The position numbers were made by a program, and so were the translations under genes. This document shows, one piece after another, positions 1 through 64,000 of a DNA stretch of 64,000 bases. The notes beneath the pieces are model-generated. The model was not told where the DNA came from and did no database searches. It worked only from the letters and a program-made list of their open reading frames with translations. Source of the stretch: Eubacteriales bacterium (lineage in GTDB: Bacteria > Bacillota > Clostridia > Oscillospirales > JAAYXM01). The stretch covers positions 14,621 through 78,620 of the forward strand of contig JAZOAI010000028.1 in NCBI GenBank assembly GCA_045595365.1, read 5' to 3'. Each line of letters starts with the position of its first letter. Positions within the stretch are counted from its first letter, which is position 1.

Positions 1-177
1 GCGGGCATATAGTAAACCCGGCAGATAATGGAATTGAGTTTATGTTAAAATCTCTTTCGTAATAATCTGACAGCATCACAAACTTTTTTTACACATACCA
101 TTTAGTTGACAAATCTTCAAAAGATGATATAATTTAAAAAGGGGTAATACCCAAATTTTTTCTGTGAGGGAGATAAT

Positions 178-1524
178 ATGACAGAATATATGCAGCGCGT
201 TCTTGACTCTGTCAAGGAACGCAACAAAGGAGAAACACTTTTCATTCAGACAGTTGAAGAAGTTTTTGCAAGCATTGAGCCGATTGTCGCAAAACACCCT
301 GAATACGAAAAAGCAGGGCTTCTGGAGAGGCTTTGCGAGCCTGACCGCCAGATAGCTTTCCGCGTTACGTGGGAAGACGACAACGGAAAGATTCACACAA
401 ACCGCGGCTGGCGCGTTCAGTTCAACGGCGCGATCGGCCCGTACAAGGGCGGGCTTCGTTTTCACCCGTCTGTCACTCTTGACACGATGAAGTTTCTCGC
501 CTTTGAGCAGACTTTTAAAAACAGTCTGACAGGGCTTCCGATTGGCGGTGCAAAGGGCGGCTCGGATTTTGACCCGAGAGGCAAGTCCGACTCTGAAATT
601 ATGCGCTTCTGCCAGAGCTTTATGACGGAGCTTTATCGCCACATTGGCCCTGACGTTGACGTTCCCGCAGGTGACATCGGCGTTGGCGGGCGCGAGATAG
701 GCTATCTCTTCGGTCAGTACAAGCGCATTAAGGCTTGCTGGGAAAATGGCGTTCTCACGGGCAAAGGGCTTACATACGGCGGCTCATACTTCCGCCCCGA
801 AGCTACGGGCTACGGTGCAGTTTATTATCTCCAGGAAGTCCTTAAGCACTTTGGCGATTCCATAAAGGGCAAGACAGTTGCGGTTTCAGGCTTTGGCAAC
901 GTTGCGTGGGGCGTCTGCAAGAAGGTTGCAGAGCTTGGCGGGCGTGTTGTCACGATCTCCGGCCCTGATGGTTATTGCTATGACCCCGACGGAATTATTA
1001 CTGACGAGAAGATTGAATATCTCCTTGAGATGCGCTCTTCAGGCCGTGACCGTGCCGAGGATTATGCAGACAAGTTCGGCTGTAAGTTTGTTCCGAAAGC
1101 AAAGGTCTGGGGTGAGAAGGTCGACATCGCTATGCCCTGTGCTTATCAGAACGAAATCGGCATGGATGAAGCCAAGCAGATTGTCGAAAACGGCGTACCG
1201 TACTACATAGAGGTTGCAAATATGCCGACAACAAATGAAGCTATTGCATACCTTCGGGACAACATTAAGATTGTTGCTCCGTCAAAGGCGGTTAATGCCG
1301 GAGGTGTTGCAACAAGCGCACTCGAAATGGCTCAGAACACCATGAGATACAACTGGGAGCCCGCAGAGGTTGATGCAAAGCTCCACTCCATTATGAAGAA
1401 TATCCACGACAACTCCGCAGCTGCAGCTGAGGAAGTCGGCCTTGGGTACGACCTTATCGCAGGCGCGAACATCGCAGGCTTTAAGAAGGTCGCAGAAGCT
1501 ATGCTTCAGGAAGGCATATACTAA
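178..1524 (+). CDS. gdhA: NADP-specific glutamate dehydrogenase
   Basis: 448-aa ORF with a gagggag RBS upstream. The translation shows the GGAKGGS catalytic-lysine loop and the GFGNVAWG dinucleotide-binding motif of Glu/Leu/Phe/Val dehydrogenases. Confidence 0.95.
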   Translation: MTEYMQRVLDSVKERNKGETLFIQTVEEVFASIEPIVAKHPEYEKAGLLERLCEPDRQIAFRVTWEDDNGKIHTNRGWRVQFNGAIGPYKGGLRFHPSVTLDTMKFLAFEQTFKNSLTGLPIGGAKGGSDFDPRGKSDSEIMRFCQSFMTELYRHIGPDVDVPAGDIGVGGREIGYLFGQYKRIKACWENGVLTGKGLTYGGSYFRPEATGYGAVYYLQEVLKHFGDSIKGKTVAVSGFGNVAWGVCKKVAELGGRVVTISGPDGYCYDPDGIITDEKIEYLLEMRSSGRDRAEDYADKFGCKFVPKAKVWGEKVDIAMPCAYQNEIGMDEAKQIVENGVPYYIEVANMPTTNEAIAYLRDNIKIVAPSKAVNAGGVATSALEMAQNTMRYNWEPAEVDAKLHSIMKNIHDNSAAAAEEVGLGYDLIAGANIAGFKKVAEAMLQEGIY

Positions 1525-1537
1525 AAAAATATTAATA

Positions 1538-1572
1538 AAAACGAGCTAACCGTACGGTTAGCTCGTTTTTTA
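1538..1572. terminator. Bidirectional rho-independent terminator between convergent gdhA and the CapA-like gene
   Basis: Stem acgagctaacc / ggttagctcgt with loop gtac, an A-run on the left and a T-run on the right. Confidence 0.7.
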
Positions 1573-1579
1573 TCTTCTA

Positions 1580-2869
1580 TTACCACTCGCACTCGAGAAG
1601 GCCGTCATCACGAAGGATTATCTTTGTTCCGAACGGCTCACACATTTTTGCAAAATATTCTGCAATTTCCGGATTATAGCTGCGGCGCGGCAGGCCGTTT
1701 TCGGACTTATTGCCCTTCATCGACATCTCAACCGGCATAAACGTAAGCTTTTTAAGCTTTGTCCCCTCAGTTTCCCAGAACGGAATTACGGAGCGGAACA
1801 TACGCGGGTCTTCCATAAGGCCGACAGTAAAGTTCTTCGAGCGCTTTTTGAGAAGCTCGTGAACGGTTGAGCCGGATGTAAGCCCATGCTTTGTGAAAAA
1901 GTCCTCAGGCGCAACCTCTACGTTGTAAAGCTGAAGCACGAAATCACCGAGCGAATAGAAAATCGGGCAATCCTTATAAACCTCAACAGGGCGGAGAAGA
2001 TGCGGGCCGTGGCCAACGACTGCGTGAGCACCGGCATCAATGCAGTGGTGAGCAAAATCCTGCAGAAACTGTGACGGATTTTCCTTTGCATCTCCGCTGA
2101 GCTGATGAGAATGAACGGAGACCATAATATAATCTGCCTGGAACTGGGCCTCATAAATTGCCTTTTCAACGCGGGCAATATCAGCCTGATTTATCTCCAT
2201 AACATACTTTGGCTTCTCACCAAGCTTAAACTTCATTGTGCCGAATTCTGCCTCGTCACTTGCAAGCTCTGCATAATAGCCTTCCTTGCGGACAATCTCA
2301 CGTGAAGCGTTGATATTAGTTTCCTTTGCGATGCGCTTGATTATGTCGATATCCTCCTGCGGAAGCTCAACATAGCTCTCAACACGAAGGCCGTTTATGC
2401 CGGGGCGCCCCGGGAAGAGCGGAGACTGCTCACCTGCCATCATTGATGCATCGAAGGTGGAATTGACTGCAATAAGTGCAACGCGGCCGTTTTTGGTTTC
2501 GAGGTACTTTGGAGCAGAAGCTTCGGCAAGGTTTCTGCCGACTCCGGCGTGGACAAGCCCGCTGTCTTCAACTGCCCTGAGAGTTGTCTCAAGACCGCCG
2601 TATGAGAAGTCGAGAACGTGGTTATTGTTGAAGCTTGTCATATTGAAGCCGAGCTTCTTGATGTCATCAAGAACTTCGGGGTTTGTGCGGATGTATGTAC
2701 CGCCGCTGAACTGGGAAGCGCAGGTTTCGCCAACGTGGTTGAGCGTGGTTTCAAGATTGAAGAAGCGCGCATCACCCTGCTCAATAAAGGGTTTAAGTTC
2801 GGTATATCCTTCATAGTCCGGATAAATTCTCTTCTGGATAATCATATCCCCTGCTGCAGTGAATTTCAT
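1580..2869 (-). CDS. CapA family (poly-gamma-glutamate capsule synthesis-like) metallophosphatase-fold protein
   Basis: 429-aa ORF. The SVHSH and GHGPH motifs and the overall layout are typical of the CapA/PGA_cap family. Confidence 0.75.
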   Translation of the reverse strand: MKFTAAGDMIIQKRIYPDYEGYTELKPFIEQGDARFFNLETTLNHVGETCASQFSGGTYIRTNPEVLDDIKKLGFNMTSFNNNHVLDFSYGGLETTLRAVEDSGLVHAGVGRNLAEASAPKYLETKNGRVALIAVNSTFDASMMAGEQSPLFPGRPGINGLRVESYVELPQEDIDIIKRIAKETNINASREIVRKEGYYAELASDEAEFGTMKFKLGEKPKYVMEINQADIARVEKAIYEAQFQADYIMVSVHSHQLSGDAKENPSQFLQDFAHHCIDAGAHAVVGHGPHLLRPVEVYKDCPIFYSLGDFVLQLYNVEVAPEDFFTKHGLTSGSTVHELLKKRSKNFTVGLMEDPRMFRSVIPFWETEGTKLKKLTFMPVEMSMKGNKSENGLPRRSYNPEIAEYFAKMCEPFGTKIILRDDGLLECEW

Positions 2870-2984
2870 TTTCTATTCCTCCATTAATTTTCTTTCACAT
2901 ACTGCTTTATTGCAAAATCAAGTGCTGAAGATTCCATCATCCTTTTCCTTTCAACTCTGCACGTACGATAATTATATCACACGT

Positions 2985-3035
2985 CAAAAAAGAATCAAGA
3001 AGAAAAGACAGTTTTACCCGTCTTTTCTTCTTGAT
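2985..3035 (-). terminator. Rho-independent terminator of the Na/Pi transporter gene
   Basis: 16-bp stem atcaagaagaaaagac / gtcttttcttcttgat lies directly after the stop codon and is followed on the minus strand by a T-run. Confidence 0.6.
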
Positions 3036-3037
3036 TT

Positions 3038-4837
3038 TTAAACTTCAATATTCTCAAGTGCAACAAGATACTGCGCGCGGCGCATTTCCTGTTCTGCGAG
3101 ATACGACCCATCGCCCGAGGCGTGGAGTTCGGTAAGATACTTGTGGTGATTCTTCATTATCTCCGCATTGTTTCTGCCGAGGAACTGCAAGGCTATGCTC
3201 GAACACTGGTCCGCGGTACGCTCAAGATGCGTAAGCGCTTCAAGGAAGATAAGGCCTGCATCGACAACGCAGATTCCCTCGCGAAGTCTTGCCGCGTGGC
3301 GCTCACGAAGAACAAGAACCATATCGTCTATTACCTCTTCAAGCGGCTCTATACGGCGCGCAATCTCCTCGCTGTTATTTTCCAGGGCATCGACCGTCAG
3401 GCGCATAATCTCAAGCACAGCATCGCTCATAATCTTAAGCTCCTTCTGCGCACTTTCGGAAAAAACGCGCTGATTCTGTTTGAGTTTAAGCCCCAGTTCA
3501 TCAAAGTTTGTTGCATAGTCACCTATGCGCTCAACATCGGGGATGCACTGCATAAGCATATTGAGCTGACGGTTGTCACTTTCCCTGTCAACCTTGCGGG
3601 AAAGGGCTATGAGATAGTTATCTGCCGAGTCAGCAAAGGAGTCGAGGCGATTTTCACACTCTGCAATCGTCTCTGCGGTTTCCTCGTTATAATCTATAAG
3701 CTGAGAAAGCCCTGCAGCTACGTTGTCGCGGGCCGCCTTTGCCATTGTGATGAGAGCTTTGCCGACACCTTCAATCGCGACACTCGGAGAAATCATAAGC
3801 TTTGTATCTAAAACTGCAAGCTCGGGATACTTGTCTTCTTTTGCAGGGTCGTCTTTAACAACCTTGCAGGAAATGTTGACGAGAAGCTTTGTGAACGGTA
3901 AAAGCGCAAGAGCCGTGATAATGTTAAACAACGTCTGGAAGTTTGCAATCACGCCGCTGTCTGCCGTACTGTCCCACAATGTCGGAAATGCTCCGAAGTG
4001 ACGCAGGAGCATCATAACAATCATAAACGCGATTGTCCCCACAACATTGAAAACTATATGTACTACACCTGCCCGCTTCGCATCTTTCCCTGTCCCTATG
4101 GAGCAGACAAGTGCCGTTGTGACGCACGTGCCGATGTTTATTCCCATAATAATCGGATAAATCAGATCAAAGGTCATAACTCCCGTCGATGAAAGCGCCT
4201 GCAGAATTCCGACAACAGCCGACGAACTCTGGATGATGACCGTGAACACCAATCCGACAAAGATGCCCATAACCGGCATATTGCGGAAATATTCAATAAT
4301 ATTTATGAACAGCTGTGACTCTGCAAGAGGCTCAACAACCTTTGTCATAGTCAAAAGCCCCGTGAAGAGGATTCCAAATCCCATCGCTATCATACCGATA
4401 TGCTTGGAATTGCCGCGCTTGACAAACATAATAAGAATTATGCCGATTACAAGTGCAACAGGCGCGAGAGTGTCAGGCTTAAAGAGGGTGAGCAGCGCGT
4501 TGCCTGTAGAATCAATATCCATAAGGCGGATAATCTGCGCGGTAATCGTTGTTCCGATATTTGCACCCATAACGATGCTGACCGCCTGACGGAGATTAAG
4601 AATCCCCGCGCCAATAAGGCCTACCGTCAGAACGATAGTTGCGGTGGAACTCTGAATTATAGCAGTTACAAGTGTACCTGTAAGGAGACCGAGAAAAACA
4701 TTGTGCGTAAGCTTTCCGAGAATATTCTTGAGTGTTTCTCCCGAGCCGTTTTTCAGCCCGTCGCCCATAATCTCCATTCCGTAAAGGAACATGCCAAGCC
4801 CGCCAAGCAACGTAACTATCGTTATAAAGGTATTCAT
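3038..4837 (-). CDS. Na/Pi cotransporter family protein with C-terminal PhoU-like domain
   Basis: Polytopic N-terminal half with a duplicated Na/Pi-cotransporter signature (QSSTATIV / QSSSAVVG) and a helical PhoU-like C-terminal half. Start moved to the ATG at 4837 (MNTFITIV), which has a ggagag RBS; the ORF-track start at 4858 lacks one. Confidence 0.85.
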   Translation of the reverse strand: MNTFITIVTLLGGLGMFLYGMEIMGDGLKNGSGETLKNILGKLTHNVFLGLLTGTLVTAIIQSSTATIVLTVGLIGAGILNLRQAVSIVMGANIGTTITAQIIRLMDIDSTGNALLTLFKPDTLAPVALVIGIILIMFVKRGNSKHIGMIAMGFGILFTGLLTMTKVVEPLAESQLFINIIEYFRNMPVMGIFVGLVFTVIIQSSSAVVGILQALSSTGVMTFDLIYPIIMGINIGTCVTTALVCSIGTGKDAKRAGVVHIVFNVVGTIAFMIVMMLLRHFGAFPTLWDSTADSGVIANFQTLFNIITALALLPFTKLLVNISCKVVKDDPAKEDKYPELAVLDTKLMISPSVAIEGVGKALITMAKAARDNVAAGLSQLIDYNEETAETIAECENRLDSFADSADNYLIALSRKVDRESDNRQLNMLMQCIPDVERIGDYATNFDELGLKLKQNQRVFSESAQKELKIMSDAVLEIMRLTVDALENNSEEIARRIEPLEEVIDDMVLVLRERHAARLREGICVVDAGLIFLEALTHLERTADQCSSIALQFLGRNNAEIMKNHHKYLTELHASGDGSYLAEQEMRRAQYLVALENIEV

Positions 4838-5045
4838 ACAAACTCTCCAATCATACAAATTTCCCTATGTTAGATTATATAGCATTTTTCGCCATTTTTC
4901 AATAGTTTAATCCACTTTTTCAACAGAATCAGAAAAGTCTTGAATCTCGCCTCACACAAACAAAACGCGATATTTTTCTGTTTCCGTTTTATGCAGATAT
5001 GCATATTATGATACTGAAATAATATTTCTGGTTGGTGAATTAAGC

Positions 5046-5528
5046 TTGAAAACTACACGCATTTTATCCAATATGAGAAGAAGTCCCGACGCCATAGCAA
5101 GGCTCAACGGTAGCGGAGATTATCCCGGTTTGCGAGGCTTAGTTGAGTTTCTCCAGACGAAAGACGGCGTTTTTGTTTCAGTTTTTGTCTCGGGCTTGCC
5201 GAGAAGTAATAGCATATGCGAAAAACCGATTTTTGCGATGCATATCCATAGCGGCTCCAGTTGCACCGGAAATAACGCAGACCCTTTTGCCGATGCTATG
5301 ACTCATTATAACCCGCACGACTGCCCCCACCCCTACCACGCGGGAGATATGCCCCCTTTGTTCGGCGCAAACGGCATGGCTTTTTCTGTGTTTCTGACTG
5401 ACAGATTTTCCGTAAACGAAATCATCGGAAAGACCGTTATCATCCATTCTGGCTTTGACGACTTTTCCACCCAGCCTGCCGGCAACTCCGGTGACAAAAT
5501 CGCCTGTGGAGTAATAGAGAAAGCATAG
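5046..5528 (+). CDS. sodC: Cu/Zn superoxide dismutase family protein
   Basis: His-rich metal-site motifs (HIHSGSSC, HPYHAGDMPPL) and the C-terminal GNSGDKIACGVI signature. The TTG start is uncertain (alternative ATG at 5073) and no clear signal peptide is present. Confidence 0.75.
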   Translation: MKTTRILSNMRRSPDAIARLNGSGDYPGLRGLVEFLQTKDGVFVSVFVSGLPRSNSICEKPIFAMHIHSGSSCTGNNADPFADAMTHYNPHDCPHPYHAGDMPPLFGANGMAFSVFLTDRFSVNEIIGKTVIIHSGFDDFSTQPAGNSGDKIACGVIEKA

Positions 5529-5789
5529 TTGGTGATAAAAAGCTCGCGCCCTGCCAAATTTATAGCACAAGACCTTGATTCTGTGGAAAAAACTGTGGAA
5601 AACCTCAAAAAGTTGTCACAATCTTGTCAAGCACGAAATTAATTTTGTGATATAATTTATAACAGTGATGCTTTGGGAGCGAGCTGTTATGAATTTGTGC
5701 GCGATTCATAAAAGTCGCTCCGTGTGCGCAGGCATCCGTTTTTATTGCAAAAAAAATACAAATATACTATAATGGAGGAAATAAAACAA

Positions 5790-6977
5790 ATGATAACTCG
5801 AAATTTATTTTATAAAAAACCAAAAACCTTTATGGACTATGAGCCGTGGAAGGTGCCAAGCAAAAACGAATGGGACATAAAGACAACGACACAGAGTAAA
5901 GCTTATGACCCGTTTGCATCCAACGTAAAATTAGTTGGAGTCGACATGACGGAAAAGGACTATGATGATTTCTTCGAGGGGTTTAGTGACCCGTACGGAG
6001 AAAAAAGAGAGCAGGAACGGCAACAGAAAGAACAGGAGCGAAAAGAAAAGTTTGCCAATATCCGCGCAAACGCAGATAATCGAATCTGGTCTTCGCAAAG
6101 TACGGCTTTTTCACAAAGCGACCCGTTTCTTGAAGGGTTTAACGGAACATTAACCGAAGAAAACAAACGTATGCTTGATTTGTTTAAAGAAAGAACAACT
6201 AGCATATTAAATCCACATCTTCCCTATGATACCGACCGTGCTTTCCGCGGCTCGCAATTTGAGGGCGAACTGAAACCGACGGTGCAAAGACTCGATTCTG
6301 CACCTACAATAACAAATGCCATCAATCGAAATCCCAATGCCAAAAACGAATACAAGCCCCTTGGCACACATAATCCGAAGGAAGAACCTGTTTTAACACA
6401 GTTTTCTTATCAACCAGCATCAGATAAATCTGGAAGGTCAAATGAAAATGCTTGGTCATATAAAAACGACGAACAAGGTATTTCTATATTATCACATTGG
6501 TTGTTTGGCGGAGGCAAAGATTATATTCAAGAAGATGGTATTTGGGGTAACTATATGAAATCCAATGAAGCGTTGACGTTACAAGTGAAGAAAATTGTAC
6601 TTCCTCTCGCGGATGGCCTTGGTTTAAATGACAGCAAGGAGGTGGATATTACAATACCTATGAAAATTGACACCGGAGAAAGTATTATAGGTTATCAATA
6701 TTTGCACGGAACCAATGCTGATGTGGGCGGTTTTCAAATCAAAGGAACGGTTTACAAGGACGAAAAAGGAGATATTACATATGATTTAACATATACATGG
6801 AATGATATAATTGATCCTAACTATTACTACGACACTGATGCTGAAAAAGTTGAATTTGCAAAATCTATTCCATTTGCAAATCCCAAAGACTACATAATCA
6901 GAATTTCTTGGCATGATAAAACTAAAATTAAAGCTAACCCGGGACTGTTTAATCGAAATTCCGGTTGGCTTAAATAG
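5790..6977 (+). CDS. Hypothetical protein (low-GC islet), possible toxin-like C-terminal domain
   Basis: Long ORF in AT-rich DNA. The ATG at 5790 is preferred because GGAGG sits 10 nt upstream; the ORF-track GTG at 5724 has no RBS. It has a charged coiled stretch (EKREQERQQKEQERKEK) and I recognise no family. Confidence 0.55.
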   Translation: MITRNLFYKKPKTFMDYEPWKVPSKNEWDIKTTTQSKAYDPFASNVKLVGVDMTEKDYDDFFEGFSDPYGEKREQERQQKEQERKEKFANIRANADNRIWSSQSTAFSQSDPFLEGFNGTLTEENKRMLDLFKERTTSILNPHLPYDTDRAFRGSQFEGELKPTVQRLDSAPTITNAINRNPNAKNEYKPLGTHNPKEEPVLTQFSYQPASDKSGRSNENAWSYKNDEQGISILSHWLFGGGKDYIQEDGIWGNYMKSNEALTLQVKKIVLPLADGLGLNDSKEVDITIPMKIDTGESIIGYQYLHGTNADVGGFQIKGTVYKDEKGDITYDLTYTWNDIIDPNYYYDTDAEKVEFAKSIPFANPKDYIIRISWHDKTKIKANPGLFNRNSGWLK

Positions 6978-6989
6978 GAGGATTAAAAA

Positions 6990-7394
6990 ATGCAAGTGAA
7001 AATTATGAAAATTACAATAGTTGTATTAGTTTCAGTTGTGTTGGCAATGGGCTGTTTAGCATATCTTCAATATAGTAATATGTTCATAATAGAAGAAAAT
7101 AGCTACCATTCCCATTTCTATGTTAAAGGCGATAAAGCATACATAGAATGTGTAATGGTAATCAAAAGCCCACGTGATTGCGACATCCGTCTTGTGGGTA
7201 CTTTCCCAAGAGACGAAGGAAAACTTTTAAAGAATTCCTCAATTTTTGCCTATGATACGGAAGGCGGAAGTGATACTTTTCATATGGTACGCGGAAAAAA
7301 TCGTTTCGAAGTAGTTTTCATCGGAGAGTATGGCGGCACATATCGAAAACACGACAGACTTCTGCCGGAAATAGAAATCATTGCATTGAATTAA
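6990..7394 (+). CDS. Small membrane-anchored hypothetical protein (possible cognate immunity/partner)
   Basis: 134 aa with a strong aggagg RBS and an N-terminal hydrophobic helix (ITIVVLVSVVLAMGCLAYL). It starts 13 nt after the upstream gene. Confidence 0.55.
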   Translation: MQVKIMKITIVVLVSVVLAMGCLAYLQYSNMFIIEENSYHSHFYVKGDKAYIECVMVIKSPRDCDIRLVGTFPRDEGKLLKNSSIFAYDTEGGSDTFHMVRGKNRFEVVFIGEYGGTYRKHDRLLPEIEIIALN

Positions 7395-7642
7395 AAAGCA
7401 AAACTTTTTGATAAGTAAAAAAAATGAGTAATAAAATTTTTTGTCCATGTATTTCATAAGCGCTTCTTGTTTGTCAACCTCTGTTTGTAGCGGATGCCGC
7501 AACCAACCCCCGTCTAAAATGAGTTTTGGAAGAGCATTTCTCCTTAATTATTTTACTTTCCCTTAAAATAAGCATCATTTTAATGGAAAGCTTCCGCGTT
7601 TTCGCGTGGTCGAGGGTGTGCAAAGTTTCGCGAAAAGGAAAA

Positions 7643-8138
7643 AATCGCAGGTGGGTACACCTGCGATTGCCACAAAGCAAAGCGCCGCATAGCCAGTAAA
7701 TGTTGGCTATGCGGCACTTTTCTGTTATTTCACAGTCACTTCAAGTAACAAAACGCAAACCAACAAAGTTTTGCGTTTTGAAAAGGAGCTGTGACGTAAG
7801 GAACGCAAAGTGACTTTTAAAAGTCACTTTGCGTGGCAGAAGTCCACAGCGACGCCGAGGCGGGGGAGAGAAGTTGTGCTGTGCACAGCTTGCACCCTCG
7901 ACGACCCAAATGCTTCGCATTTCGGTGCCCGTCTTCAGGCATATGCGCTAAAAACGATTATCAATCGTTTTCTTCACGCGCATACCCTCTCAGGGTTAGA
8001 CTCCCCCTCATATCCGAACTCAAACGGAAAGAGGACACCGTGTGGTGTCCTCTTTCCGTTTGGTGGAACAAATGCTTTGATATCCGAACTTTCTCTAATA
8101 GGACTTCCGGGGTCCCCGAAAAGCCGTTGGCTTTTTGG
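7643..8138. repeat. Cluster of seven strong stem-loops in non-coding DNA
   Basis: Hairpins at 7643-7668, 7684-7715, 7750-7779, 7803-7834 (a perfect 32-nt palindrome), 7950-7970, 8021-8061 and 8113-8138, all read directly from the sequence. Confidence 0.6.
7935..8061 (+). repeat. Left copy of a dispersed ~100-bp module (aaaacgattatcaatcgtttt hairpin + agaggacacc..ggtgtcctct hairpin)
   Basis: It shares atgtgcg/atatgcg, the identical 21-mer aaaacgattatcaatcgtttt, catatttccgac/catatccgaac and the gaggacacc hairpin with 40935-41027, in the same order and orientation. Confidence 0.7.
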
Positions 8139-9722
8139 GGAGAAGGAAGAGCAAGGGAGTGGACGGATGTTTTCGCCAAAAGGCGGAAACGAAGTCAAAC
8201 GCACTTTGCTCTGACGTGGTGGAGCAGATATCATCAAGGATGAACACTCCTCTGCACCGTCATTTTCTCCTTCAAGAGCTGCTTCAATATCATCAAGTGG
8301 GATGTTCTCAATGTTCAATGGCTTCTTACTCGCATTGATAATTAATGTGAAATGATCATCATACAAATAAACAGAACGGACAAATATATTTATAATCGCA
8401 CGGCGCTTGTTTACATCATCAAAAGGTATTTCGCATACATAGTTCAAAAATGCTAAAACTTGTGCTTCTGATAAACATATTTTCTTATTATTCTCAATGG
8501 CAAGCTGAGTTTCCAATTCTGCCTTTTCCGCCTGTCTCTTATTTAGTCGCTCGGTTAGCATATCAACCGACTGACCTTGTTCGATACCTTTCCACAGATT
8601 TTCGATAGCAATATCTATTTCTTTGATTGCCCTTTTGAGACCTTTTACAGAAACATTATCCGGGCTTTTGTTGCATTCCTCCGAAACACGTTTGGCAATG
8701 AATTTGATTTTATCATCAGTGAGCATTTTAAGGCATTCGCTTACAACTCGTACTTCGATATATTCCTTGCCAACCATCTTTTTGTTGCATTTCTTTTTAC
8801 GAGCATTTTTACACATATAATAGTGATACTGTTTTCCGGATTTTCCCGTCCCACCATATCCGACCATCATCTCTTTACAATGCCCACAGTAAAGCTTTGT
8901 AGTTAAAAGATATTCATTTTCACCACGTGTTCGTGCAGGTGCGGTTTTATTCCTATTCATAAGGTCTTGTACTCGGTAGAACAAATCGTCATCCAGTATG
9001 CGAGGCATTCCTCCGGGTGTTTCAACTCCTTTATATAAGTATATACCTATGTATCGTTTATTACTGAGTAGGCGGCTCAAACTGTTGTAAGTGAATTCGT
9101 TGCCAAGCGAGGTCTTTACCTTTCTTCGCTGTAAGTCTTTTACAATATCGGCTTTTGTCTCTCCGCTTGCATAGCGCTCATATATTTCGCGCACAATAGC
9201 GGCTTCCTCTTCGTTCACGTAGAATTGGCGCTCCTTGTTTACTTTAAAACCCAAACCGGGATTGCTTCCATTTGATAGACATTTTTCTGCATTAATTGCC
9301 ATTCCTCTGTGAATTTTTTGTGCCAACTCTACCGAATAATATTCAGCCATACTTTCAAGAACGCCTTCGATTAGAATTCCCGAAGCATCATCTGAAATGT
9401 TTTCCTTTGCAGATAAAACCCTCACTCCGTTTTTCTTTAATTTTGCTTTATAAATCGCACTATCGTATCGGTTTCGTGCAAAGCGATCAAGCTGATATAC
9501 AAGCACGCCTTCAAAAGTGTGTTTTTCACTATCTGTAATCATCTTTTGAAAATCGGTTCGAGTATCGAACTTGCCACTTTGAGCTCTGTCAATATATTCG
9601 CCGACTACGGTATAATTGTGCGATTCAGCATATTCATAACAAACTTTTAATTGTCCTTCTATAGATTGCTCTGTTTGACTATGACTTGAAAACCGAGCGT
9701 ATATTACAACATTCATCAACAT
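7974..9722 (-). CDS. Large serine recombinase (resolvase/invertase N-terminal domain + recombinase + zinc-ribbon)
   Basis: N-terminal VVIYARFSSHSQ...QL catalytic-serine domain, a central recombinase domain, a Cys cluster (CGHC...CKNARKKKC) and a coiled coil. The last ~80 codons read into GC-richer hairpin-laden DNA, so the true C-terminus is uncertain. Confidence 0.9.
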   Translation of the reverse strand: MLMNVVIYARFSSHSQTEQSIEGQLKVCYEYAESHNYTVVGEYIDRAQSGKFDTRTDFQKMITDSEKHTFEGVLVYQLDRFARNRYDSAIYKAKLKKNGVRVLSAKENISDDASGILIEGVLESMAEYYSVELAQKIHRGMAINAEKCLSNGSNPGLGFKVNKERQFYVNEEEAAIVREIYERYASGETKADIVKDLQRRKVKTSLGNEFTYNSLSRLLSNKRYIGIYLYKGVETPGGMPRILDDDLFYRVQDLMNRNKTAPARTRGENEYLLTTKLYCGHCKEMMVGYGGTGKSGKQYHYYMCKNARKKKCNKKMVGKEYIEVRVVSECLKMLTDDKIKFIAKRVSEECNKSPDNVSVKGLKRAIKEIDIAIENLWKGIEQGQSVDMLTERLNKRQAEKAELETQLAIENNKKICLSEAQVLAFLNYVCEIPFDDVNKRRAIINIFVRSVYLYDDHFTLIINASKKPLNIENIPLDDIEAALEGENDGAEECSSLMISAPPRQSKVRLTSFPPFGENIRPLPCSSFSPKSQRLFGDPGSPIRESSDIKAFVPPNGKRTPHGVLFPFEFGYEGESNPERVCA

Positions 9723-9785
9723 TCCTCCAATCTATACAGTATATAACTATAATCACTCTCCCTCAAAAGTCGATTCTGCAAAAAA

Positions 9786-9983
9786 TCAGGCATCCGAAAT
9801 ATTATTATCGGATGCCGATTTAATATATTCAGGATGCTCGATCAACCACTTTTCAAAGTATGCATTCCCTTCGTCGCTGTTATAGAAATCTATGATTTCC
9901 GGAACTAACGCTTTAGCAAAGCAAATAAGCAGTTCTTCGGGAAGATCCACTTTAGTATAGTCGATATTTGGATGTTTCTGCAT
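9786..9983 (-). CDS. Small hypothetical protein
   Basis: 65 aa with a gaggtgag RBS, tightly packed behind the ParB-like gene in the same operon. Confidence 0.55.
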   Translation of the reverse strand: MQKHPNIDYTKVDLPEELLICFAKALVPEIIDFYNSDEGNAYFEKWLIEHPEYIKSASDNNISDA

Positions 9984-9992
9984 AGGCTCACC

Positions 9993-10850
9993 TCATCGTT
10001 CTCGTTCTTTTTGCCGCAAGAGGAATTTTTGATAGTGTTCGCAAGCTTTAAGCACAAAATCATCCATTTGTTTTTTGCTTGCTTTCGGAAGATACTTTTG
10101 TATGCGTTCCATTGGCATTTTAAACATTTCCTTTTGATTTGCTTTTTCTTCTGACATAATTTCAAGAATTTTATCATCGTCAAGCTCTCCTGCCTGACTT
10201 AACTTTTTCATGCGAACCGCCTGAGATAATGACGGAGTGCAATCCTCGCTTTCAATAGCTTGTATCAGGTCTTGTTGTTCAATGTCATTGAGGTATGAAA
10301 GCTCAACTGCCGGAGTGAAGGAAATTCGACCCTCGTCCACATATTCTAAGAGTTTTGGATGCAGATAAGTAAGCCGTATATAGCGTTGTACAGTTTTGTA
10401 GCTTTCGCCATATGATTCGCCAATTTCAGCAGATGTTCTGCTGTCATCCGACTTCGGGACAAGTTGTCCCGAAGTTAAATCTGTCCTATGTCCCTGTCTG
10501 CTCATTGCATCCATCTTTAATTTATAAGCAAAGGCTTTTTCGCTTGGCGAAATGTTATCTCTGTGCAGATTACTGTCAACAAGTGCTATTGCGGCATTAT
10601 CTCTGTCCATTTCAACAACAAGGGCAGGAACTTCTGTGAGCCCTGCCCGTTTACTTGCAAATAATCTGCGATGCCCTGAGATTATTTCGTATTCATCATT
10701 TTCAAGCGGTCTGACGATGATAGGGGATAAAATCCCGTGTTCCTTTATGCTCTCAATCAGCATTTCCATTTCATCATCATGATTTACCTTGTAGGGATGA
10801 TTTTCAAATTCCCTTAATTTTGTTACATCAAGTTTTTTCATATTTTTCAT
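9993..10850 (-). CDS. ParB/Spo0J-like N-terminal nuclease-domain protein
   Basis: ParB-box region PIIVRPL...YEIISGHRRLFASKRAG. Its start overlaps the relaxase stop by 4 nt (ATGA coupling). Confidence 0.85.
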   Translation of the reverse strand: MKNMKKLDVTKLREFENHPYKVNHDDEMEMLIESIKEHGILSPIIVRPLENDEYEIISGHRRLFASKRAGLTEVPALVVEMDRDNAAIALVDSNLHRDNISPSEKAFAYKLKMDAMSRQGHRTDLTSGQLVPKSDDSRTSAEIGESYGESYKTVQRYIRLTYLHPKLLEYVDEGRISFTPAVELSYLNDIEQQDLIQAIESEDCTPSLSQAVRMKKLSQAGELDDDKILEIMSEEKANQKEMFKMPMERIQKYLPKASKKQMDDFVLKACEHYQKFLLRQKERER

Positions 10851-12220
10851 CGTGATTTCTCCTTATTTCTCTTTTCAATTTTTCTTTCCATTTCCCGTTC
10901 AATATCAAGGAGACGTTGCACTTTCGGTACAGTTTCCAAAGTAGCTTTTGCGATTTTGAGCTTATCCCGTATAGGTTTTATTTGTGCAGATATACCCCTG
11001 ATTTCGGATAAATACATATCTTTATCCTCAACGGTTTTAGCTCGTCTACGTTTGTTATCCGTTTTTGAACGTTCTTCCTCAAGCTTGGATATCTGCTTTG
11101 ATAAATTACCTATAAAAGCTTCAAGCTCCGGCACGGTGTTGATATTCTCATCGTGCAAGAGCCTGAATTGCTTTTGATATTGTTCGAGTTTTCTTAATTC
11201 CTGCCGTAGCTCAGGAGATAACGGTGGCGTGTAGTTTGGTTTTGGTGTGCTTGGCTTTAACAGTTCCATAAACAAATAAAACAAAGCTTCAAGCGTATCC
11301 ATATATTTCACACGCCTTAGTTGATACTCAAGTTCTTTAAGCGGTGTTTGACGATACTTGGCTTTTGTTTTCTTACATGGTTCGCTGAACTGATTTAAAT
11401 GAGCACGATTACCCGTTTCCCTGATCCTTTCTAAAATTCTGTACTTTTTATACTCGTTACCCAATCTGTCAAAACGAATTGCTTTTTCCCAAGTGAGAGC
11501 TTTAACAGATGGATGGTCTGTCGCTTCGGACCGTGAAAAGACATATCCCTTATGTTTCATAAGAGCGACAAACTCCACATAGCTTGCAGAATTATTTATT
11601 GCATCATCAACATCCTCACGGAGAATATCTCTGCGAGTTTTTCCACCTTTCTTATGTACCCAATATGCGTTTCTGTCACCGTTATAAAATTCCGCATTCT
11701 CAAGAACCGATTTTCCGTATTCCTTACATATCTCATCGGATATTTCTCGCAAGAGCTTATGGTCTGAAATATGGTTTTCAAATTTAAGCCCCGTTTTAAA
11801 TGACACGGAATTTATGACAAAATGGTTGTGGAGATTATCGGTGTTTAAATGCGTAGTAACAACGATTTCGTATTCTTTACCCCACATACGCCGTGCGGTC
11901 TTCATTCCAATCTCAAAAGCTTCTTCGGGAGTCACCTCACCTGACTTAAAGCTCTGATACCCATGATATGCTACATTACCGCCCATTTTTCCGTATCGGC
12001 GTTTTGTTGCCATCATCTGTTCACAGGCTCTTACGGGTGGACAGTTAATAGCTCCCACAAATAATTGCTTATCTGTCTTATCATCATTTGACACATATTT
12101 AAGAGCCGCTGCCAAGTCATCATCAAGATATTTTGGATTAGTGGTCTTGTCTGGGTTTTCTGCATATTTTACAACATCTTTTAATGAGCCTTTGACAGGC
12201 CAAAATCCCGTGGTTGCCAT
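10847..12220 (-). CDS. Relaxase/mobilization nuclease (MobA/VirD2-type)
   Basis: Histidine-triad motif HLNTDNLHNHFVINSV, an N-terminal relaxase fold and a C-terminal coiled coil. It immediately follows mobC. Confidence 0.85.
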   Translation of the reverse strand: MATTGFWPVKGSLKDVVKYAENPDKTTNPKYLDDDLAAALKYVSNDDKTDKQLFVGAINCPPVRACEQMMATKRRYGKMGGNVAYHGYQSFKSGEVTPEEAFEIGMKTARRMWGKEYEIVVTTHLNTDNLHNHFVINSVSFKTGLKFENHISDHKLLREISDEICKEYGKSVLENAEFYNGDRNAYWVHKKGGKTRRDILREDVDDAINNSASYVEFVALMKHKGYVFSRSEATDHPSVKALTWEKAIRFDRLGNEYKKYRILERIRETGNRAHLNQFSEPCKKTKAKYRQTPLKELEYQLRRVKYMDTLEALFYLFMELLKPSTPKPNYTPPLSPELRQELRKLEQYQKQFRLLHDENINTVPELEAFIGNLSKQISKLEEERSKTDNKRRRAKTVEDKDMYLSEIRGISAQIKPIRDKLKIAKATLETVPKVQRLLDIEREMERKIEKRNKEKSR

Positions 12221-12550
12221 TTATTCATCACTCTCGCTTTCAATCTTACTTTTGTCTGTTACAAGAAGCTTTGCATAAATTTCATCAAGAACCTTTACAA
12301 CCTCTGTTTGAAGTTCGATACTATTTAAAGTTCCAAGTGCTTCATACAGAATACCGATCCTTTCTGTAAACTCATAAAAGCTTTCAGGCATAAGAGCCTT
12401 GGGATAATATCCTAAAGCTCTCTTTCTCAAATATTCAGAAACCGACAAGCCACATTTGTTAGCTTTATTTTGTATGCGAACCTTTTCCTTTTCGGTAACT
12501 CGCGTTTTTAACTGTACTTTTCGTTCTTTCAAAATTATCACTCCTAACAT
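12221..12550 (-). CDS. mobC: MobC-type relaxosome accessory protein (ribbon-helix-helix)
   Basis: 109 aa. RVTEKEKVRIQNKANKCGLSVSEYLRKRALG matches the MobC/RHH pattern, and the gene abuts the relaxase start. Confidence 0.8.
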   Translation of the reverse strand: MLGVIILKERKVQLKTRVTEKEKVRIQNKANKCGLSVSEYLRKRALGYYPKALMPESFYEFTERIGILYEALGTLNSIELQTEVVKVLDEIYAKLLVTDKSKIESESDE

Positions 12551-12672
12551 AAATTTTTAAGGGGGGATTGGGGAACTCCCCAAAAGGGTAAAGGCAGGAT
12601 TTCCGAAAGGAAGTCCCGCCTTTTTCGGAATTTGTGGTACACAAGTTCCCTGCTCGTTACAGTACCGGACAG
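12551..12672 (-). promoter_or_regulatory. Candidate oriT / mob-operon control region
   Basis: Intergenic region directly upstream of mobC containing the inverted repeats ttgggga-ac-tccccaa and aggcaggatttcc-gaaa-ggaagtcccgcct. The call is positional inference only. Confidence 0.3.
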
Positions 12673-12972
12673 TTATTCTGTTCTCTGTATTGATTTAAGG
12701 CGAATATTGCCTCGTTTTCCTCTTTCATAGACAACTTCCACTCTTGTTCCAAAGTCTATTTCAGGTATTCCTAAGTAGTCATCGGGTTGCTGAAAGGCAG
12801 TGCACATGATTTTTCTGCCATCGTCCAACTCGACATAAGCAATGGCATTGCATTTTCTGCCCCATACCGCAAATCTCATTGTGCCTTTGAAAGTACCCTC
12901 AATCTCGTTAAACTCATAACCATCTCTGCTGAAGTTTGACATTGCAAACTGATTTCTTGATAAAATTCTCAT
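12673..12972 (-). CDS. Hypothetical protein
   Basis: 99 aa from the ATG at 12972, which has an aggagg RBS. No family recognised. Confidence 0.5.
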   Translation of the reverse strand: MRILSRNQFAMSNFSRDGYEFNEIEGTFKGTMRFAVWGRKCNAIAYVELDDGRKIMCTAFQQPDDYLGIPEIDFGTRVEVVYERGKRGNIRLKSIQRTE

Positions 12973-13043
12973 AATGTTTTCCTCCTGTAAATTTAATTTT
13001 GAGCATAAAAAATACACCTACCGATTTATCATCAATAGATGTA

Positions 13044-13961
13044 TTAGTTTTCTTCATCAAAGCCTAAATCAACTTTGGTGAATTCCTGATAAGCTAAGCC
13101 TATCTTTGTTATTCGTTTTTGAACTCCGCTGTGGTTTTTATAACCTAGCACTTCTGCGATTCCTTCTTGTGTGTATCCCTCCAATCTCATTTCAAGTATT
13201 TTTCTGTCTTTTTCTGATAAGATTTCCATAAACTGTTTTACTATCACCTCCGATATAACTTGTTCTTCTGTGTTTTGACTTGAGTCCTCAAATACCAACT
13301 CCTGCCCATCGTTATATTCTGCATACTTGGCTATTTCTGCATCAAGAGATATAATTGGATGTTGAGTGCGAGTGTGATACCATTTTCGTGTAAAATCAGT
13401 TTTTTGATTGCTGTTGCGGTAATCAAAGTCCTCGTGGCATTGAAACTCTTTTGCAACATCAAGAATTTCGTACATTTCATATTTTGCCATAACACTTTTG
13501 ACAGTGTGGTTAAGATAAACCTCAATGTCTTCAAATTCAAAAAATTGAAATTGCACAGAGCCTTCCTTTTGGCAATGACGATAGAGTTCGTTAACAGATA
13601 GTATAACTCTTTCTTCTATCAGACCTTCAAGCCAATATTGTGGTTTGTGTGCAAATATCCACGAAGGCTCATAGCCTGAGTAAATTTCTCTTGCCGCGCC
13701 AATCCCCATAAATGGCCACACTATGTATGCAGTTGCATCAATGATGAATTGAAGAAATAAGTCACTTTCTACAAAATCTATCCATTTTCTATCAAAAAAT
13801 AGAAAATTAGGATTTCTTGGCACTTCGAGAAATATTTGACCGGCTTCTTCTAACATTTCTTTTGGAAATATATAGAATAGCGGAATATACTCCGAATTCC
13901 TATACGCAGACACAGTTCCGTCTAAACGAGTGATGTGCAGTTGTTGTACTTTGGGTAACAT
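13044..13961 (-). CDS. Sigma-70 region-4 / LuxR-type HTH domain protein
   Basis: The C-terminal LSEKDRKILEMRLEGYTQEGIAEVLGYKNHSGVQKRI is a region-4-like HTH. The N-terminal 230 aa are unassigned. Confidence 0.6.
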   Translation of the reverse strand: MLPKVQQLHITRLDGTVSAYRNSEYIPLFYIFPKEMLEEAGQIFLEVPRNPNFLFFDRKWIDFVESDLFLQFIIDATAYIVWPFMGIGAAREIYSGYEPSWIFAHKPQYWLEGLIEERVILSVNELYRHCQKEGSVQFQFFEFEDIEVYLNHTVKSVMAKYEMYEILDVAKEFQCHEDFDYRNSNQKTDFTRKWYHTRTQHPIISLDAEIAKYAEYNDGQELVFEDSSQNTEEQVISEVIVKQFMEILSEKDRKILEMRLEGYTQEGIAEVLGYKNHSGVQKRITKIGLAYQEFTKVDLGFDEEN

Positions 13962-14328
13962 TTTTATTCACTTCCTTTCCGAGAATAGCATTCTCTATTT
14001 ATAAACGACATAAGTATATATAAAATGTTCCTGAAATTTAAAAATATTTTATCATATTGATTGCATCTCGTAAATATCTAGGTTCGTCAATAATGATGAT
14101 ATTTTAAAACTAATTTTATAACACATCATTGACAACTCCACAAAGAATTCAACTTCAATTTTGGAAAAGAAATTGAATATTCTAAACTATTTTGATATAA
14201 TTATAAGTAATATTATTGAATCTCCCTAATGATTTTAATGAATAGCATCAAAATTTAAATATGCAGGTGAGATTGAAGTTCTAAATTCATCTAATGATTA
14301 AAAAAACACCAAAGGAGTGACAGTAAAA

Positions 14329-16065
14329 ATGAAAATCTCATCATTGAAACTATCTGCAGATAGGAATTGCGAAGGAATTAAAATTGGCAAACAATTTAAA
14401 GGAGAGATTGATAAGCTTGGAGATATTGTTGTCTTAACGGGAGGAAACGGATCTGGCAAAAGCAGGTTTTTAAGACTATTGTATAATAGTTTTCAAAATA
14501 TAAAACATAAAGATGGCTCTAATGAACTTTGTTTTAAAGTCGTAGACACAGATGGGGTTTGTAAGGAATTGACAAGTGAACTTGCAAGTGAAATGAATAT
14601 CATAAACTATTCGCATTTTGATGCAAAATTACAATCTCCTGAAAAATTTTCGCCGTATGTTATACATCAAGCAAAAAACAAATTGAAACAGTGTAATTAT
14701 GAGGAAACAGCTTTGAACTCATTATTGTATTTAAAGGATTTAGTTGAAGGGTATTCTGATGAATCTAATCAAGCAAATTCATATAAGGAACTCAGAGAAT
14801 TTATTGAATTTGCAAAAGAATTCGAATTAGAATTTACTTTTATTGAAGAAGAAAGGAAATTAAAAATATTTGGTAGAGACATGGAAAAAGCAAATCTGTC
14901 CCCAGGCCAATTATATGCTTTACGTATCGCAGTAGCATGTAAAGTTCATGATATAGATGATAACTTGATTTTCTTATTAGATGAGCCAGAAACTCACCTG
15001 CATCCCAGTCTGTTGATTAAGGTAATTAATCAACTTTTAATGCGCTTCAAAGCCTCTCAATTTTGGATTGTCACCCACTCTCTATCACTTGTTTCATATT
15101 TGACAGTAACCAAAGAGGATACATCGGTACTTTATTTAGAAAAAGGAGAGGTGAGAGATCGATTGCGAAGCAATTCCGAATTAATTCTCAATGGATTGAT
15201 TGGGGCTGATGAGGAACAATTCGCACTTAAACAGTTATTTGCATCACCAGAGGAAATGGCTTGCAATAAATTTTGTGCAGAATGCTTTATGGATCCCTTT
15301 GTTGTAACAGGAGGAAGTTCAAATGATCCCTCTACTAGTATGATTGAAAATGAGTTGTATTCAGGTAAAGAACTTAAACCTGTTACTATAGTAGATTATG
15401 GTGCTGGATGTGGAAGGTTATTGGAATGTTTGGTCGAAGATGGGATCAAAAATGGCTACGAGTACTATGCTTATAACGTTGATCCTGAGGATGCACATTG
15501 TTGTAAGAATATAATAGAAAATTTCAATGTGAATGGTCGATCATATTTTAAAAAGGAAGAATTATTAGAACTTAAAAATAAAGTTGATAAGGTTATTATG
15601 GTAAATGTATTACATGAAATTCATCCTGATGAGTGGAAATGTGAATTTCAGACGATATCAGATTTACTAAAAGACGATGGGGAACTTATTATTGTAGAGC
15701 GTGAGGAATTAACAATAGGAGAGGCTCCTCATATAAATGGATACTTAATGTTAACAGGCGAAGATAATAAGTCTAGTGCAGCAGAAGAATTGTTTGGACC
15801 TAATAATGTTATATTAACAAGACATAAACAAAAACCATATATTATTAGATATACGATTTCTAAAAACGGTGTCACAACGGCGATTAATGCAAACATAGAA
15901 AGGGTTTTAAAACAGCTTGAAGAAGATGCAATTTCGCATATTGCTGAGCTACGTAAAGATCGAAAAAACATTTCTCAATGCAAGGAAAAATATAAACTTG
16001 GTCTAAGTTTAGCCTTTTGGCTGAATCAACTTTCTAGTGCGATTATGTATCTAAAAAAAGATTAA
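14329..16065 (+). CDS. ABC-type (AAA_21-like) ATPase fused to a class-I SAM-methyltransferase fold
   Basis: Walker A GGNGSGKS (nt 14440-14463), signature-like LSPGQ, Walker B/D-loop IFLLDEPETHLHP and H-loop VTHS. The C-terminal half has MTase motif I IVDYGAGCGRL (nt ~15388), the acidic YAYNVD and VIMVNVLHEI. ATG at 14329 with an aaaggag RBS. Confidence 0.8.
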   Translation: MKISSLKLSADRNCEGIKIGKQFKGEIDKLGDIVVLTGGNGSGKSRFLRLLYNSFQNIKHKDGSNELCFKVVDTDGVCKELTSELASEMNIINYSHFDAKLQSPEKFSPYVIHQAKNKLKQCNYEETALNSLLYLKDLVEGYSDESNQANSYKELREFIEFAKEFELEFTFIEEERKLKIFGRDMEKANLSPGQLYALRIAVACKVHDIDDNLIFLLDEPETHLHPSLLIKVINQLLMRFKASQFWIVTHSLSLVSYLTVTKEDTSVLYLEKGEVRDRLRSNSELILNGLIGADEEQFALKQLFASPEEMACNKFCAECFMDPFVVTGGSSNDPSTSMIENELYSGKELKPVTIVDYGAGCGRLLECLVEDGIKNGYEYYAYNVDPEDAHCCKNIIENFNVNGRSYFKKEELLELKNKVDKVIMVNVLHEIHPDEWKCEFQTISDLLKDDGELIIVEREELTIGEAPHINGYLMLTGEDNKSSAAEELFGPNNVILTRHKQKPYIIRYTISKNGVTTAINANIERVLKQLEEDAISHIAELRKDRKNISQCKEKYKLGLSLAFWLNQLSSAIMYLKKD

Positions 16066-16126
16066 ATTTTGCTATAATCTAAAAAATTTTAACGCTAATT
16101 TGCGATGATACAAGGAGGAAATAACG

Positions 16127-18592
16127 GTGTTTACCATTAATAATATAAAAACCTTCAAAGACTCTGTTCATGGGTATATTGATGTACCTAAATGTTTTGT
16201 GGATAGATTAATAGATAATGACTATTTTCAACGTTTGAGAAATATAGATCAAACAGGTATGCGTGTGTTATACCCTAATGCAAAGCATGATAGATTCACT
16301 CATTCTCTTGGCGTTTTTCATTTAGGTCAAAGGGCTGTTGATGCCTTGCTTGACAATTTTTCTAAAGATCAATATTGGCATATTGAGTCTGATAATCAAT
16401 CCTCTCTATATTGGGCTAAAAATAAGGTTCTTTTTCTAATTGCTTGTCTTTTGCATGACATTGGACATGCTCCATTTTCCCATGCCCTTGAATTACAAAT
16501 GCTTAAAGGCAGTAAGGCTCCAGAGTTAGTTGGCAAGAAACGAAAAAAGAAAGTAACAACGAATGTAGTTGAGAACAAGGATTATGTTACAAGCGAACTT
16601 CAAAGGATCATAACTGAAAACGAAACCGCATATGTAAAACTAAAATATCAAGAACAAAGAGAAAATATAGATTTAAAAATCGAAAAGGTGGCGCCTCATG
16701 AACAAATTGGTGCACTTTTAATTCTTAATGACTTTTTCAAAAAACAGATTATGGATATTCTAAATACGTTACATAACGAATCATTTCCATATTCAGAAAG
16801 AGAGAGCATATTATATTCAGAATACTATCAAGATAGAATTATTATTGATAAAGTTGATGAAGAAGATATAGAAAGTATGGTCATATTTAATGATGATCTT
16901 TGTTTTATAGCACGAATGGTGATGGGATTAAAGTATGAAGATTGGCGACCAGAGCGACAAATAAGAAATTGCTTTATCGAACTCTTGAATGGCGATAATT
17001 TTGATGTTGATAAACTTGACTATATAGTGCGTGATACTCAAATGTCTGGCATAAGTAATATTTCTGTTGATATTGATCGTCTTTTGAATTCATTGTGCAT
17101 AGTTACAAAAACCAAACACTTTAACAAAACAAATTTAAAAAATAAAAAACTTCAACGCATGACTATTGTTCATGTTAAAAACACTTCCAAAAATAGTCGT
17201 TTTCACATTGAGGGAGAATTTCAAGGTACTATCGTTATTAAAAAAAATGCCAATGTAACAATAGAAGAGGGCAGTAAATTTGATTCTCTAATTGGTGTGG
17301 AACAAGGTATGGCTAAACTAAAGTACCAAAATGCTGACATCGCAATATTTGATTCAAATACAGTAGCTTATGAAGATTCTGAATTGGTTCCATATGATGA
17401 AGCGGAAAATGGTGATAAAATTATACAATTACGCGGAAAGGGAGGAAAACGACAATTTAGTTGCGACATAAAAAATGCTACCGTAATAAAAAAATTCCGG
17501 TTTGTTGCAGCTACAGATATTGTTTTGAAGATCCATGAAAATTGCAACATTACTATTAATGGTGAGTTTTATTCAGATAGACCCATTAGATTATTTAATG
17601 TTGAAGATATGAGCGGAGATGTATCTGAAATAGAATTGTTGGGTGATAGTTTTAAACAAAACTTTACTAACACAAAGATTCCAGGAGAAGATGGTTATAA
17701 CACTTTTTCTGTTGGTTTTAAGAAACAATCAATAAATGCAATTGCAAATGTAATGGAGGCAAGAAATTATTTGTATCTTTGGATATATGCACATCATAAG
17801 GTTATATATTATGCAAATTTTCTTATTCCGGTACTAGCTAAAGAAATGATGTTAAACAAAAATAATATAAGCATGTGGAATTTGGATTTTGATAATATAA
17901 AGTATTTAGATGATGCATATTTATGGACTATCATTAAATATAATTATTACAATGAAAACAAGTCAACCAAGAAAACGAAGAATGAGTTAGCGGCGCTTTT
18001 AAGGGAACTTTTTACCAGAAAATATAAAAAGAGTTTATATAAATCATTAGCTGAATATGATTTATTTTTTGAAAAATATGATGAGAAAACTAAATCAAAA
18101 TTACCAGATTATATAAACAGAGTGCTTAATGACAACGTTAAGAATGTTAGACCATACATTAAGGTTCCAGGGAAAAATGGGAAAGATAAATTTATAGTTG
18201 GATATTTTAAAGATTCAGAATTGAGAAAAATAAATATGCTACTTAAATCAATAATTAATGAAAAATTTGCACAAAAAAGTACTCTCAAAGAATATGAAAA
18301 TTTATCTTTATCTGAACTAGTATATGTTTCGGCAGAGTACAAGCTGAAGCAACTTGAAACCTTGAAAACTTTTGTAGATATGAATGATGACATAATTCCT
18401 ATTAGTCATATTCCTTTGTTGGAAGCTCAAACAAAAAAGGCTGAGCAAAATACAACAAATGCGTACTTTTATCTCTATTATCAAACAACATCTTCTAAAG
18501 TGAATTCAAATAGAGAATGCGAGTTTGTGAAAGAAGCATTAAAAAAATATTTTGATGATCTGGTTGAGCAAAATAGTAATACAAAAAAATGA
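16127..18592 (+). CDS. SAMHD1/EF1143-like HD-domain phosphohydrolase (predicted dNTP triphosphohydrolase) with long C-terminal extension
   Basis: N-terminal SVHGYIDV...FQRLRNIDQTG...HDRFTHSLGV, then LLHDIGHAPFSH and DKLDYIVRDT, which is the H..HD..D pattern of COG1078-type HD hydrolases. GTG start with aaggagg 7 nt upstream. About 500 further residues are unassigned. Confidence 0.85.
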   Translation: MFTINNIKTFKDSVHGYIDVPKCFVDRLIDNDYFQRLRNIDQTGMRVLYPNAKHDRFTHSLGVFHLGQRAVDALLDNFSKDQYWHIESDNQSSLYWAKNKVLFLIACLLHDIGHAPFSHALELQMLKGSKAPELVGKKRKKKVTTNVVENKDYVTSELQRIITENETAYVKLKYQEQRENIDLKIEKVAPHEQIGALLILNDFFKKQIMDILNTLHNESFPYSERESILYSEYYQDRIIIDKVDEEDIESMVIFNDDLCFIARMVMGLKYEDWRPERQIRNCFIELLNGDNFDVDKLDYIVRDTQMSGISNISVDIDRLLNSLCIVTKTKHFNKTNLKNKKLQRMTIVHVKNTSKNSRFHIEGEFQGTIVIKKNANVTIEEGSKFDSLIGVEQGMAKLKYQNADIAIFDSNTVAYEDSELVPYDEAENGDKIIQLRGKGGKRQFSCDIKNATVIKKFRFVAATDIVLKIHENCNITINGEFYSDRPIRLFNVEDMSGDVSEIELLGDSFKQNFTNTKIPGEDGYNTFSVGFKKQSINAIANVMEARNYLYLWIYAHHKVIYYANFLIPVLAKEMMLNKNNISMWNLDFDNIKYLDDAYLWTIIKYNYYNENKSTKKTKNELAALLRELFTRKYKKSLYKSLAEYDLFFEKYDEKTKSKLPDYINRVLNDNVKNVRPYIKVPGKNGKDKFIVGYFKDSELRKINMLLKSIINEKFAQKSTLKEYENLSLSELVYVSAEYKLKQLETLKTFVDMNDDIIPISHIPLLEAQTKKAEQNTTNAYFYLYYQTTSSKVNSNRECEFVKEALKKYFDDLVEQNSNTKK

Positions 18593-18816
18593 TTAGTTGA
18601 TATAAATTGCTACTCTGATCTTGTATTATAGGGAGATATGTCTATGGTAACGAGAAAAAGGTATTTATACTACCGTAATCAAAGATAGTGAGATTATATT
18701 GTATTTATGAAATAAATAAATTGCAATAGAGAAAGAGTATAATGCCAAAATCATCGACATCTAAACCGTTCAATGTTTTAATTCTAAATACACAATTTCA
18801 TGGAGGAATAAAGTCT

Positions 18817-19677
18817 ATGAAAGATAATAAAATTCAAGTTTTTGAAGATAAAAAGATAAGAGCTGCTTGGAACGAAGAGGCGGAAGAATGGTATTTTTCT
18901 GTCGCTGATGTTGTTGAAGTTCTTACCGATAGTAAGGATGTAAAGCAGTACATAAAGAAAATGCGTAGCCGTGATGCAGAGCTTAATTCGAGATGGGGTA
19001 CAATTTGTACCCTAACTGAATTGATGGCCGCAGATGGCAAGAGATATAAGACAACCGTTGCCGATATTGCCGGAATACTTCGTATAATTCAGTCTATACC
19101 ATCTCCAAAAGCAGAGCCATTCAAAATGTGGCTTGCCGAGGTCGGCAAAGAGCATATTGACGAAACCATCGATCCTGAGCTTGCAATAGACAGAGCTTTA
19201 GAAATATATCAGAAAAAGGGATATAGCGAGGAATGGATACATCAAAGACTTTTGTCAATACGTGTACGGAATGCATTGACCGATGAATGGGATAAGCGTG
19301 GCGTAGAAAAAGGCAAAGAATATGCTATCCTTACCGATGAGATTTCAAAGGCTTGGTCAGGTATGACAACTAGAAAATATAAAAATCTTAAAGGTCTTAC
19401 CAAAGAAAATTTGCGTGATAATATGTCCGACCTTGAACTTGTACTTAATATGCTTGCGGAAGCGACTACAACAGAAATTTCCAAAAGAGAACAACCTACA
19501 ACTTTTGACGAAAACATAAAAATTGCAAAAAGAGGTGGCTCTGTTGCCGGAAATGCACGCAAAGAAATTGAAAAAGAGACGAGCGAGTCCGTTATAACCT
19601 CTAAAAATGCAGCAGAGCTTAATAAGTTTGTTGCAGACTTAATCGAAGGCGTTGCCGAAAATATATACGAAAAATAA
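18817..19677 (+). CDS. Bro-N domain protein with DinD/antirepressor-like C-terminal region
   Basis: N-terminal IQVFEDKKIRAAWNEEAEEWYFSVADVVEVL matches the Bro-N pattern. Start set to the ATG at 18817 behind a ggagga RBS. Confidence 0.65.
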   Translation: MKDNKIQVFEDKKIRAAWNEEAEEWYFSVADVVEVLTDSKDVKQYIKKMRSRDAELNSRWGTICTLTELMAADGKRYKTTVADIAGILRIIQSIPSPKAEPFKMWLAEVGKEHIDETIDPELAIDRALEIYQKKGYSEEWIHQRLLSIRVRNALTDEWDKRGVEKGKEYAILTDEISKAWSGMTTRKYKNLKGLTKENLRDNMSDLELVLNMLAEATTTEISKREQPTTFDENIKIAKRGGSVAGNARKEIEKETSESVITSKNAAELNKFVADLIEGVAENIYEK

Positions 19678-19693
19678 ATACATAAAAACACAA

Positions 19694-19736
19694 AAAGCCC
19701 GAATATGTAGGCATTATGCTTACACATTCGGGCTTT
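19694..19736 (+). terminator. Rho-independent terminator
   Basis: Stem aaagcccgaatatgta / tacacattcgggcttt (one mismatch) downstream of the Bro-N gene. Confidence 0.6.
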
Positions 19737-19882
19737 AATAATATCCGCACATTTGGCTATATCACACGTACAAAATATACTTTTGAGTGGAGATTTGTGT
19801 AAATGCTAAAATTCATTGATAACTTCTAAATAGTATATTTATGTAAGTGGTAGAATACATAGAGGAAAGGAAGTTGATTTGA

Positions 19883-20722
19883 ATGAAAAAAATCACAAAT
19901 GAGCTAATACTTAGCTTTAAAGAATATTTAATTGAGGAGGAAAAAAGCGAAAACACCTGTGATAAATATATCCGTGATATAACCTTCTTTATGGCTTGGC
20001 TTTGTGGTCAGGAAGTAACAAAGATATTGGCTTTAGAGTATAAAAAGGAGCTTTGTGAAAAATATGCTCCTGCAAGTGTGAATGCGGCAATATCTTCCCT
20101 TAATAGCTTCTTCGCTTTTATGGAATGGCATGATATGCGGATAAAGGCACTAAAAATACAAAGGCAAATATTTTCAAACAAAGACAAGGAACTGACAAAA
20201 GCGGAATATGAGCGATTGCTTACGGCAGCAAGAAGTAAAAAGAATGAGAGATTGTATTACCTTATGCAAACAATTTGTAGTACAGGCATCAGGGTTTCAG
20301 AACTTCGCTACATTACCACATCTGCTGTACATTCGGGACAAGCGATAATAAACTGCAAAGGCAAGATGCGTATTGTCATTCTTCCAAAAGAACTTTGCAA
20401 AATGTTAAAGGGATATATTCGAGAAAATAAAATTGAAAACGGCACCGTTTTCGTAAGTCGTAATGGTAAACCTTTGGACAGAAGCCATATATGGAAAATG
20501 TTGAAAGACTTGTGTGAAGTCGCCGGAGTGTCAAAAGATAAGGTGTTCCCGCATAACTTTCGTCATCTTTTTGCGAGAACTTATTATAGCTTGCAAAAGG
20601 ACATCGTAAGACTTGCTGATATTTTAGGGCATTCTTCGGTAAATACAACAAGGATTTACACAATGAGTACGGGAGAGGTGCACCGTAGGCAAATACAAAA
20701 ACTAGGACTTTTAAGGTGTTAA
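19883..20722 (+). CDS. Tyrosine site-specific recombinase (XerC/D-like, candidate invertase)
   Basis: N-terminal SAM-like core-binding domain. Catalytic motifs GIRVSELR, HNFRHLFAR and LGHSSVNTTRIYT (R-H-R-Y). Confidence 0.9.
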   Translation: MKKITNELILSFKEYLIEEEKSENTCDKYIRDITFFMAWLCGQEVTKILALEYKKELCEKYAPASVNAAISSLNSFFAFMEWHDMRIKALKIQRQIFSNKDKELTKAEYERLLTAARSKKNERLYYLMQTICSTGIRVSELRYITTSAVHSGQAIINCKGKMRIVILPKELCKMLKGYIRENKIENGTVFVSRNGKPLDRSHIWKMLKDLCEVAGVSKDKVFPHNFRHLFARTYYSLQKDIVRLADILGHSSVNTTRIYTMSTGEVHRRQIQKLGLLRC

Positions 20723-20732
20723 AATAAAAAAA

Positions 20733-20755
20733 CCACATAATTCTCATTATGTGGA
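20733..20755 (+). repeat. Inverted repeat left (IRL) of putative invertible segment
   Basis: ccacataattctcattatgtgga. Its exact reverse complement is at 20961-20983. The arms are themselves palindromic (ccacataat/attatgtgg), with an asymmetric tctc core. Confidence 0.85.
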
Positions 20756-20790
20756 ACTCCTGCACAAACACTTGTGAAGTTACATAAGGA

Positions 20791-20819
20791 ATTATATCAT
20801 ATGCAACCAAAAAAATCAA
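20791..20819 (-). promoter_or_regulatory. Near-consensus sigma-A promoter inside the invertible segment (currently facing away from the surface locus)
   Basis: The minus strand reads TTGATT - 17 nt - TATAAT. Confidence 0.55.
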
Positions 20820-20960
20820 TGATTTAAAGGTAATTTGCGATAAATCTCCGTTATGCATAAAAATTGGCACCAAAAGTTGACCGATGAAAACTTATCAACT
20901 AACATCGGTCTTATTTTCGTGCCCAAATTACAAATTTCACAGCACTTGATATTCTATTTC

Positions 20961-20983
20961 TCCACATAATGAGAATTATGTGG
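20961..20983 (-). repeat. Inverted repeat right (IRR) of putative invertible segment
   Basis: tccacataatgagaattatgtgg is the perfect 23/23 reverse complement of IRL. It lies 35 nt upstream of the 21018 start codon. Confidence 0.85.
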
Positions 20984-21017
20984 AGAAAGTATTGTTTTTG
21001 AAAGGTGGAATGTCTTT

Positions 21018-21560
21018 ATGAATATGACTATCGGTGCTTGGACAGCGAATGTTGCAATTGGTATAATTGCGGGAGTTGTGTCATCTTTTATCACACATAT
21101 TTTAATGAGGTTTTCTAAACCTAAAATAAAGATTGCGGAACAGATAGCTAAGAGCAAAACTGCGAACGGGTGGGAGTATCGCTTTAAAATAGTTAATCTT
21201 TCACGAGCATATGCCAAAAATGTTAGAATTCAATTTGAAATGGTAACTGATATCATTGGAAATGGTGGAACAATTTCGAAGGTATATCCTATTCGTTTGA
21301 TGAGGGAAAACATCGATTTTATTGAAGCTTATAGCAAAAAAGATACTAACGCCAATTACGCTGTGCGTTTTGCTTTGAAAGATAATTTGGACGATATTTG
21401 GACTGACGATAATTACTCCTACTTGCGTTTAAAATTCTATTGTGAGAACGAATCGACAGGTGTAGGTAAAGTATTTGTGCAAAAATTTCAGAAGAAAAAT
21501 AAGTCTATTCGAGTTGGGAAATATATGTTCGGGAAATCTTGTGAGATAGTTTCAGAATAG
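21018..21560 (+). CDS. Hypothetical single-pass membrane protein (first gene downstream of the switch)
   Basis: 180 aa with a gaaaggtgg RBS and an N-terminal TM helix (VAIGIIAGVVSSFITHIL). Confidence 0.55.
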   Translation: MNMTIGAWTANVAIGIIAGVVSSFITHILMRFSKPKIKIAEQIAKSKTANGWEYRFKIVNLSRAYAKNVRIQFEMVTDIIGNGGTISKVYPIRLMRENIDFIEAYSKKDTNANYAVRFALKDNLDDIWTDDNYSYLRLKFYCENESTGVGKVFVQKFQKKNKSIRVGKYMFGKSCEIVSE

Positions 21561-21593
21561 TGTATTGCTAATAAATATATTGGAGTTGCTAAT

Positions 21594-22769
21594 ATGAAGA
21601 AAACGATTGCAGTGATTATGATATTGTTGCTATGCACCTCAATTATTATTGCATGTGCAACAGTCAATAGTTCAACAGCGGCTAAAAACTACGATGCCCC
21701 ATTTTCTGATGTAAAAGATACAGATTGGTTCTATGAGGATGTTAAGTATGTTTATCAAAACAACTTAATGAATGGTATAAGCAATACCGAATTTTCTCCA
21801 TCTGGAGTTACTACGAGAGGGATGATAGTTACAATCTTGTGGCGACTTGAAGGAGAGCCAATCGAAAAAGGAAAAGATTTCGATGATGTAAATAACGATG
21901 CATATTATTATAATGCTGTAGCATGGGCATCAAACAATCAGATTGTAAACGGATATAGAGAGTCAACTTTTGGCCCAAATGATACAGCTACTCGTGAGCA
22001 GCTTGTCACAATAATGTATCGCTATGCTTCATATAAGAAATATGATATTTCAAAAGAAGCAGAACTTGATAAATATGTTGATGCAAATCAGATCAGCGAA
22101 TATGCAATAAAGAGCATTAAATGGGCGAATGCAAACGGAATTATTTCAGGAACTTCAAATCAAACAATTTCTCCTAAAGATAATGTTCAGAGGTGTCAGG
22201 TTGCGGCAATATTGAAGCGCTTTTGTGTGAACACTGCTGGAATCAAAGACGAAATCTCAAGCGAAGAACAGCCCGAAAAAGATGTTGAAGAAGAAATCGT
22301 TCAGCCTGGAAACAACAAAGGCGATGAAGAATTCACAAGCCAAGAAACGAACACATCCCCAATAATAGTTGCAGATAAAGTTCATGCTAAACCCGGTGAC
22401 GAAGTTGAATTTGTAGTCGAAGTAAAAAACAACCCAGGTATTTTGGGAATGACATTAACGCTTTATTATGATGATACTTTCTGCACATTAGAGTCAGCCG
22501 AAAATGGAGATGCAGTAAAAAACATCTTGGACTTAACAACTTCGAAAGAACTTGGTAATGGTTCTCGTTTCGTATGGGACGGTGTTGAAATAACCGGCAA
22601 AGATATTAAAGATGGCCCTGTTTTGTTGCTCAAATTTAAAGTTAAGGATGATGCTCCTGAAGGGACTTGTCCAATCACGGTAAAATATTTTAACGACGAC
22701 ATTGTAGACAATAACCTTGATGCCGTTTATCCGGTTATTAAAAATGGCGAAATAGTGATTTCAAAATAA
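21594..22769 (+). CDS. Cell-wall-anchoring protein: signal peptide + 3 SLH domains + C-terminal cohesin-like module
   Basis: Three SLH repeats (FSDVKDTDWFYEDVKYV..., FDDVNNDAYYYNAVAWA..., YVDANQISEYAIKSIKWA...), an acidic linker, then a cohesin-type module (GDEVEFVVEVKNNPGILGMTLTLYYD...FVWDG). Confidence 0.8.
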   Translation: MKKTIAVIMILLLCTSIIIACATVNSSTAAKNYDAPFSDVKDTDWFYEDVKYVYQNNLMNGISNTEFSPSGVTTRGMIVTILWRLEGEPIEKGKDFDDVNNDAYYYNAVAWASNNQIVNGYRESTFGPNDTATREQLVTIMYRYASYKKYDISKEAELDKYVDANQISEYAIKSIKWANANGIISGTSNQTISPKDNVQRCQVAAILKRFCVNTAGIKDEISSEEQPEKDVEEEIVQPGNNKGDEEFTSQETNTSPIIVADKVHAKPGDEVEFVVEVKNNPGILGMTLTLYYDDTFCTLESAENGDAVKNILDLTTSKELGNGSRFVWDGVEITGKDIKDGPVLLLKFKVKDDAPEGTCPITVKYFNDDIVDNNLDAVYPVIKNGEIVISK

Positions 22770-22792
22770 ATATACAGAAAGGACAATGTCAA

Positions 22793-25700
22793 ATGAAAAC
22801 CAAGAAGTTGATAGCTTCCTTGCTATCTTTAGTTATGATTTTAAGTATCATAACACCCACTTCAGTATTAGCTTCTACATCAGTTGCTAAATCAACAATC
22901 ACGGTAAAATCTGTTACCGATACTGCCGGAGCAACAGTAGATGTTGATGTTATTATTGAAAACAACCCCGGAATATTGGGCGCTACATTAGAATTTGCTT
23001 ATGATGAAGGATTAACGTTAATCAATGCGTCGAATGGCGAGGCTTTCTCATCATTAACAATGACTAAGCCCGGAAAATTCATATCTCCCTGCAAATTTGT
23101 ATGGGATGCTCAGGAAATCACATCAGATGATGTAAAAGACGGAAAAATCTTGACATTGCAATTCAAGATAGATGATAATGCGCAAGCCGGTGATGAGTAT
23201 AACATTAATGTATCATATCAGTCGGGTGACATTATTGATGCCGACTTGGCAACACTTGAGGCAAATTTAGTAAACGGTTGTGTTTCTGTTGTTGATTATC
23301 TTCCCGGAGATCTTGATGGCGACAGAATTGTCAACACAAGAGATATTGTTTTGCTAAGGCGACATGTCGCCGGCGGATACGACCAAACAGTAAATGAATC
23401 CGCAGCTGATGTAAATAACGATGCGAAAACAAATACGGCAGACATTGTTTTGGTTCGTAGATATATTGCCGGTGGATACGGCGTTGAGCTTAAGCCGTCA
23501 AAACCACAGTGCGACCATACAATGACGGAAACTGCATACAAAGCTCCGGATTGTACAACAACCGGCAATATAGCATATTGGACTTGCACGAAATGCGGCA
23601 GAATATACAGCGATAAGAACGGAACTACGGAGATTTCTGCTAAAGACGTTGAAATAGCTTCACCGGGCCATTCTATTGTAATTGATGCTGCTGTAGCTCC
23701 GACTTATAGCAGTTCGGGATTAACCGAGGGTAAACACTGCTCTGCTTGTGGCGAAATCATTGTTGCCCAGCAGATAATCCCGGCGTTGCAAAAAGAAGAG
23801 TATTCTATAACGTATCATATTGATAGCAACGATGAATATCTGCAATCTATAAATATAAACAATCCTAATCCTAATACATATGCAAAAGAAGAAGGGTTAG
23901 TATTACAAGATTTGATTGTTAAGGGCTACAATTTCGTCGGCTGGTACACAGCGCAGATTGGTGGCGAGAGAGTAACTAAAATCGCAGCAGGAGAAACGGA
24001 AAACAGAACACTGTATGCTCATTGGGAGAAAGTAGAATATAAAGTGCAATTCTCTTCTGATATGGTTGCAATAGGAGATATGAAGTTCACTGCAGGCGAA
24101 GAAAGAACTCTTCCGAATCCCACCTTGGACAGATATACTTTTGTCGGATGGTCAGATAAAGAAGGTAACATCTGGAAAACAATTCCTAAGGGAACTTCAA
24201 AGAACGTAGTTCTTTACGCAAACTGGGCAAGCAATCGAAATAAAGCTGTGCCTGTAAAGAAGCTTGCAGACCCGATAATCTGTGAAGATTCAGAGAATGG
24301 TTTGATGTTGTTCACTTATGAGATTGGTGAAATTCAGAATGTGCCGTTGTACACAATATTGAAGCTTAATTGCGTCAACGGAATTATCTCAACCATTTCT
24401 ACAACCACCAGCCAGGAAATAAGCTCAACACAAGCTAAAACAATTGCGCAAACGATTTCCAATGCCACAACAAATTCAGCGTCCTGGACATTGGAAAACA
24501 GTTGGAATAACTCGACTGAAGTAAGCCAGAGCTATCTTGATCAGACAGGTCAAACTCGTGAAGAGGCAGAATCTCTTGCAAAGAGCAACAGCGGTACATA
24601 TAATCTGTCTTCAAGTAGCGGAGGCTCAAACGGATATACTGATACAAACAGTGGCTCCTACACCCTTTCAGGAAATCAGGGACACTCAAACAGTTCCACA
24701 ACGGAAACGGGTGAGAATTTTGACTTATCAGTTGATGCTAAATTCTCAAGCGAAACCTCAATAGGCGCTGAAGCAAGCATAGAGCTCGTTAAATTAAATG
24801 CAAACCAAAAATTCGGCTTTGAAATAGGCGCCGGAGCAGGTTATGGAAACTATGTGAAAAACACAAATACAGGTACGGACAGTTGGACAAGTGGAATTGA
24901 TATCAGCAATGAAACGTCAAATACCACAACTGCTCAGAAAAATTGGAACACGGCAGAGGGTTATTCGAACAGTAAAACTATAAGTTCGAATACATCTGTT
25001 GCAAATGCCGTTTCAAAGCTCATAAGCCAGGAGTACGGATATGGCTCATCTTATGCAGAAGGTGGAAGCAACAGCAATTCGCAGGCGTTAGCATCCACCG
25101 ACACAAAAAGTGATGAATACAGCACAACGATGACATATCATACGTCAAAAATCGAATCAACAACAAAATCGATTGAGACTACCGGAAATACAATCGGTGA
25201 TTATCGTTATGTTATGGCAGGAACGATTCATGTTTTTGCAGTAATCGGATACGATGTTGCGGAAAGCAGTTACTTTGTCTATACATATAATGTGCTTGAT
25301 GATGAAACCTATGAATATGTAGACTATTCATTTGACGGAACATTTAATGACTATGAAACAAGCATCATACCGTTTGAAATTCCGCACTTTGTAAATGATT
25401 ATGTCAACACACGAATTGCAAAAACATCAGGTTTGCAAATTGATCCTGACACGGGAATGATAATGAACTATATTCCTGATTCGAACAATCCTGATACAAT
25501 CGTCGTAATCCCGTCATATATGTCAATAGACAACGGCGACGGCACATTCAGCTCGGTTAAGGTCAAAGGCATTGCACCGGGATTATTTAAGAACAATACA
25601 AATCTTGTCGGAATAAAGCTTGGAAACTTCATTACCGAGATTCCGGATTCGGCATTCGAGGGTTGTTCGTCACTGAAATATGTTGTTTCTCCGGGAATAA

Positions 25701-27742
25701 CAAAGATAGGCAAAAATGCATTCAGCGGTTGCTCATCTTTAAGTGAGTTCACTATGTCAGAAGAACTTACTTCTCTTGGTGAAAACGCATTTAAAGGCGC
25801 ATTGAAAATTAAAGCAGTTGCATCAAATGCGGCGGTTGCAAAAGCTGTAGCATCCTCAGGTGCAAAAAATATTGTTCTTGATATTTCTGATATACCGGAA
25901 GCTGATGCTGAGAATATGGAGCTTAACATCGGCGATATAACTTCATTTGAGCTTCAGGGTAAAGACAAGGAGTATAAGGGGCTCAGCGTTAAGTCTGATG
26001 CTACGACAACGGTTATAAATGGCGTTAAGTTTGTTGGAGGAACAAAGATTCCTATGGAAATTTCCTCGCCCAATGTAACGCTTAACAGAGTGAGTGCAAA
26101 TGTAATGGGAACACCGCTTGTTCTTAGTGCAGAGAATGCAACTGTAAAGCTTAATCAGACGGTATCACTTTCATCCTCTGCCGGCAATTCTGTGCTTTGT
26201 AAGAATGTATCATTCTCTTCTTTGAGTACAGCCGTGGTAGGAAAGTTGGTTCTTTCGGGTAATATGGTTGTCGCCGGAACAATTAACGGCGCAACCTATA
26301 TAACCTTTAACAAAGGCGAACTCAAAACCGTCTCCGCAAATGAATTTGCAAATTATTACGCTTTTTGTGATGTGATTTGGGACGGAACATCAATAGAGCC
26401 TGCATACAACGCAAGCACAAAGACATACACCGTAACAAATGCGAGAGAGCTTGCTTGGATATCCGATGTTTCAAACGGCGTGATTACAAGCGGAAAGAAC
26501 TTCCCATCAGACATTACATTTAAGGGATATACCGTTAATCTTGCAAACGATATTTACCTCAATGATCCAACAGGATGGGAAAACTGGGAGGCAACTGCAC
26601 CGCGTAATCGCTGGAAAGGATTTAGCTTTGGTGGAGCTTTCAAAGGAAACAGCCATACAATTTATGGATTATATGCAAGCGGTAATACATACTTCATGGA
26701 GGATTGTTTGTTCCAGACTATCTCTACTTCTGGAAGTGTAGAAGACTTGAATATCGTTGAAGGATATTTTGGAGCAATAAGTTATGGCAACGACGGCACT
26801 ATATCAAGATGCACTACCGACGGAAAGGCTTTTTATGCAGGTGTTGTGAGATTTAACGAAGGTACAATTATAAACTGCACTAATAACGCCGATTTGATAG
26901 CGGCCGACGGCAATATATCATTTGGCGGAATAGTAGCATCTAATGGTGGAAGTGTATATAACTGTGTAAACAATGGAGATATACATATAAAAAGAGGAGA
27001 ATCAACAGGCGGAATAGCGGGAAGTTCCAGCGGAACAATTGAATTTTGCAAGAACTATGGAAATATTTTGCGTTCCGGTGGCACTATCGGCAGTACTTCA
27101 ACAGGTGGAATAGCAGGATTAGCCTCAGGAACGATTGAAGGATGTGCTAATTTTGCGACAGTACGGTCTGAAGTAGGATGCTATATCGCCGGAATAGTAG
27201 GAGATGGTGGTTCCTCCCTATACATTTATAAATGCTATAATGCCGGACCGATATATTGCGATGGCTCAGGCTGTGCAGCAGGCATTCTGGGCGGTGCGTA
27301 TGGTGATAAGACTTCCATAACTATTAAAGATTGTTACAATGTGGCGGATATTACTGCAAGTGGAGAAGATGGGCTTGCATCTGGAATAGTCGGAAGGGTT
27401 ACCGTTTCTACTGTTGGAAAGGGAGTTGCTAATATCTCTTGTGTATATAGCGTTGGAAAAGTAACTAAAGTTTCCGACACTCGACCGAGTCTGTTTGATC
27501 TCCTATCGACCGGAGATGGAGAAATTAAGTACTGTTATTCTCCGTCAACCCCATTATATGGATATATAGAAACAGATCCTGACTTTAGTTATATTACGGT
27601 ATCATATGTAAAACAGGTGTCATCTGAAAAAATGAAAACCCTTTCTAACCTTACGGGATTCAGTTCATCAATTTGGGGAACAGATCCTAACATCAACAAC
27701 GGCTATCCGTATCTAAAAGATTTGGAGGACACATACAAGTAG
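22793..27742 (+). CDS. Giant secreted surface protein: cohesin-like + dockerin + Listeria-Bacteroides (Flg_new) repeats + BspA-type LRR + GLUG-like repeats
   Basis: 1649 aa with a signal peptide. Cohesin-like module (VDVDVIIENNPGILGATLEFAYD...FVWDA). Dockerin with two Ca-loop repeats (DLDGDRIVNTRD / DVNNDAKTNTAD). Flg_new repeats GYNFVGWYT...LYAHWE, LRR_5-like IPDSAFEGCSSLKYV, and C-terminal GGIAG...G.I..C.N repeats. Confidence 0.8.
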   Translation: MKTKKLIASLLSLVMILSIITPTSVLASTSVAKSTITVKSVTDTAGATVDVDVIIENNPGILGATLEFAYDEGLTLINASNGEAFSSLTMTKPGKFISPCKFVWDAQEITSDDVKDGKILTLQFKIDDNAQAGDEYNINVSYQSGDIIDADLATLEANLVNGCVSVVDYLPGDLDGDRIVNTRDIVLLRRHVAGGYDQTVNESAADVNNDAKTNTADIVLVRRYIAGGYGVELKPSKPQCDHTMTETAYKAPDCTTTGNIAYWTCTKCGRIYSDKNGTTEISAKDVEIASPGHSIVIDAAVAPTYSSSGLTEGKHCSACGEIIVAQQIIPALQKEEYSITYHIDSNDEYLQSININNPNPNTYAKEEGLVLQDLIVKGYNFVGWYTAQIGGERVTKIAAGETENRTLYAHWEKVEYKVQFSSDMVAIGDMKFTAGEERTLPNPTLDRYTFVGWSDKEGNIWKTIPKGTSKNVVLYANWASNRNKAVPVKKLADPIICEDSENGLMLFTYEIGEIQNVPLYTILKLNCVNGIISTISTTTSQEISSTQAKTIAQTISNATTNSASWTLENSWNNSTEVSQSYLDQTGQTREEAESLAKSNSGTYNLSSSSGGSNGYTDTNSGSYTLSGNQGHSNSSTTETGENFDLSVDAKFSSETSIGAEASIELVKLNANQKFGFEIGAGAGYGNYVKNTNTGTDSWTSGIDISNETSNTTTAQKNWNTAEGYSNSKTISSNTSVANAVSKLISQEYGYGSSYAEGGSNSNSQALASTDTKSDEYSTTMTYHTSKIESTTKSIETTGNTIGDYRYVMAGTIHVFAVIGYDVAESSYFVYTYNVLDDETYEYVDYSFDGTFNDYETSIIPFEIPHFVNDYVNTRIAKTSGLQIDPDTGMIMNYIPDSNNPDTIVVIPSYMSIDNGDGTFSSVKVKGIAPGLFKNNTNLVGIKLGNFITEIPDSAFEGCSSLKYVVSPGITKIGKNAFSGCSSLSEFTMSEELTSLGENAFKGALKIKAVASNAAVAKAVASSGAKNIVLDISDIPEADAENMELNIGDITSFELQGKDKEYKGLSVKSDATTTVINGVKFVGGTKIPMEISSPNVTLNRVSANVMGTPLVLSAENATVKLNQTVSLSSSAGNSVLCKNVSFSSLSTAVVGKLVLSGNMVVAGTINGATYITFNKGELKTVSANEFANYYAFCDVIWDGTSIEPAYNASTKTYTVTNARELAWISDVSNGVITSGKNFPSDITFKGYTVNLANDIYLNDPTGWENWEATAPRNRWKGFSFGGAFKGNSHTIYGLYASGNTYFMEDCLFQTISTSGSVEDLNIVEGYFGAISYGNDGTISRCTTDGKAFYAGVVRFNEGTIINCTNNADLIAADGNISFGGIVASNGGSVYNCVNNGDIHIKRGESTGGIAGSSSGTIEFCKNYGNILRSGGTIGSTSTGGIAGLASGTIEGCANFATVRSEVGCYIAGIVGDGGSSLYIYKCYNAGPIYCDGSGCAAGILGGAYGDKTSITIKDCYNVADITASGEDGLASGIVGRVTVSTVGKGVANISCVYSVGKVTKVSDTRPSLFDLLSTGDGEIKYCYSPSTPLYGYIETDPDFSYITVSYVKQVSSEKMKTLSNLTGFSSSIWGTDPNINNGYPYLKDLEDTYK

Positions 27743-27857
27743 AAACAAAGCTTCTCTGACGGGAAAACGTAAGAGTTATTGCAGTGAAAAACAAGTAAAT
27801 TTATCGACTTGTGATTGCCCTCTTGGGCAATCACAGGTGGAAAGGAAATGATACAAT

Positions 27858-30800
27858 GTGAAGCAGAAGAGAATAATTGCTTGCTTGCTGTCAATGGTGA
27901 TGTTATTAACAACATTTGCGCCAATTTCCGCTTTTGCTATAGCAGAGCCAACCATAACGGTGCAAACAGTAACAGATGTTGCAGGTGCTACTGTTGAGGT
28001 GGATGTTGTTTTAGCAAATAACCCCGGAATATTAGGTGCTATATTGACAATTAGCTATGACGAAGGGCTGACACTCCTTGATGCATCATCAGGAGAAGCG
28101 TTTTCAGGCCATTCGATGACAAAGCCCGGAAAGTTTACATCTCCTTGTAAATTTGTTTGGGACGGTGAGGACATTGATTCCATCGAAGTAAAAGATGGAA
28201 CGATACTTACACTTCAATTCAAAATCTCCGAAGATGCAGAGGCAGGACATGAATATGCCGTAAACGCATCATGTGTAAAAGGAGATATAACAGACAACGA
28301 CTTAAATGACATTGATGTCAAGATTGTCAACGGAAGCGTTAACGTTGTCGATTATATGCCCGGAGACCTCGACAATGATCAGATTGTTAATACAAGGGAC
28401 ATTATCTTGCTCCGCCGAGACATTGCCGGAGGCTACGAACAAGAGATAAATAAATTGGCCGGTGATGTCAATGCTGATGCTACAAGAAATACAAAAGATA
28501 TTATTCTTATCCGCAGATTCATTGCAAGCGGATATGGAGTAGAACTATTGCCCGGCAAGAGTGCCTGCGATCACAATTTGACAAAAACAGATTACAAAGC
28601 TCCAACGGAATCAGCTGCAGGTAATATTGAATATTGGACATGTTCACTTTGCGGAAAGTATTACAGTGATAATGGCGGAAAAACAGAGATTACACTTGCC
28701 GATACTGTAATTGAAGCAACAGGTGGTGAGGTTGATCCCAATGCACCAACAATAACTTACCACATCGCAAACAATGATACATATCTTGAAAGCATTATTA
28801 TAGATAATCCCAACCCGAAAACTTATTCAACAGAGACCGGATTGGTTCTCCAGGATCTGATTGTTAAGGGATATAATTTCAAAGGTTGGTTTACTGCTCA
28901 GACAGGTGGAACACAGGTAACAAAGATTGATGCTGGAGAGACAACAAACAAGACCCTTTATGCTCATTGGGAAAAAGTAACTTATACAGTAAGCTTTGCA
29001 TGCGATATGGTTCTTCCTGGTGGAGAGATAAGTGATATTACATACACAGTAGATAAAGAGTATGTCTTGCCTAAACCTACAATGGATAAATATACATTTG
29101 TTGGTTGGACAGATAAATCAGGTCAATTGTGGAAATCGATACCTGAAGGTACAACAGGAAACATTAACCTTTATGCTAACTGGGCAAGTAATAGAAATAA
29201 AGCTGTTGCGAAAGAAAGCCTTGATGCACCGTTCATTTTTGAAGACACAGATAATGGTCTGATACTCTTTACCTATGAAATTGGTGAAATACAGAATGTT
29301 CCTTTGTTTACAACACTAAAACTAAATTGTGTAAATGGTATTATTTCAACTACAGAAGTAACTAAAACAAGTGAAATTAGCGACACACAAGCATCTGCTA
29401 TTGCACAGTCTATTTCAAACGCAACTACAAATTCTTCATCGTGGACCTTGTCAAGCGACTGGAATGAGACGACCGAAGTTAGTGAAAAATATTTAGAAGA
29501 AACAGGCAAGACAAGAGAAGAGGCTGAGACTTTATCAAAGAGTGAAAGCAATACATATTTCCTAAACTCTAGCAGCGGAGGTTCAGCGGATACTGTAACA
29601 GTAGATGGTACAACATATAAGCATTCAGGTAATGTTGCAGGTTCATCAACGACTGACATGGGAATCAAACAAACTTCCTCACTTAATTCAAAAGTAGGCG
29701 GTGGCATTGGACTTGGAAATGAAAAAAGTTTAATTAGTGGTAATGTTTCTGCGGAAATCGAAGCAGGGAAAAGTCAAGAATTGTCAGTTAATATGTCTGG
29801 GACAAATGGATGGGATGAAGGCGAAGAACAAGGGACGGATCATTCAACCACAAAAACAGAGTCTAGTAACTGGAATTCAACATCTGGATATGAAAACAGT
29901 AAAACCACTAGCCAGAGCACAACAATCTCAAACATTATTTCTCAAGTCGTAAGCCAAGAAAAGGGATACGGTGAAACATATTCTTCTGGTGGAAGCAATA
30001 GCGAAGCACAAGCTTTTGCGTCATCAAACACACAAAATGATGAATATAGTTCAACTATGACATACTATACATCTACAATTGAATCCTCAACTACGTCTTT
30101 CTCAAGCACAGGAAATACAATTGGAGATTATAGAATGGTCATTGCCGGAACTGTACATGTTTTTGCAGTAGTTGGATATGATATTGCAAACAAAGAATAT
30201 TTTGTTTATACATACAATGTTTTGGGTGATGGCTCGAAGGATGATGGAACTTACGAGTATCTCGACTACTCATTTGATGGTTCCTTTAAAGATTATGAAA
30301 CAACAGTTATTCCTTTTGAGGTTCCATACTTTGTAAATGAGTATGTTGCGAATAGAATAGCAAAAACAGATGGATTATTGTTTGATCCAGATACAGGAAT
30401 GATAGTAGATTATCTTCCTGAAGATGGAACAACAGCGAATGTTGTTATCATACCGTCCTATATTGTTGTTGATAACAACGATGGTACATTCAGTGCAGAA
30501 AAGGTTACAGGCATAGCACCTGGATTATTCAAGAACAACACAACTATAAAAGCTGTTCAGTTAGGACGATTTATAACTGAAATACCTGATTCGGCATTTG
30601 AAGGTTGTACATCATTGGAATACCTACTATGTCCGGGTGTAACAGAAATAGGAAACAGTGCATTTAGCGGATGTACATCGTTAGAAAGCTTTGCGCTTCC
30701 TGTTGAAATAACAACAGTAGGCGAAAATGCCTTTGAAGGTGTACCGGAAGTTAAAGCGACAGCATCTAACGCAGATATTGCGCAGGCTGTAGCGGCATGT

Positions 30801-32114
30801 GGCGCAGAGAATATTGTGTTGGATATCTCCGCTATTCCTAGTGAAGAAACTGAAGGAATGGAGTTTGTCATTGGCGACATTGAATCGTTCGAACTTCAGG
30901 GCAAAGACAAGGAATACAAGGGATTAAGCGTCAAGTCAGATGCTGCCAAAACAGTTATTAACGGTGTCACAATCACAGAAAATACAAAAATTCCTTTAGA
31001 ACTTTCTTCAAGCGAAGTTGTTCTTGACCGTGTAACCGTTGAAGCAACAGGATACGCGCTTGTTCTCAAAGCTGAAGAAGCAGCTCTTTCAATGAACAGA
31101 ACCATTAACCTCAGATCATTAAATGGTAATGCGGTTCTTTGCAAAAACATTGACCTCGCGCCTCTGACGACAGGCATTGTTGGCAAGTTAAGTGTAGCTG
31201 GAAATGTTATGGTATGTGGTCAAATTGCAAACGATAGATACCTTGCAGTTTCTGATGGCGAAATTATTTACATCACCGCAGAAGAATTTGAAAACTATCT
31301 ATCCTCGCACAAAATCACATTTGATCCAAATGGCGGCTCAGTTACAACGGAGAGCAAAATTGCATCGCTGAATATGCCAATCGGCGAATTACCTGTTCCA
31401 AGCAGAGATTATTATTCGTTTGATGGATGGTACACTGAGGTTGATGGTGGCGAAAAAGTGACTGCAGAGACTCTTATGACTGCACTTACAGATATTACGC
31501 TGTATGCGCATTGGATACAGAATGATGTATCTGCATGGACTCTGGCCACTGAGGTTCCGGAAGATGCTGAGATAGTTGATAGAAAGTTCACTTATACTCA
31601 AACATTGTACACAACATCAAACTCATCTTCATTAAGCGGATGGACACAGTATAATTCTGAAAGAACTGATTGGGGAGCAACCGTAGGTCCGGTATACTCT
31701 AATCCAACGAATGGAAGCAGAAATGTATGGAGTGAACGATATGTGACTTCTACCACTACACACTATAAGTATTATCACAGATATACTGGCAGTGTTTGGG
31801 GATCGGATTCTACTGCACCGAATAGTGCAAGACACTCAGCTCCTGATATAACATATCAGCTTTCACCGTCAGGAAAATACGGCACAAGTATTCAGTTCTA
31901 TGGATCATTGGCATGCCCGGCATGTGGTGCTAAGAATATGTGGATTCCGGATGGCACAACTAAAACAAACAATTACGGTACAAGATGGTACTATCAAGAA
32001 CCTGTATATACCTATTACTACAGCAAGACAGAAGATAAAGAATCGCAGAGCGATCCGTCAGAACTAGCTGATGTATCTAATGTTGAGGAATGGGTACAGT
32101 ACAGAATAAAGTAA
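27858..32114 (+). CDS. Giant secreted surface protein, paralog of 22793-27742 with a different C-terminal module
   Basis: 1418 aa with a GTG start behind aggtggaaagg. It is collinear with the upstream paralog for the first ~1,000 residues (cohesin-like, dockerin, Flg_new, LRR). It then ends in a Flg_new repeat and a Trp/Tyr/Cys-rich domain instead of GLUG-like repeats. Confidence 0.8.
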   Translation: MKQKRIIACLLSMVMLLTTFAPISAFAIAEPTITVQTVTDVAGATVEVDVVLANNPGILGAILTISYDEGLTLLDASSGEAFSGHSMTKPGKFTSPCKFVWDGEDIDSIEVKDGTILTLQFKISEDAEAGHEYAVNASCVKGDITDNDLNDIDVKIVNGSVNVVDYMPGDLDNDQIVNTRDIILLRRDIAGGYEQEINKLAGDVNADATRNTKDIILIRRFIASGYGVELLPGKSACDHNLTKTDYKAPTESAAGNIEYWTCSLCGKYYSDNGGKTEITLADTVIEATGGEVDPNAPTITYHIANNDTYLESIIIDNPNPKTYSTETGLVLQDLIVKGYNFKGWFTAQTGGTQVTKIDAGETTNKTLYAHWEKVTYTVSFACDMVLPGGEISDITYTVDKEYVLPKPTMDKYTFVGWTDKSGQLWKSIPEGTTGNINLYANWASNRNKAVAKESLDAPFIFEDTDNGLILFTYEIGEIQNVPLFTTLKLNCVNGIISTTEVTKTSEISDTQASAIAQSISNATTNSSSWTLSSDWNETTEVSEKYLEETGKTREEAETLSKSESNTYFLNSSSGGSADTVTVDGTTYKHSGNVAGSSTTDMGIKQTSSLNSKVGGGIGLGNEKSLISGNVSAEIEAGKSQELSVNMSGTNGWDEGEEQGTDHSTTKTESSNWNSTSGYENSKTTSQSTTISNIISQVVSQEKGYGETYSSGGSNSEAQAFASSNTQNDEYSSTMTYYTSTIESSTTSFSSTGNTIGDYRMVIAGTVHVFAVVGYDIANKEYFVYTYNVLGDGSKDDGTYEYLDYSFDGSFKDYETTVIPFEVPYFVNEYVANRIAKTDGLLFDPDTGMIVDYLPEDGTTANVVIIPSYIVVDNNDGTFSAEKVTGIAPGLFKNNTTIKAVQLGRFITEIPDSAFEGCTSLEYLLCPGVTEIGNSAFSGCTSLESFALPVEITTVGENAFEGVPEVKATASNADIAQAVAACGAENIVLDISAIPSEETEGMEFVIGDIESFELQGKDKEYKGLSVKSDAAKTVINGVTITENTKIPLELSSSEVVLDRVTVEATGYALVLKAEEAALSMNRTINLRSLNGNAVLCKNIDLAPLTTGIVGKLSVAGNVMVCGQIANDRYLAVSDGEIIYITAEEFENYLSSHKITFDPNGGSVTTESKIASLNMPIGELPVPSRDYYSFDGWYTEVDGGEKVTAETLMTALTDITLYAHWIQNDVSAWTLATEVPEDAEIVDRKFTYTQTLYTTSNSSSLSGWTQYNSERTDWGATVGPVYSNPTNGSRNVWSERYVTSTTTHYKYYHRYTGSVWGSDSTAPNSARHSAPDITYQLSPSGKYGTSIQFYGSLACPACGAKNMWIPDGTTKTNNYGTRWYYQEPVYTYYYSKTEDKESQSDPSELADVSNVEEWVQYRIK

Positions 32115-32182
32115 GTAAGTCGCCAGATGCCTACCTCTGACTTAAGAGGTAGGCTGAGGTTAAAGAATTAAGGAGGATTTTT

Positions 32183-35100
32183 ATGAAAGCAATAGCAAAA
32201 AGATTTGTCGCATGCTTGTGTGTTATATCAATGATACTGTCTATGATGATGGTCGCACAGGCTTCCGGCACAGAAATTGTAGTTGGCAAAACTACTTTGG
32301 TACAAGCAAACGGAGAAGAAATTGTTCAAATCCCAATTGATCTCTCAGGTAATACCGGTATCGCAGGTATGACTTTGAGAATTTCATACACTGAGGGCTT
32401 GACATTAACGGAGATAGCAAAGGGTTCTGGCTTGGCTTCTTTGACAATGACAAAACCTGGTGTTTTAACATCAAATCCTTTTAATCTTGTTTGGGATGGA
32501 CAAGATGCCGACACATCAAATGGTACAGTTGCAACATTAGTTTTCACAGTACCTAAGAATACAGTCAAAGATTATGAAATCACTGTAATTCCTGATGGCG
32601 TTTTTGACAATGATCTTAACGATGTTACAATAAATATTACAAATGGAAAGATATCTGTCGAAGAAAAGCCGAAGGAAAACTTCGCTGGATTATCATTCGC
32701 TGATGCAACTTTTACTTATGATGGCACAGAAAAGGCTCTTGCAGTATCAGGACTTCCCTCCGGAGCATCTGTCACATATACAAGTGCAGATTTTGATGCG
32801 GATGGCAAAGCAATCGATGCCGGAACATACAACATTACAGCAACAGTTAAGAAAGATGGATATAATGATTGGTCCGATGAAGCTACATTAACAATCGATC
32901 CTAAAGCAATTTCCGTAACAGGAATTACCATATCAAATAAGGAATATGACGGTACTGACGCAGCTATACTGAGTGGCGGTACAATTTCAGGACTCGTTGC
33001 TCGTGATGCGGCAGATCAGTACTGTGATGAGCATCAGGGATATAGAATTAAGTATTACATCCCTGAATTTGGTACATTCGCTGATGCAAACGCAGGCACA
33101 AATAAAGCGGTTACAATTGATGAGATTGTTCTTACTGGTTGCTCGGCTGAAAACTATGTTTTAACACAGCCTACAGGTTTAAAGGCTAATATTACTAAAG
33201 CTCCGATTACTGTTACAGCAAAGGACGTTACAATAAAGACAGGAGCTACTATTCCTAATTTTGACGAGAATAGTTATGAAATCACTTCCGGAAAATTGTT
33301 TGGTGACGATAAAATAACAGGTAGTTTAGCAACAAATTGCACATCTACTTCTGCTGCTAAAGACTTCAATATTACACAGGGAACTTTAACAGCAGGTAAC
33401 AACTATAACTTGACATTTGTTGCCGGCAAGTTGTCTGTTGTTGATAAAACAGTACAAAATGTAACTGTTGACGGTGTTGTTACCGAAAAAACATATGGTG
33501 ATGACGGATTTAAGATTACGGTAACACCTGATGTAAATTCTAGTCTTGACAACTTCACAATTACATCAAGCAATACAAATGTTGCAGATATTGATGAAAG
33601 TGGCAATGTTACAATCAACAATGCAGGAACAACAACTATTACTGTAAAAGAAGCTGGTAATGCTGAATATGCTCCGTTCGAAAAGAGCTGGACACTTACA
33701 GTAAAGAAATTACCTCTTACAATTACAGCTGACAACAAGACGAAGAAAATCGGTCAGGAAGACCCACAGCTTACACATCAGCTTGCAGGCGAATTGGTAG
33801 GTTTTGATACTCTTGAAGTAACCCTTGTTAGAGAACAAGGCGAAGCAGTTGGTAAATATGCTATTACAAATAAAAAGATTGTAGTTAGTGATAACTACGA
33901 AATCACTTTCAATCCGGGTGTATTTGAAATTGTTGACAAAACACCACAGGTAATTACAGTAGATGGCGTTGTAGAAAAGAAGGCATATGGTGATGACGGG
34001 TTTAAGATCACTGTAACACCTGATGCAACTTCTAAGCTTGACAATTTCTCAATAACTTCAAGTGATGCAAATGTTGCAATTGTTGACGAAAGTGGAAATG
34101 TTACAATTAAAGGCGCCGGTATTACTACCCTCTCTGTAAAAGAAGCTGGCAACGAAGAATACGCAGCATTTGAAAAGACTTGGACACTTACGGTAGATAA
34201 AGCAAAGGTTACAATTACAGCAGATAATATCACTAAGAAAATTGGCCAGAATGATCCGGAACTTACATATTCAGTAAATGGTAATTTGTATGGTGAAGAT
34301 AAAGTAACCGGTGAGCTTGCAAGAACAGCAGGCGAAGAATTAGGCAAATACGACATCCTTATTGGTACATTGGCAATCAACAATAATTATGAAATCGCCT
34401 TTAATAAAGGTATATTCGAAATCGTTGATAAAACTCCTCAGGTTATCACCGTTGCTGATATTGATGCAAAAACGTATGGCGATGCATCTTTTAAACTTGA
34501 AGTAACACCTGACGCTACTTCAAAGCTTGATACATTTACATATGTCAGCAACAATGTTGATGTTGCAGATGTTGAATCTGACGGAACAGTAACAATTAAA
34601 GGTGCTGGTGAAACTACTATTACTGTTAGCCAGGCTGGTAACGAAGAATATGCAGCAACAGAAAAAACTGTTAAATTAGTTGTTGATCCCATTACAGTAG
34701 CAGTTACTGCAATTGATATGGACAACAAGACAGCAACAATTGAAGGAGTTTTAGAAGCTGATAAGGCAGGCGTAGAGCTTGACTTCGATAATGTTAAAAC
34801 AACGGTTATTTCTTCAGAGAAATCAACTGTTGAAGAAACAACAACTATTACCTCAACACTTAAAGTAACTAACCTTAAAATTAAAGGTGAAAAGGCGAAG
34901 AATTATGTTGTAGATAAGGGCACTTCATTAACAACGACTGTTGTGTCAACAACAGTAACAGAAAAACTTACTGAAGATGAAAATGTTACAATCGAAGCTG
35001 CTCCTGTTGATGATAAAACTATTATAGTGACAGACGTAGCTGTTGCTCCTGAAGCGGAAGTTAAGAAGGTTACCATTGACGTAACTGCAATAGCTGATAC

Positions 35101-36448
35101 TAAGATTAATACGGTTGCAATTCCGAAAGCAACAGTAGATACAATTATTGGTATCGATGCTGAAGCTGCTCTTGAAATCACTCTCAAAGATGGTAGTGAT
35201 GAAAACAAAGAAAGTACAATTACCTTGAATGCGCAGGCACTTGCAGCAATCCAAACCGCCGGTACTTCGGCAACAACAATATCCATCTCTGTAGATAAAA
35301 CAGAAAAAGAAGAATTGGCGACTGAACAGGCTGCAACGGTTGAAGAAGTATCAACCAAAGCTCCGGTAGTTTACACCTTGAGCATCGTAGATGAAGATGG
35401 CAATTCTGTAGCAGGTAGCTTTGGAGATGGTGGTTCAGCTACTGTAAAACTTCCTTATGCAAAACCTGCTGGTAACGGAAATGTTGTTGTGAAGTATTTG
35501 GACGATTTGGGTAATTTAACAAACATAACCAATCCTTCATATGATAGTGCTACACAGCTTGTAACTGTTGTACTTGGACACTTCTCTGAATACTTGATTT
35601 ATACCGAACCTGTAGTTAGCCACGGCGGTGGCGGCGGTGGTGTTTCAAGATACACCATAAAATTTGAAACTAATGGCGGTAGCGCAGTTAAAGCAATTAC
35701 AGTTAATAAGAACGCTGTTGCAGAAGAACCGACTGCACCGATAAAAGAGGGTTTCAAGTTTGAAGGCTGGTACACAGATAAAGAACTTACAACAGCTTAC
35801 AATTTCACAGCAAAAGTTACAAAGAACTTCACCCTTTATGCTAAGTGGATAGAAACTGAAAAAGAACCTGAAGTTGTTGAACCCGAAACATCAACTGCAT
35901 TTACAGACGTTAAGGAAAACGATTGGTTCTATGCAGATGTTCAGTATGTTGTTGAAAACAACCTTATGAATGGTGTTGGCAATGATAAGTTTGCTCCTAA
36001 TGATACACTTACAAGAGCAATGCTTGTAACAGTTCTTTATCGCAACGCAGGTGAGCCTGCTACAAATAGAAGCATTCCGTTTGCCGATGTTGATATGGGT
36101 GCATATTATGCAAATGCTGTTTCTTGGGCAAAGCAGAATGGTATTGTAAACGGTGTAACTGAAAACGAATTTGCACCTGATGCAAATATCACTCGTGAAC
36201 AGATTTCTGCTATTATGTTTAGATATGCACAGTACAAGGGTTATGATGTAAGCGTTGGAGAAAACACAAATATTCTTTCCTATACCGATGCAGAAAGCGT
36301 TTCTGAATATGCAGTAGCTTCTATGCAGTATGTAGTTGGTGGCGGCCTTATCAAGGGCAAAACAACTACAACACTTAATCCGAAAGATAATGCTACAAGA
36401 GCTGAAATTGCAGCAATTCTTCAGAGATTTATTGAAGCTAACAAATAA
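32183..36448 (+). CDS. Giant S-layer-homology-anchored surface protein: cohesin-like + MBG/Ig-like repeat arrays + Flg_new + 3 C-terminal SLH domains
   Basis: 1421 aa with a signal peptide and a cohesin-like module (IPIDLSGNTGIAGMTLRISY...LVWDG). It has tandem 164-aa Big_2-like + MBG-like units, a Gly6 tract, and C-terminal SLH repeats (FTDVKENDWFYADVQYV...). Confidence 0.8.
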   Translation: MKAIAKRFVACLCVISMILSMMMVAQASGTEIVVGKTTLVQANGEEIVQIPIDLSGNTGIAGMTLRISYTEGLTLTEIAKGSGLASLTMTKPGVLTSNPFNLVWDGQDADTSNGTVATLVFTVPKNTVKDYEITVIPDGVFDNDLNDVTINITNGKISVEEKPKENFAGLSFADATFTYDGTEKALAVSGLPSGASVTYTSADFDADGKAIDAGTYNITATVKKDGYNDWSDEATLTIDPKAISVTGITISNKEYDGTDAAILSGGTISGLVARDAADQYCDEHQGYRIKYYIPEFGTFADANAGTNKAVTIDEIVLTGCSAENYVLTQPTGLKANITKAPITVTAKDVTIKTGATIPNFDENSYEITSGKLFGDDKITGSLATNCTSTSAAKDFNITQGTLTAGNNYNLTFVAGKLSVVDKTVQNVTVDGVVTEKTYGDDGFKITVTPDVNSSLDNFTITSSNTNVADIDESGNVTINNAGTTTITVKEAGNAEYAPFEKSWTLTVKKLPLTITADNKTKKIGQEDPQLTHQLAGELVGFDTLEVTLVREQGEAVGKYAITNKKIVVSDNYEITFNPGVFEIVDKTPQVITVDGVVEKKAYGDDGFKITVTPDATSKLDNFSITSSDANVAIVDESGNVTIKGAGITTLSVKEAGNEEYAAFEKTWTLTVDKAKVTITADNITKKIGQNDPELTYSVNGNLYGEDKVTGELARTAGEELGKYDILIGTLAINNNYEIAFNKGIFEIVDKTPQVITVADIDAKTYGDASFKLEVTPDATSKLDTFTYVSNNVDVADVESDGTVTIKGAGETTITVSQAGNEEYAATEKTVKLVVDPITVAVTAIDMDNKTATIEGVLEADKAGVELDFDNVKTTVISSEKSTVEETTTITSTLKVTNLKIKGEKAKNYVVDKGTSLTTTVVSTTVTEKLTEDENVTIEAAPVDDKTIIVTDVAVAPEAEVKKVTIDVTAIADTKINTVAIPKATVDTIIGIDAEAALEITLKDGSDENKESTITLNAQALAAIQTAGTSATTISISVDKTEKEELATEQAATVEEVSTKAPVVYTLSIVDEDGNSVAGSFGDGGSATVKLPYAKPAGNGNVVVKYLDDLGNLTNITNPSYDSATQLVTVVLGHFSEYLIYTEPVVSHGGGGGGVSRYTIKFETNGGSAVKAITVNKNAVAEEPTAPIKEGFKFEGWYTDKELTTAYNFTAKVTKNFTLYAKWIETEKEPEVVEPETSTAFTDVKENDWFYADVQYVVENNLMNGVGNDKFAPNDTLTRAMLVTVLYRNAGEPATNRSIPFADVDMGAYYANAVSWAKQNGIVNGVTENEFAPDANITREQISAIMFRYAQYKGYDVSVGENTNILSYTDAESVSEYAVASMQYVVGGGLIKGKTTTTLNPKDNATRAEIAAILQRFIEANK

Positions 36449-36462
36449 TCCTAAAAACATAG

Positions 36463-36493
36463 TTAACCCCCTTGCCGTAAGCAAGGGGGTTAA
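36463..36493. terminator. Bidirectional terminator between convergent genes
   Basis: Stem ttaacccccttgc / gcaagggggttaa with loop cgtaa. Confidence 0.65.
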
Positions 36494-36495
36494 TG

Positions 36496-37053
36496 CTATT
36501 CTAGAATCAATTTTCTTGCAAGTATAAACAAGCTATTGTCCACGGATGGAATATCCCTCGACAGAGGATCTTTCATATGTTCCACATTAGGATTAAAGTC
36601 AGGTTTGACGGATTGATAAATTCTTGTTCGGGCATTGAACTCTGCTTCCGCATAAGTAATTTTACCGCATTTATAATCTTCAATCACAGGAGCGATTATA
36701 ACTCTGACTTTTTCGATATTGTTTGCGTAAAAATCAGGTCGCAGATACATATCTCGGTATTGCCATATTGCAGCATTGGCGATGTCAACCAATTCGCCGG
36801 AGCTATAACCGTTTGTCTGACCGTTGAGCCAAGCATTAAAGAATATGCGATTTGATTTTGCTCTTGCATCGGCATATCCCAAGCCATTCTGTACCTCGGT
36901 TAGCATATCGTCTATAAAGCTTTCTACAATAACGATTGCCTCGTTTGTTGCATTGTAGGGTGCCGACTCTCTCGGAACCCCTGCTGCACTTACAGAAAAA
37001 GAACTTATTAAAATTGATACGATTGATATGATGGATATGATGGATTTCTTCAT
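36496..37053 (-). CDS. Secreted hypothetical protein
   Basis: Start set to the ATG at 37053 (MKKSIISIISIVSILISSFSVSAAG signal peptide) behind a ggaggtg RBS. Confidence 0.55.
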   Translation of the reverse strand: MKKSIISIISIVSILISSFSVSAAGVPRESAPYNATNEAIVIVESFIDDMLTEVQNGLGYADARAKSNRIFFNAWLNGQTNGYSSGELVDIANAAIWQYRDMYLRPDFYANNIEKVRVIIAPVIEDYKCGKITYAEAEFNARTRIYQSVKPDFNPNVEHMKDPLSRDIPSVDNSLFILARKLILE

Positions 37054-37054
37054 T

Positions 37055-37435
37055 TCAATGCACCTCCATAGAACATACAAATTCTCGTAATACAATTTCT
37101 TCTGCAGAGTAGTGAATGTTGTTCATAGCACCCACCCAAGCCATTTGGTCTTTCTCTTTTAATTCTTCTGTGATGCCTTGTTTGACTGCCATATCTTTTA
37201 TAAGATTATCAACCATTTCCTTTGCAGTTGTGTCAATTTCTTCAAGATACGCAAGCCAAGTGCCGTTAAGCATTTTCATTGAGTAGAAAGCAGGGCGATT
37301 TTCCTTAATAAATATTGAGTGTAACTTTCCATACCTGCCAATGTTGTAAGTCCCTTCAGGTGCTTTTAGATTTGGAATGTAGCAATCGCCATTTCTTACA
37401 TACTCAATTCCATTTTCAATGATTTTTTCTTTCAT
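37055..37435 (-). CDS. tnpV: TnpV-like transposon protein
   Basis: 126 aa. By recollection, the N-terminal ENGIEY...GDCYIPNL and the rest resemble the TnpV family of the Tn4451/Tn4453 mobilizable transposons. Not verified by search. Confidence 0.6.
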   Translation of the reverse strand: MKEKIIENGIEYVRNGDCYIPNLKAPEGTYNIGRYGKLHSIFIKENRPAFYSMKMLNGTWLAYLEEIDTTAKEMVDNLIKDMAVKQGITEELKEKDQMAWVGAMNNIHYSAEEIVLREFVCSMEVH

Positions 37436-37585
37436 AGCGTAAACGCCTCCTTTAAATTTGGTATCTTCATTTTATCAGAAGGCATTTACTTTGACGAATG
37501 TGCGGATAAAGTTAATATTCTAAACATAATAGGTTGCTTTAAAAATGAATTGTGATATAATAGTCATAGATGAGAGGTGAAAAAG

Positions 37586-38677
37586 ATGTTTGGTGATCTG
37601 GTTAATCTCTTTAATTTGGGGGCTTTTTCGGATGAGGAAAAAGAATTGCTCAGAACCGATTTTACATATAAGAAGCAAATGAGCCGACTTTTAAAAGAAG
37701 CTCGTCAAGCTGCAAAGAGAGAGACTTGCTATTTTTGCGGAAAGAGCGTTACGAGTTTTTGTAATTCGCATTCTGTTCCGAGATTTTGTCTTGAAAATAT
37801 AGCCACAAAAGGCGATGTACTAACACTAAATACCGTTGTGGATAATCCTTTGATGGATATTGAAACCGGAGTGAATAAAGCAGGAACATTCCATTTGATT
37901 TGCAATGATTGCGACAGCAAGATTTTTTCAGATTATGAAAACCCCGATAATTATTCAAATCAACCTACTCCGAAAATGATTGCTCAAATGGCATTAAAAA
38001 ATAGTTTGAAATCTATTAGCAAACGCCTGTTTGAAATTGAACTTTTTAATATTTCGGCCAAAAAAACAGATGTAGCACGAATGTTCAGCGAAATAAAAAA
38101 CGCCGTAAATGAAATAGACTTAAAGGAATATGACGATAGCTATAAAAAAGCAAAGAAAGCAATTGAAAAAGATAGTTCAACAGACTACTATGTGTGCTAT
38201 TATGAAAAAATAAATTATGTAGTGCCAATCGCTTTTCAATGTTCATTAGCATTAGCAATTGATTTTAACGGGAATATTATCAATGACATTTATAACCAGT
38301 CTCCTAAGTATAGAATACAAAACATTCATATAAGTATATTACCTTTGAAATCGGAAACTGTAATCGTGATGTTTATTGAGAATGGAGATAAACGTTATAG
38401 GCAGTTTTATAAACAGTTTAATAAACTTTCATTAGAAGATAAACTTGCCACATTAACATTAATTATGTTTATGTATTCAGAGGATATGTACTTTTCAAAA
38501 TCTATTGAGAAAGAAGTTCGTGAAAGTAAAGCGCTTTGTGAAGCGGGAAAAACCGGACAAGACATCGTTTCGCTTACACCTTTCTTTGATCCTTTAGAAA
38601 TACTAAGAGAATCGCATTCTTTAGATAAAAGGAATGAGATCCCGAATTTGCTTTCAGAAAAATATAAATTAGCATAA
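37586..38677 (+). CDS. Cys-rich hypothetical protein, possibly DUF4238-like
   Basis: 363 aa from the ATG at 37586 (agaggtg RBS). It has CYFCGK...FCNSHSVPRFCLENI and ICNDCDSKIF Cys pairs. SHSVPRFCLEN resembles, from memory, the H-x-V-P-x-F-x-L signature of DUF4238. Confidence 0.5.
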   Translation: MFGDLVNLFNLGAFSDEEKELLRTDFTYKKQMSRLLKEARQAAKRETCYFCGKSVTSFCNSHSVPRFCLENIATKGDVLTLNTVVDNPLMDIETGVNKAGTFHLICNDCDSKIFSDYENPDNYSNQPTPKMIAQMALKNSLKSISKRLFEIELFNISAKKTDVARMFSEIKNAVNEIDLKEYDDSYKKAKKAIEKDSSTDYYVCYYEKINYVVPIAFQCSLALAIDFNGNIINDIYNQSPKYRIQNIHISILPLKSETVIVMFIENGDKRYRQFYKQFNKLSLEDKLATLTLIMFMYSEDMYFSKSIEKEVRESKALCEAGKTGQDIVSLTPFFDPLEILRESHSLDKRNEIPNLLSEKYKLA

Positions 38678-38678
38678 C

Positions 38679-38720
38679 AAAACCGCTACCTTAGACTTAC
38701 ATCTAAGATAGCGGTTTTTT
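38679..38720 (+). terminator. Rho-independent terminator at the element's right end
   Basis: Stem aaaaccgcta...tagcggtttt followed by a T-run. Confidence 0.65.
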
Positions 38721-38792
38721 CGTTTCGTATTAGAGCATCACCTTGACGGCAAAGCCGCCGCTAAAGAAGTAGGTGTTCGTCCAATACACATT

Positions 38793-39145
38793 TGGTGGAG
38801 GCGGGGGGAGTCGAACCCCCGTCCGAAAACATATTCACATAAGCTTCTCCGGGCGCAGCCTGATGTTTACATTCCCTCATTCGGGCGCCAACAGGCGGGC
38901 TTCCGAATTTGGTAGCTTCATATTACATGCCGCGCTCAAAGCTTTGCGCGGTCACGTTCACCACTGTGTGACACCTTACTCCCGGGCCGTGGTCCTCCCG
39001 GGGAAGATGGCCGCTATAATTTAAGCAGCAATAAGTTTATTGTTGTTATTTAATTTATAAAAATTAAGTTGCAGATTTTAAAGCGGCTCTGCGCCTCTGC
39101 CCGCTGCTCGTGCTTCAACATCCCCGTCGAAGCCTTTACGCCCCC
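38793..39145 (-). ncRNA. ssrA: tmRNA (transfer-messenger RNA)
   Basis: The minus strand begins GGGGGCGTAAAGGCTTCGACGGGGATG and ends GACGGGGGTTCGACTCCCCCCGCCTCCACCA (tRNA-Ala-like acceptor/T-arm). An internal short ORF ends ...GCT GCT TAA. smpB is nearby. Confidence 0.9.
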
Positions 39146-39985
39146 TTATTTATCAATAAACCTTGCAAGCCAACGCTCGCAAAGATCTATCCATGATGAT
39201 ATATGCAGGTTGAGTCTGTCAGCGTTTGGAGAAATTGTCTCACGCGTGCCGAGCGAAAGCCCGTGTGGCCCATCGGGATAGATGTGCAGCTCGAACGGAA
39301 TTTTGGCCTTCTTCATTGCGTTCGCGAAAAGGAGAGAATTCTCAACCGGAACCCCGCCATCTGTCAACGTGTGCCAGATAAAAGCCGGCGGAGTATGCTC
39401 TCCGACAGAGTTTTCAAGCGAACATTTGTAGAGCAACTCTTTTTCCGGGTTCTCACCAAGAAGGTTAGTAAATGAACCCCGGTGTGCAAATTCTCCGCTT
39501 GTTATAACCGGATATGCAAGAATCATACCATTTGGTTTGTTTTCGCCAAACTCAATGCCGAGACTTTCCGTAACAACGCTTTCGTTCCAGAGCGTTCCAA
39601 GCATTGCCGCCATGTGCCCGCCTGCGGAAAAGCCGCAAACAGAAACACAATCCGGCTTCACGTGATATTTTTCGCAATTTCTTCTGATATATGCAAGTGC
39701 TGCGCTCGATTCCAAAAGCTGATTGGGATACTTTGCATCATTTAAATTGGCAGTTGAATAGCGAAGAACAAATGCGTTATAGCCACGCGCCACAAACTCA
39801 AGCGCAATCGGCTCGCTCTCGCGCTCGCTGACTACGTGGTATCCACCACCAGGACAGATAAGAACACCCGCACGCTTGCGGCCCGGCTCAATTTCATCAG
39901 AGGTTGACCGCACATATGTCGTTAGTGTTGCATCGGTTTTGATGCCAGCAAACACTTCTTTTAAAAATACTTTTTCGTAAATCAT
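39146..39985 (-). CDS. Alpha/beta hydrolase (acetyl-esterase/lipase-like)
   Basis: Nucleophile elbow GFSAGGH and an HGG-type region PGGGYH. Start set to the ATG at 39985 (gaggag RBS). The ORF-track 5' extension overlaps smpB and is rejected. Confidence 0.8.
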   Translation of the reverse strand: MIYEKVFLKEVFAGIKTDATLTTYVRSTSDEIEPGRKRAGVLICPGGGYHVVSERESEPIALEFVARGYNAFVLRYSTANLNDAKYPNQLLESSAALAYIRRNCEKYHVKPDCVSVCGFSAGGHMAAMLGTLWNESVVTESLGIEFGENKPNGMILAYPVITSGEFAHRGSFTNLLGENPEKELLYKCSLENSVGEHTPPAFIWHTLTDGGVPVENSLLFANAMKKAKIPFELHIYPDGPHGLSLGTRETISPNADRLNLHISSWIDLCERWLARFIDK

Positions 39986-39998
39986 TGGCGCTATCTCC

Positions 39999-40472
39999 TC
40001 AGAGCCGTTGCTCTTTAATCGCGCGGTCGATTTCGCGCTTTGCGTCGCGCGCGGCGGCGGCATCTCGCTTGTCATGGAGCTTCTTACCCTTACAAAGGCC
40101 GACCTGGACCTTAACGAGCGACCCTTTAAAGTAAAGAGACAGCGGAATAATCGTATATCCCTCCTGCGCTTGCTTCGCGGCAAGGCGGCGGATTTCGGAT
40201 TTGTGCATCAGAAGCTTTCTGTTCCGCCTCGGCTCCTTATTAAAGATGTTCCCCTTTTCATATGGGCTTATATGCATACCGTGAACAATAAGTTCGCCGT
40301 CTTTGACCGAACAGAAAGAGTCTTTCAAATTAGCCGCCCCTTGACGGAGAGATTTAACTTCGGTTCCGCACAGAGAAATCCCCGCTTCAAAAGAGTCTTC
40401 AACCGTGTAGTCATGCCAGGCTTTGCGGTTTTTTGCAATCTGGCGAATGGACTTATCTTCCGTACGAAACAC
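39999..40472 (-). CDS. smpB: SsrA-binding protein
   Basis: IAKNRKAWHDYTVEDSFEAGISLCGTEVKSLR...LLMHKSEI is the SmpB signature. A GTG start at 40472 gives the canonical ~157 aa. The longer ORF-track start would overlap the tRNA-Leu promoter. Confidence 0.85.
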   Translation of the reverse strand: MFRTEDKSIRQIAKNRKAWHDYTVEDSFEAGISLCGTEVKSLRQGAANLKDSFCSVKDGELIVHGMHISPYEKGNIFNKEPRRNRKLLMHKSEIRRLAAKQAQEGYTIIPLSLYFKGSLVKVQVGLCKGKKLHDKRDAAAARDAKREIDRAIKEQRL

Positions 40473-40562
40473 CTCACTTTCCGAATCTTCGATATAATTA
40501 TGCCATATGTTTTTGTCGAAGTCAAGGAGATTGCGTGTTTCAAAATAATTACAAAATCGCAC

Positions 40563-40591
40563 TTGTCAAAACGCAAAAGATGTTGTATAAT
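40563..40591 (+). promoter_or_regulatory. Sigma-A promoter of tRNA-Leu
   Basis: TTGTCA - 17 nt - TATAAT, ending 14 nt before the tRNA 5' end. Confidence 0.6.
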
Positions 40592-40604
40592 ATTAAAGAT
40601 ATTG

Positions 40605-40690
40605 GCCGGTGTGATGGAATGGCAGACGTGACGGACTCAAAATCCGTTGGTGGCAACACCGTGTGGGTTCAAGTCCCACCACCGGCACCA
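40605..40690 (+). tRNA. tRNA-Leu (anticodon CAA), type II with long variable arm, encoded CCA
   Basis: Acceptor stem gccggtg/caccggc, anticodon loop ctCAAaa, long variable arm, T-arm gggttcaagtccc and a 3' CCA. Confidence 0.9.
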
Positions 40691-40697
40691 GAAAAAA

Positions 40698-40725
40698 CGA
40701 CAAGTTTCGACTTGTCGTGTTTTCA
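40698..40725 (+). terminator. Rho-independent terminator after tRNA-Leu
   Basis: Stem acgacaagt / acttgtcgt with loop ttcg, followed by gtttt. Confidence 0.7.
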
Positions 40726-40802
40726 GTTATATTTGCCTGCGGCAAGTTATATTCGGCTTGCGCCAAGTGTTATTGTGCTTCACACAGTTTAATGGCAAAT
40801 AT

Positions 40803-40897
40803 AATATCACTGAAACCGAAGGTTTCAATATCACTTTTGATTAATCAAAAATATCACTCCAACGAAGTTGGAATATCACTTGGATAAAAATATCTCT
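40803..40897 (+). repeat. Iteron-like array: five direct copies of AATATC(A/T)CT
   Basis: Copies start at 40803, 40827, 40850, 40872 and 40889 (the last is AATATCTCT), giving spacings of 24/23/22/17 bp. Confidence 0.7.
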
Positions 40898-40934
40898 TCT
40901 GGTCTTTTGATGCGGAAGGACTTGAACCCTAAGA

Positions 40935-41027
40935 AGGTATGTGCGTTCAGAAAACGATTATCAATCGTTTTTGGCACATATTTCCGACGACCTAAAACGT
41001 AAGAGGACACCGCGAGGTGTCCTCTCT
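40935..41027 (+). repeat. Right copy of the dispersed ~100-bp hairpin module
   Basis: See 7935-8061. The distal hairpin agaggacacc-gcga-ggtgtcctct doubles as the terminator of the XRE gene on the minus strand. Confidence 0.7.
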
Positions 41028-41040
41028 TATTACATTCCGT

Positions 41041-41244
41041 TTATTGTTCCTTGATATATTCCGCGATGTCTGAAAGAGTGCAATTCAAAGCTTCGCAAAG
41101 CCTGTTAAGCGTCTTCGTTTCGATATTCTCATTTGCTTTTAATCTGCGAATTGTTTTGCTGTCGATACCACATTTTTCGCGAAGCATGTACGTGGAGACC
41201 CCTTTTCGATTCATTGTTTCCCATAACTTGTCAAAAACTATCAT
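41041..41244 (-). CDS. XRE-family (Cro/CI-type) HTH transcriptional regulator
   Basis: 67 aa (MIVFDKLWETMNRKGVSTYMLREKCGIDSKTIRRLKANENI...) behind an aaggagg RBS. The longer ORF-track version has no support. Confidence 0.8.
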   Translation of the reverse strand: MIVFDKLWETMNRKGVSTYMLREKCGIDSKTIRRLKANENIETKTLNRLCEALNCTLSDIAEYIKEQ

Positions 41245-41377
41245 AGCCACCCCTCCTTGACAAGTTATATTATGGGGGTTATAATCTAAAATATTAAGGG
41301 GATATAATCCCCATACAAAGAAGGGGTAAGTCAATATTGCTGAATAAACTTCTGAAAACTCTCCTTTTGAGCATACA

Positions 41378-41408
41378 AAAAGCGCGTTGCTTTCGCAACG
41401 CGCTTTAA
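41378..41408 (-). terminator. Rho-independent terminator of gap
   Basis: Stem aaagcgcgttgc / gcaacgcgcttt. Confidence 0.65.
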
Positions 41409-41416
41409 AGCTTTTC

Positions 41417-42439
<1,023 letters not shown>

Positions 42440-42565
42440 CTAAAATTTTTCATATGCTACTATTATAAACGATTTATTTCAAATTTACAACTGTCTTTTT
42501 TGAAAATATTAGCAAAAATATGCAGAATTTTTTGTGTAAATGGTATAAAAAAGCGACACGACGGA

Positions 42566-43504
42566 TTATTTGAAGGCCTCAGGGTGGAATTCTTTTGCCA
42601 ACTTTTCAACGGAATATGCCATTCTTGCCCCGGGGAGAACGCTCTCAAGCGTTATTGTTGCAAATCGCTTTTCTTTCACGCAGTCAAGGCGCGAAAGTGT
42701 TGGGTTTGAGCATATTTCTGCAATTTTCGCTTTCACCGAAGGAGAATCATAATCGTGAATCAGGATTATGTCAGGATTTCTCACAAGAACTTCCTCGTAG
42801 CTCACCGTGACCCACTGTTTGTCACGGATATCCGAAAAAATATTTTCGCCGCCTGCAAGCTCTATCAGTCTCGTTTCAAAATTTTCGCCGGAACACGTGA
42901 AAACTCCGTCGTTTCCGCTATCGTACACAAGAACCTTCACCGTTTTTTTCCCGGAAAGCTTCTCTGCGACGGAACCTATGCGCGCCTTCTGGTCATTTAT
43001 AAAGCTTTCGGCCTTTTCTTCAACACGAAAAATCTTTCCGATGTCAGATATTTCCTTATACTGCTCCTCTATTGTCATCGCGGAATTTACATACACATTC
43101 ATCCCGAATTTCTCAGCTTCTTCAATGTTGCAGCCCGCATCGCCAATTTCCCAGTCTATTGCGTAGATAAAATCCGCGCCGCTTGAAAGGATCCTCTCGC
43201 GGGTCGCTGAAGCATAGTTGAGCTCGGGAATTGAATTCACCGCCTCTGCATATTCCGGAAGCGGCCCTCGGCTGTGGTTTATGAGTGAGCGACCGCATAC
43301 CTTATCAGAAAGCCCGAGGGCTGCAAAAAGCTCCGTACAATTAGGGCCGAGAGTCAGCACCCGCTCGGGAACCGCAGAAATTTCGACTTCCCTTCCGTAG
43401 TTTGAAACAACAAGCGCGCCCGGTGGGGCAACCTCAGATAAAGAAACGTTGCTGCAAGCACCGAAAAGCACACACATAAGAGCAAGCAAAACTATTTTCT
43501 TCAT
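42566..43504 (-). CDS. ABC transporter substrate-binding lipoprotein (iron-siderophore/cobalamin, FecB/BtuF-type)
   Basis: Lipobox LFGAC and a periplasmic-binding-protein type 2 layout. It is in an operon with a FecCD-type permease and a FepC-type ATPase. Confidence 0.8.
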   Translation of the reverse strand: MKKIVLLALMCVLFGACSNVSLSEVAPPGALVVSNYGREVEISAVPERVLTLGPNCTELFAALGLSDKVCGRSLINHSRGPLPEYAEAVNSIPELNYASATRERILSSGADFIYAIDWEIGDAGCNIEEAEKFGMNVYVNSAMTIEEQYKEISDIGKIFRVEEKAESFINDQKARIGSVAEKLSGKKTVKVLVYDSGNDGVFTCSGENFETRLIELAGGENIFSDIRDKQWVTVSYEEVLVRNPDIILIHDYDSPSVKAKIAEICSNPTLSRLDCVKEKRFATITLESVLPGARMAYSVEKLAKEFHPEAFK

Positions 43505-43507
43505 AGT

Positions 43508-44290
43508 TTACATCCCCTTTCTTGAATATCCGCTGAAATACGAAATTGCCAGCTTTCCGTTTTCGGAGTTTTTCGAAACCATTGAGTGAACCCCGAATAT
43601 GTCTAGTATATTCTCCTTTGTCAGCACCTCTTCAGGGGTCCCTGAAAGCACAATTCCCCCCTCCTTCATAACATAGAGCCTGTCGCAGTAGAGGGCAGCG
43701 AGGTTTAAGTCGTGCATAGCGGATAAAACCGTTATATTAAGCCTTTTTATAAAATCAAATATTTCAAGCTGGTAGCTTATATCAAGATGATTGGTTGGTT
43801 CGTCAAGAATAAAAAAGTCGCTCTCCTGGGCAACTGCGCGGGCAAGCAGAACGCGCTGCTTTTCTCCGCCTGAGAGGCTCATAAAGCTTCTCTCCCCCAT
43901 TTCCTCCATGCCGAGGTGTTCAAGCGCGTGGTGAATCATATGCTTATCATCGAAGGTATCCGGCTCAAAGAGGCGTTTATGCGGAGTTCTTCCCATCGCG
44001 ACTATCTCGGACACTGAAAAATCAAACGGAACTTCGTTCTCCTGCCCGACTACCGCCATTTTAAGCGAAACTTCGCGGTTTGACAGCTTGCGAATGGGCT
44101 TTCCGTCAAGAAATATTTCTCCCGATGAAGGAGTGAGGGCGCGGTAAACGTTTTTGAGAACGGTTGTTTTCCCTGAACCGTTCGGGCCTATTATCCCGAC
44201 AAATTCTCCGTTTTGGACATCAAGGCTTATGTTTTTTACCGTACTTTTGTTGTCGTAGGAAAAGCTGAGATTTTCTATCTTTAGCTTCAT
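43508..44290 (-). CDS. ABC transporter ATP-binding protein (FepC/FecE-type)
   Basis: Walker A GPNGSGKTT, signature LSGGEKQR and Walker B FFILDEPT. Confidence 0.9.
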   Translation of the reverse strand: MKLKIENLSFSYDNKSTVKNISLDVQNGEFVGIIGPNGSGKTTVLKNVYRALTPSSGEIFLDGKPIRKLSNREVSLKMAVVGQENEVPFDFSVSEIVAMGRTPHKRLFEPDTFDDKHMIHHALEHLGMEEMGERSFMSLSGGEKQRVLLARAVAQESDFFILDEPTNHLDISYQLEIFDFIKRLNITVLSAMHDLNLAALYCDRLYVMKEGGIVLSGTPEEVLTKENILDIFGVHSMVSKNSENGKLAISYFSGYSRKGM

Positions 44291-45360
44291 CTCATTCTCC
44301 CTTCCCTTCCGTTTCTTTTGAGCATGATTATAAACACAGGCCCGCCTATTACTGCCGTGAGAACGCCAACCGGAAGCTCCTCCGGAGAAACAAGCATACG
44401 TGCCGCGACATCAGCCCACACGACAAATATGCCGCCGAGAAGAGCGGATACCGGGAGAAGGCGCCTGTGGTCACTGCCGACAAGCAGCCGTGCAAGATGT
44501 GGCATCATAAGCCCCACAAAGCCGATGCTTCCGCTTACCGAAACGCAAGCCCCCGCAATTACAGATGCACAAAGAATAAGCTGTTTCTGCAGACTTTTTA
44601 CATTAACGCCGAGCGTAATTGCAGACGACTCTCCGAGCAGGAGCGCATTGAGGCCTCTGTAATTAATCAGAAGAAACACTACGGACAAAATAAGAACCGC
44701 CGTCGGAAGCGTGAGATATTCCCACCTCGCCCCGGCAAGGCTTCCCGACATCCAGAACTCCGCGTTGTGAAGCCCGAGAGAGTTCGGAGAGGAGAGCTTT
44801 ATTATGCTTGTGATTCCGTCCATTATCATAGAAACGGCAACGCCCGAAAGCAAAAGCCAGGTTATGTTGATTCTGCCGCTCGTGCGCGAAATGATGTATA
44901 CTGCAATAATTGTTACCGCCGCGCCTAAAAATGCGCTTATTGAAAGCGAGTATATCCCGAAAAAGGAGAATGCCCCGAAAAGCATCCCGAAGGTTGCAAA
45001 TGCGCTCGCTCCGGAGGAAACGCCGAGAATAAACGGGTCTGCTAGCTTATTTCTTACAAGCGCCTGCATTGCAACTCCGCAGACAGAAAGAGACGCCCCG
45101 ACCACAAAGCCCAAAAGAGCGCGAGGCAGGCGCAGATGTAAAACTATGTTCCGGGTGACCTCATTCCATTCCCCGGGGATGAGTTCCCCAATAAAAGGAA
45201 GTTTCGAGAGCAGGATTCCGAGTGTCGCCCCGGGTGACACGGAAACAGGGCCGATTCCACTTGCGATTATCACCGAAACAACTGCCGAAAGCGCAAGCAA
45301 GGCTAAAACTCCTGCCGTATTTTTCCCTTCTCTTTTTAATTTCTTTCCTTTTTTCATCAT
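44287..45360 (-). CDS. FecCD-family ABC permease
   Basis: Polytopic membrane protein with a FecCD-like sequence. Start set to the ATG at 45360 behind tggag. Confidence 0.85.
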   Translation of the reverse strand: MMKKGKKLKREGKNTAGVLALLALSAVVSVIIASGIGPVSVSPGATLGILLSKLPFIGELIPGEWNEVTRNIVLHLRLPRALLGFVVGASLSVCGVAMQALVRNKLADPFILGVSSGASAFATFGMLFGAFSFFGIYSLSISAFLGAAVTIIAVYIISRTSGRINITWLLLSGVAVSMIMDGITSIIKLSSPNSLGLHNAEFWMSGSLAGARWEYLTLPTAVLILSVVFLLINYRGLNALLLGESSAITLGVNVKSLQKQLILCASVIAGACVSVSGSIGFVGLMMPHLARLLVGSDHRRLLPVSALLGGIFVVWADVAARMLVSPEELPVGVLTAVIGGPVFIIMLKRNGREGRMR

Positions 45361-45392
45361 TCCAACTCCAGGTATGATAATAAATTTCAACT

Positions 45393-45416
45393 AAAGGCGC
45401 AGAAATCTGCGCCTTT
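45393..45416 (-). terminator. Terminator of uxuA
   Basis: Stem aaaggcgcag / ctgcgccttt. Confidence 0.6.
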
Positions 45417-45431
45417 AGTTGCATACATAAT

Positions 45432-46517
45432 CTATTTAATTCCCTTTATTCTGTCAAGCGTATCCCAGATGCCGTGCATATACATAATGCCAAGTGCGCG
45501 GTCATAGAGGCCGTACCCCGGTCGGACCTTACCCGGGCCTTCATCCCAGAGATGTCTGCCGTGGTCAGGGCGGATATACCCATCAAATCCGCAGTCGTGA
45601 TATGCCTTTACTATCTCAAGGATTCCCGTGTCCCCATCGCAATCGCGGTGAGATGCCTCGGAGAAGTCGCCGTTCGGGAAGTTCTTGACGTTTCTGATAT
45701 GAGCAAATGCGATTCTGTCGCAGTGCTTGCGCACAATGTCTGCAACGTTGTTGTTCGGGTTTGCACCGAGAGAGCCCGAGCAGAGGGTGAGGCAGTTGTA
45801 TGGGTCGTCAACCATCTTGAGGAAACGGTCGATGTTTTCTTCATTGATGAGAAGACGCGGAATTCCGAAAATATCCCATGGTGGATCGTCCATATGGATA
45901 GCCATTTTGACATCGCACTCATGGCAGGTGGGCATAATAGCCTCAAGGAAGTACTTAAGGTTTGCCCAGAGCTTTTCGTGGGTGATGCCTTCATATGCCT
46001 TGAAGAGTTCATCAAGCTTTGCCATTCTCTCAGGCTCCCAGCCCGGGAAGGACATATTATACTTCTCGGTAAAGCCGAGGATATAATCGGCCATGGCCTT
46101 GTAGTCGTCCTGAATCATTCCCTTTTCATAGAAAAGAGCAGTTGAGCCGTCGCCGACCTCATGGAAAAGATTGCTTCTTGTCCAGTCAAAAATGGGCATG
46201 AAATTATAGCAGATTACCTTTACGCCGAATTTTGCGACGTTGCGGATGCACTGCTTGTAGTTTTCTATGTATTTATCTCTTGTGGGAAGACCTATCTTGA
46301 TGTCATCGTGGACATTGATAGACTCGATAACATCCATATTGAAGCCGTATTCATCAAGCTGGCGCTTGACCTCGGCAATCTCCTCTTCTTCCCATATCTC
46401 TCCCGGCATTTTGTGATGAAGAGCCCATACTATTCCATCAACGCCCGGAATCTGCTTGATATCAGAAAGGCTTATATTGTCGTTTCCCTTTCCGTACCAG
46501 CGAAATGTCATTTTCAT
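45432..46517 (-). CDS. uxuA: Mannonate dehydratase
   Basis: MKMTFRWYG... N-terminus and full-length UxuA-like sequence. The ATG at 46517 is preferred over the GTG at 46526. Confidence 0.85.
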   Translation of the reverse strand: MKMTFRWYGKGNDNISLSDIKQIPGVDGIVWALHHKMPGEIWEEEEIAEVKRQLDEYGFNMDVIESINVHDDIKIGLPTRDKYIENYKQCIRNVAKFGVKVICYNFMPIFDWTRSNLFHEVGDGSTALFYEKGMIQDDYKAMADYILGFTEKYNMSFPGWEPERMAKLDELFKAYEGITHEKLWANLKYFLEAIMPTCHECDVKMAIHMDDPPWDIFGIPRLLINEENIDRFLKMVDDPYNCLTLCSGSLGANPNNNVADIVRKHCDRIAFAHIRNVKNFPNGDFSEASHRDCDGDTGILEIVKAYHDCGFDGYIRPDHGRHLWDEGPGKVRPGYGLYDRALGIMYMHGIWDTLDRIKGIK

Positions 46518-46592
46518 AATTACCACCCCTTTATCTGTGTTCCTTTATATTACCATAAATTTGCAAAGTATGCAATGACCTCTTTTTGATTT

Positions 46593-47435
46593 TTAGCTCC
46601 GCGGAAGCACAAATTTGCGTTCGCGCCGCGCGGAGACTTTCACTTCCTTCCCCGTTACGGGGTGTATAAAGCCCAATGTCGCGGCGTGAAGCCCGAGCCT
46701 GCCTATCGGATTTTTAGTGCTGCCGTATTTTTTATCCCCGACAACGGGATGGCCAAGCTCTTTCATATGCACACGAATCTGGTTTTTTCGACCCGTAAGA
46801 AGCTTTAGGCGCACGAGCGAAAAATCCCCTGACTCATGCAAAACCTCATAGTCCGTAATCGCGCGCTTCCCCGCTTTTGCGGAATACATAACGTGGACTG
46901 AGTTTTCAGCAATAAGCGAGTCACACCGCCCTGATTTTTCTTCAAATATGCCTTCGCATATCGCCGTATATTCGCGCAGCGTCACTCTCTCGTTCCAATT
47001 CTCCTGCATCATATCGCGTATCTCGCGGCTTTTGGCAAAAAGGAGAACTCCCGATGTTTCCCGATCAAGGCGGTGGAGGACATATACCTCGCCCCGCCTG
47101 TGTTCTGAAAGCAGTGCATAGGCTGTTCTGATTTTCTCACCGTCAGTCGCAACTGTCAGAAGCTTTGCAGGCTTATTGACTGCGACAAAATAATCGTCTT
47201 CATATATAATTTCTATGCCACGCACCTTGACGCTGCCCTCAGACATTGATATTTTGACGATGTCCCCCGCATTTATCTGGTGGTCAAATTTCGTTGTCAC
47301 AGTTCCGTTTACGGAAATCTGGCGGTGTTCAAGGTATGATTTCACCTTCCCGCGCGGTGTTTTTTTCAGCTCACCATATAAAAACGCTAAAAGTGCGGCA
47401 GACTCTCTTGCCGTAAGAACTATGTCCTTTTTCAT
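46593..47435 (-). CDS. RluA-family pseudouridine synthase with N-terminal S4 domain
   Basis: HRLDRETSGVLLFAK catalytic-Asp motif and an S4-like N-terminus. The start is uncertain (ATG 47435 or TTG 47444). Confidence 0.85.
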   Translation of the reverse strand: MKKDIVLTARESAALLAFLYGELKKTPRGKVKSYLEHRQISVNGTVTTKFDHQINAGDIVKISMSEGSVKVRGIEIIYEDDYFVAVNKPAKLLTVATDGEKIRTAYALLSEHRRGEVYVLHRLDRETSGVLLFAKSREIRDMMQENWNERVTLREYTAICEGIFEEKSGRCDSLIAENSVHVMYSAKAGKRAITDYEVLHESGDFSLVRLKLLTGRKNQIRVHMKELGHPVVGDKKYGSTKNPIGRLGLHAATLGFIHPVTGKEVKVSARRERKFVLPRS

Positions 47436-47461
47436 AAAAAACAATCCCGATTCTTTATTTT

Positions 47462-48610
47462 TTATACAATCTCGCTGTAGCTTCCGAAGTATTTAAAGCC
47501 GTCCATATCGTTGCTCAAATCACATATAAGCTCAAAAAGCTCAGGAGAATAAACTGATGCCCCGAGGTCAAAATAGAACATAAACTCAAAATCGCTCCCT
47601 GGTTTCGGGCGGCTTTCAAGCTTTTCAAGATTTATCCCGAGAGAATTTATACGCGCAAGCACGCGATAAAGCGAACCGGGCTTATGCGGAATTTTGAGCA
47701 TAAGGCTGGTTTTGTCCGCTCCCGGATAAATCTCGAGTTCCTTTGAAATGCAGATAAATCTCGTGTAGTTGCCGATATGGTCGCACACGTTATCAGAAAG
47801 CACTGAAAGCTCATACAGCTCGGCGCACGCAGGAGAGGATAGCGCCGCAATATCCCGTCTGTCAGATTCGGCGACAAGGCGCGCCGCAACAGCGGTGTTT
47901 TCGCATACGGTTACCTTTATGTTTTTGTTTTCGGAGAGAAATTCACTACACTGATTTATTGCCTGCTCGTGTGAGAAAATCTCGCGGATTTCCGAAAGCT
48001 CCGTGCCGCGCTTTGCAAGAAGCGCGTGGCCAACCTGAATCCTCGCGCCGCGCACAATGTGGAACTTGTATTTTGCCATGAGGTCATAAATTTTGTTGAC
48101 GGACCCCGCCGTGCTGTTTTCAATAGGCAAAACGCCGTATTTGCACAGACGTTTGTCGACCGCTTTGAAGACATCCTCAAAGCTTCCGAAATACATAATG
48201 CTCGGCTTTTTAAAGAGCTTTTCACACGCTATCTGCGAATATGCCCCCTCTACCCCCTGGCAGGCAACAACGGCACTTTCAGGAAAAATCTTTTCAGTTT
48301 TTTCGATTGCACCTTCCATAAGCGAGCGGATCTCGCTGTCATTTGCGGAGAGCTTTTTCTGATATGCGCGCGAGGTATCCATCATGGTCTGATAAATAAC
48401 TCTGACGTAATTTGCGATGTTCTTATCGGAATAGCCTTCCACGCGGTCTAAAAGCTCGCGCTCACGCTTCGGGTCATAGACAGGAAGCTTGTTCTCGCGC
48501 TTATATTCACCTATTTTTGAGGCGATTTCCATTCGCTTGTTTATAAGCCCAACCAATTCGCGGTCGGTTTCGTCAATTTTCTTTCGAAGGTCCCGAATAT
48601 CCATTTTCAT
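47462..48610 (-). CDS. pheA: Bifunctional chorismate mutase / prephenate dehydratase
   Basis: N-terminal AroQ chorismate mutase helix (LRKKIDETDRELVGLINKRMEIA), a PDT domain and a C-terminal ACT domain. Confidence 0.9.
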   Translation of the reverse strand: MKMDIRDLRKKIDETDRELVGLINKRMEIASKIGEYKRENKLPVYDPKRERELLDRVEGYSDKNIANYVRVIYQTMMDTSRAYQKKLSANDSEIRSLMEGAIEKTEKIFPESAVVACQGVEGAYSQIACEKLFKKPSIMYFGSFEDVFKAVDKRLCKYGVLPIENSTAGSVNKIYDLMAKYKFHIVRGARIQVGHALLAKRGTELSEIREIFSHEQAINQCSEFLSENKNIKVTVCENTAVAARLVAESDRRDIAALSSPACAELYELSVLSDNVCDHIGNYTRFICISKELEIYPGADKTSLMLKIPHKPGSLYRVLARINSLGINLEKLESRPKPGSDFEFMFYFDLGASVYSPELFELICDLSNDMDGFKYFGSYSEIV

Positions 48611-48618
48611 TTTTCCTC

Positions 48619-49683
48619 CTAAATCATCATATCAAGAATCGCAATCGCAAGAGCCGCTTCCATAACCGGAACTGCACGCGGAACAATGCACGGGTCATGA
48701 CGCCCGTGTATGACAAGCTCGCGCTCGCACATCTCAGAAAGGCTCACGCTCTTCTGCGGCTTTGCGATAGACGGCGTCGGCTTTATTGCTGCGCGGAATA
48801 TTATCGGCATCCCTGACGTTATCCCGCCGAGAACCCCGCCGTGATTATTCGTCTCGGTTTTTATTCTTCCCCGGGAGATACAAAATGCATCATTACACTC
48901 ACTTCCGCGCATTGAAGCTGCCGAAAAGCCTGCGCCGAATTCAATTCCCTTTACCGCAGGAATCCCGAAAACGATGCTTGCTATTCTGTTCTCGACACCG
49001 CCGAACATCGGCTCACCGAGCGATGCGGGCACTCCTGTTGCCGCGCACTCAATGACCCCGCCGACGGAATCGCCGTCTTCCTTTGCGTTGATAATTTCCG
49101 AGAGCATTTTTTCTCGCGCACGCTCATCAAGAACGGGGATGTCTCCTCCGATAACCTCCGAAAGCTCGGGGGCAACCGAGTTAAAAAGCCTGTCGTTTAC
49201 GTCTCCGATGCTCGCTGTATGTGCCGCAATTTTTATGCCGCGCTTTGCGAGGTACTGAAGGCTTATCGCGCCTGCAATGCAGAGCGGTGCGGTGAGCCTT
49301 CCCGAGAACTGCCCGCCGCCGCGAATGTCGTGAGCGGTTCCGTATTTCATATATGCCGCAAAGTCTGAATGACCCGGGCGCGGAACGTCGCGAAGATTGC
49401 TGTAATCCTCTGAGTGCGTGTTGGTGTTTTTTATTATCGCGCAAATCGGCGCACCTGTGGTAACCCCATCGACTACTCCCGAGAGAAACTCAGGAACGTC
49501 TTTTTCGCATCTCGCCGTTGTATGCGCGCCCTTTCCGGGAGCGCGGCGCGCCATAAATGCGGAAAGTTCTTCCATATCAATCCGGAAGTCTGCGGGAAAT
49601 CCGTCAATCACAACTCCGATTGCTTCGGAATGTGACTGCCCGAAAATTGATATTTTAAAATTTTCTCCAAAAACAGAACTCAT
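48619..49683 (-). CDS. aroC: Chorismate synthase
   Basis: FGQSHSEAIGVVIDG and RPGHSD motifs. Confidence 0.95.
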   Translation of the reverse strand: MSSVFGENFKISIFGQSHSEAIGVVIDGFPADFRIDMEELSAFMARRAPGKGAHTTARCEKDVPEFLSGVVDGVTTGAPICAIIKNTNTHSEDYSNLRDVPRPGHSDFAAYMKYGTAHDIRGGGQFSGRLTAPLCIAGAISLQYLAKRGIKIAAHTASIGDVNDRLFNSVAPELSEVIGGDIPVLDERAREKMLSEIINAKEDGDSVGGVIECAATGVPASLGEPMFGGVENRIASIVFGIPAVKGIEFGAGFSAASMRGSECNDAFCISRGRIKTETNNHGGVLGGITSGMPIIFRAAIKPTPSIAKPQKSVSLSEMCERELVIHGRHDPCIVPRAVPVMEAALAIAILDMMI

Positions 49684-49686
49684 TTT

Positions 49687-50952
49687 CTATTCCTCCGACA
49701 CGTGTATATTGCAACCGAGTTTTTTGTACTCATCAAAGAAGTTCCCATAGGATTTCTTCACAGCTTCAGCGCCGAGAATGTTCACCTCCCGATCGCTGAC
49801 TGCCGCAGCAACTGCGGCGCTCATAACTATTCTGTGGTCATTTGCAGATGAAACGCTTCCTCCGCAAAGCGCATCTTTTCCCGAAATATAAATACAATCA
49901 TCTTCCGTTCTTATCTCGCCTCCGAGATTTCTTATCATAGCTTCAGTTGTCAGAATCCTGTCGCTTTCTTTGATTCTGAGCCTGCCGGCGTTGTATATTT
50001 CCGTCTCGCCTTTCGCAACCGATGCCGCAACCGATAGTACCGGAACGAGGTCAGGAATGGGCGCCGCATCAATCCGGATTCCGGAGAGCTCGCCACGCCT
50101 GACGGTGAAAAAATCCTTTCCGCAGATTACCTTGGCTCCAAAACGGCCCAAAATATCAAGAATTTCACGGTCGCCCTGGATGCTTTCATTATCCACCCCG
50201 CGGCAAGTTACGCCCTCATCTGAAAATGCGCCGAGAACGGCCCAGAACGCCGCGTTTGACCAGTCACCTTCAACGATAAATCTTCCGGGGGGCTTATATT
50301 TCTGATTTCCTTTTATATATATCCTGTTTTCGCATCGAATAGCTTCTATCCCGAATTTTGAAACGGCGTCGAGCGTTATGTCTATGTAGCTTTCGGACTC
50401 GACCTTCCCCGTTATCTCAATTTCACTATCGCCCGGAAGAAGCGGAAGCGCAAAAATCAGCCCTGAAATAAACTGCGAGCTTATATCTCCGCGAATTATG
50501 AACTTTCCGCTGCGGAGGCCGCCCTTCATAACGAGAGGAAGGGCTCCGTTATACTCAAACTCTGCGCCGTTTTCAGAAAGAGCTTCAAGAAGTGGCGCAA
50601 TGGGTCTCGTCGGGAGCCGCCCGAAGCCACGAAACTCAACGTCAAAACCGAGCGCCGCCGCAACGGGAATCAGAAACCTGAGCGTTGACCCGCTCTCGCC
50701 GCAATCAAGCGTAACCCTTTCTCCCGCGCGGCCGGGTTTTACAAAAATCGACCCGTTTTTTCTTTCGACCTTCGCACCGAGGGACTCAATGCAACGGATT
50801 GTTGCTTCTATATCCTGCGACATCGCATCACATACAAGCTCCGTCATCTCTTCTGAAAGTGCCGCGCATATGAGCGCTCTGTGGGCAACGGATTTTGAGG
50901 GAATCACCCTGACTTCTCCGCGCGGATTTTTGCAAGAAAGTGAAACGTTCAT
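49687..50952 (-). CDS. aroA: 3-phosphoshikimate 1-carboxyvinyltransferase (EPSP synthase)
   Basis: PSKSVAHRALI and LDCGESGSTLRF motifs, and its position in the aro operon. Confidence 0.9.
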   Translation of the reverse strand: MNVSLSCKNPRGEVRVIPSKSVAHRALICAALSEEMTELVCDAMSQDIEATIRCIESLGAKVERKNGSIFVKPGRAGERVTLDCGESGSTLRFLIPVAAALGFDVEFRGFGRLPTRPIAPLLEALSENGAEFEYNGALPLVMKGGLRSGKFIIRGDISSQFISGLIFALPLLPGDSEIEITGKVESESYIDITLDAVSKFGIEAIRCENRIYIKGNQKYKPPGRFIVEGDWSNAAFWAVLGAFSDEGVTCRGVDNESIQGDREILDILGRFGAKVICGKDFFTVRRGELSGIRIDAAPIPDLVPVLSVAASVAKGETEIYNAGRLRIKESDRILTTEAMIRNLGGEIRTEDDCIYISGKDALCGGSVSSANDHRIVMSAAVAAAVSDREVNILGAEAVKKSYGNFFDEYKKLGCNIHVSEE

Positions 50953-52011
50953 TTATTCTCTCTCCAATCCCGCCTCAAAAAAGCTTTTAATCTCGTTTTC
51001 AGGTAATCTCACAAGGATGCTCTCACCACGTTTTTTCGGAAGAACGAGGGTTATGCTCCCCGCGAAGCGCTTTTTATCCGAAAGCGCCACCGAAAAAAGC
51101 TGCTCTGCCGAAAATTCACATACTGTCGGAAGCGAAAACCGCCCGCAGAGCTTTGAGAGTTCATCCGCCACTCCGCTCTCGCAATATCCGAGTTTTTCAG
51201 CCGCGCGCGCCATAATACACATTCCTGCGGCAACTGCTCTGCCGTGGGAAATTTTAAAATTGCTCAGTTTTTCTATCGCGTGTGCCGGAGTGTGCCCGAA
51301 GTTGAGAAGCTGCCTCTCACCACGGTCAAACTCGTCTGCCGCGACGATATCGCTTTTTATCCTGACGCACGCACCTATTATTTCAGGCAGATTTTTGAAA
51401 ACTCCGTCTTCTATCAATCTGAAAATTTCATCGTTTCTGATTGCGCCATATTTTATTACCTCTGCCATTCCGTCTGAAAAAATATCCTCCGGAAGAGCTT
51501 TTATGATTTTCGTATCACATATAACGCAAGACGGCTGATAAAACGCGCCGGCAAGGTTCTTCCCTGCTTCAAGGTTTATTGCAGTTTTTCCCCCGACCGA
51601 AGAATCCACCGCCGCGAGAAGGGTTGTCGGAATCTGGATAAATGTGACCCCGCGGAGATATGTCGATGCAACAAATCCCGCAAGGTCCCCCACTACGCCG
51701 CCGCCGAGCGCAATTATGCAGTCTGCGCGGTTAAACTTCTCCTTAGCAAGGCGGTTTATGAGCCATATGAAGTTTTCTGCACTCTTTGATGCCTCTCCCG
51801 CCGGAACAGTAAGCTCCAGTGTCTTAAAGCCCTTGTCCTCAAGAGAGCGTCTGACAATGTCTGAAAATAACTTTTTTGTTGTTGTGTCGGAAATTATTGC
51901 GGCGTTTTTCCCCACGCATACCTTCGAAATAATTTCCCCTGCCTGTTCGATTATCCCGTCTTCTATGATAACATCATAGCTTTTTGTCGCCGGGACTGTT
52001 ATTCTTTCCAC
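50953..52011 (-). CDS. aroB: 3-dehydroquinate synthase
   Basis: ALGGGVVGDLAGF and PTTLLAAVDSSVGGKT motifs. Confidence 0.9.
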   Translation of the reverse strand: MERITVPATKSYDVIIEDGIIEQAGEIISKVCVGKNAAIISDTTTKKLFSDIVRRSLEDKGFKTLELTVPAGEASKSAENFIWLINRLAKEKFNRADCIIALGGGVVGDLAGFVASTYLRGVTFIQIPTTLLAAVDSSVGGKTAINLEAGKNLAGAFYQPSCVICDTKIIKALPEDIFSDGMAEVIKYGAIRNDEIFRLIEDGVFKNLPEIIGACVRIKSDIVAADEFDRGERQLLNFGHTPAHAIEKLSNFKISHGRAVAAGMCIMARAAEKLGYCESGVADELSKLCGRFSLPTVCEFSAEQLFSVALSDKKRFAGSITLVLPKKRGESILVRLPENEIKSFFEAGLERE

Positions 52012-52844
52012 TCTACATCTATCCTTTCCTTGCGCAATCTCCCCTCACGCAGAAGCTGCATAAGGCGAGGGGCGTCGTTTTCCGCAAGAGCGTCTCTGTA
52101 TTCAGCAAGCGAATCTATAAGAAAATCTATCTCAGACATAAGGTTTCCACGGTTTGCGAGAAACAGCTCCGTCCACATGGCTTCCGAGAGCTTTGCAACG
52201 CGGGTGAGGTCGCGGTAGCTTCCCGCCGAAAAGCCTTTGTGGCCCTCAGCTCTCGGGCTTTTCACATAAGCGTTTGAAACGACGTGAGCAAGCTGAGAGG
52301 TGTATGCTATTATTTCATCGTGCCGCTCGGCACTTGTGACGGTTATGTGAGAAAAGCCGGCACCCTTTAAAACCTTCTTGACCTTTTCGAGAAACGTTAT
52401 ATCCTCGCCCGCTTTCGGAACAAGAATCATACACGCCCCTGCAAAAAGCTTTTCCGTTGCATACTTAAAACCCGAAAACTGGCGCCCCGCCATAGGGTGA
52501 CCGCCGACGTAATCAAACCCGAACTTTTCCGAAAGCTCAAAAAGCCTCGGACAAACGCTCTCCTTAACTCCGCAGCAGTCTATAACACAGCAGGATGAGC
52601 TTATATATTTTGCGTTTTTCTCCATATATTCCACCGCGGCAGAAGGATACATCGCGAGAAAGAGAAAATCACACTCGGCTATATTCTCCTCAGATAACTT
52701 CCCATCGACCGCGTTGACGAGCACCGCACGCTTGAATGTAACCTCGTCGCAGTCTGCGCCGAGAACGGTGAAATCGGTATTGAACTTATACGCCTTTGCA
52801 AGTGAGCCGCCTATAAGACCAAGCCCCGCTATCCCTATCGTCAT
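51999..52844 (-). CDS. tyrA: Prephenate dehydrogenase
   Basis: N-terminal GLGLIGGS Rossmann motif and GGHPMAG. It overlaps the aroB start by 13 nt. Confidence 0.85.
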   Translation of the reverse strand: MTIGIAGLGLIGGSLAKAYKFNTDFTVLGADCDEVTFKRAVLVNAVDGKLSEENIAECDFLFLAMYPSAAVEYMEKNAKYISSSCCVIDCCGVKESVCPRLFELSEKFGFDYVGGHPMAGRQFSGFKYATEKLFAGACMILVPKAGEDITFLEKVKKVLKGAGFSHITVTSAERHDEIIAYTSQLAHVVSNAYVKSPRAEGHKGFSAGSYRDLTRVAKLSEAMWTELFLANRGNLMSEIDFLIDSLAEYRDALAENDAPRLMQLLREGRLRKERIDVEWKE

Positions 52845-53845
52845 TGTCCCACCGCCTCACGGACAGCAAAGACTGCCTTTGCAACATCGTCAAACTGGTC
52901 GGGAGTAAGTGACTGCGCCCCATCACAGAGAGCCCGTTTCGGGTCGTTATGCACTTCTATCATAATGCCGTCTGCTCCGCACGCGGCAGCGGCAAGCGCC
53001 ATCGGCTTTACGAGGCGCGATATTCCGCTTGCGTGGCTCGGGTCTACTACAACAGGGAGATGCGAAAGCTCCTTGAGCATCGGGACTGCGGAAAGGTCAA
53101 GCGTGTTTCGGGTGTATGTTTCAAATGTGCGGATTCCGCGCTCGCAGAGAATTATATTTTCATTCCCGCCCGCCATAATATATTCTGCGCTCATAAGAAG
53201 CTCTTTTAGGTTATTTGCAAGTCCGCGCTTTAAGAGGATTGTTTTGTTCGTTCTTCCAAGCTCTTTTAAGAGGTCAAAGTTCTGCATATTTCTCGCTCCG
53301 ACCTGGATAACGTCAACATTCTCAAAAAGCGGAAGGTGATTTGCGTTCATAATCTCCGTAACAATCGGCATCCCGGTAGCTTCCTTTGCCTCAAGAAGAA
53401 AATCAATCCCCTCGGCCTTGAGGCCCTGGAAATCATACGGCGAGGTTCTCGGCTTGAATGCACCGCCGCGAAGGAGCGTTGCGCCTGACTTCTTTACGGA
53501 ATTTGCAATTCCGAGAATCTGCTCCTCCGACTCAACCGAGCAGGGCCCCGCAATCAGCGCAAAATTACCTCCGCCGATTTTCACGCCGCCGGCATCGACA
53601 ACTGTATTTTCAGGATGAAACTTCCGGTTTGCGCTCTTAAACGGCTCGGTGATTCTCGTTACGCCCTGAACGATGTCAAGCCCTTCTATAAGCTCTACAT
53701 CTATATTGCTGGTATCGCCGATAAACCCGAGAACCGTCTGATATTCTCCCTCGGAAACGTGAACCCTGATATTCTGCTCATTGAGCCATGCGATGAGGTT
53801 ATCAACCTGCGCTTGCGGAACGTCCTTTTTCAGTATTGCTATCAC
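52841..53845 (-). CDS. aroF: 3-deoxy-7-phosphoheptulonate (DAHP) synthase, class I-beta with N-terminal regulatory domain
   Basis: A ferredoxin-like N-terminal domain followed by IAGPCSVES and RGGAFKPRTSPY motifs. Confidence 0.9.
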   Translation of the reverse strand: MIAILKKDVPQAQVDNLIAWLNEQNIRVHVSEGEYQTVLGFIGDTSNIDVELIEGLDIVQGVTRITEPFKSANRKFHPENTVVDAGGVKIGGGNFALIAGPCSVESEEQILGIANSVKKSGATLLRGGAFKPRTSPYDFQGLKAEGIDFLLEAKEATGMPIVTEIMNANHLPLFENVDVIQVGARNMQNFDLLKELGRTNKTILLKRGLANNLKELLMSAEYIMAGGNENIILCERGIRTFETYTRNTLDLSAVPMLKELSHLPVVVDPSHASGISRLVKPMALAAAACGADGIMIEVHNDPKRALCDGAQSLTPDQFDDVAKAVFAVREAVGQ

Positions 53846-53896
53846 AATGTTTTCCTCCTTATTTTATACGCTGAAATATCTTATAAAAACAAATAA

Positions 53897-53929
53897 AAGC
53901 TTTACAGTGATTTACTGCAAAGCTTTTTA
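53897..53929 (-). terminator. Terminator between the DUF975 gene and the aro operon
   Basis: The minus strand reads aaagctttgcagt-aaatc-actgtaaagcttt followed by a T-rich run. Confidence 0.6.
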
Positions 53930-54119
53930 AAAAGTTTTAACAAAAACTTCTCTTTCGAGCAACAGAAATCACTTTTACTTTTGTTTTGCAAAAAAGTAAA
54001 AGTAAAAGTAATAAAATATTGCTGATGCTGAAAGAGAAAGTGTCATTTTCGTACTCGCCTTTCTTTTTTTATGATTATATCACTGTGTTTTGCGTTTGTC
54101 AATGAGTTTTTGTTTATTT

Positions 54120-54941
54120 TTAAAGCTCAGCCGTCGCATCCTCTCCCGAGACTTGAGCGTCGCCGCGAAGATAGAAGAGAAAAGATGCATATACAGTCCC
54201 CGAAAGTGCGAAATAGACATAATACGGAAACATATACGTTGAGAAAAAATCCCATATAAAATATGACAGACGAAGCATAATACATTCCTTTGTCCGCCCA
54301 CGCATCAGCTCAATGCACTCACGAAGCGATGAAAATGCGCCGTTTTTCCCTTCTGCAAAAATGTAGCTTGCGAAGGCATATCTGCTGTTCCACAGAAGTG
54401 CAAACACAAATGCGACCGAAACGAGAAGGGTTGCAAAAAACGAAATAACCCTCGAATTTGCAATAATTCCCAAAACGATAAGCGCTATGGGGATGAGCAT
54501 AAAAACTACTGACCAGAACGAAGATATAAAGAACACAAGAAGCGTGAGCCAGACCGATGAAAACACGGTTTTAAGGCTTGCATACACCGAAAAGACAACT
54601 GAAATCTTCGGGCGGTGTCCTTTCGCAACCTCAAGGAAGAAGCGACAGACCCCTATCGAAAACGGCGACATAACAAAAAGATAGAGGAGGATTGTAACTA
54701 TAAGCGACACCGCCGTCTTTGCCGTAAAAACCTTCGGCAAAAACAGCTTGAGCAACGCAATGCCGTCATTTCCCGCGTTGATGATTTCTTCTACCAAAGG
54801 TGTGCGCAACGGAAGAAGCCTTGCTACAATCATAGTAAGAAATAACTGAATTGTGATAATCAGAAAGGTTTTAAGCCAGTTCCCCGCAAGAAGCCGGGAT
54901 GCCTCTGCTTTTATTTTTCGTCTTGCATAAGTTCGGTTCAT
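54120..54941 (-). CDS. DUF975-family integral membrane protein
   Basis: 273 aa and polytopic. The N-terminal RRKIKAEASRLLAGNW pattern is typical of DUF975, by recollection. Confidence 0.6.
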   Translation of the reverse strand: MNRTYARRKIKAEASRLLAGNWLKTFLIITIQLFLTMIVARLLPLRTPLVEEIINAGNDGIALLKLFLPKVFTAKTAVSLIVTILLYLFVMSPFSIGVCRFFLEVAKGHRPKISVVFSVYASLKTVFSSVWLTLLVFFISSFWSVVFMLIPIALIVLGIIANSRVISFFATLLVSVAFVFALLWNSRYAFASYIFAEGKNGAFSSLRECIELMRGRTKECIMLRLSYFIWDFFSTYMFPYYVYFALSGTVYASFLFYLRGDAQVSGEDATAEL

Positions 54942-54969
54942 TGTAGTTTTTTCTCCGCCTTTTGAAAAT

Positions 54970-56754
54970 TTATTGAGCTATCCAGTCGGGTGCCTCTCCT
55001 GCTTCCTCTTCGGATGTCTCTGCCTTCTCCTGCTGATTTGCAGTCGCCTCCTGGTTTATATCAGGAGTTTCCTGCTCTTTCTCCGGTGCCTCCTGAACAG
55101 GCCCCGCGGGAAGTTCTTCCTTTTCCTCTGTTTTAGGCGCTTCCGGCTCTGCTTTTTCTTCCGATTCCGGCGCAACTGTCGGTTTTGCCGCTCCGGCGCC
55201 TACAAGAACAATTTCGGGCATCGGTTTGTATTTTGAGTTGTTCTCAAGGTACGACTCGATGAGCTTTCCGTTTTTGTCATATACGTTTCTGTAAACCGTC
55301 ATAGAAAGGCCTTCCTGCCCCTTCTGGTCCACCTTTCTCTCCCCTGCTGCGAGAAGAGAACTCTTTTTTTCCTGGGTGGTAAACGGCGTTGTTGAATGAG
55401 TCTTCTTCGTGAGCTTTACGGTAACCTTCTCATCAGGCTCGGTTCCCATAAGCCGGATTCTTATATAGTTATTCTTTGAAGTTGCGACGATTTTAACCGG
55501 ATATTCGCTTGTGTTTTTAAAGCGGAAGTCAATTGACCCGTAAACAACGGTTGCATCCTCGCCTTTGGGCGCATAGTCAACATAGAACGAATGATTTCTT
55601 CGCTCGGTTATCTTCATATTAGCGCGAAGCGCCGCCATATAGAGAGTTGATGAGACCTGGCAGATTCCGCCGCCGATGCCGTCAACCACCTCGCCCTGGG
55701 CGAAAATCGCGGCGGCTTTAAAGCCTCTCTCAGAGGTTCTCGGGCCTACGGTTTTGTTGTAGGAAAACTCCTCGCCGGGATTTAAAATTGTTCCGTTGAT
55801 GAGGCTTGCGGCAAGGCGGACATTTGCGGTTCTCTCAACCTTCTTCGGGCTGAAATGAGTTTCAACCTCTGCAAGGCAGTATTTAAAAAGGTTTATCTCA
55901 AGGTGCTTTGTATATACCTTCGGCTCCGTAATTGAAAGCGGGATTCTTATAACCTCACCGGGGGTCTTATCATATGCAGCTCTCGCAGCTTCAAGGTCAA
56001 AGTCAACACCGAGAACGTGCGGGATAATCTTGTTCCCGTCCTCTCCCTTTTCGAGGTATGCGTCTTTGACCTCTGTATGAACCTCGGAATAAACCTTGTC
56101 TATGTCAAGAGCGACCGACGGCGCAACCTCTCTCTCAAAGGAGAGGTCAGCATAGTCCTCCTCTGCAAAGGCTTTTGAGATTGTCTCAAGTGCCGCTTCG
56201 AGGTTAATTTTCTTTCCGTCAGTGCGCGGATGAAGAATGAGGACATCCTCTTCGATTGTATACGCGGCATCAACCGGCGCTACATCATATTTTGCAAGCT
56301 TCTTTGAAAGCTCCTCGCGCGCCGATTCTTCCATATTGACAGAAACACCGACATCAACGCCGCCGAAGATTGTTTTTAAAACATCATAAATTCTTCGGAA
56401 AAAACCGTTTTCGTGGCCCACTGCCGCTGCCTTCTTTGCTATATCGGCAGACGGGAAAGAAAGCCCGAGTTCCTTCGCCGTGACATCGAAAGTTTCAAAG
56501 TCTTCAAGGGAGATTTTGAGCTGCGCATCGGAATATCTGTCACCGCAGGAAGCATCAAGCAAACCGGCAGCTTCTGCTTCGGTCTTCCCCGAAAGGAAAA
56601 TCCCCCCTGCAGACACACCCGGAAAAATGCATGTGTAGGCATAGGTGTAGATGACAAGTGCAACAAAAAGCGCAAGCATAACCCCAAAAACTGATGCGGA
56701 GATAATAGCTGCCTTTGAAGCTTTGATGTTCCCAAATAATTTCATCTTACTCAA
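54970..56754 (-). CDS. VanW-family protein with C-terminal G5 domain and acidic tail
   Basis: N-terminal TM anchor, VanW core GGGICQVSSTLYMAAL, and a G5-like segment before an E/P/A-rich tail. Confidence 0.8.
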   Translation of the reverse strand: MSKMKLFGNIKASKAAIISASVFGVMLALFVALVIYTYAYTCIFPGVSAGGIFLSGKTEAEAAGLLDASCGDRYSDAQLKISLEDFETFDVTAKELGLSFPSADIAKKAAAVGHENGFFRRIYDVLKTIFGGVDVGVSVNMEESAREELSKKLAKYDVAPVDAAYTIEEDVLILHPRTDGKKINLEAALETISKAFAEEDYADLSFEREVAPSVALDIDKVYSEVHTEVKDAYLEKGEDGNKIIPHVLGVDFDLEAARAAYDKTPGEVIRIPLSITEPKVYTKHLEINLFKYCLAEVETHFSPKKVERTANVRLAASLINGTILNPGEEFSYNKTVGPRTSERGFKAAAIFAQGEVVDGIGGGICQVSSTLYMAALRANMKITERRNHSFYVDYAPKGEDATVVYGSIDFRFKNTSEYPVKIVATSKNNYIRIRLMGTEPDEKVTVKLTKKTHSTTPFTTQEKKSSLLAAGERKVDQKGQEGLSMTVYRNVYDKNGKLIESYLENNSKYKPMPEIVLVGAGAAKPTVAPESEEKAEPEAPKTEEKEELPAGPVQEAPEKEQETPDINQEATANQQEKAETSEEEAGEAPDWIAQ

Positions 56755-56876
56755 ACCCCTGTTTTCTTTGTGTCGGAATAACTTTTTCTACATTATATAG
56801 TATATCTTTTCGCAGATATAATTTCAACTACATATTTGTAACTTTTTTAATTATTTGGGATATTTTTATATACCGG

Positions 56877-56906
56877 TTGCAAAATTTCCCATATTTATGT
56901 TATACT
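56877..56906 (+). promoter_or_regulatory. Candidate sigma-A promoter of metG
   Basis: TTGCAA - 18 nt - TATACT, 37 nt upstream of the metG ATG. Confidence 0.5.
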
Positions 56907-56942
56907 AACTTCGTACAGTTTAACAGAAAGAGGAATTTGATA

Positions 56943-58862
56943 ATGGAGCAGAAAAAATTTTATATCACGACTGCCATTGCATACACATCAAGAAAGCCTC
57001 ATATCGGAAACACCTATGAAGTCGTTCTCACCGATGCGATTGCGAGATTCAAGCGTTCAATGGGATATGATGTTTTCTTTCTCACTGGAACAGATGAGCA
57101 CGGGCAGAAAATTGAAGATATTGCAAAGGAAATCGGCGTCACTCCGAAGGAATATGTTGACGGTGTCGCCGGCGAGATAAAAGATATCTGGGATATGATG
57201 AACTCAAGCTACGACAAGTTCATCCGCACAACTGACGATTATCACGTTGACGCCGTTCAGAAAATTTTTAAGAAGCTCTACGACCAGGGTGATATATACA
57301 AGGGCGAATATGAAGGCTGGTACTGTGTTCCATGTGAATCTTTTTTCACCGACACTCAAATCGAAAACGGCGTTTGCCCCGATTGCGGCCGCCCCGTCAA
57401 AAAAACCAACGAAGAGGCTTACTTCTTCAAAATGAGCAAGTACCAGGATGCCCTCATGCGCCATATTGAGGAAAATCCGGACTTTATCCAGCCTGAAAGC
57501 CGAAAGCGCGAAATGGTAAACAACTTCTTAAAGCCGGGGTTGCAGGACCTCTGTGTTTCGCGTTCTTCTTTCAAATGGGGTGTCCCCGTTACATTTGACG
57601 ACAAGCACGTTATTTACGTCTGGATTGATGCGCTTTCAAACTACATCACCGCGCTCGGGTATTCTCCCGACGGCTCGGGCGAGCTTTATAATAAATACTG
57701 GCCGGCAGATGTCCATATCATAGGCAAGGATATTCTCCGCTTCCACACGATATACTGGCCGATTATGCTTATGGCTCTCGGCGAGCCTCTTCCAAAAAAG
57801 GTTTTTGGCCATCCCTGGCTTCTTTTCGGAACGGATAAGATGAGCAAATCAAAAGGCAATGTCATTTATGCTGATGACCTTGTCCGTCATTTCGGAGTCG
57901 ATGCAGTCCGTTACTATGTCCTCCGTGAAATGCCGTTTGCGCAAGACGGGACAATTACCTACGAAACCATTATCGCGCGTTTCAATGCCGACCTTGCAAA
58001 CACTCTCGGAAACTTAGTCAACCGTACTGTTGCCATGGCGAACAAGTATTTTGGCGGAAAGGTTACATACAAAAACGTATGTGCCGATTGTGATGCGGAC
58101 CTTAAAGCAACGGCGATCTCCGCACGCGCAAATGTTGAGTCAAAAATGAACGAATACCGCGTTGCAGACGCGCTTGAGGAAATCATCTCCCTCGCCCGCC
58201 GCAGCAATAAGTATATTGACGAAACCGAGCCGTGGGCACTTGCAAAGGATGAGGCAAAGCGTGACCGCCTCGAGACCGTTCTTTTCAATCTTCTCGAAGC
58301 TATCCGATTTATCGGAACTCTCCTGAATCCGTTTATGCCGGAAACTGCAGACAAGATTATTTCACAGATTGGCGCGGACAGGTGCAAAATCTCCGACCTC
58401 TCTGATTTTGCGGAATGCGGTGAAAAGACTGTCGGCACCGCCGAGGTTCTCTTCGCGAGAATTGACGAGGCTAAAAAGCTTGAAGAGCTTGCCGAGGAAA
58501 ACGCTGCTCCCAAGCGCGAAGTCGCCCCGTATAAAGACGAAATTTCAATTGACGATTTTGACACGGTTGACCTCCGCGTTGCAAAGGTTGTCGCGTGTGA
58601 GCCTGTTCCGAAATCCGACAAGCTTCTCCGCATAATCGTCAACACAGGCGAAGCCGAGCGCCAGATTGTTTCCGGAATCGCCAAAGAATACAAGCCTGAG
58701 GACCTTATCGGAAGAAAGATCATTCTTGTTTCCAACTTAAAGCCCGCAAAGCTCCGCGGAGTTGAGAGCAACGGAATGCTCCTCGCCGCAGATATGCCGG
58801 ATGGCGGCTGCAAGGTTATCTTCGCTGACGATGCAATCGAAGAAGGCTCACAGATTCATTAA
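56943..58862 (+). CDS. metG: Methionine--tRNA ligase (with C-terminal tRNA-binding domain)
   Basis: HIGN (HIGH-type) and KMSKS motifs, a CPDC zinc knuckle and a C-terminal EMAP/Trbp111-like domain. ATG at 56943 behind aagagga. Confidence 0.95.
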   Translation: MEQKKFYITTAIAYTSRKPHIGNTYEVVLTDAIARFKRSMGYDVFFLTGTDEHGQKIEDIAKEIGVTPKEYVDGVAGEIKDIWDMMNSSYDKFIRTTDDYHVDAVQKIFKKLYDQGDIYKGEYEGWYCVPCESFFTDTQIENGVCPDCGRPVKKTNEEAYFFKMSKYQDALMRHIEENPDFIQPESRKREMVNNFLKPGLQDLCVSRSSFKWGVPVTFDDKHVIYVWIDALSNYITALGYSPDGSGELYNKYWPADVHIIGKDILRFHTIYWPIMLMALGEPLPKKVFGHPWLLFGTDKMSKSKGNVIYADDLVRHFGVDAVRYYVLREMPFAQDGTITYETIIARFNADLANTLGNLVNRTVAMANKYFGGKVTYKNVCADCDADLKATAISARANVESKMNEYRVADALEEIISLARRSNKYIDETEPWALAKDEAKRDRLETVLFNLLEAIRFIGTLLNPFMPETADKIISQIGADRCKISDLSDFAECGEKTVGTAEVLFARIDEAKKLEELAEENAAPKREVAPYKDEISIDDFDTVDLRVAKVVACEPVPKSDKLLRIIVNTGEAERQIVSGIAKEYKPEDLIGRKIILVSNLKPAKLRGVESNGMLLAADMPDGGCKVIFADDAIEEGSQIH

Positions 58863-58879
58863 AAATATACTCTATGATA

Positions 58880-58920
58880 ACACACAACCTCTGTGCAAAT
58901 ATTGCACAGAGGTTGTGTGT
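58880..58920 (+). terminator. Rho-independent terminator of metG
   Basis: 19-bp stem acacacaacctctgtgcaa / ttgcacagaggttgtgtgt followed by ttgtg. Confidence 0.7.
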
Positions 58921-59027
58921 TTGTGTAGCAACATAAAGCCTTAACTTTAGTAATATTATATACTACTTTATACTACTTATCAATACATTATCTTATTTTG
59001 TGATATATTATGTATTGAGGTGATATT

Positions 59028-59174
59028 ATGAGACCTTTGAAAGAAAAGATTAGCATCACGATAGACAGCGATTTGCTTGAAAATTTGAAAGCTGAAGCAG
59101 ATAGGGACGAGCGTTCTCTTTCGCAATACATTAATCTCATCCTTCGCCGGCATATTGATGCTAAAAAGAAGTAA
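59028..59174 (+). CDS. Small ribbon-helix-helix (CopG-like) protein, below the ORF-track size cutoff
   Basis: 48 aa (MRPLKEKISITIDSDLLENLKAEADRDERSLSQYINLILRRHIDAKKK) with a gaggtg RBS. The beta-strand-helix-helix pattern is typical of RHH regulators and antitoxins. Confidence 0.6.
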   Translation: MRPLKEKISITIDSDLLENLKAEADRDERSLSQYINLILRRHIDAKKK

Positions 59175-59198
59175 AAGAAAGCAGAAGGCCTTGTGTAA

Positions 59199-59720
59199 AT
59201 GGAACTGCCAAAACGAAAACCAACAAGATTAAAAGGATATGATTATTCACAAAATGGTGCATATTTTATTACGATATGTACGCATAACAAAAAACATTTG
59301 TTTTCAAATATTGTAGGGGCGATTCACGAATCGCCCGAAAATAAATTAACGCAATATGGAGATTTTGTAGAACAAATTATCGAAATATTGCCTGACAGAT
59401 TTAATGTGTCAATTCCTAAATATGTTATTATGCCAAATCACATCCATTTGATTATAGAAATTTACAATGATGATGAAAAACGAGCGATTCGTGAATCGCC
59501 CCTACAATACCATCGTTCTATTATTGATAAAATGGTAGGATTTCTGAAAATGAATGTGTCAAAGAAAATTCATAGTAAACACTCTGATGAAATATGGCAA
59601 CGCTCATATCACGACCACGTAATTCGTGGCGAAAAAGATTACAAAAAGATATGGGAATATATTGATACAAATGTTATAAGATGGGAAAAGGATTGTTTTT
59701 ATAATGGCGAAAGGTCGTAG
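59199..59720 (+). CDS. REP-associated tyrosine transposase-like protein (IS200/IS605 Y1 family, RAYT-like)
   Basis: YFITICTHNKKHLF, the HUH-type motif NHIHLII, and the catalytic-Tyr region RSYHDHVIR. Confidence 0.8.
   Translation: MELPKRKPTRLKGYDYSQNGAYFITICTHNKKHLFSNIVGAIHESPENKLTQYGDFVEQIIEILPDRFNVSIPKYVIMPNHIHLIIEIYNDDEKRAIRESPLQYHRSIIDKMVGFLKMNVSKKIHSKHSDEIWQRSYHDHVIRGEKDYKKIWEYIDTNVIRWEKDCFYNGERS
59309..59334 (+). repeat. Left arm of 26-bp perfect inverted repeat inside the RAYT-like CDS
   Basis: tattgtaggggcgattcacgaatcgc. Its reverse complement occurs at 59484-59509. Confidence 0.9.
59484..59509 (-). repeat. Right arm of 26-bp perfect inverted repeat inside the RAYT-like CDS
   Basis: gcgattcgtgaatcgcccctacaata. 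Confidence 0.9.
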
Positions 59721-59789
59721 TGAATTTCACTACGACCTTTTACTGTCCTTTATAGCATTCCTATAAGCGGCGCGTTTCTCATTCAATGG

Positions 59790-60150
59790 TGTGCGAGCAG
59801 GCCTGTAAGCCGAGTTCTGTCTTGAACGGTCATCTATCTACGCGACGTGTTGCCACGGCGCTCAAGCCACCTTCCCGAGGACAGCCGGGCCAGCCTTAAG
59901 TCCTCCTATGCGGTGTTGCTCCGGATAGAGTTTGCAGGATGAGTCAGTTCCCTGCTCACCCGTGAGCTCTTACCTCACGTTTCCACCCTTACCGAAAAAA
60001 CTTTCGCTTTTTCGGCGGTATATCTCTGTTGCACTTTTCCTGAAGTCGCCTTCGGCGGGCGTTACCCGTTATCCTTGCCCTGTGGAGCTCGGACTTTCCT
60101 CATGCGCCGCCTTTCGGCATATGACGCATGCGACCATCCGGCCTACTCGC
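59790..60150 (-). ncRNA. rnpB: RNase P RNA (bacterial, class A-like)
   Basis: The minus strand contains GAGGAAAGTCCGAGCTCCACAGGGCA, GGGTAACGCC, AGTGCAACAGAGA and ACAGAACTCGGCTTACAG. P1 pairs gagtaggcc with ggcctgctc. Ends are approximate (+/-10 nt). Confidence 0.85.
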
Positions 60151-60201
60151 AAAAATTATTATAATTCAAAATCAAAGTCGTTGTCAAGACAAAGGCATCA
60201 T

Positions 60202-61320
60202 TTAGCTCCGCCTTATATCAAACACAGAGCTTAACACAGCCCAGTTCTGTGGAAACGGCCGCATAAGATTCCAGTACCCCGCACCGAAAAGGCGGTACTC
60301 CTCAATGAGCGAAAGCTTTGCAAGAATGCTTCTTGCATCTTCAAAATGCACCTCGTGCAAAACGCCGTCGGCGGCGGTGTAGTTGAAATACGGGCTTTGG
60401 GAGACCGTATTAAAAAGTATTTCAACTCCATACTCCCGCGCAAGCTCCACTGCACGCACATTCGATATCGACTGCGCCCGCGTCTGCCCCTGTACAAACG
60501 GCAGTGGCCAGTCGTAGCCGTAGTTCGGGATGCCGAGATATATCTTCTCCGGTGGAATCACGGTCAGGGCATATTCGATAACCGCGCGCACGTTTGGTAT
60601 CGGCGCAACGGCTCTCGGTGGGCCGTAGGTGTACCCCCATTCATACGTCATCAAAAGCACATAATCCGCAGCCGCGCCGAGAAGCGCATAGTCGTGCCCT
60701 TCATAGAGAAGCCCGCGTTGCTGAGGCGATGTTTTCGGCGCAAGCGCAACTATGACCGTTTTTCCCTCGGCAGCAAGCCTTGTTCGGAACTCCCCTACAA
60801 GCTCGGCGTAGGCCTCGGCGTTGCCGGCAGAGATATATTCAAAGTCTATATCAAGCCCCGAGTATCCCTTTTCATCAATGGTTGCAATAACGTTTTCAAG
60901 AAGGTTCGCCCTTGCGACTTCGTTATTTAACACAGCATCGGCAAGAGCGCTGTCAAAGCCCCCGTCCTCTGTCAGCGTGGACAGATGCATAAGCGCGGTG
61001 GTGTTATATTCGCGCGCAAGGGCGAGCAGCGCGCCGTCATCCAATTCCACAAGCTCCCCCGCCGCCGTGAAGCCGTATGTAAACGGCACGAGGTATGTAT
61101 TAAACGGCAAAACCTGCCTGAGAAGCTCGGCATCAATAAACGGATAGGCATACCCATAGACCGATGCCGTATACCTCGGTGTATCCGCAGGGGAGGTTAT
61201 TACCACCGTCTGCCCCACGACAAGACCTTCACTCAGAGGAATCTGGTTTATCACAGAAAGCTCACGCGCGCTTACTCCAAAAGCTTCGCCGATGCTCGTG
61301 AGCGAGTCTCCCGGACTCAC
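60202..61320 (-). CDS. LysM-domain glycoside hydrolase family 18 protein (YaaH/SleL-like)
   Basis: N-terminal LysM (SPGDSLTSIGEAFGVSARELSVINQI) and the GH18 catalytic motif GLDIDFEY. The only in-frame start is the GTG at 61320, far from the gagaggag RBS, so the start is uncertain. Confidence 0.75.
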   Translation of the reverse strand: MSPGDSLTSIGEAFGVSARELSVINQIPLSEGLVVGQTVVITSPADTPRYTASVYGYAYPFIDAELLRQVLPFNTYLVPFTYGFTAAGELVELDDGALLALAREYNTTALMHLSTLTEDGGFDSALADAVLNNEVARANLLENVIATIDEKGYSGLDIDFEYISAGNAEAYAELVGEFRTRLAAEGKTVIVALAPKTSPQQRGLLYEGHDYALLGAAADYVLLMTYEWGYTYGPPRAVAPIPNVRAVIEYALTVIPPEKIYLGIPNYGYDWPLPFVQGQTRAQSISNVRAVELAREYGVEILFNTVSQSPYFNYTAADGVLHEVHFEDARSILAKLSLIEEYRLFGAGYWNLMRPFPQNWAVLSSVFDIRRS

Positions 61321-61503
61321 AACATAAATTTCTATAATGCATCACTCCTCTCACCAATATATGCCTTTTCCCATGCTTTCATAACGACAGATTTTGTTTT
61401 TTTATTTTTTTTGCAGAAAAAGTTAAAAAATAGCTTGATTTTTGCACGATAATATGATATTATCTATTTTGCTATTTAATGCATAGCGAAAGAGGTGAAT
61501 TTC

Positions 61504-61713
61504 ATGAAGGCAGGTATCCATCCTGATTATAAGCAGACAACAATTACCTGTGCATGCGGCGAGGTTATAGAAACAGGCTCTACAAAGGAGAACATCAAGG
61601 TCGAAATTTGCTCCAAGTGCCATCCGTTCTACACCGGCAAGCAGAAGCTCGTTGATACGGGCGGCCGCGTCGATAGGTTCAACAAAAAGTTCGGTTTGTC
61701 CCAGGATAAGTAA
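61504..61713 (+). CDS. rpmE: 50S ribosomal protein L31
   Basis: MKAGIHPDY... with a CxxG...[10 protein letters not shown] zinc motif. ATG at 61504 behind agaggtg. Confidence 0.95.
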
Positions 61714-61735
61714 TTATCTTTGTGTCAGAGCTTAT

Positions 61736-61764
61736 GCCGAAGCTGTTTTCAGCTTCGGTTTTTG
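61736..61764 (+). terminator. Terminator of rpmE
   Basis: Stem ccgaagctg / cagcttcgg with loop tttt, followed by ttttt. Confidence 0.75.
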
Positions 61765-61798
61765 TTGTATTCCGAGATATTTTTCGAGGTGAAAATAT

Positions 61799-62458
61799 AT
61801 GGTTGATTTGAAGAATGACTGGAACGAAATTCTAAAAGATGAATTTTCAAGCGAATATTATCAAAAGCTCCGCGCATTTCTGCGCCGCGAGTATTCAGAG
61901 TATAGAATCTTTCCCGAAATGCAGGATATATTCACAGCTCTCCGCCTGACGTCGTATTGTGAGACGCGCGTTGTCATTCTCGGGCAGGACCCCTACCACG
62001 GCGAAGGCCAGGCGCATGGGCTTGCCTTTTCCGTAAAAGACGGGGTTGCGATCCCGCCGTCACTCCGAAATATGTATAAGGAGATTTATGACGAAACAGG
62101 AAACGTTCCACCCGAGTCGGGAAACCTCACGCGCTGGGCAGAGCAGGGCGTTCTTCTTCTTAACACCTCGCTCACGGTCCGCGAGGGTCAGGCAAACTCG
62201 CATCGCGGGTGTGGATGGGAAACGTTCACGGATGCGGTCATAAAAAAGCTCAATGAGCGCGATAAGATGGTTGTCTTTCTCCTGTGGGGCAGAAATGCAA
62301 AAGAAAAGGAATCCCTTATCACAAACAAGCTCCACAAGGTTTTTACCGCCGCTCACCCAAGCCCGCTCTCCGCTCATAACGGCTTTTTCGGTTGCGGTCA
62401 CTTCAATGCGGCTAACCGCGAGCTTGTCCTCGCGGGCGAAATGCCAATAATATGGTAG
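61799..62458 (+). CDS. ung: Uracil-DNA glycosylase
   Basis: GQDPYHG water-activating loop, and the HPSPLS motif present as AHPSPLSA. Confidence 0.95.
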   Translation: MVDLKNDWNEILKDEFSSEYYQKLRAFLRREYSEYRIFPEMQDIFTALRLTSYCETRVVILGQDPYHGEGQAHGLAFSVKDGVAIPPSLRNMYKEIYDETGNVPPESGNLTRWAEQGVLLLNTSLTVREGQANSHRGCGWETFTDAVIKKLNERDKMVVFLLWGRNAKEKESLITNKLHKVFTAAHPSPLSAHNGFFGCGHFNAANRELVLAGEMPIIW

Positions 62459-62490
62459 AAATATAAAAGTGGCTATTTTTCTAAAGCAAC

Positions 62491-62530
62491 AAAGGGTTTG
62501 TAGCAAAATGCATTTTGCTACAAACCCTTT
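62491..62530. terminator. Bidirectional terminator between ung and tkt
   Basis: Perfect 40-nt palindrome aaagggtttgtagcaaaatg/cattttgctacaaacccttt. Confidence 0.7.
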
Positions 62531-62546
62531 TATTGTATTTGAATTT

Positions 62547-64000
62547 TTACTTTACAAGCTTCTTTGCTGTGTTGACGACGTTTTCAACAGTGAAGCCGAA
62601 CTTCGGGAAGAGCTTTGCATACGGAGCTGATGCACCGAAGCCGTTCATGCAGATTTTTGCGCCATCAAGACCGACGTATCGGTCAAGGCCGAAGCCGCAG
62701 CCTGCCTCGACGAATACACGAGCGCGGATGCTCTTCGGGATAACGCTTTCGCGGTAAGCTTCATCCTGCATCTCAAAGAGAGCAACAGACGGCATACTTA
62801 CAACTCTTGCTGCGATGCCAGAAGCTGCAAGCTCGTCATATGCCTTATAAGCAAGCTCAAGCTCAGAGCCTGAAGCGATAAGGATAACCTTTGCATCCTT
62901 GCTGTCGCGGACAACATATCCGCCTTTGAGTGCGCCGCGGCCTGTCTCCTCGTAGTACGGGAGGTTCTGGCGGGTTACTGCGATACCGACCGGGTTCTTA
63001 CCGTTTGTAACTGCATAGTACCATGCAGCAGCAGTTTCGTGGCCGTCTGCCGGGCGGAAGTCAACAAAGCCGGGGATAGAGCGCATCGCTGCAAGCTGCT
63101 CGATGGGCTGGTGAGTCGGGCCGTCTTCTCCGACGCCGATAGAGTCGTGAGAGAAAACATATGTAACCGGAAGCTCCATAAGAGCTGAAAGGCGCATAGC
63201 GGGCTTTACATAGTCAGAGAAAACGAAGAATGTAGCAACAAACGGATGGATTCCGCCGTAAGCTGCCATAGCGTTTGCGATAGCACCCATAGCGTGTTCG
63301 CGGACACCGAAATGGATATTTCTGCCTGCATAGTCATCCTTCGAGAAATCGCCGCCATCCTTGATGTTTGTCTTGTTAGACGGAGCAAGGTCAGCAGAAC
63401 CGCCGAAGAGGTTCGGCATAATCTTTGCGAGGCGGTTGATCATCTCGCCGGAGAGGTTACGGGTCGCATTTGCTTTATTCTCAAAGCCCCAGAACTCGTC
63501 AGAATCAAGCTTTGCCATATCGAGCTTTCCGGACATGAGAGCTTCCCATTCCTTTGCAAGCTCAGGATATGCCTTTGCGTACTCTGCAAAGAGCTTGTTC
63601 CACTCGTCTTCGTTCTTGTTGAGGTTCCCTACTACCTCTGACATATGAGCGCGAACTTCGTCTGACACGAAGAACTCGTCTGCCGGAGCGCCGAGGTTTT
63701 CCTTAAGAGCTGCAAGCTTCTCAGCACCGAGAGCTTCTCCGTGAACCTGGCTTGTGCCTGCATTCGGAGCGCCGTATCCGATTGTGGTTGTAATCTTGAT
63801 AAGGGTAGGCTTCGACTTTTCTGCCTTTGCCTCGTCGATAGCTGCCGCGATAACGTCTGTATCGTTGCCGTCGGAAACCGTGAGGGTCTGCCAGCCGTAG
63901 GCTTCAAAGCGAGCGCAGACATCTTCTGTGAATGCGATGTCGGTGCTGCCTTCGATTGTGATTGAGTTTGAGTCATAAAGAACTATGAGCTTTCCGAGGC
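62547..64000 (-). CDS. tkt: Transketolase (5'-truncated by the window edge)
   Basis: The same frame stays open from 63668 to the window end (…LIVLYDSNSITIEGSTDIAFTEDV…GYGAPNAGTSQVHGEALG…). The downstream part has GVREHAMGAI and SHDSIGVGEDGPTHQPIE. The ORF-track start at 63668 is only the first in-frame GTG. Confidence 0.9.
   Translation of the reverse strand, partial: LGKLIVLYDSNSITIEGSTDIAFTEDVCARFEAYGWQTLTVSDGNDTDVIAAAIDEAKAEKSKPTLIKITTTIGYGAPNAGTSQVHGEALGAEKLAALKENLGAPADEFFVSDEVRAHMSEVVGNLNKNEDEWNKLFAEYAKAYPELAKEWEALMSGKLDMAKLDSDEFWGFENKANATRNLSGEMINRLAKIMPNLFGGSADLAPSNKTNIKDGGDFSKDDYAGRNIHFGVREHAMGAIANAMAAYGGIHPFVATFFVFSDYVKPAMRLSALMELPVTYVFSHDSIGVGEDGPTHQPIEQLAAMRSIPGFVDFRPADGHETAAAWYYAVTNGKNPVGIAVTRQNLPYYEETGRGALKGGYVVRDSKDAKVILIASGSELELAYKAYDELAASGIAARVVSMPSVALFEMQDEAYRESVIPKSIRARVFVEAGCGFGLDRYVGLDGAKICMNGFGASAPYAKLFPKFGFTVENVVNTAKKLVK

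Follow-up and report, generated by a model that had tools for sequence, protein, structure and literature searches.

Tn4451 and Tn4453 (TnpX, TnpV, TnpZ) are elements of about 6 kb with a Mob/Pre relaxase that insert in multiple targets with GA ends, and the joint of their circular form creates the promoter of the recombinase gene. In SSV1-type fuselloviruses attP lies in a gene of the element itself and the tyrosine integrase gene is split, and in mycobacteriophages with integration-dependent immunity attP lies in the repressor gene; tyrosine recombinases are used in both groups. The serine-integrase integrative mobilizable elements of Firmicutes (PMC5704250) carry their own integrase, a relaxase with accessory protein and oriT, and variable cargo, lack type IV secretion genes, and insert in or next to a conserved gene. 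Serine-recombinase islands at ssrA are known from Dehalococcoides, with the CcrB-like integrase DsiB (PMC3146451); their integration module includes a ParB-domain gene, and they are considered mobilizable and form tandem arrays downstream of ssrA. The A118/Bxb1-type phage serine integrases (PMC3783163) consist of a catalytic domain, a recombinase domain and a zinc ribbon with coiled coil, and their attP is quasi-palindromic, the distal motif (that of the zinc-ribbon domain in A118-type integrases) being shifted 5 bp inward in attB.

The window, i.e. the whole stretch of 64,000 nucleotides that was analysed, contains an AT-rich block at about 8.2-38.8 kb (GC 0.371; flanks GC 0.48). With a probability of roughly 0.8, this block is an integrative mobilizable element inserted by a large serine recombinase (LSR) in the extreme 3' end of the tmRNA gene, with attP within the LSR gene (Table 1). 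It has the listed properties of the Firmicutes elements (the oriT being a candidate here) and differs from them in its target, the terminal CTCCACCA of the tmRNA, and in having attP inside the integrase ORF. It also has the listed properties of the Dehalococcoides islands. These differ in that they cross over within the T-loop and have a 20-bp repeat, against 8 bp of identity at the very 3' terminus here, DsiB is accompanied by DsiA, a second and small serine recombinase for which the present element has no counterpart, the integrase gene is on the ssrA side (here at the far end, reading outward), and no split integrase gene was reported (PMC3146451). The best NCBIfam resemblance of the LSR is to CcrB, far below cutoff. 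With Tn4451/Tn4453 the element has in common an LSR at one end, a TnpV homologue and mobilizability without conjugation functions, but it measures 30.6 kb, has a MobA/VirD2-type relaxase, is specific for a tDNA end, and in its circle joint the recombinase gene would regain its 3' end. The kinship with this family proposed in the original prediction does not hold, since only TnpV is common: the LSR has no match to DUF4368 (for this domain see PMC10083194), the relaxase is of PF03432 and not of Mob_Pre, and the recombinase reads outward over the junction.

Table 1. Features of the element and its target, in window positions (strand cells are empty where none applies).
Feature	Position	Strand	Remarks
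Integrated element	8217..38792		30,576 bp counting one repeat copy; GC contrast and homology breakpoints in relatives
LSR ORF, integrated state	7974..9722	-	582 aa; Pfam and translation
LSR-side junction	8201..8247	-	attP left arm and the host arm once just downstream of ssrA; extent approximate
Left direct-repeat copy TGGTGGAG	8217..8224	+	minus strand reads CTCCACCA
Small conserved ORF between LSR and ParB-like gene	~9786..9983	-	~65 aa; homologous to 64-aa ORF of L005
ParB-like protein	9993..10850	-	ParB_N 5.1e-21, HTH_ParB 9.2e-06; 59% identical to L005 counterpart
Relaxase, MobA/VirD2-like nuclease domain, MOBP-like	10847..12220	-	PF03432 2.5e-38
NikA/MobA-like (RHH) relaxase accessory protein	12221..12550	-	PF21983 1.2e-16; NCBIfam MobA 8.9e-11
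Candidate oriT, inverted repeat GGGAACTTG..CAAGTTCC	12627..12671	-	upstream of accessory gene
Two backbone ORFs (114 aa; 305 aa with sigma-70 region-4-like HTH)	12673..13961	-	Pfam Sigma70_r4_2 2.2e-05
Defence-candidate cargo	14317..19677	+	AAA_21 ATPase-methyltransferase fusion, HD-domain protein, Bro-N protein; Pfam
Xer-like tyrosine recombinase and 205-bp segment bounded by inverted repeats	19883..20983	+	Phage_integrase 1.2e-30
Surface-protein cargo	21018..36448	+	SLH+cohesin protein; three proteins of 1418-1649 aa
ssrA-side end module	36496..38677		199-aa ORF (-), TnpV (-), 366-aa ORF (+)
TnpV	37055..37435	-	Pfam 1.3e-36
366-aa ORF, last gene of element	37577..38677	+
Hairpin flanked by T/A runs	~38680..38720		read from sequence; kept in L101 and L102
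Detached LSR 3' end	38730..38792	-	20 codons NVYWTNTYFFSGGFAVKVML and stop; in frame with LSR across reconstructed attP
ssrA-side junction	38772..38819	-	tmRNA T-loop/acceptor arm (GGGTTC) and attP right arm GGACGAACAC; extent approximate
Right direct-repeat copy TGGTGGAG	38793..38800	+	3'-terminal CTCCACCA of tmRNA gene
tmRNA gene (ssrA), full length	38793..39145	-	Rfam RF00023, 160.8 bits, model positions 1-374 of 374

Both copies of the 8-bp repeat are perfect, but the 8-mer by itself carries no significance (the window has 4 copies, 0.93 being expected), so that it is the breakpoints seen in the comparison with relatives that define the boundary. On the LSR side, DNA homology with seven loci bearing LSR relatives ends exactly at 8217 (blastn), all seven reading ..GCTCCACCA and diverging beyond it. 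On the other side, homology with relatives ends exactly at the ..CCACCA of the tmRNA: window 37548-38818 gives an 89% alignment to L101 and L102 (L088 and L089 align over shorter stretches), and the conserved right-arm block starts precisely at CCACCA, whereas what precedes it differs: an intact LSR ORF, another tRNA-like end, or tmRNA 3' fragments that lie behind tyrosine-integrase prophages. Since the tmRNA ends in this repeat, with CTCCACCA at its 3' terminus, the element sits in the end of ssrA. The size of about 30.5 kb originally predicted was accurate, while the insertion beside ssrA with a gap of about 50-60 nt gives way to a crossover within the 8 terminal nt of the tmRNA gene, and 7974, the predicted start, marks where a chimeric ORF stops, 243 nt beyond the element end. 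Of the two composition switches, the left one (8.21-8.23 kb) is internal to the LSR ORF, and the element extends past the right one (38.72-38.74 kb), its last 60 nt, ending at 38792, being GC-rich. A junction with TGACG common to 8212-8216 and 38744-38748 is contradicted by the recurrence of the right arm in relatives and by the continuity of the LSR frame.

The LSR contains intact catalytic and DNA-binding domains (Resolvase 1.5e-25, Recombinase 6.5e-18, Zn_ribbon_recom 7e-08 in Pfam) without frameshift. The element encodes 502 aa of its ORF (8217-9722), in which the left repeat forms part of codons 500-502 (Ala-Pro-Pro), and the following 80 codons (7977-8216; GC 0.50) come from hairpin-rich host DNA. 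Homologues span only about 86% of the 582-aa query, and in all 59 that were read (478-895 aa in length) the conserved part ends at ..APP, with a common ..CSS(L/M)xxPAPP and unrelated sequence beyond. Joining 8217 to 38792 carries the frame on to APP-NVYWTNTYFFSGGFAVKVML*, and nine distinct relatives (unique right arms) keep this detached tail in frame with the LSR. Two other loci, L104 and L108, have an uninterrupted 516-aa LSR among phage genes, 46% identical overall and nearly identical in the tail. The predicted attP is located inside the LSR gene, 20 codons ahead of its stop, and integration splits the gene, which the original prediction had missed.

The 60 nt beside ssrA might be conserved purely as a DNA binding site of the recombinase, the tail being no functional part of the protein; the first ~21 nt, including TTGGACGAACACCTA, are indeed invariant even at third codon positions, as expected of a binding site, and the structure model predicts no structure for the tail, at a pLDDT (<30) that makes it uninformative there. 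We regard this as rather unlikely, because codons 8-17 lie outside the ~26-bp half-site and yet vary almost only at third positions (pairwise differences 8:23:153 by codon position among the nine unique right arms, which are phylogenetically related, so that the counts are not independent events), with frame and stop kept, and because the intact enzyme of L108, despite its overall divergence, retains 19 of the 23 last residues. Selection thus acts on the tail, and a role of these residues in the protein seems plausible.

In the attP left arm, the motif GTGTTC lies within codons Cys-Ser-Ser, and the distance from the end of GNGTTC to the end of CCACCA is 25 nt (6 of 7 relatives); the corresponding distance in the tmRNA is 20 nt (8 of 10 tmRNA contexts). 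The right arm GGACGAACAC spans codons Trp-Thr-Asn-Thr, with its motif 14 nt beyond CCACCA in 6/6 right arms. The T-loop motif of the tmRNA is thus 5 bp nearer the centre than in attP, which matches the attB/attP rule of LSRs. In the host-side arm downstream of ssrA, 4 of 10 positions agree by reading with the expected motif, a poor fit. The arrangement differs from that of A118/Bxb1-type integrases, whose other properties it has, in that attB is the end of a structural RNA gene with just one well-conserved arm, and attP is the enzyme's own coding sequence (PMC3783163).

We propose that the excised circle carries the whole LSR gene (520-522 aa), with an attP of about 50 bp within it. The recombinase would bind attP via GTGTTC/GAACAC, which double as the codons Cys-Ser-Ser and Trp-Thr-Asn-Thr, and the chromosomal site via the universally conserved GGGTTC of the tmRNA T-loop, 5 bp closer to the centre, with strand exchange within the common CTCCACCA. 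The dyad is odd, so that the crossover dinucleotide is not fixed; with its centre on tmRNA C71, TC or CC is probable. Integration would leave the tmRNA sequence unaltered and add an element-borne terminator, the recombinase ORF would lose its native tail and run 80 codons on into host DNA, and the tail codons would come to adjoin ssrA. As in SSV1-type viruses and phages with integration-dependent immunity, integration alters the product of an element gene, and the integrated and free states would therefore make different proteins; here, in contrast, the recombinase is a serine recombinase and only a conserved 20-residue tail is lost. No directionality factor was identified.

It is also conceivable that the element is a fixed, immobile remnant, loss of the tail on integration having destroyed the recombinase and turned the island into host DNA beside ssrA. 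No part of the protein is more conserved than the tail, which therefore probably matters, decay does occur in relatives (the fusions of L001-L004, see below), and neither an empty site nor a circular junction, the two checks suggested originally, turned up for this host. Three attB patterns (two of the three built on the rejected TGACG junction) gave no matches in genome_contigs and metagenome_contigs, and the collections contain no close host relative (best SmpB match 76% identical, synteny not kept). We consider it distinctly unlikely nonetheless. The enzyme domains are unbroken, as described above, the 20 detached codons with their stop are undamaged and keep the frame, the two repeat copies match perfectly, and the same integrated arrangement is found in hundreds of clusters; an arrangement lethal to the enzyme each time could not spread so widely, and the architecture must therefore permit excision.

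Other genomes also indicate how the site is used. A phmmer search with the 33-aa junction peptide returned 43 clusters, nearly all of them short ORFs composed of a translated tmRNA or tRNA 3' end, PP and the tail, and several match at least 25 tmRNA codons in the reading frame of the window. Judged from these sequences, the 3' end of a tmRNA or tRNA gene is the standard site of this LSR clade; the remark that a serine recombinase at tmRNA is atypical thus does not apply to the clade, although it agrees with the literature, where serine integrases at tDNAs are considered rare (PMC4383910, PMC7192596). At the family level an empty site is seen in L020, whose gene at +237 nt after ssrA is 72% identical to the gene +233 nt after the LSR end of L088.

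The mobilization backbone supports the original view of an LSR-driven integrative mobilizable element without conjugation genes: no coupling protein, VirB4 or other pore component is present among the 22 main ORFs scanned. Its gene order, including that of the two ORFs at 12673-13961, is common to the element and L005. The predicted operon of small ORF, ParB-like gene and relaxase (NCBIfam resemblances TraI_MobP and SAG1250, both below cutoff) was borne out by the L005 homology and Pfam, while the accessory gene is of the NikA/MobA (RHH) type and not Pfam MobC. The putative oriT block is nearly invariant across the window, L005 and L001, with divergent flanks. In transfer, excision would come first, followed by nicking, at the inverted repeat conserved upstream of their genes, by the MOBP-like relaxase and the NikA-like protein, the mating pore being supplied by another element; the element may be mobile at present. 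L001-L004 carry a relaxase::LSR fusion without the catalytic N-terminus.

A prophage or phage satellite in place of a mobilizable element is very improbable: relatives of the recombinase and right arm do occur in IMG/VR, L108 is a phage with an intact LSR homologue and the cargo includes a Bro-N protein, but capsid, tail, terminase and lysis genes are absent among the ORFs scanned, the block has a relaxase, an accessory protein and an oriT-like repeat, and most of the IMG/VR matches are not elements of this kind but tyrosine-integrase prophages that adjoin one at ssrA. An element end at the composition switch (~38.72-38.75 kb), intergenic and ~45-60 nt downstream of ssrA, with an LSR ORF merely running into host DNA, would agree with the GC rise, the 5-bp TGACG identity at both places and the small palindrome of the reconstructed site, but is already contradicted by the data, as the 44 nt at 38749-38792 are found again, with 78-89% identity, in L088, L089, L101, L102 and nine more IMG/VR loci, preceded by unrelated sequences (an intact LSR ORF included), and prolong the LSR frame with third-position variation, and its attB pattern is absent from both collections.

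The mobilizable element carries about 22 kb of defence and surface-protein genes. PADLOC found an NsnB/AriA/PtuA-like ATPase, a weak dGTPase-like match and PDC-S13 (2e-128) in the defence-candidate part. The 205-bp segment has perfect 23-nt inverted repeats (20733-20755 and 20961-20983) and promoter-like sites, and the three large surface proteins contain dockerin, LRR, Listeria-Bacteroides repeat, MBG and SLH domains. The 366-aa ORF, and not TnpV as had been predicted, is the last gene; its product is 91% identical in L101 and L102, beside the same right arm. The hairpin behind it lies ~75-110 nt from the tmRNA end (~60 nt in the original prediction) and is a terminator of this gene that, once the element is integrated, is probably shared by ssrA.

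The AT-rich block that the original prediction placed beside ssrA, the tmRNA gene, is borne out by its composition (GC 0.371, compared with 0.481 in the left flank and 0.476 in the right), and at the left side the change falls within the gene of the large serine recombinase (LSR). In a fine profile GC is about 0.50 at 7650-8250 and about 0.36 beyond, so that the last 80 codons of the 582-aa LSR ORF are host-like; they form a hairpin-rich stretch that translates into low-complexity junk. Homologues of the LSR number in the thousands in the protein collection (lengths 478-895 aa), the best of them covering only about 86% of the query, and some carry foreign C-terminal domains (GH43, response regulator, sortase, amidohydrolase). 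The motif ..CSS(L/M)xxPAPP was common to all homologues read (59 of 59), and the sequences are unrelated after it. In the seven loci fetched for two homologues, DNA similarity to the window ends exactly at 8217, each locus reading ..GCTCCACCA and then continuing in unrelated sequence.

At the ssrA side, IMG/VR was searched with the 366-aa gene at the end of the element and with the LSR. Window positions 37548-38818 aligned at 89% to two loci (L101, L102) and shorter pieces across 38705-38819 to two more (L088, L089); no tmRNA or tRNA gene was found in these four. A multiple alignment revealed a conserved block that starts exactly at CCACCA, preceded by sequence that varies by locus, and a scan with the pattern CCACCA-N8-TTGGACGAACACC added 13 further IMG/VR loci. 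The contexts upstream of these right arms (the element DNA that abuts ssrA in the window) were 25-30-nt tmRNA 3' fragments sitting behind tyrosine-integrase prophages, one different tRNA-like end, unrelated DNA and, in L104 and L108, an uninterrupted LSR ORF. Because the conserved block starts at CCACCA after such differing contexts, the 44 nt at 38749-38792 are element DNA; the predicted mobilizable island is real but was misbounded at its ssrA side.

By these comparisons the ends of the element are an 8-bp direct repeat, TGGTGGAG, at 8217-8224 and 38793-38800, which makes it 30,576 bp long. On the minus strand the repeat is CTCCACCA, one copy lying in Ala-Pro-Pro codons of the LSR and the other forming the tmRNA 3' terminus. 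The 8-mer alone is not significant (four copies in the window, 0.93 expected), and the boundary therefore rests on the comparative breakpoints. The same right-arm comparisons ruled out a first junction model, with TGACG at 8212-8216 and 38744-38748 (30,532 bp; a 522-aa circular ORF ending ..RQGDALIRNEKTAILDVSLR), and intermediate models with the core CCACC-AA-GGTG from 38740-38748. Scans for the empty site (attB) on the TGACG model were negative in the genome and metagenome collections, and the refined attB pattern was absent from metagenome_contigs. Host synteny was compared over 80 SmpB loci (the best 76% identical); the flanking genes recur in none of them, and the right arm is likewise absent. 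The collections contain no close relative of the host, exact-protein look-ups (GAPDH, relaxase, GDH and the LSR's own cluster) found nothing on record, and for this host neither the empty site, which the original prediction had proposed to look for, nor a circle was found.

When 8217 is joined to 38792, the LSR frame continues as APP-NVYWTNTYFFSGGFAVKVML-stop. A circle joined at the reconstructed attP, the attachment site of the element, would read ..GATATCTGCTCCACCAAATGTGTATTGGACG.., and the matching attB ..GCACTTTGCTCTGACGTGGTGGAGGCGGGG... The frame is kept in nine distinct right arms (with NRYWTNTYFFSGGFAVKCSL and IGHWTNTYFFNGGFAVKVWLR before the stop, and others). The first 21 nt or so of the right arm are invariant, silent positions included, as would be expected for the predicted binding site. 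Codons 8-17 fall beyond the expected half-site, and differences between pairs of arms are distributed there as 8:23:153 over codon positions 1, 2 and 3. An intact LSR of 516 aa sits among phage genes (ERF, YqaJ, helicase, SLT) in L108; it is 46% identical overall to the reconstituted window protein and matches it at 19 of the last 23 residues. Given the frame across the joint, the conserved right-arm tails and the intact L108 protein, the native enzyme is 520-522 aa long, and integration takes off its last 20 residues, so that the reading frame continues through host sequence. What databases show as "fused domains" of homologues are genes downstream of ssrA in each host, and the integrase genes of this clade stand in database annotation with spurious C-terminal extensions, products of read-through into whatever lies there.

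A gene-spanning attP poses the question of whether the conserved tail controls the activity or the direction of recombination. The split gene might be a built-in state switch, a possibility to which we give about three chances in ten: full-length enzyme with the conserved 20-residue tail (..YWTNTYFFSGGFAVK..L) would come from the free circle only, and the integrated copy would yield an enzyme that lacks the tail and is extended by whatever host codons follow. An effect of the tail on activity, stability or directionality would let the element sense whether it is integrated; the full-length form might favour integration and the truncated form be permissive for excision, or the tail might be a C-terminal degron. 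A classical directionality factor, for which TnpV and the small ORFs are no more than guesses, would under such a switch be needed only in part or not at all to set the direction. The reconstituted enzyme was modelled with AlphaFold2 (mean pLDDT 62, below 30 in the tail), which gave no information on the tail.

The arms of attP share a motif with the tmRNA. In the left arm of six of the seven relatives, GNGTTC codes for Cys-Ser-Ser and ends 25 nt short of the end of CCACCA; the right arm has the reverse complement in all six, beginning 14 nt past CCACCA and coding for Trp-Thr-Asn-Thr. The tmRNA motif is the T-loop GGGTTC, which ends 20 nt before the end in eight of ten contexts. The attP arms are symmetric about the first C of CCACCA (C71 of the tmRNA), and the attB motif lies 5 bp nearer the centre. 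For A118-type serine integrases the rule is that the zinc-ribbon-domain motif of attB is shifted 5 bp inward (PMC3783163), and the sites of the window enzyme follow it, with the same distal motif in attP and attB. The host-side arm downstream of ssrA matches the motif poorly, so attB recognition seems to lean on the tmRNA arm. The crossover dinucleotide has to lie within the shared CTCCACCA, and symmetry makes TC or CC probable. Integration leaves the tmRNA sequence unchanged, and the downstream context of ssrA gains the hairpin terminator of the element (about 38680-38720). The T-loop motif would account for one enzyme family finding its site in many hosts; since a nearly universal tmRNA T-loop and acceptor end are probably recognised, the enzyme could serve as a broad-host-range integration tool.

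The same kind of site recurs across the clade. With a 33-aa junction peptide as query, phmmer retrieved 43 clusters from 1.84 billion representatives, nearly all of them short, evidently spurious ORFs that consist of a translated tDNA 3' end, Pro-Pro and the tail. Several clusters (P0122, P0123, P0130, P0140) match at least 25 tmRNA codons in the frame of the window (..RL(R/H)PEK..FRTGV(R/Q)(L/F)P..) and so stem from long stretches of tmRNA instead of short displaced pieces, and in other clusters the translated end is that of a tRNA. The genome locus L020 has no element; its ssrA ends ..CATCTCCACCA, and the gene at +237 nt after it is 72% identical to the gene +233 nt past the LSR end in L088, which makes the locus a diverged equivalent of an empty site. 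Two more distant LSRs, 53-54% identical to that of the window, read antisense into a tmRNA end (L022, 11255-13042) and a tRNA end (L094, about 1853-1950); the type of site is unchanged in these lineages, but the recombinase gene lies on its tDNA side. A multi-target, TnpX-like recombinase was considered for the varied tails and fused domains of the homologues and was ruled out, because the junctions on the ssrA side are uniform and the tails are differing host sequences downstream of ssrA, many of which start with terminator hairpins. The CCA end of tmRNA or tRNA genes is, on present comparisons, the standard site of this abundant serine-integrase clade of gut Clostridia and phages.

Several related loci depart from the arrangement in the window. 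In IMG/VR (L101, L106, L107, L113, L116, L105/L089), tyrosine-integrase prophages end in a 25-30-nt tmRNA 3' fragment with LSR tail codons directly behind it; an LSR element was apparently already resident when these prophages entered ssrA in front of it, and tandem arrays at the gene are the outcome. One compact relative, some 11.4 kb long (L089, 1-11705; LSR 68% identical), has both ends in one locus. Its genes include RepA_N, an AbiEi/AbiEii pair, a GHKL ATPase and a radical SAM protein, without a relaxase, so that the integration module serves quite different elements. On nine contigs, among them L001-L004 from pig and human gut metagenomes (e.g., L001, 10001-12229), a 742-aa ORF has an N-terminal relaxase domain fused in front of an LSR whose first 29 or so residues, the catalytic serine among them, are missing; it looks like a deletion derivative that would be unable to recombine. 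The best match in a plasmid search for a free form was an LSR 41.7% identical in OY725851.1 (Subdoligranulum variabile, 12196-13584), a small unannotated circular record of 25,741 bp that might represent a related element in its excised or a plasmid-like state.

The nearest precedent is the ssrA-GI family of Dehalococcoides, serine-recombinase islands at ssrA (PMC3146451). Their crossover lies in the T-loop with a 20-bp repeat, whereas the window has an 8-bp identity at the tmRNA 3' terminus, and the tmRNA 3' 25-mer occurs there only once with up to three mismatches allowed. They use a DsiB and DsiA pair, in contrast to the single Resolvase-domain ORF of the window element; the position of the recombinase gene also differs, and a split gene is not reported for those islands. 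In an incomplete library, literature searches on serine integrases that target the tmRNA 3' end, or whose gene integration splits, brought up this family only, and no paper was found in which attP lies within the serine integrase gene itself or the tmRNA CCA end is used.

Kinship with Tn4451/Tn4453, which had been proposed for the element, was not upheld. The recombinase of that family is of the TnpX type and bears DUF4368, a marker of the multi-target clade (PMC10083194), whereas the window LSR has no DUF4368 match (E<=0.01) and its best NCBIfam match, CcrB, reaches 133 bits against a cutoff of 900. Tn4451/Tn4453 are multi-target, while the window junctions point to one kind of site; their relaxase TnpZ is Mob/Pre, while that of the window matches PF03432 only and is MOBP-like in NCBIfam (nearest models MOBP/TraI and SAG1250 relaxases, both below cutoff). 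TnpV is the only shared feature, the architecture differs, and the element is not a Tn4451 relative.

According to Islander (2014), only tyrosine integrases were known to target tDNAs (PMC4383910); TIGER (2020) counted 14 of 297 serine-integrase islands at t(m)RNA genes and called for experimental proof (PMC7192596). The Islander signature comprises an intact tDNA at one end, a displaced tDNA fragment at the other and a tyrosine integrase; in the window the tDNA is intact, but the fragment is only 8 bp and the integrase a serine recombinase, the sole tyrosine recombinase of the element being a Xer-like invertase candidate in the cargo. Reviews and island finders give tRNA and tmRNA genes to tyrosine integrases (PMC4383910, PMC7192596), and finders that demand such an integrase or a long displaced fragment would miss elements of this clade. 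The window element belongs to a widespread, little-described clade of serine integrases that target tDNA ends and have a gene-spanning attP.

Among the genes named in the original prediction, the LSR, the ParB-like protein, the relaxase and TnpV were confirmed, as was the small ORF by its conservation. The accessory protein is NikA-like instead of MobC, the last gene is the 366-aa ORF and not TnpV, and the terminator lies farther from the tmRNA end than the 60 nt or so first given. The tmRNA gene itself was not reported by ARAGORN.

Coordinates of the element's backbone features, the adjoining tmRNA gene and two repeat structures
Feature	Position	Strand	Basis
LSR ORF	7974-9722	-	Pfam: Resolvase, Recombinase, Zn_ribbon_recom
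Small ORF	~9786-9983	-	conserved
ParB-like protein	9993-10850	-	Pfam
MobA/VirD2-type relaxase	10847-12220	-	Pfam, PF03432
NikA-like accessory protein	12221-12550	-	Pfam
Candidate oriT	12627-12671		inverted repeat, ~40-nt block
Inverted repeats of 205-bp segment	20733-20755, 20961-20983		perfect, 23 nt
TnpV	37055-37435	-	Pfam PF14198, 1.3e-36
tmRNA gene (ssrA)	38793-39145	-	Rfam, full length, 160.8 bits

The backbone order (305 aa, 114 aa, NikA-like protein, relaxase, ParB-like protein, small ORF, LSR) is identical in L005, an Oscillospiraceae MAG, whose proteins are 29-79% identical to those of the window. A block with the inverted repeat GGGAACTTG..CAAGTTCC lies upstream of the accessory gene; it hardly varies among three elements with differing flanks and is a candidate oriT. 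Neither a coupling protein nor a pore component (T4SS and T4CP families) was found among the 22 ORFs scanned, in agreement with the view that the element is mobilizable. As far as sequence can tell, it has what defines an integrative mobilizable element: its own integrase (the LSR), defined ends at a specific site (the 8-bp repeat with breakpoints at 8217 and 38792/38793), and a relaxase, an accessory protein and a conserved inverted repeat in place of pore and coupling genes. The enzyme likewise has the make-up of an LSR, with a catalytic domain and its serine (motif YARFSS), a recombinase domain, and a zinc ribbon with a coiled-coil insert (long helices at residues 355-410 in the AlphaFold2 model). 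The ORFs of 366, 199, 114, 417 and 134 aa gave no family in PHROGs or NCBIfam.

The cargo includes, by Pfam, an AAA_21 ATPase-methyltransferase fusion, an HD-domain protein and a Bro-N protein, the last matching the PADLOC candidate PDC-S13 at 2e-128. At 14317-18592, the ABC/AAA_21 ATPase fused to a SAM-methyltransferase domain (582 aa) is followed by the HD-domain protein of 821 aa; the ATPase resembles NsnB, AriA and PtuA of defence systems, and no complete known system was matched. The Xer-like recombinase adjoins a 205-bp segment between perfect inverted repeats, an arrangement that suggests an invertible promoter switch among the cargo. The segment (within 19883-21100) has promoter-like sites on both strands and lies directly upstream of a 15-kb surface-protein locus with SLH, cohesin, dockerin and LRR domains. 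Defence candidates together with a switchable cohesin/dockerin surface locus are what such elements would move between gut anaerobes.

In the host DNA, two inverted copies (77%) of an element of about 75 nt with an internal hairpin (AAAACGATT..AATCGTTTT) lie at 7931-8004, just outside the island, and at 40918-40991, downstream of tRNA-Leu; they had no Rfam match. A low-GC (0.31-0.44) block of two genes (417 and 134 aa, of no Pfam or PHROGs family) at 5724-7394 may be what is left of an older island, or else a toxin-immunity pair.

Follow-up and report, generated by a model that had tools for sequence, protein, structure and literature searches.

The closest described counterpart of the switch reported here is the fim locus of E. 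coli (fimB/fimE-fimS-fimA), in which a tyrosine recombinase likewise lies directly upstream of a short invertible promoter segment for surface-structure genes. When fim is OFF its promoter is aimed towards the recombinase gene, the state in which most cells of a population are strongly biased to be found; inversion of fimS needs IHF and Lrp. The fimS repeats are 9 bp long, whereas the sites described below are complete lox-like palindromes (9+4+9), and unlike fim our locus has a recombinase outside the FimB/FimE family and carries its own insulating hairpins. The C. difficile RecV switches (cwpV, flgB, cmrRST, pdcB) resemble our locus in being from Firmicutes and in the inversion, by a tyrosine recombinase, of segments of ~150-200 bp ahead of genes for surface or motility functions. 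Many switches there depend on RecV, one recombinase encoded apart from them; the promoter of cwpV is outside its switch, and cwpV and flgB act after initiation, through terminator formation or Rho, not by re-aiming a promoter. An earlier sequence-only reading of this DNA likened its architecture to recombinase-linked switches; the likeness holds, with fimE-fimS-fimA the closest case and cwpV and flgB weaker matches because of the unlinked RecV and the external cwpV promoter.

Individual recombination sites of the kind found here pair two inverted recombinase-binding arms with a short asymmetric centre, and the way the centre points decides the outcome, here inversion; Cre/loxP, heterospecific lox variants and XerH/difH have sites built alike. 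As with lox variants, partner sites in this family share a centre, and the arms are constant although the centres vary freely from locus to locus. The dimensions differ, loxP being 13 + 8 + 13 whereas this family has 9-nt arms and a variable centre of 4-5 nt, and the present cassette is a natural chromosomal module for gene regulation rather than a resolution system of a phage or plasmid.

The closest genomic survey data concern inverton group 139 with invertase group 35, from the class Clostridia, including the Oscillospiraceae genus Intestinimonas (Microbiome 2025, PMC11892184). Its members have repeats of 13-26 nt around 206-228 nt, nearly always beside a tyrosine recombinase, are present in several copies per genome, and are reported to flip at read level, including shifts over culture passages (PMC11892184). 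As described, geometry, host class and recombinase adjacency agree with our cassette; the survey models neither promoter nor terminator and does not dissect the sites (PMC11892184). That the two are one family is a lead.

The kind of system is already known, and what we describe appears to be a self-contained on/off switch ahead of a 15-kb surface operon. In the 64-kb stretch of DNA analysed (the window), we read positions 19690-20984 as a single example of a phase-variation cassette, portable and insulated, that occurs in gut Clostridia, with the mechanism proposed below, and put the probability of this at roughly 85%. The features are as follows.

19694-19736, no strand assigned: predicted left-end insulating hairpin, AAAGCCCGAATAT...ATATTCGGGCTTT (inverted repeat with 21-nt arms)
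19737-19882, plus strand: conserved leader of the recombinase gene (highly conserved block in an 8-locus alignment)
19883-20722, plus strand: 279-aa Xer-like tyrosine recombinase (Pfam, PDB alignments)
20723-20732, minus strand: A-rich tract beside the left site, a T-run on the minus strand (20754-20733 plus TTTTTTTATT flagged terminator-like)
20733-20755, plus strand: left recombination site IRL, CCACATAAT-TCTC-ATTATGTGG-A (repeat, arm conservation, centre covariation across the family)
20791-20819, minus strand: predicted invertible promoter, TTGATT-17-(TG)nTATAAT (motif scan, family conservation)
20866-20923, no strand assigned: extended hairpin, core GACCGATG/CATCGGTC, with flanking A- and T-tracts (inverted repeat, folding, compensatory changes)
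20961-20983, minus strand: right recombination site IRR, exact reverse complement of IRL, its outer edge being the cassette's right boundary
21018-36448, plus strand: five-gene cargo operon (ORFs, Pfam; gaps of 33, 23, 115 and 68 nt)
21018-21560, plus strand: cargo gene 1, 180-aa membrane-anchored protein (no Pfam match)
21594-22769, plus strand: cargo gene 2, SLH and cohesin (Pfam)
22793-27742, plus strand: cargo gene 3, dockerin, LRR_5 and Flg_new (Pfam)
27858-32114, plus strand: cargo gene 4, dockerin, LRR_5 and Flg_new (Pfam)
32183-36448, plus strand: cargo gene 5, YDG, MBG_2, Big_2, Flg_new and SLH (Pfam)
36463-36493, no strand assigned: strong hairpin rich in G+C (7 G-C among 14 pairs) where two genes converge, which likely ends the cargo operon

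The perfect 23-nt inverted repeat proposed in the sequence-only reading is borne out by direct sequence comparison: CCACATAATTCTCATTATGTGGA occupies 20733-20755 and its exact reverse complement 20961-20983, with 205 nt between them. Within the 64 kb, copies of the 23-mer at ≤3 mismatches occur at these two sites and nowhere else, and 100 dinucleotide shuffles yielded 0 such repeats, placing the pair far above chance. Inverted repeats thus enclose a short (<1 kb) intergenic segment at 20733-20983, as in an inverton. What had gone unnoticed is that each 23-nt arm is itself a palindrome, with 9-nt arms about TCTC (left) or GAGA (right), for which reason we call the sites lox-like. Because of this internal symmetry the left and right copies, compared as direct repeats, still show 83% identity, and the orientation of the pair, inverted or direct, is set solely by the four central bases and one flanking base. 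Inverted arms (CCACATAAT / ATTATGTGG) about an asymmetric, matching centre are what a simple site of lox type would be expected to have. The spacing to the first surface gene, given before as 35 nt from the bracketed DNA, needs a small correction: 34 nt separate the right arm from the ATG at 21018, and from the end of the bracketed DNA to that ATG the distance is 57 nt.

The left arm does begin 10 nt past the stop of the recombinase gene, as had been noted. The protein matches Phage_integrase (PF00589, 1.2e-30) and Phage_int_SAM_1 (PF02899, 1.1e-6) and aligns, motifs included, with XerA (1e-25) and XerD (4e-20) in the PDB. All six catalytic residues are present in the alignment to XerD and XerA (R137, K161, H224, R227, H250, Y259), so that it has both the R-K-H-R-H/W-Y set and the SAM-like N-terminal DNA-binding domain of the tyrosine recombinase superfamily. 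Against the NCBIfam equivalog models it scores 144 bits vs 220 for XerA, 140 vs 330 for XerD and 117 vs 335 for XerC, and a chromosome-dimer resolvase was rejected on these sub-threshold scores and because paired inverted sites beside the gene misfit a single dif site. The FimB/FimE-type invertase models (NF007370, NF007371) gave 37 and 29 bits vs cut-offs of 221 and 222. An integron-like system, suggested by weak NCBIfam integron-integrase matches, was also rejected, since the scores are far under the cut-offs and the sites form an inverted pair; nothing like attC was noticed, in passing rather than by a dedicated search. Adjacency and the co-conservation of recombinase and repeats across ~66 loci, down to 52% identity, suggest that this recombinase acts on these sites. 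Its leader carries an extended -10-like element, TGgTAGAAT at 19848-19856, predicted to be the recombinase promoter, and an RBS, AGGAAAGGAAG. The window is part of a mobilisable element with other recombinases.

Our promoter and terminator calls are consensus and structure predictions. The minus-strand TTGATT-17-TATAAT at 20819-20791 was correctly described before and has in addition a TG upstream of the -10, making it a near-consensus extended -10 promoter. In this assembly it faces the recombinase (OFF); in-silico inversion moves it to 20897-20925 on the plus strand, with ATTATGTGGA joined to GAAATAGAATATC at the left ON junction, and the predicted promoter would face the regulated genes in that orientation alone. 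On the minus strand IRL is followed by TTTTTTTATT, again as previously read, and is flagged terminator-like there, so the left-site hairpin and T-run are a putative minus-strand intrinsic terminator for the OFF-state promoter. The flanks of the two sites differ in 44 distinct loci: a stretch of 12 nt just beyond the left site contains on average 8.7 A, and the equivalent 12 nt beyond the right site 3.2 T, so a conserved T-run accompanies the left site only. The plus-strand GACCGATG...CATCGGTC followed by TTATTTT (~20880-20917), taken earlier for a terminator, is present but belongs to an extended two-way hairpin rather than a simple one-way terminator. This hairpin (20866-20923) folds at -22.2 kcal/mol on the plus strand and -25.2 on the minus strand (z -6.1 and -5.7), shows compensatory double changes in 4 of 8 core pairs across 19 loci, and is a candidate for shielding the cargo from recombinase read-through in both orientations. 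A weak plus-strand TTGACC-17-TAACAT at 20877-20905 overlaps it, so OFF could be leaky.

From these elements we propose the following mechanism. The recombinase would bind the 9-nt arms and exchange strands within the matching centres, thereby inverting the 205-nt segment. In the OFF state the promoter would fire toward the recombinase gene, its transcript halted at the left-site hairpin and T-run some 30-60 nt on, and the interior hairpin would block read-through out of the recombinase gene. In the ON state the promoter would lie ~35 nt ahead of the right site, a site that is not followed by a T-run, and would transcribe the 15-kb SLH/cohesin/dockerin surface-protein operon. Catalysis by the window recombinase, the transcription start and the terminator functions are all predicted components of this scheme.

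The same ~1.3-kb cassette is found in about 90 related loci, in the order insulating hairpin, leader, recombinase, site, promoter with bidirectional hairpin, site. DNA homology with seven of them (L054, L083, L052, L076, L064, L004 and L003) begins at 19657-19685, and homology to 11 loci stops at 20982-20984, the outer edge of the right site, with unrelated cargo beyond. When 8 loci are aligned the left-end hairpin hardly varies, and the switch interior outside the conserved elements diverges to about 70% identity. The ~66 loci with sufficient sequence beyond the recombinase gene, their recombinases being 52-92% identical, show a near-constant pattern, with a site 7-30 nt past the stop and, after another 170-335 nt, the reverse complement of that site. 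Of 66 complete switches, 65 have the equivalent promoter placed as here and on this strand, OFF like the window, meaning either that OFF is strongly favoured or that many copies rarely flip. In most loci with enough downstream DNA, a plus-strand gene with an RBS begins 3-85 nt past the right site.

Across the family we found 15 non-palindromic centres (13 tabulated, plus TGTG and AGAA), and the right centre is the reverse complement of the left at every locus where both sites were found; in an unbiased locus list, 0 loci had left and right sites in direct orientation. Recombinases 81-92% identical use different centres with the same arms, and at one locus (L091) the innermost arm base co-varies along with the centre.

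Inversion itself can be seen among relatives. Exact inversions at 99-100% identity occur between contigs in three lineages, and in relatives whose recombinases are 60-90% identical a given locus occurs both ways round, which shows that inversion is real for this type of cassette. At the P0020 locus, where the recombinase is 90% identical to the window's, four contigs (L077, L078, L079 and L081) equal the in-silico inversion of L076 at 921/921, 938/938, 896/896 and 896/896 positions, and two others (L080 and L082) have the same orientation as L076 as assembled. In its ON state, L076 has TTGACT-16-TGtTATAAT aimed at an RBS and ATG just past the right site. Elsewhere L034 is inverted relative to L022 and L033 (99-100% over 159 nt) and L021 relative to L047 (100% over 111 nt), and at two loci the switch has been precisely deleted. 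The contigs of opposite orientation come from independent samples and projects (JGI, ENA). For the window's own locus a single orientation was seen, and an exact-protein look-up in the contig index returned no record for the window recombinase or the first cargo protein (P0121, 100% identical). Four Logan contigs that end at one base in the right site were not counted as evidence of heterogeneity, as they stop 2 nt short of the expected ON/OFF branch. Every element named in the earlier OFF-state reading is present and conserved across the family, and with relatives in both orientations this supports an invertible promoter here; the window's own copy is predicted to flip too, with a putative effect on cargo transcription.

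It is unlikely, in our estimation, that the switch flips but chiefly controls the recombinase or a short convergent or antisense RNA, with the surface operon on another promoter. The strong promoter does face the 3' end of the recombinase gene in the predominant state, and inside the first cargo gene, at 21039-21067, there is a promoter-like TGGACA-17-TATAAT with TG (11/12 match) that could drive the downstream surface genes without the switch. However, an OFF transcript would reach the conserved hairpin and T-run in about 60 nt, and the 15-45 nt from the -10 to the left site vary among loci in both sequence and length, making a conserved sRNA seed unlikely; we rejected a functional short RNA as the main function of the OFF-facing promoter because of this variability. 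The RBS and gene just past the right site in most loci also argue for the cargo as the target. Homologues of the first cargo gene precede giant surface-protein genes, behind a switch at L091 (73% identical, after such a cassette and before a giant SLH protein) and behind a fixed promoter at L092. The latter arrangement favours an independent promoter, yet the internal promoter-like site, which overlaps conserved codons, is weakly conserved in homologues: its equivalent is not conserved at L091 (score 8.5) and only weakly at L092.

We give very little credence to a fixed antisense promoter between two palindromes that are merely terminators or operator hairpins, with no inversion here and with an unrelated integrase of a mobile element as the recombinase. 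In its favour, each arm does fold as a hairpin and is flagged terminator-like, one orientation prevails in 65/66 complete switches, and the mobilisable element does carry other recombinases. Terminator loops need not be mutual reverse complements, yet this is true for 15 centres; the right site is without a T-run, the order and spacing of recombinase, site, promoter and site are kept down to 52% protein identity, and exact inversions occur in three lineages. At family level, this explanation is largely refuted.

Least credible of all is that the opposite-orientation contigs are assembly artefacts and no evidence of real inversion: an assembler can place a short segment between inverted repeats the wrong way round if its k does not exceed the repeat length, and many contigs break at or within the switch. 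But the repeats are just 20-27 nt, probably shorter than the usual word sizes for final metagenome contigs, in which case junction words would need real reads. Three lineages, sampled independently and in separate projects, supply the inverted contigs, at 99-100% identity to the in-silico inversion, and a mixed population would itself give breaks inside the switch.

Returning to the insulated phase-variation cassette, a broader interpretation is conceivable, though as a whole we regard it as doubtful: a plug-in cassette for arbitrary cargo, using natural heterospecific lox sites whose private centres isolate the switches, with deletions as a third state. Near-identical recombinases would recognise shared arms, and a private 4-5-nt centre per copy would keep different switches from recombining with each other. 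A genome could then have many independent switches run by one type of recombinase without scrambling of the chromosome, and the precise switch-deletion alleles would be a locked state made at the same sites.

If the switch works as proposed, a 15-kb cohesin/dockerin/SLH surface operon would be under stochastic ON/OFF control in a gut clostridial organism, its proteins being candidates for adhesion, substrate binding, and phage or host interaction. The compact insulated design and variable-centre sites would also make the cassette a candidate synthetic-biology part for Clostridia. Among relatives the cargo comprises surface proteins, SPFH/zinc-ribbon operons, methyltransferase-like and nuclease-like genes, ATPases and regulators; since the cassette is very common and its cargo so varied, much of the phenotypic heterogeneity of gut Firmicutes may stem from it, and in this role it has been little characterised. 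Homologues of the recombinase number >8000 at E ≤ 1e-20. A literature search with the site sequence returned unrelated primer matches alone, a scan of viral contigs with the generic site gave two lone single palindromes and 0 paired modules, and phage records gave no match. Plasmid records contain one distant member, on a megaplasmid of Monoglobus pectinilyticus.

Taking its sequence and relatives together, we consider it very likely (probability about 0.85) that the segment between the recombinase gene and the surface-protein operon is a working invertible promoter cassette with a linked recombinase, captured in its OFF state by this assembly. Its repeats are perfect, its recombinase is intact and its conserved elements are all present, so the copy in the window should be functional; it is known in one orientation, that of this assembly. 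The features of the region are the following.

19694-19736: hairpin at the left end of the cassette, nearly invariant among loci
19883-20722, plus strand: recombinase gene, 279 aa, Pfam Phage_integrase (1.2e-30) with an N-terminal SAM-like domain
20733-20755: left site, CCACATAATTCTCATTATGTGGA; on the minus strand, left arm plus TTTTTTTATT form a terminator-like structure (promoter/terminator scan)
20819-20791, minus strand: interior promoter TTGATT-17-TATAAT with TG upstream of the -10 (promoter scan)
20866-20923, both strands: interior hairpin, its stem extended through flanking A- and T-tracts
20961-20983: right site
21018-36448, plus strand: cargo operon of five genes, separated by gaps of 33, 23, 115 and 68 nt
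Cargo gene 1: 180 aa, hydrophobic N-terminal segment that looks membrane-spanning, no Pfam match
Cargo gene 2: SLH and cohesin domains
Cargo genes 3 and 4: about 1400-1650 aa each, dockerin, LRR_5 and Flg_new domains
Cargo gene 5: 1421 aa, YDG, MBG_2, Big_2, Flg_new and SLH domains
36463-36493: strong hairpin at the operon end

Aligned to XerA and XerD, the recombinase retains every catalytic motif (R137, K161, H224, R227, H250, Y259), and its scores fall well short of the NCBIfam cut-offs for XerC, XerD, XerA and the FimB/FimE invertases. More than 8000 homologues were found at E <= 1e-20, the best 92% identical. For comparison we collected about 90 loci (L-numbers): two genomes with the exact 23-mer pair, 49 metagenome loci, contigs encoding close homologues, one locus reached via the cargo side and one from a Monoglobus pectinilyticus megaplasmid.

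Direct reading bore out the sequence-only observation of a 23-nt repeat 10 nt past the recombinase stop and its perfect reverse complement. The 205-nt distance between the arms also stands, but the gap before the first cargo gene is 34 nt counted from the right arm, not 35 nt from the bracketed DNA. These are the only two copies in the 64-kb window with up to 3 mismatches permitted, and 100 dinucleotide shuffles yielded none. The sequence-only reading had overlooked that each arm is itself palindromic (left, CCACATAAT-TCTC-ATTATGTGG; right, CCACATAAT-GAGA-ATTATGTGG); aligned as direct repeats the copies show 83% identity, and their inverted relation depends only on the four central bases and one flanking base. 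Beyond an arbitrary inverted repeat, this is by its sequence the anatomy of a complete simple tyrosine-recombinase site, with two predicted binding arms around an asymmetric centre.

The same pattern was nearly always found in loci with enough DNA 3' of the recombinase gene: a site of consensus (A/C)ACATAAT-N4-ATTATGT(G/T) lies 7-30 nt past the recombinase stop, and its reverse complement 170-335 nt further. The centre varies among loci, with 13 types tabulated plus TGTG and AGAA, and none of these 15 is palindromic. In every locus with both sites found, the right centre is the reverse complement of the left; a list compiled without imposing this rule held no left/right pair in direct orientation, and same-orientation copies are confined to tandem duplicates within a side (L011, L042). 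L091 shows co-variation of the innermost arm base as well (ATAAC-AGAA-ATTAT in both sites). Recombinases 81-92% identical to the window's go with identical arms and differing centres (TCTC, TTGC, TGCG, TGTG, TCAA, TTTG). Constant arms with varied centres are the signature expected if the protein binds the arms and the centres must match for strand exchange. A few loci depart from the usual layout. The pair is set further downstream in L010 (+481/+754) and L032 (+153/+436), which suggests an insertion between recombinase gene and switch. L011 has two tandem sites per side (+18, +50 / +323, +355 past the recombinase stop), making a 50-nt inverted repeat, and L042 has one left site (+30) and two right sites (+337, +378); such duplicates could permit more than two arrangements.

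Among switches assembled with both sites, 65 of 66 share the window's orientation, with the promoter facing the recombinase. This one-way count, taken alone, could argue against inversion, but three lineages show otherwise. The first comprises seven JGI contigs encoding one identical recombinase (P0020, 90% identical to the window's), those of sufficient length having common upstream genes. L076 carries the whole switch, with a promoter (TTGACT-16-TGtTATAAT) on the plus strand facing an RBS and ATG past the right site; L080 and L082 match it exactly, and L077, L078, L079 and L081 are identical to its in-silico inversion between the sites over 921/921, 938/938, 896/896 and 896/896 nt. In the second lineage, the L022/L033 interior reappears on the opposite strand in L034, directly past the shared left site, with 99-100% identity over 159 nt; in the third, L021 stands in the same relation to L047 (100% over 111 nt). 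Word sizes usual for final metagenome contigs probably exceed the repeat length of 20-27 nt, in which case the inverted junctions would be expected to rest on real reads. The original interpretation of an invertible promoter is thus supported by relatives in both orientations.

A third allele was also found. L012 (against L013/L014/L015) and L030 (against L022/L033) precisely lack the interior and one site, joining recombinase to cargo via a single site that keeps the left centre. Both sites contain an 11-nt direct repeat made by the arms, ATTATGTGGTA; the recombinase acting on the palindromic arms, or slippage between these repeats during replication, could account for the deletion.

The boundaries of the cassette are sharp. 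When window positions 18501-22000 were compared with 12 loci by BLASTN, homology in 11 of the 12 ended where the right site does on its outer side (20982-20984); it began at 19657-19685 in seven and later, inside or just 5' of the recombinase gene, in four others. The recombinase is preceded by a conserved leader that bears an RBS and an extended -10-like element. Judged on these alignments, the ~1.3-kb unit is a discrete cassette, with neighbours beyond both ends unrelated among loci. Among the upstream genes are tsaD/rpiB, mfd, a protein kinase, Fic, and DUF6076 with a sigma-like gene. Cargo includes SLH and LRR_5/Flg_new/cohesin surface proteins, SPFH plus zinc-ribbon operons, an MmeI-like methyltransferase domain, YspA/SLOG, a metallo-beta-lactamase-fold protein, an SbcD-like phosphoesterase, an AAA ATPase, an HSP70-like, GrpE and FtsK-like set, TetR-type regulators, and XRE-type regulators assigned solely by resemblance in sequence. 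Where the sequence beyond the switch is long enough, most loci have an RBS and plus-strand start codon 3-85 nt past the right site.

Interiors diverge to ~70% identity even between loci sharing identical 23-mers, and two elements hold fixed positions. One is a promoter close to consensus (TTGACA-like, spacer of 16-18 nt, TGnTAnAAT) that faces the recombinase and lies ~30-45 nt away from the left site; in the window, the scan recovered it where it had first been read, pointing away from the cargo. The other is a hairpin with an 8-bp core; among 19 loci, 4 of these 8 pairs have undergone compensatory double changes (GACCGATG, GACCAATG, GACCGATT, AGCCAATG). The sequence-only reading took it for a plus-strand terminator; the hairpin and its flanking T-tract are present, but its folding is equally favourable on both strands (-22.2 and -25.2 kcal/mol, z about -6), and we infer a two-way terminator, which would insulate the cargo from recombinase read-through in both orientations. 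The 12 nt outside the left site average 8.7 A, a T-run on the strand transcribed by the OFF promoter, and those outside the right site average 3.2 T, so one hairpin sequence is a predicted terminator where transcription leaves on the left, but not on the right. This asymmetry fits the proposal that the OFF promoter would be stopped at once. In-silico inversion moves the promoter to 20897-20925 (plus strand), with a predicted start near 20932, about 86 nt 5' of the ATG at 21018, and the right-site hairpin in the leader without an adjacent T-run.

That the switch chiefly controls the entire 15-kb surface operon is less certain than that the cassette is functional, and seems somewhat more probable than not. 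A weak promoter-like TTGACC-17-TAACAT overlaps the interior hairpin, and the OFF state could be leaky. Inside cargo gene 1, a promoter-like TGGACA-17-TATAAT with upstream TG (21039-21067, plus strand; 11/12 match) would, were it active, allow transcription independent of the switch. Its counterparts in the L091 and L092 homologues score 8.5 and 10.0; the site is poorly conserved, overlaps conserved G-I-I/F codons, and is probably coincidental. The L091 homologue of cargo gene 1 (73% identical) stands behind another cassette (recombinase 75% identical, OFF), ahead of a giant SLH protein. L092 (GCA_045638945.1, JAZUCF010000011.1, 2565-3540) has a 70% homologue followed by a giant LRR_5/MBG_2/Flg_new protein, a fixed TTGACA-17-TATACT promoter and no recombinase or switch; upstream are a divergent HTH_26 gene and a RelB/YoeB pair.

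The window (G+C 42%) carries on the minus strand at 7974-13961 a large serine recombinase (Resolvase, Recombinase, Zn_ribbon_recom), ParB, a MobA/VirD2 relaxase and a sigma-70 region-4-like protein. The region probably sits on a mobilisable element, and an integrative element may carry both the switch and the surface operon. Directly 5' of the cassette, three plus-strand genes (14317-19677) encode an AAA_21 (AbiEii-like ATPase)-methyltransferase fusion, an 821-aa HD-domain protein and a Bro-N protein, a set that may represent an island linked to defence or to phage; MmeI-like methyltransferase, SbcD-like and SPFH/zinc-ribbon genes are also found as cargo of other cassette copies.

Recombinase-linked invertible promoters are a well-known kind of system, as first proposed. 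The C. difficile RecV switches, of which cwpV and flgB were named as parallels, differ: their recombinase is unlinked, and cwpV and flgB are regulated after initiation. The nearest analogue in architecture is E. coli fimE-fimS-fimA, although the window recombinase lies outside the FimB/FimE family. The lox-like sites with private centres, double insulation, sharp cassette boundaries and deletion allele seem not to have been described before. 'Inverton group 139', described in a 2025 survey of sequencing reads from a defined gut community (PMC11892184), contains 33 invertons (32 from Clostridia) in 17 strains; their repeats of 13-26 nt enclose 206-228 nt, a tyrosine recombinase ('invertase group 35') is nearly always adjacent, and orientation ratios shift over passages. 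Geometry, host range and recombinase linkage match our family, which may be the same group.

Four Logan contigs from four runs (L066, L069, L070, L071) all stop at one base within the right site (...CCACATAATCGCAATTATGT), 2 nt before the expected ON/OFF branch in the assembly graph, and L055, L062 and L068 stop at the left site or just beyond. The Monoglobus pectinilyticus copy (L093; NZ_OY725740.1, 33629-35289, on a 335-kb plasmid) encodes a recombinase 52% identical to the window's, with sites ACATAAT-TTTG-ATTATGT and ACATAAT-CAAA-ATTATGT 260 nt apart, the left one overlapping the recombinase stop codon; its host is a cultured organism and could be a tractable experimental strain for a distant member of the family.

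Follow-up and report, generated by a model that had tools for sequence, protein, structure and literature searches.

Organization of the P1–P4 block

The DNA analysed here, a 64 kb stretch referred to as the window, comes from a gut Oscillospiraceae/Clostridia bacterium. Four consecutive plus-strand genes, numbered P1–P4 in their order along 21594–36448, code for proteins that all have a signal peptide and a single cohesin module. An earlier sequence-only reading had proposed this arrangement; the open reading frames were found where it placed them and all four cohesins score above the Pfam threshold.

P1 (21594–22769, 391 aa) consists of the signal peptide, three SLH modules and a C-terminal cohesin at about 22368–22760 (class A, an anchor cohesin). 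In P4 (32183–36448, 1421 aa) an N-terminal cohesin at about 32300–32659 (class B) is followed by YDG, three MBG_2 and Big_2 modules, a Flg_new stalk and three C-terminal SLH modules at about 35900–36445. The SLH triplets that the same reading had assigned to these two proteins were recovered by Pfam (PF00395, three stretches per protein) with 103.5 bits for P1 and 107.7 bits for P4. Both proteins have three tandem SLH modules, as expected of SLH-mediated cell-wall anchoring, and wall binding is predicted for them.

The two genes in between encode giant paralogues. P2 (22793–27742, 1649 aa) contains a cohesin (22895–23287), a dockerin (23303–23467), Cys-rich motifs, two Flg_new repeats, a core region (24224–25507), an LRR_5 region (25559–25825) and a variable, GLUG-like C-terminus. 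P3 (27858–32114, 1418 aa) begins likewise with a cohesin (27951–28346) and a dockerin (28359–28523) and continues with the core, LRR_5, Flg_new and a Trp/Cys-rich C-terminal domain to which the Pfam search assigned no family. Flg_new and LRR_5 were detected by Pfam in both giants, in line with the Flg_new repeats and BspA-type LRR expected of them. The GLUG-like repeats expected in P2 gave no Pfam match to PF07581 even at E ≤ 1; since seven full-length homologues covering 100% of P2 have precomputed PF07581 matches, the P2 C-terminal region is probably a divergent GLUG relative. No catalytic or glycoside-hydrolase domain was found in P1–P4 with Pfam or NCBIfam, as had been anticipated.

Upstream of P1, orf180 (21018–21560, plus strand) encodes a small protein with an N-terminal transmembrane segment. 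It has no match in Pfam, NCBIfam or PADLOC, and related cassette loci contain no homologue. Downstream, a GC-rich terminator-like hairpin (36463–36493; 14 bp stem with seven GC pairs) lies between P4 and the convergent gene orf199.

The mobile element and its cargo bay

The block lies in a low-GC island that extends from about 4.9 to 38.7 kb of the window; repeats common to both island borders are only 11–13 nt long, which is at chance level. Comparison loci are labelled with L-numbers (L002, L170 and so on). On the left side, all on the minus strand, are genes for a large serine recombinase (7974–9722; Pfam Resolvase, Recombinase and Zn_ribbon_recom), a ParB-like backbone protein (9993–10850; ParB_N and HTH_ParB), a backbone relaxase of the MobA/VirD2 type (10847–12220; PF03432, 131.8 bits; 83% identical to the L170 relaxase), a NikA-like mobilization accessory protein (12221–12550; 61 bits; 56% identical to the L170 counterpart) and orf114, a conserved backbone reading frame of 114 aa (12673–13017; 94% identical in L170). 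On its right side the cargo bay is bordered by the backbone gene orf199 (36496–37095, minus strand; 85% identical to the L178 counterpart), followed by backbone TnpV (37055–37435, minus strand; 125.4 bits; 83% identical to that of L178).

This backbone is common to L170 and L178. The bay, bounded by a tyrosine recombinase gene and a switch on one side and by orf199 and TnpV on the other, is variable among elements of this type: it holds Band_7, DUF6591 and AbiEi/AbiEii genes in L170, two SHOCT genes with TPR and DUF6273 genes in L178–L182, and P1–P4 as singleton cargo in the window. The shared backbone and the position of the cassette in the variable bay strongly support the proposal of the sequence-only reading that the block is mobile-element cargo; judged from these gene arrangements, the carrier would be a mobilizable integrative element. 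The island also encodes defence-like genes, PDC-S13 (2e-128) and an AAA ATPase.

Mobilizable transposons of the Tn4451/Tn4453 type in Clostridia combine a large serine recombinase, TnpV and a relaxase with accessory cargo. The window element likewise unites a large serine recombinase, TnpV, a mobilization relaxase and cargo. It differs in that its relaxase is of the MobA/VirD2 type with NikA rather than the Mob_Pre-type TnpZ, in its gene order and in its additional ParB gene and tyrosine-recombinase switch. An assignment to Tn4451 proper was rejected on account of the missing TnpZ (Mob_Pre) relaxase and the different gene order.

A survey of the genomic context of related cassettes, which had been suggested as a check, gave a divided answer. 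L002–L006 represent a second mobilizable element, in which SLH-cohesin, giant and cohesin-SLH genes lie beside a relaxase and a large serine recombinase. Recombinase or relaxase genes are found near related cassettes only in the window, L002–L006, L009 and L011; most cassettes have no recombinase nearby, and the association with mobile elements or invertons is not general.

The inversion switch

The tyrosine recombinase (19883–20722, plus strand; Pfam Phage_integrase, 106.9 bits, with a SAM-like N-terminal domain) is the probable switch invertase. Its NCBIfam matches are Xer-like, with weak invertase matches; it belongs to a cluster of 148 members at at least 90% identity and is 91–92% identical to the recombinases of L170, L178 and L179. 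Starting 11 bp past its stop codon, the left inverted-repeat arm (20733–20755) is a 23 nt lox-like palindrome, CCACATAAT-TCTC-ATTATGTGG, 100% complementary to the 23 nt right arm (20961–20983); the core sequence of the arms recurs in L011, L170 and L178–L182. The arms enclose an invertible segment of 205 bp (20756–20960), which is homologous to the L011 segment and matches that of L179 at 147/209 positions. Within it are a consensus-matching promoter (20791–20819, minus strand; TTGATT-17-TGATATAAT) directed at the recombinase gene and, on the plus strand, a hairpin with a T-rich tract (20866–20931; −22.2 kcal/mol, z −5.4), terminator-like in the assembled orientation. The hairpin is conserved in L011, where it shows compensatory changes, and is also present in L170 and L179.

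L178 and L179 have nearly identical flanks (390/390 and 1498/1501 positions), and their internal segments match (205/209) only when one of them is reversed. Among L178–L182, whose recombinase is 91% identical to that of the window, the switch in L178 has the opposite orientation to that in L179–L182, and other, more distant switches of the class likewise occur in both states. A comparable promoter was found in 75% of 79 class switches compared with 10% of shuffles; 44 are directed at the recombinase and 15 at the cargo. The occurrence of a near-identical switch in both orientations and the enrichment of the class promoter strongly support the idea, already put forward from the letters alone, that the block lies behind an inverton; by these comparisons, the element upstream of P1–P4 would be a true one. 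Elsewhere, switches of this class drive genes for capsule/EPS, for pilus adhesins and for a Flg_new protein. The window copy looks to be OFF for the cassette because its promoter points at the recombinase gene; its terminator-like hairpin is directed at the cassette.

The switch might have no bearing on P1–P4, the cassette being transcribed from a constitutive promoter further downstream while the inverton governs only orf180 or an antisense transcript of the recombinase gene. A site that could drive such switch-independent expression, TGGACA-17-TATAAT with an extended −10 (TG), is present at 21039–21067 and matches at 11/12 positions. It lies downstream of the switch but within the orf180 coding sequence, and the number of promoter-like matches in this AT-rich region hardly exceeds expectation (70 against 57). 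In the ON leader the right repeat arm forms a hairpin (−19 kcal/mol) with a T-rich tract behind it, which could attenuate ON transcripts, and orf180 is an insertion absent from L011, whose switch directly adjoins the SLH-cohesin gene. Against such a decoupling, the analogous switches in L011, L010 and L009 lie directly upstream of an SLH-cohesin gene, and we consider it unlikely.

In Escherichia coli, the short promoter segment fimS can invert and lies next to the genes for the tyrosine recombinases FimB and FimE; it turns a surface adhesive structure on and off. The window switch is also a promoter inverton next to a tyrosine recombinase gene, with a predicted effect on P1–P4 expression. Sequences and host are unrelated, fimS resides in the chromosome and its cargo is fixed, and its inverted repeats measure 9 bp, in contrast to the 23 bp lox-like palindromes described here. 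The Clostridioides difficile cwpV switch, acted on by RecV, controls a phase-variable wall-anchored protein of Clostridia (PMC2784873). In this switch, as in that of the window, a pair of inverted repeats of about 21–23 bp encloses a segment of 195–205 bp immediately ahead of the gene, a tyrosine recombinase is associated with the system, and the OFF state has a hairpin of the terminator type (PMC2784873); both states of a switch near-identical to that of the window are seen in sister elements. The cwpV switch contains no promoter and recV lies elsewhere in the chromosome (PMC2784873), whereas the window switch has its promoter inside and the recombinase gene abutting, and the whole unit belongs to a mobile element with exchangeable cargo.

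Cohesin and dockerin modules

The cohesins match PF00963 (gathering score 24.1) with 45.9 bits for P1 in a whole-protein scan and with 35.8, 50.0 and 32.9 bits for P2, P3 and P4, respectively, when their isolated N-terminal modules are scanned; the latter three are missing from the whole-protein Pfam listing. The best PDB sequence match of the cohesins is ScaE (E about 1e-3). An AlphaFold2 (AF2) model of P2 residues 1–239 (pLDDT 89.6, pTM 0.72) places cohesin and dockerin in one confident unit. The best 50 PDB matches of this model are all cohesins (TM 0.83 to 2xdh and 0.78–0.81 to type I cohesins), and the P2 head is accordingly predicted to adopt the cohesin fold.

Directly behind their N-terminal cohesins, where a two-repeat dockerin had been read, both giants match PF00404 (Dockerin_1, gathering score 22.9), P2 with 37.5 bits (aa 171–225) and P3 with 28.7 bits (aa 168–222). 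In each dockerin, two canonical D-x-[DN]-x-D...D loops lie 33 residues from one another and both repeats have RR at positions 17–18; the dockerins match type I dockerins in the PDB (E about 1e-7). By their motifs they are type-I-like and internally symmetric, with two predicted F-hand repeats.

From the last cohesin strand motif to the start of the dockerin there are six residues in P2 and P3, a spacing kept in 87/96 homologues. This invariant adjacency with almost no linker, and the single confident unit in the AF2 model, could mean that the cohesin and dockerin of a giant bind each other within one chain, in a stabilizing or auto-inhibited clasp, and that the SLH-cohesins serve other partners. 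With about six residues between the strand motif and the first Ca loop, however, a contact in cis with the canonical 8-3-6-5 face seems sterically unlikely. Moreover, anchor cohesin genes accompany headed giants and not headless ones: an adjacent cohesin gene is present at 20/21 loci with a Coh-Doc-headed giant, and two headless giants have none nearby. A clasp of this kind appears improbable to us. We infer instead that P2 and P3 would dock onto the SLH-cohesins P1 and P4.

The window contains four cohesins and two dockerins in total, every one of them inside P1–P4. The cohesins fall into three conserved classes and the dockerins into one, so the proposed self-contained nature of the assembly is doubtful and partners encoded outside the block are possible. 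Such partners could be dockerin-bearing glycosidases or proteases, recruited by the P1, P4 and head cohesins with the giants as accessory substrate binders. The spare cohesins in three classes would suit this arrangement, and a single anchoring cohesin of Ruminococcus bromii takes amylases, peptidases and LRR proteins alike (PMC4611034). Against it, no CAZyme or other dockerin gene is found in the window or beside 21 related cassettes, and the cassette moves as a unit on mobile elements, in the window as a singleton cargo. We give enzyme recruitment little weight. A cellulosome or amylosome identity was discarded, P1–P4 having no catalytic domain and the window no further dockerin. A catalytic domain is also absent from the best 120 homologues listed, and because the system is enzyme-free both there and in the window it would not be a cellulosome, which agrees with the sequence-only reading.

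The family of giant proteins

P2 and P3 belong to an extensive, so far unstudied family, which comprises 522 clusters at 50% identity and is defined by an unannotated core of 430 aa. The core, and not the LRR, is the most strongly conserved part of the giants, and it has no sequence relatives in the PDB or Pfam. The Coh-Doc dyad usually heads the core (76% of family representatives), and cohesin-bearing anchors usually flank the giants; in 31/150 representatives the N-terminal slot is taken by a dockerin alone, SLH or a lipobox (lipoprotein tether), an interchange that lends indirect support to docking. C-terminal variants among the best 120 homologues listed include Lectin_C, GBS_Bsp-like, PASTA and GLUG. 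An adhesin role of the giants is a guess from this domain content.

The frequency of the head, its fixed spacing and its confident single-unit model would also suit a head-to-tail fibre, in which the dockerin of each giant binds the head cohesin of the next and a non-covalent, pilus-like chain or brush is seeded on P1 and P4. Cohesins outnumber dockerins in every cassette, and the R. bromii protein Amy4, which carries both modules, binds its own dockerin (PMC4611034). The head cohesins of the giants, however, form a lineage separate from the anchor cohesins, which suggests a different specificity, and the existence of giants with a dockerin only indicates that the head cohesin is dispensable. 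We regard the fibre as a serious but minority possibility. It is compatible with docking onto the anchors, but it alters the architecture.

Core residues 641–680 form a period-2 amphipathic stretch family-wide (at or above the 99th percentile), with conserved S/T-rich tracts on both sides. The AF2 model of the core (pLDDT 48.6) contains predicted β-hairpins of 20–27 residues, and the leading Foldseek matches of this model are pore-state toxins, none of them significant (E ≥ 0.012, TM ≤ 0.11). The core might, on these grounds, be a module of the β-pore-forming type for contact-dependent killing, or the protein layer might block phage adsorption as CwpV does; PDC-S13 and the AAA ATPase on the island, and AbiE in the same bay of sister elements, would fit. 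The element would then carry the cassette as a competition or defence trait. Ordinary β-sheets also contain amphipathic strands, however, and the lack of significance of the Foldseek matches and the isolation of the core in the PDB and Pfam speak against a toxin, while LRR and lectin-type modules suit binding proteins. A weapon or shield seems to us a poor prospect.

Comparison with known cohesin systems

In Clostridium (Acetivibrio) thermocellum, SdbA, OlpB, Orf2p, OlpA and OlpC combine a cohesin with triple SLH modules and tether dockerin partners to the wall. Structures 3ul4 and 4dh2 of this system appear among the PDB matches obtained here. P1 and P4 share the combination of cohesin and triple SLH, and the dockerins resemble type I. 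The cohesins of the block are distant in sequence, as the ScaE match shows, in P1 the SLH modules are N-terminal and the cohesin C-terminal, and the partners are giant and non-catalytic.

The R. bromii amylosome (Amy4, Sca2 and LRR-dockerin proteins; PMC4611034) is, like the present block, a cohesin–dockerin system of gut Clostridia outside cellulose degradation, and in both one protein carries a cohesin together with a dockerin (PMC4611034). Its LRR-bearing dockerin proteins bind cohesins and dock on a wall-anchored single-cohesin protein (PMC4611034), as would the giants here. The amylosome is GH13-centred, sortase-anchored and constitutive, with chromosomally dispersed genes, whereas the present block has no enzyme, SLH anchoring and a rigid N-terminal Coh-Doc dyad, and its genes sit together behind an inverton in one mobile-element cassette.

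Proposed assembly

We consider P1–P4 to be, on balance, an enzyme-free cohesin–dockerin surface-display cassette that occupies the cargo bay controlled by the switch of a mobilizable integrative element, the docking within it being deduced from the modules and their neighbourhood. Upon inversion, transcription from the promoter would cross the right repeat arm and continue into orf180 and P1–P4. The SLH triplets of P1 and P4 would bind the cell wall, P1 offering its cohesin near the wall and P4 at the tip of an Ig-like stalk of about 1,000 aa. The P2 and P3 dockerins would plug into these cohesins and so display the core, the BspA-type LRR and the variable lectin-like C-termini to ligands on the host, on particles or on other cells. 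The cohesin rigidly joined to each dockerin would provide an additional socket. The probable giant surface structure may be both transferable between bacteria and switchable on and off.

Domain composition of the cassette

The cassette (21594–36448) consists of four consecutive genes on the + strand: P1 (21594–22769, 391 aa), P2 (22793–27742, 1649 aa), P3 (27858–32114, 1418 aa) and P4 (32183–36448, 1421 aa). The sequence-only reading had described four secreted proteins with one cohesin-type module each, and this was borne out: the ORF coordinates were exact, a typical N-terminal signal peptide was read from each translation and the cohesins exceeded the gathering score. The P1 cohesin was found in the whole-protein Pfam scan. 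The cohesins of P2, P3 and P4 were invisible in whole-protein scans; scanned separately as isolated N-terminal modules, they gave 35.8, 50.0 and 32.9 bits, respectively (gathering score 24.1). Three SLH stretches were assigned by Pfam to each of P1 and P4, in agreement with the triple anchors read earlier, and Dockerin_1 was placed at residues 171–225 of P2 and 168–222 of P3, directly after the N-terminal cohesin as had been proposed. The whole 64 kb window contained exactly four cohesins and two dockerins. The earlier reading of the four proteins as free of glycoside-hydrolase catalytic domains also held, no catalytic domain being detected in P1–P4 by Pfam or other family scans.

The adhesin-type modules ascribed to the giants P2 and P3 were retained in part: Flg_new and LRR_5 were found in both by Pfam, and the GLUG repeats attributed to P2 were not (PF07581 matches were carried by seven full-length P2 homologues). 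The C-terminal domain of P3 matched no family. P4 contained YDG, three MBG_2, Big_2 and Flg_new domains (Pfam).

Residues 1–239 of P2 were modelled with AF2 (pLDDT 89.6, pTM 0.72), and the best 50 PDB matches of the model were all cohesins. The TM score was 0.83 against the non-cellulosomal cohesin of Archaeoglobus (2xdh) and 0.78–0.81 against type I cohesins. By sequence, the P2 and P3 dockerins were closest to type I dockerins (about 1e-7), and the cohesins of P1–P4 were remote from solved ones (best match ScaE, about 1e-3).

Repeated Cys-rich motifs (C..H....C / GHT.V.D....PTC...G..EG.HC..C) were observed in residues 232–335 of P2 (23486–23800) and in the same region of P3 and relatives. 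Zinc-ribbon matches of this stretch were all sub-threshold; the family profile matched the IgA protease structure 9qa6 over it at 8e-10. The motif recurred in many matches without a cohesin.

The family of giants and their cohesin neighbours

A search with the N-terminal cohesin–dockerin (Coh-Doc) head yielded 92 relatives, mostly unnamed, and one with full-length P2 yielded 2,303 proteins at E ≤ 1e-10. The best 120 of the latter all had the architecture of P2 and were named only 'InlB B-repeat-containing' or 'leucine-rich repeat protein'. Clustering of the giants gave 522 groups at 50% identity and over 2,300 at 90%. The core (P2 residues 478–905) delimits a bounded family: of 1.84 billion representatives, 522 belong to it, and 264 of these match at E ≤ 1e-30. 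Conservation was highest at residues of about 450–1100, not in the LRR, and the C-terminus past residue 1200 was variable. Relatives, the sole basis for placing the host, included an Oscillospiraceae MAG at 82–83% identity.

Genomic context was compared in 21 loci from genomes and metagenomes of goat, sheep, deer, cattle, mouse and human gut, including the isolates Clostridium sp. AM49-4BH and Jutongia hominis BX3. At least one cohesin-bearing gene lay immediately beside the giant in 20 of the 21. The neighbouring cohesin proteins carried SLH, an N-terminal TM segment or choline-binding-type repeats, or were multi-cohesin proteins. Three cohesin lineages were kept across loci: the giant heads, the C-terminal anchor cohesins (including P1) and the N-terminal/multi-cohesin group (including P4).

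In two of the related loci (L018, 6529–8304; L022, 296–2137) three-cohesin proteins ended in a single dockerin-like F-hand (..NVVDNGIINAKDFALINKL..), which may be a naturally truncated dockerin; such a form has reportedly been described recently in R. flavefaciens. A small unannotated C-terminal domain ending ..AKVMWW..KP.C.AQT.N was common to multi-cohesin and Coh-X proteins of SLH-type cassettes (L009, 8714–9967; L010, 8161–9975; L011, 3268–4401; L012, 14888–15661).

The dockerin head

Among the best 150 of the 522 core representatives, 114 carried an N-terminal Coh-Doc head, four began Coh-Coh-Doc and seven had a dockerin without a cohesin. A further 24 had neither module, and some of these started with SLH or a lipoprotein signal. 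This range of starts indicates that the N-terminus of the giants is an exchangeable tethering slot. For two headless giants no cohesin gene was found within 8 kb. These comparisons support, short of proof, the view that the dockerin would tether the giants to neighbouring cohesins. A point of caution for this view is that three classes of cohesin stood against a single class of dockerin. The dockerin was internally symmetric: both repeats have S/T at position 10 and RR at positions 17–18 (89–96% conserved). The cohesin-to-dockerin spacing was fixed at six residues in 87 of 96 proteins.

The invertible switch

The claim that the cassette lies behind an inverton was strongly supported by perfect inverted repeats beside the recombinase gene and by a near-identical switch found in both orientations. 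The left arm (23 nt, 20733–20755) begins 11 bases after the stop codon of the tyrosine recombinase gene (19883–20722, +) and is 100% complementary to 20961–20983, with 205 bp between the two (20756–20960). Both arms are lox-like palindromes whose centres are asymmetric (TCTC versus GAGA).

A metagenome scan with the arm pattern gave at least 120 loci; among those listed, 79 had a homologous recombinase abutting the repeats. In several contig groups among the 79 the flanks were at least 98.5% identical, and the 213 bp inner segment was 99–100% identical only when reversed. The decisive case for inversion of the window's own type of switch is a pair of contigs with near-identical recombinases (L178 and L179): their flanks agreed at 390/390 and 1498/1501 positions, and the inner segment, which is about 70% identical to that of the window, agreed at 205/209 positions reversed and 113/209 forward. 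Nine of the 15 contigs with a near-identical recombinase stopped within or at the switch, either 36–67 nt (L171, L175, L177 and L183) or 226–352 nt (L172–L174, L176 and L184) after the recombinase gene. Such ends are as expected if both orientations were present in one sample and broke the assembly.

The same arrangement was found at L011 directly upstream of the SLH-cohesin gene, with a recombinase 65% identical to that of the window. L010 has a similar pair of repeats and no recombinase in the 6.5 kb upstream of them; a recombinase may act on these repeats in trans, or they may be a relic. At L009 a different, perfect 27 nt repeat (6106–6132/7441–7467) encloses a whole tyrosine recombinase gene (32% identity to that of the window), directly upstream of a cassette of SLH-Coh, 2×Coh and giant genes. 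This is a predicted second, unrelated inversion design before the same kind of cargo.

A strong sigma-70-type promoter was detected in 75% of the 79 segments versus 10% of shuffles; class-wide, 44 promoters pointed towards the recombinase and 15 towards the cargo. The promoter of the window's switch, a consensus match (TTGATT-17-TGATATAAT, 20819..20791, − strand), points towards the recombinase, and a conserved hairpin with a T-tract (−22.2 kcal/mol, z −5.4) faces the cassette. The assembled state of the window therefore looks OFF. The hairpin is provisionally read as a terminator; a strand-specific one was rejected, since the stem folds on both strands and only the T-tract favours the + strand. 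Elsewhere, the same class of switch precedes genes for Wzz, a sugar transferase, NusG-like proteins, a pilus adhesin with VWA plus 9×FctA, an SpaA protein, an Flg_new protein and a helicase, a predicted cargo typical of phase-variable surface repertoires.

Two further features were observed near the right arm. The arm extends to a 14 bp perfect hairpin (20957–20988, −19 kcal/mol, z −6.2), after which the + strand reads GTATTGTTTTT. In the ON state this hairpin would form part of the 5′ leader, where it might reduce transcription. Downstream of the switch at 21039–21067, just inside orf180 (21018–21560, +), is the best promoter-like match of the region (TGGACA-17-TATAAT with TG, 11/12). It may act as a promoter independently of the switch or may have arisen by chance in AT-rich DNA.

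The mobile element and its cargo bay

The cassette lies within a low-GC island (roughly 4.9–38.7 kb) that encodes a large serine recombinase, ParB, a MobA/VirD2 relaxase, NikA and TnpV. At 90% identity, none of P1–P4 clustered with any other of about 15 billion proteins, and the tyrosine recombinase upstream of them belonged to a 148-member cluster. Between the window and the contigs with a near-identical tyrosine recombinase (91–92% identity), the backbone products were 94% (orf114), 85% (orf199), 83% (relaxase) and 83% (TnpV) identical. Between the switch and orf199/TnpV, one of these contigs (L170) carries Band_7/Zn-ribbon, DUF6591 and AbiEi/AbiEii genes, and five others (L178–L182) carry genes for two SHOCT proteins, a TPR protein and a DUF6273 protein. 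Given a common backbone with differing genes at this place, the Coh-Doc cassette sits in a variable cargo bay of a family of mobilizable elements, and its earlier description as mobile-element cargo stands.

The contents of the bay ranged from small membrane, SHOCT and TPR proteins to AbiEi/AbiEii and the 15 kb Coh-Doc cassette. Comparison of L170–L184 with 19883–37435 of the window revealed a second variable region, upstream of the recombinase. A mobile element that equips exchangeable cargo with a built-in ON/OFF promoter may merit separate study.

A defence-like block of the island (14317–19677) had the lowest GC content in the window (0.27–0.35). It encodes an AAA ATPase (NsnB/AriA/PtuA-like, 1e-16) that carries a fused methyltransferase domain, an HD-domain protein of 821 aa and a Bro-N protein matching the PADLOC candidate PDC-S13 over its full length (E 2e-128). 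At this position L170 has ALP_N/ParM-like and DUF6076 genes and one gene of 280 aa instead.

A second mobilizable element with SLH-Coh, giant and Coh-SLH genes was present in at least five metagenomes (L002–L006) and is only distantly related to that of the window (33% identity between the relaxases, 26% between the serine recombinases). A 197-aa serine resolvase/invertase-type gene (about 646–1239 in L002) immediately precedes its SLH-Coh gene. No inverton is claimed there because no inverted repeat of at least 14 nt was found around this gene. L009 has serine recombinase, TnpV and tyrosine recombinase genes together with its cassette, and no recombinase was found in the fetched flanks of most other cassette loci. 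With recombinases at few loci, mobility is a trait of some lineages and not of the giant family.

Comparison of the two borders of the element for terminal repeats or att sites gave chance-level matches only, and exact-match look-ups with P1, P2 and the flanking GAPDH recovered no empty site. The low-GC region has a Cu/Zn superoxide dismutase gene (5046–5528) at its left edge and a tRNA-Leu(CAA) gene (40605–40690) about 2 kb past its right edge; neither could be tied to an insertion site of the element.

The conserved core

No PDB or Pfam relatives of the core (P2 478–905) were found by profile and HMM searches. In the family alignment, residues 641–680 showed a sustained period-2 alternation of hydropathy (at or above the 99th percentile of the protein) with conserved S/T-rich tracts on both sides. 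The AF2 model of the core contained very long β-hairpins at an unusable pLDDT of 48.6. Pore-state toxins at the top of the Foldseek list for this model were not counted as evidence, the matches being non-significant (E ≥ 0.012, TM ≤ 0.11). The alternation and the modelled hairpins are treated only as a lead towards a pore module. We consider it very improbable that the core is a membrane-inserting β-hairpin module of pore-forming type and the cassette a transferable, phase-variable weapon, its giant toxins held at the wall by cohesin–dockerin plugs, perhaps pre-oligomerized on multi-cohesin scaffolds, and aimed by LRR/lectin tips at neighbour cells. If true, the cassette would represent a novel mode of contact-dependent antagonism among Gram-positive bacteria of the gut.

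Proposed working and biological implications

Cohesin–dockerin pairing has mostly been studied as the glue of fibre-degrading enzyme complexes. Non-cellulosomal cohesins and dockerins, SLH anchors, LRR-dockerin proteins, tyrosine-recombinase invertons and mobilizable transposons are all known parts. In the literature, as far as our incomplete coverage extended, no description was found of a conserved enzyme-free cassette with a rigid N-terminal Coh-Doc dyad on giants, of the family-defining core or of such a cassette in a switch-controlled cargo bay of a mobile element. Searches pairing cohesin or dockerin with invertible promoters returned nothing, and with mobile elements nothing relevant, a weak negative given that coverage. 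Precedents come from R. bromii, which has LRR-dockerin proteins and a protein that binds its own dockerin (PMC4611034), and from cwpV, a clostridial wall protein with a tyrosine-recombinase switch of roughly 200 bp (PMC2784873).

Building on the observed modules, cargo-bay position and switch, with its inversion in near-identical elements, the cassette probably works as follows. Inversion would turn the switch promoter towards orf180 and P1–P4. P1 and P4 would bind the wall via SLH, presenting a cohesin near the wall (P1) or on a long Ig-like stalk (P4). P2 and P3 would dock by their dockerins and display the core, the LRR and the variable C-terminus, and the head cohesin of the giants could serve as a further socket.

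If this is correct, structural work would have an obvious target in the conserved 430-aa core, the rigid Coh-Doc dyad might find use in protein engineering and the switch-controlled cargo bay would be of interest as a natural gene-expression module. The results suggest that in a large, essentially unstudied family in human, mouse and ruminant gut Clostridia the same glue mounts giant non-enzymatic proteins on the cell wall, and thus a wider role for cohesin–dockerin pairing than enzyme complexes. In at least one lineage of mobilizable elements, Coh-Doc cassettes find an expression slot with ON/OFF control already in place. If the proposed working holds, gut Firmicutes could gain a surface architecture in a single transfer event and vary it stochastically afterwards, which would bear on colonization, aggregation, escape from immunity and phages, and differences between strains in metagenomes.
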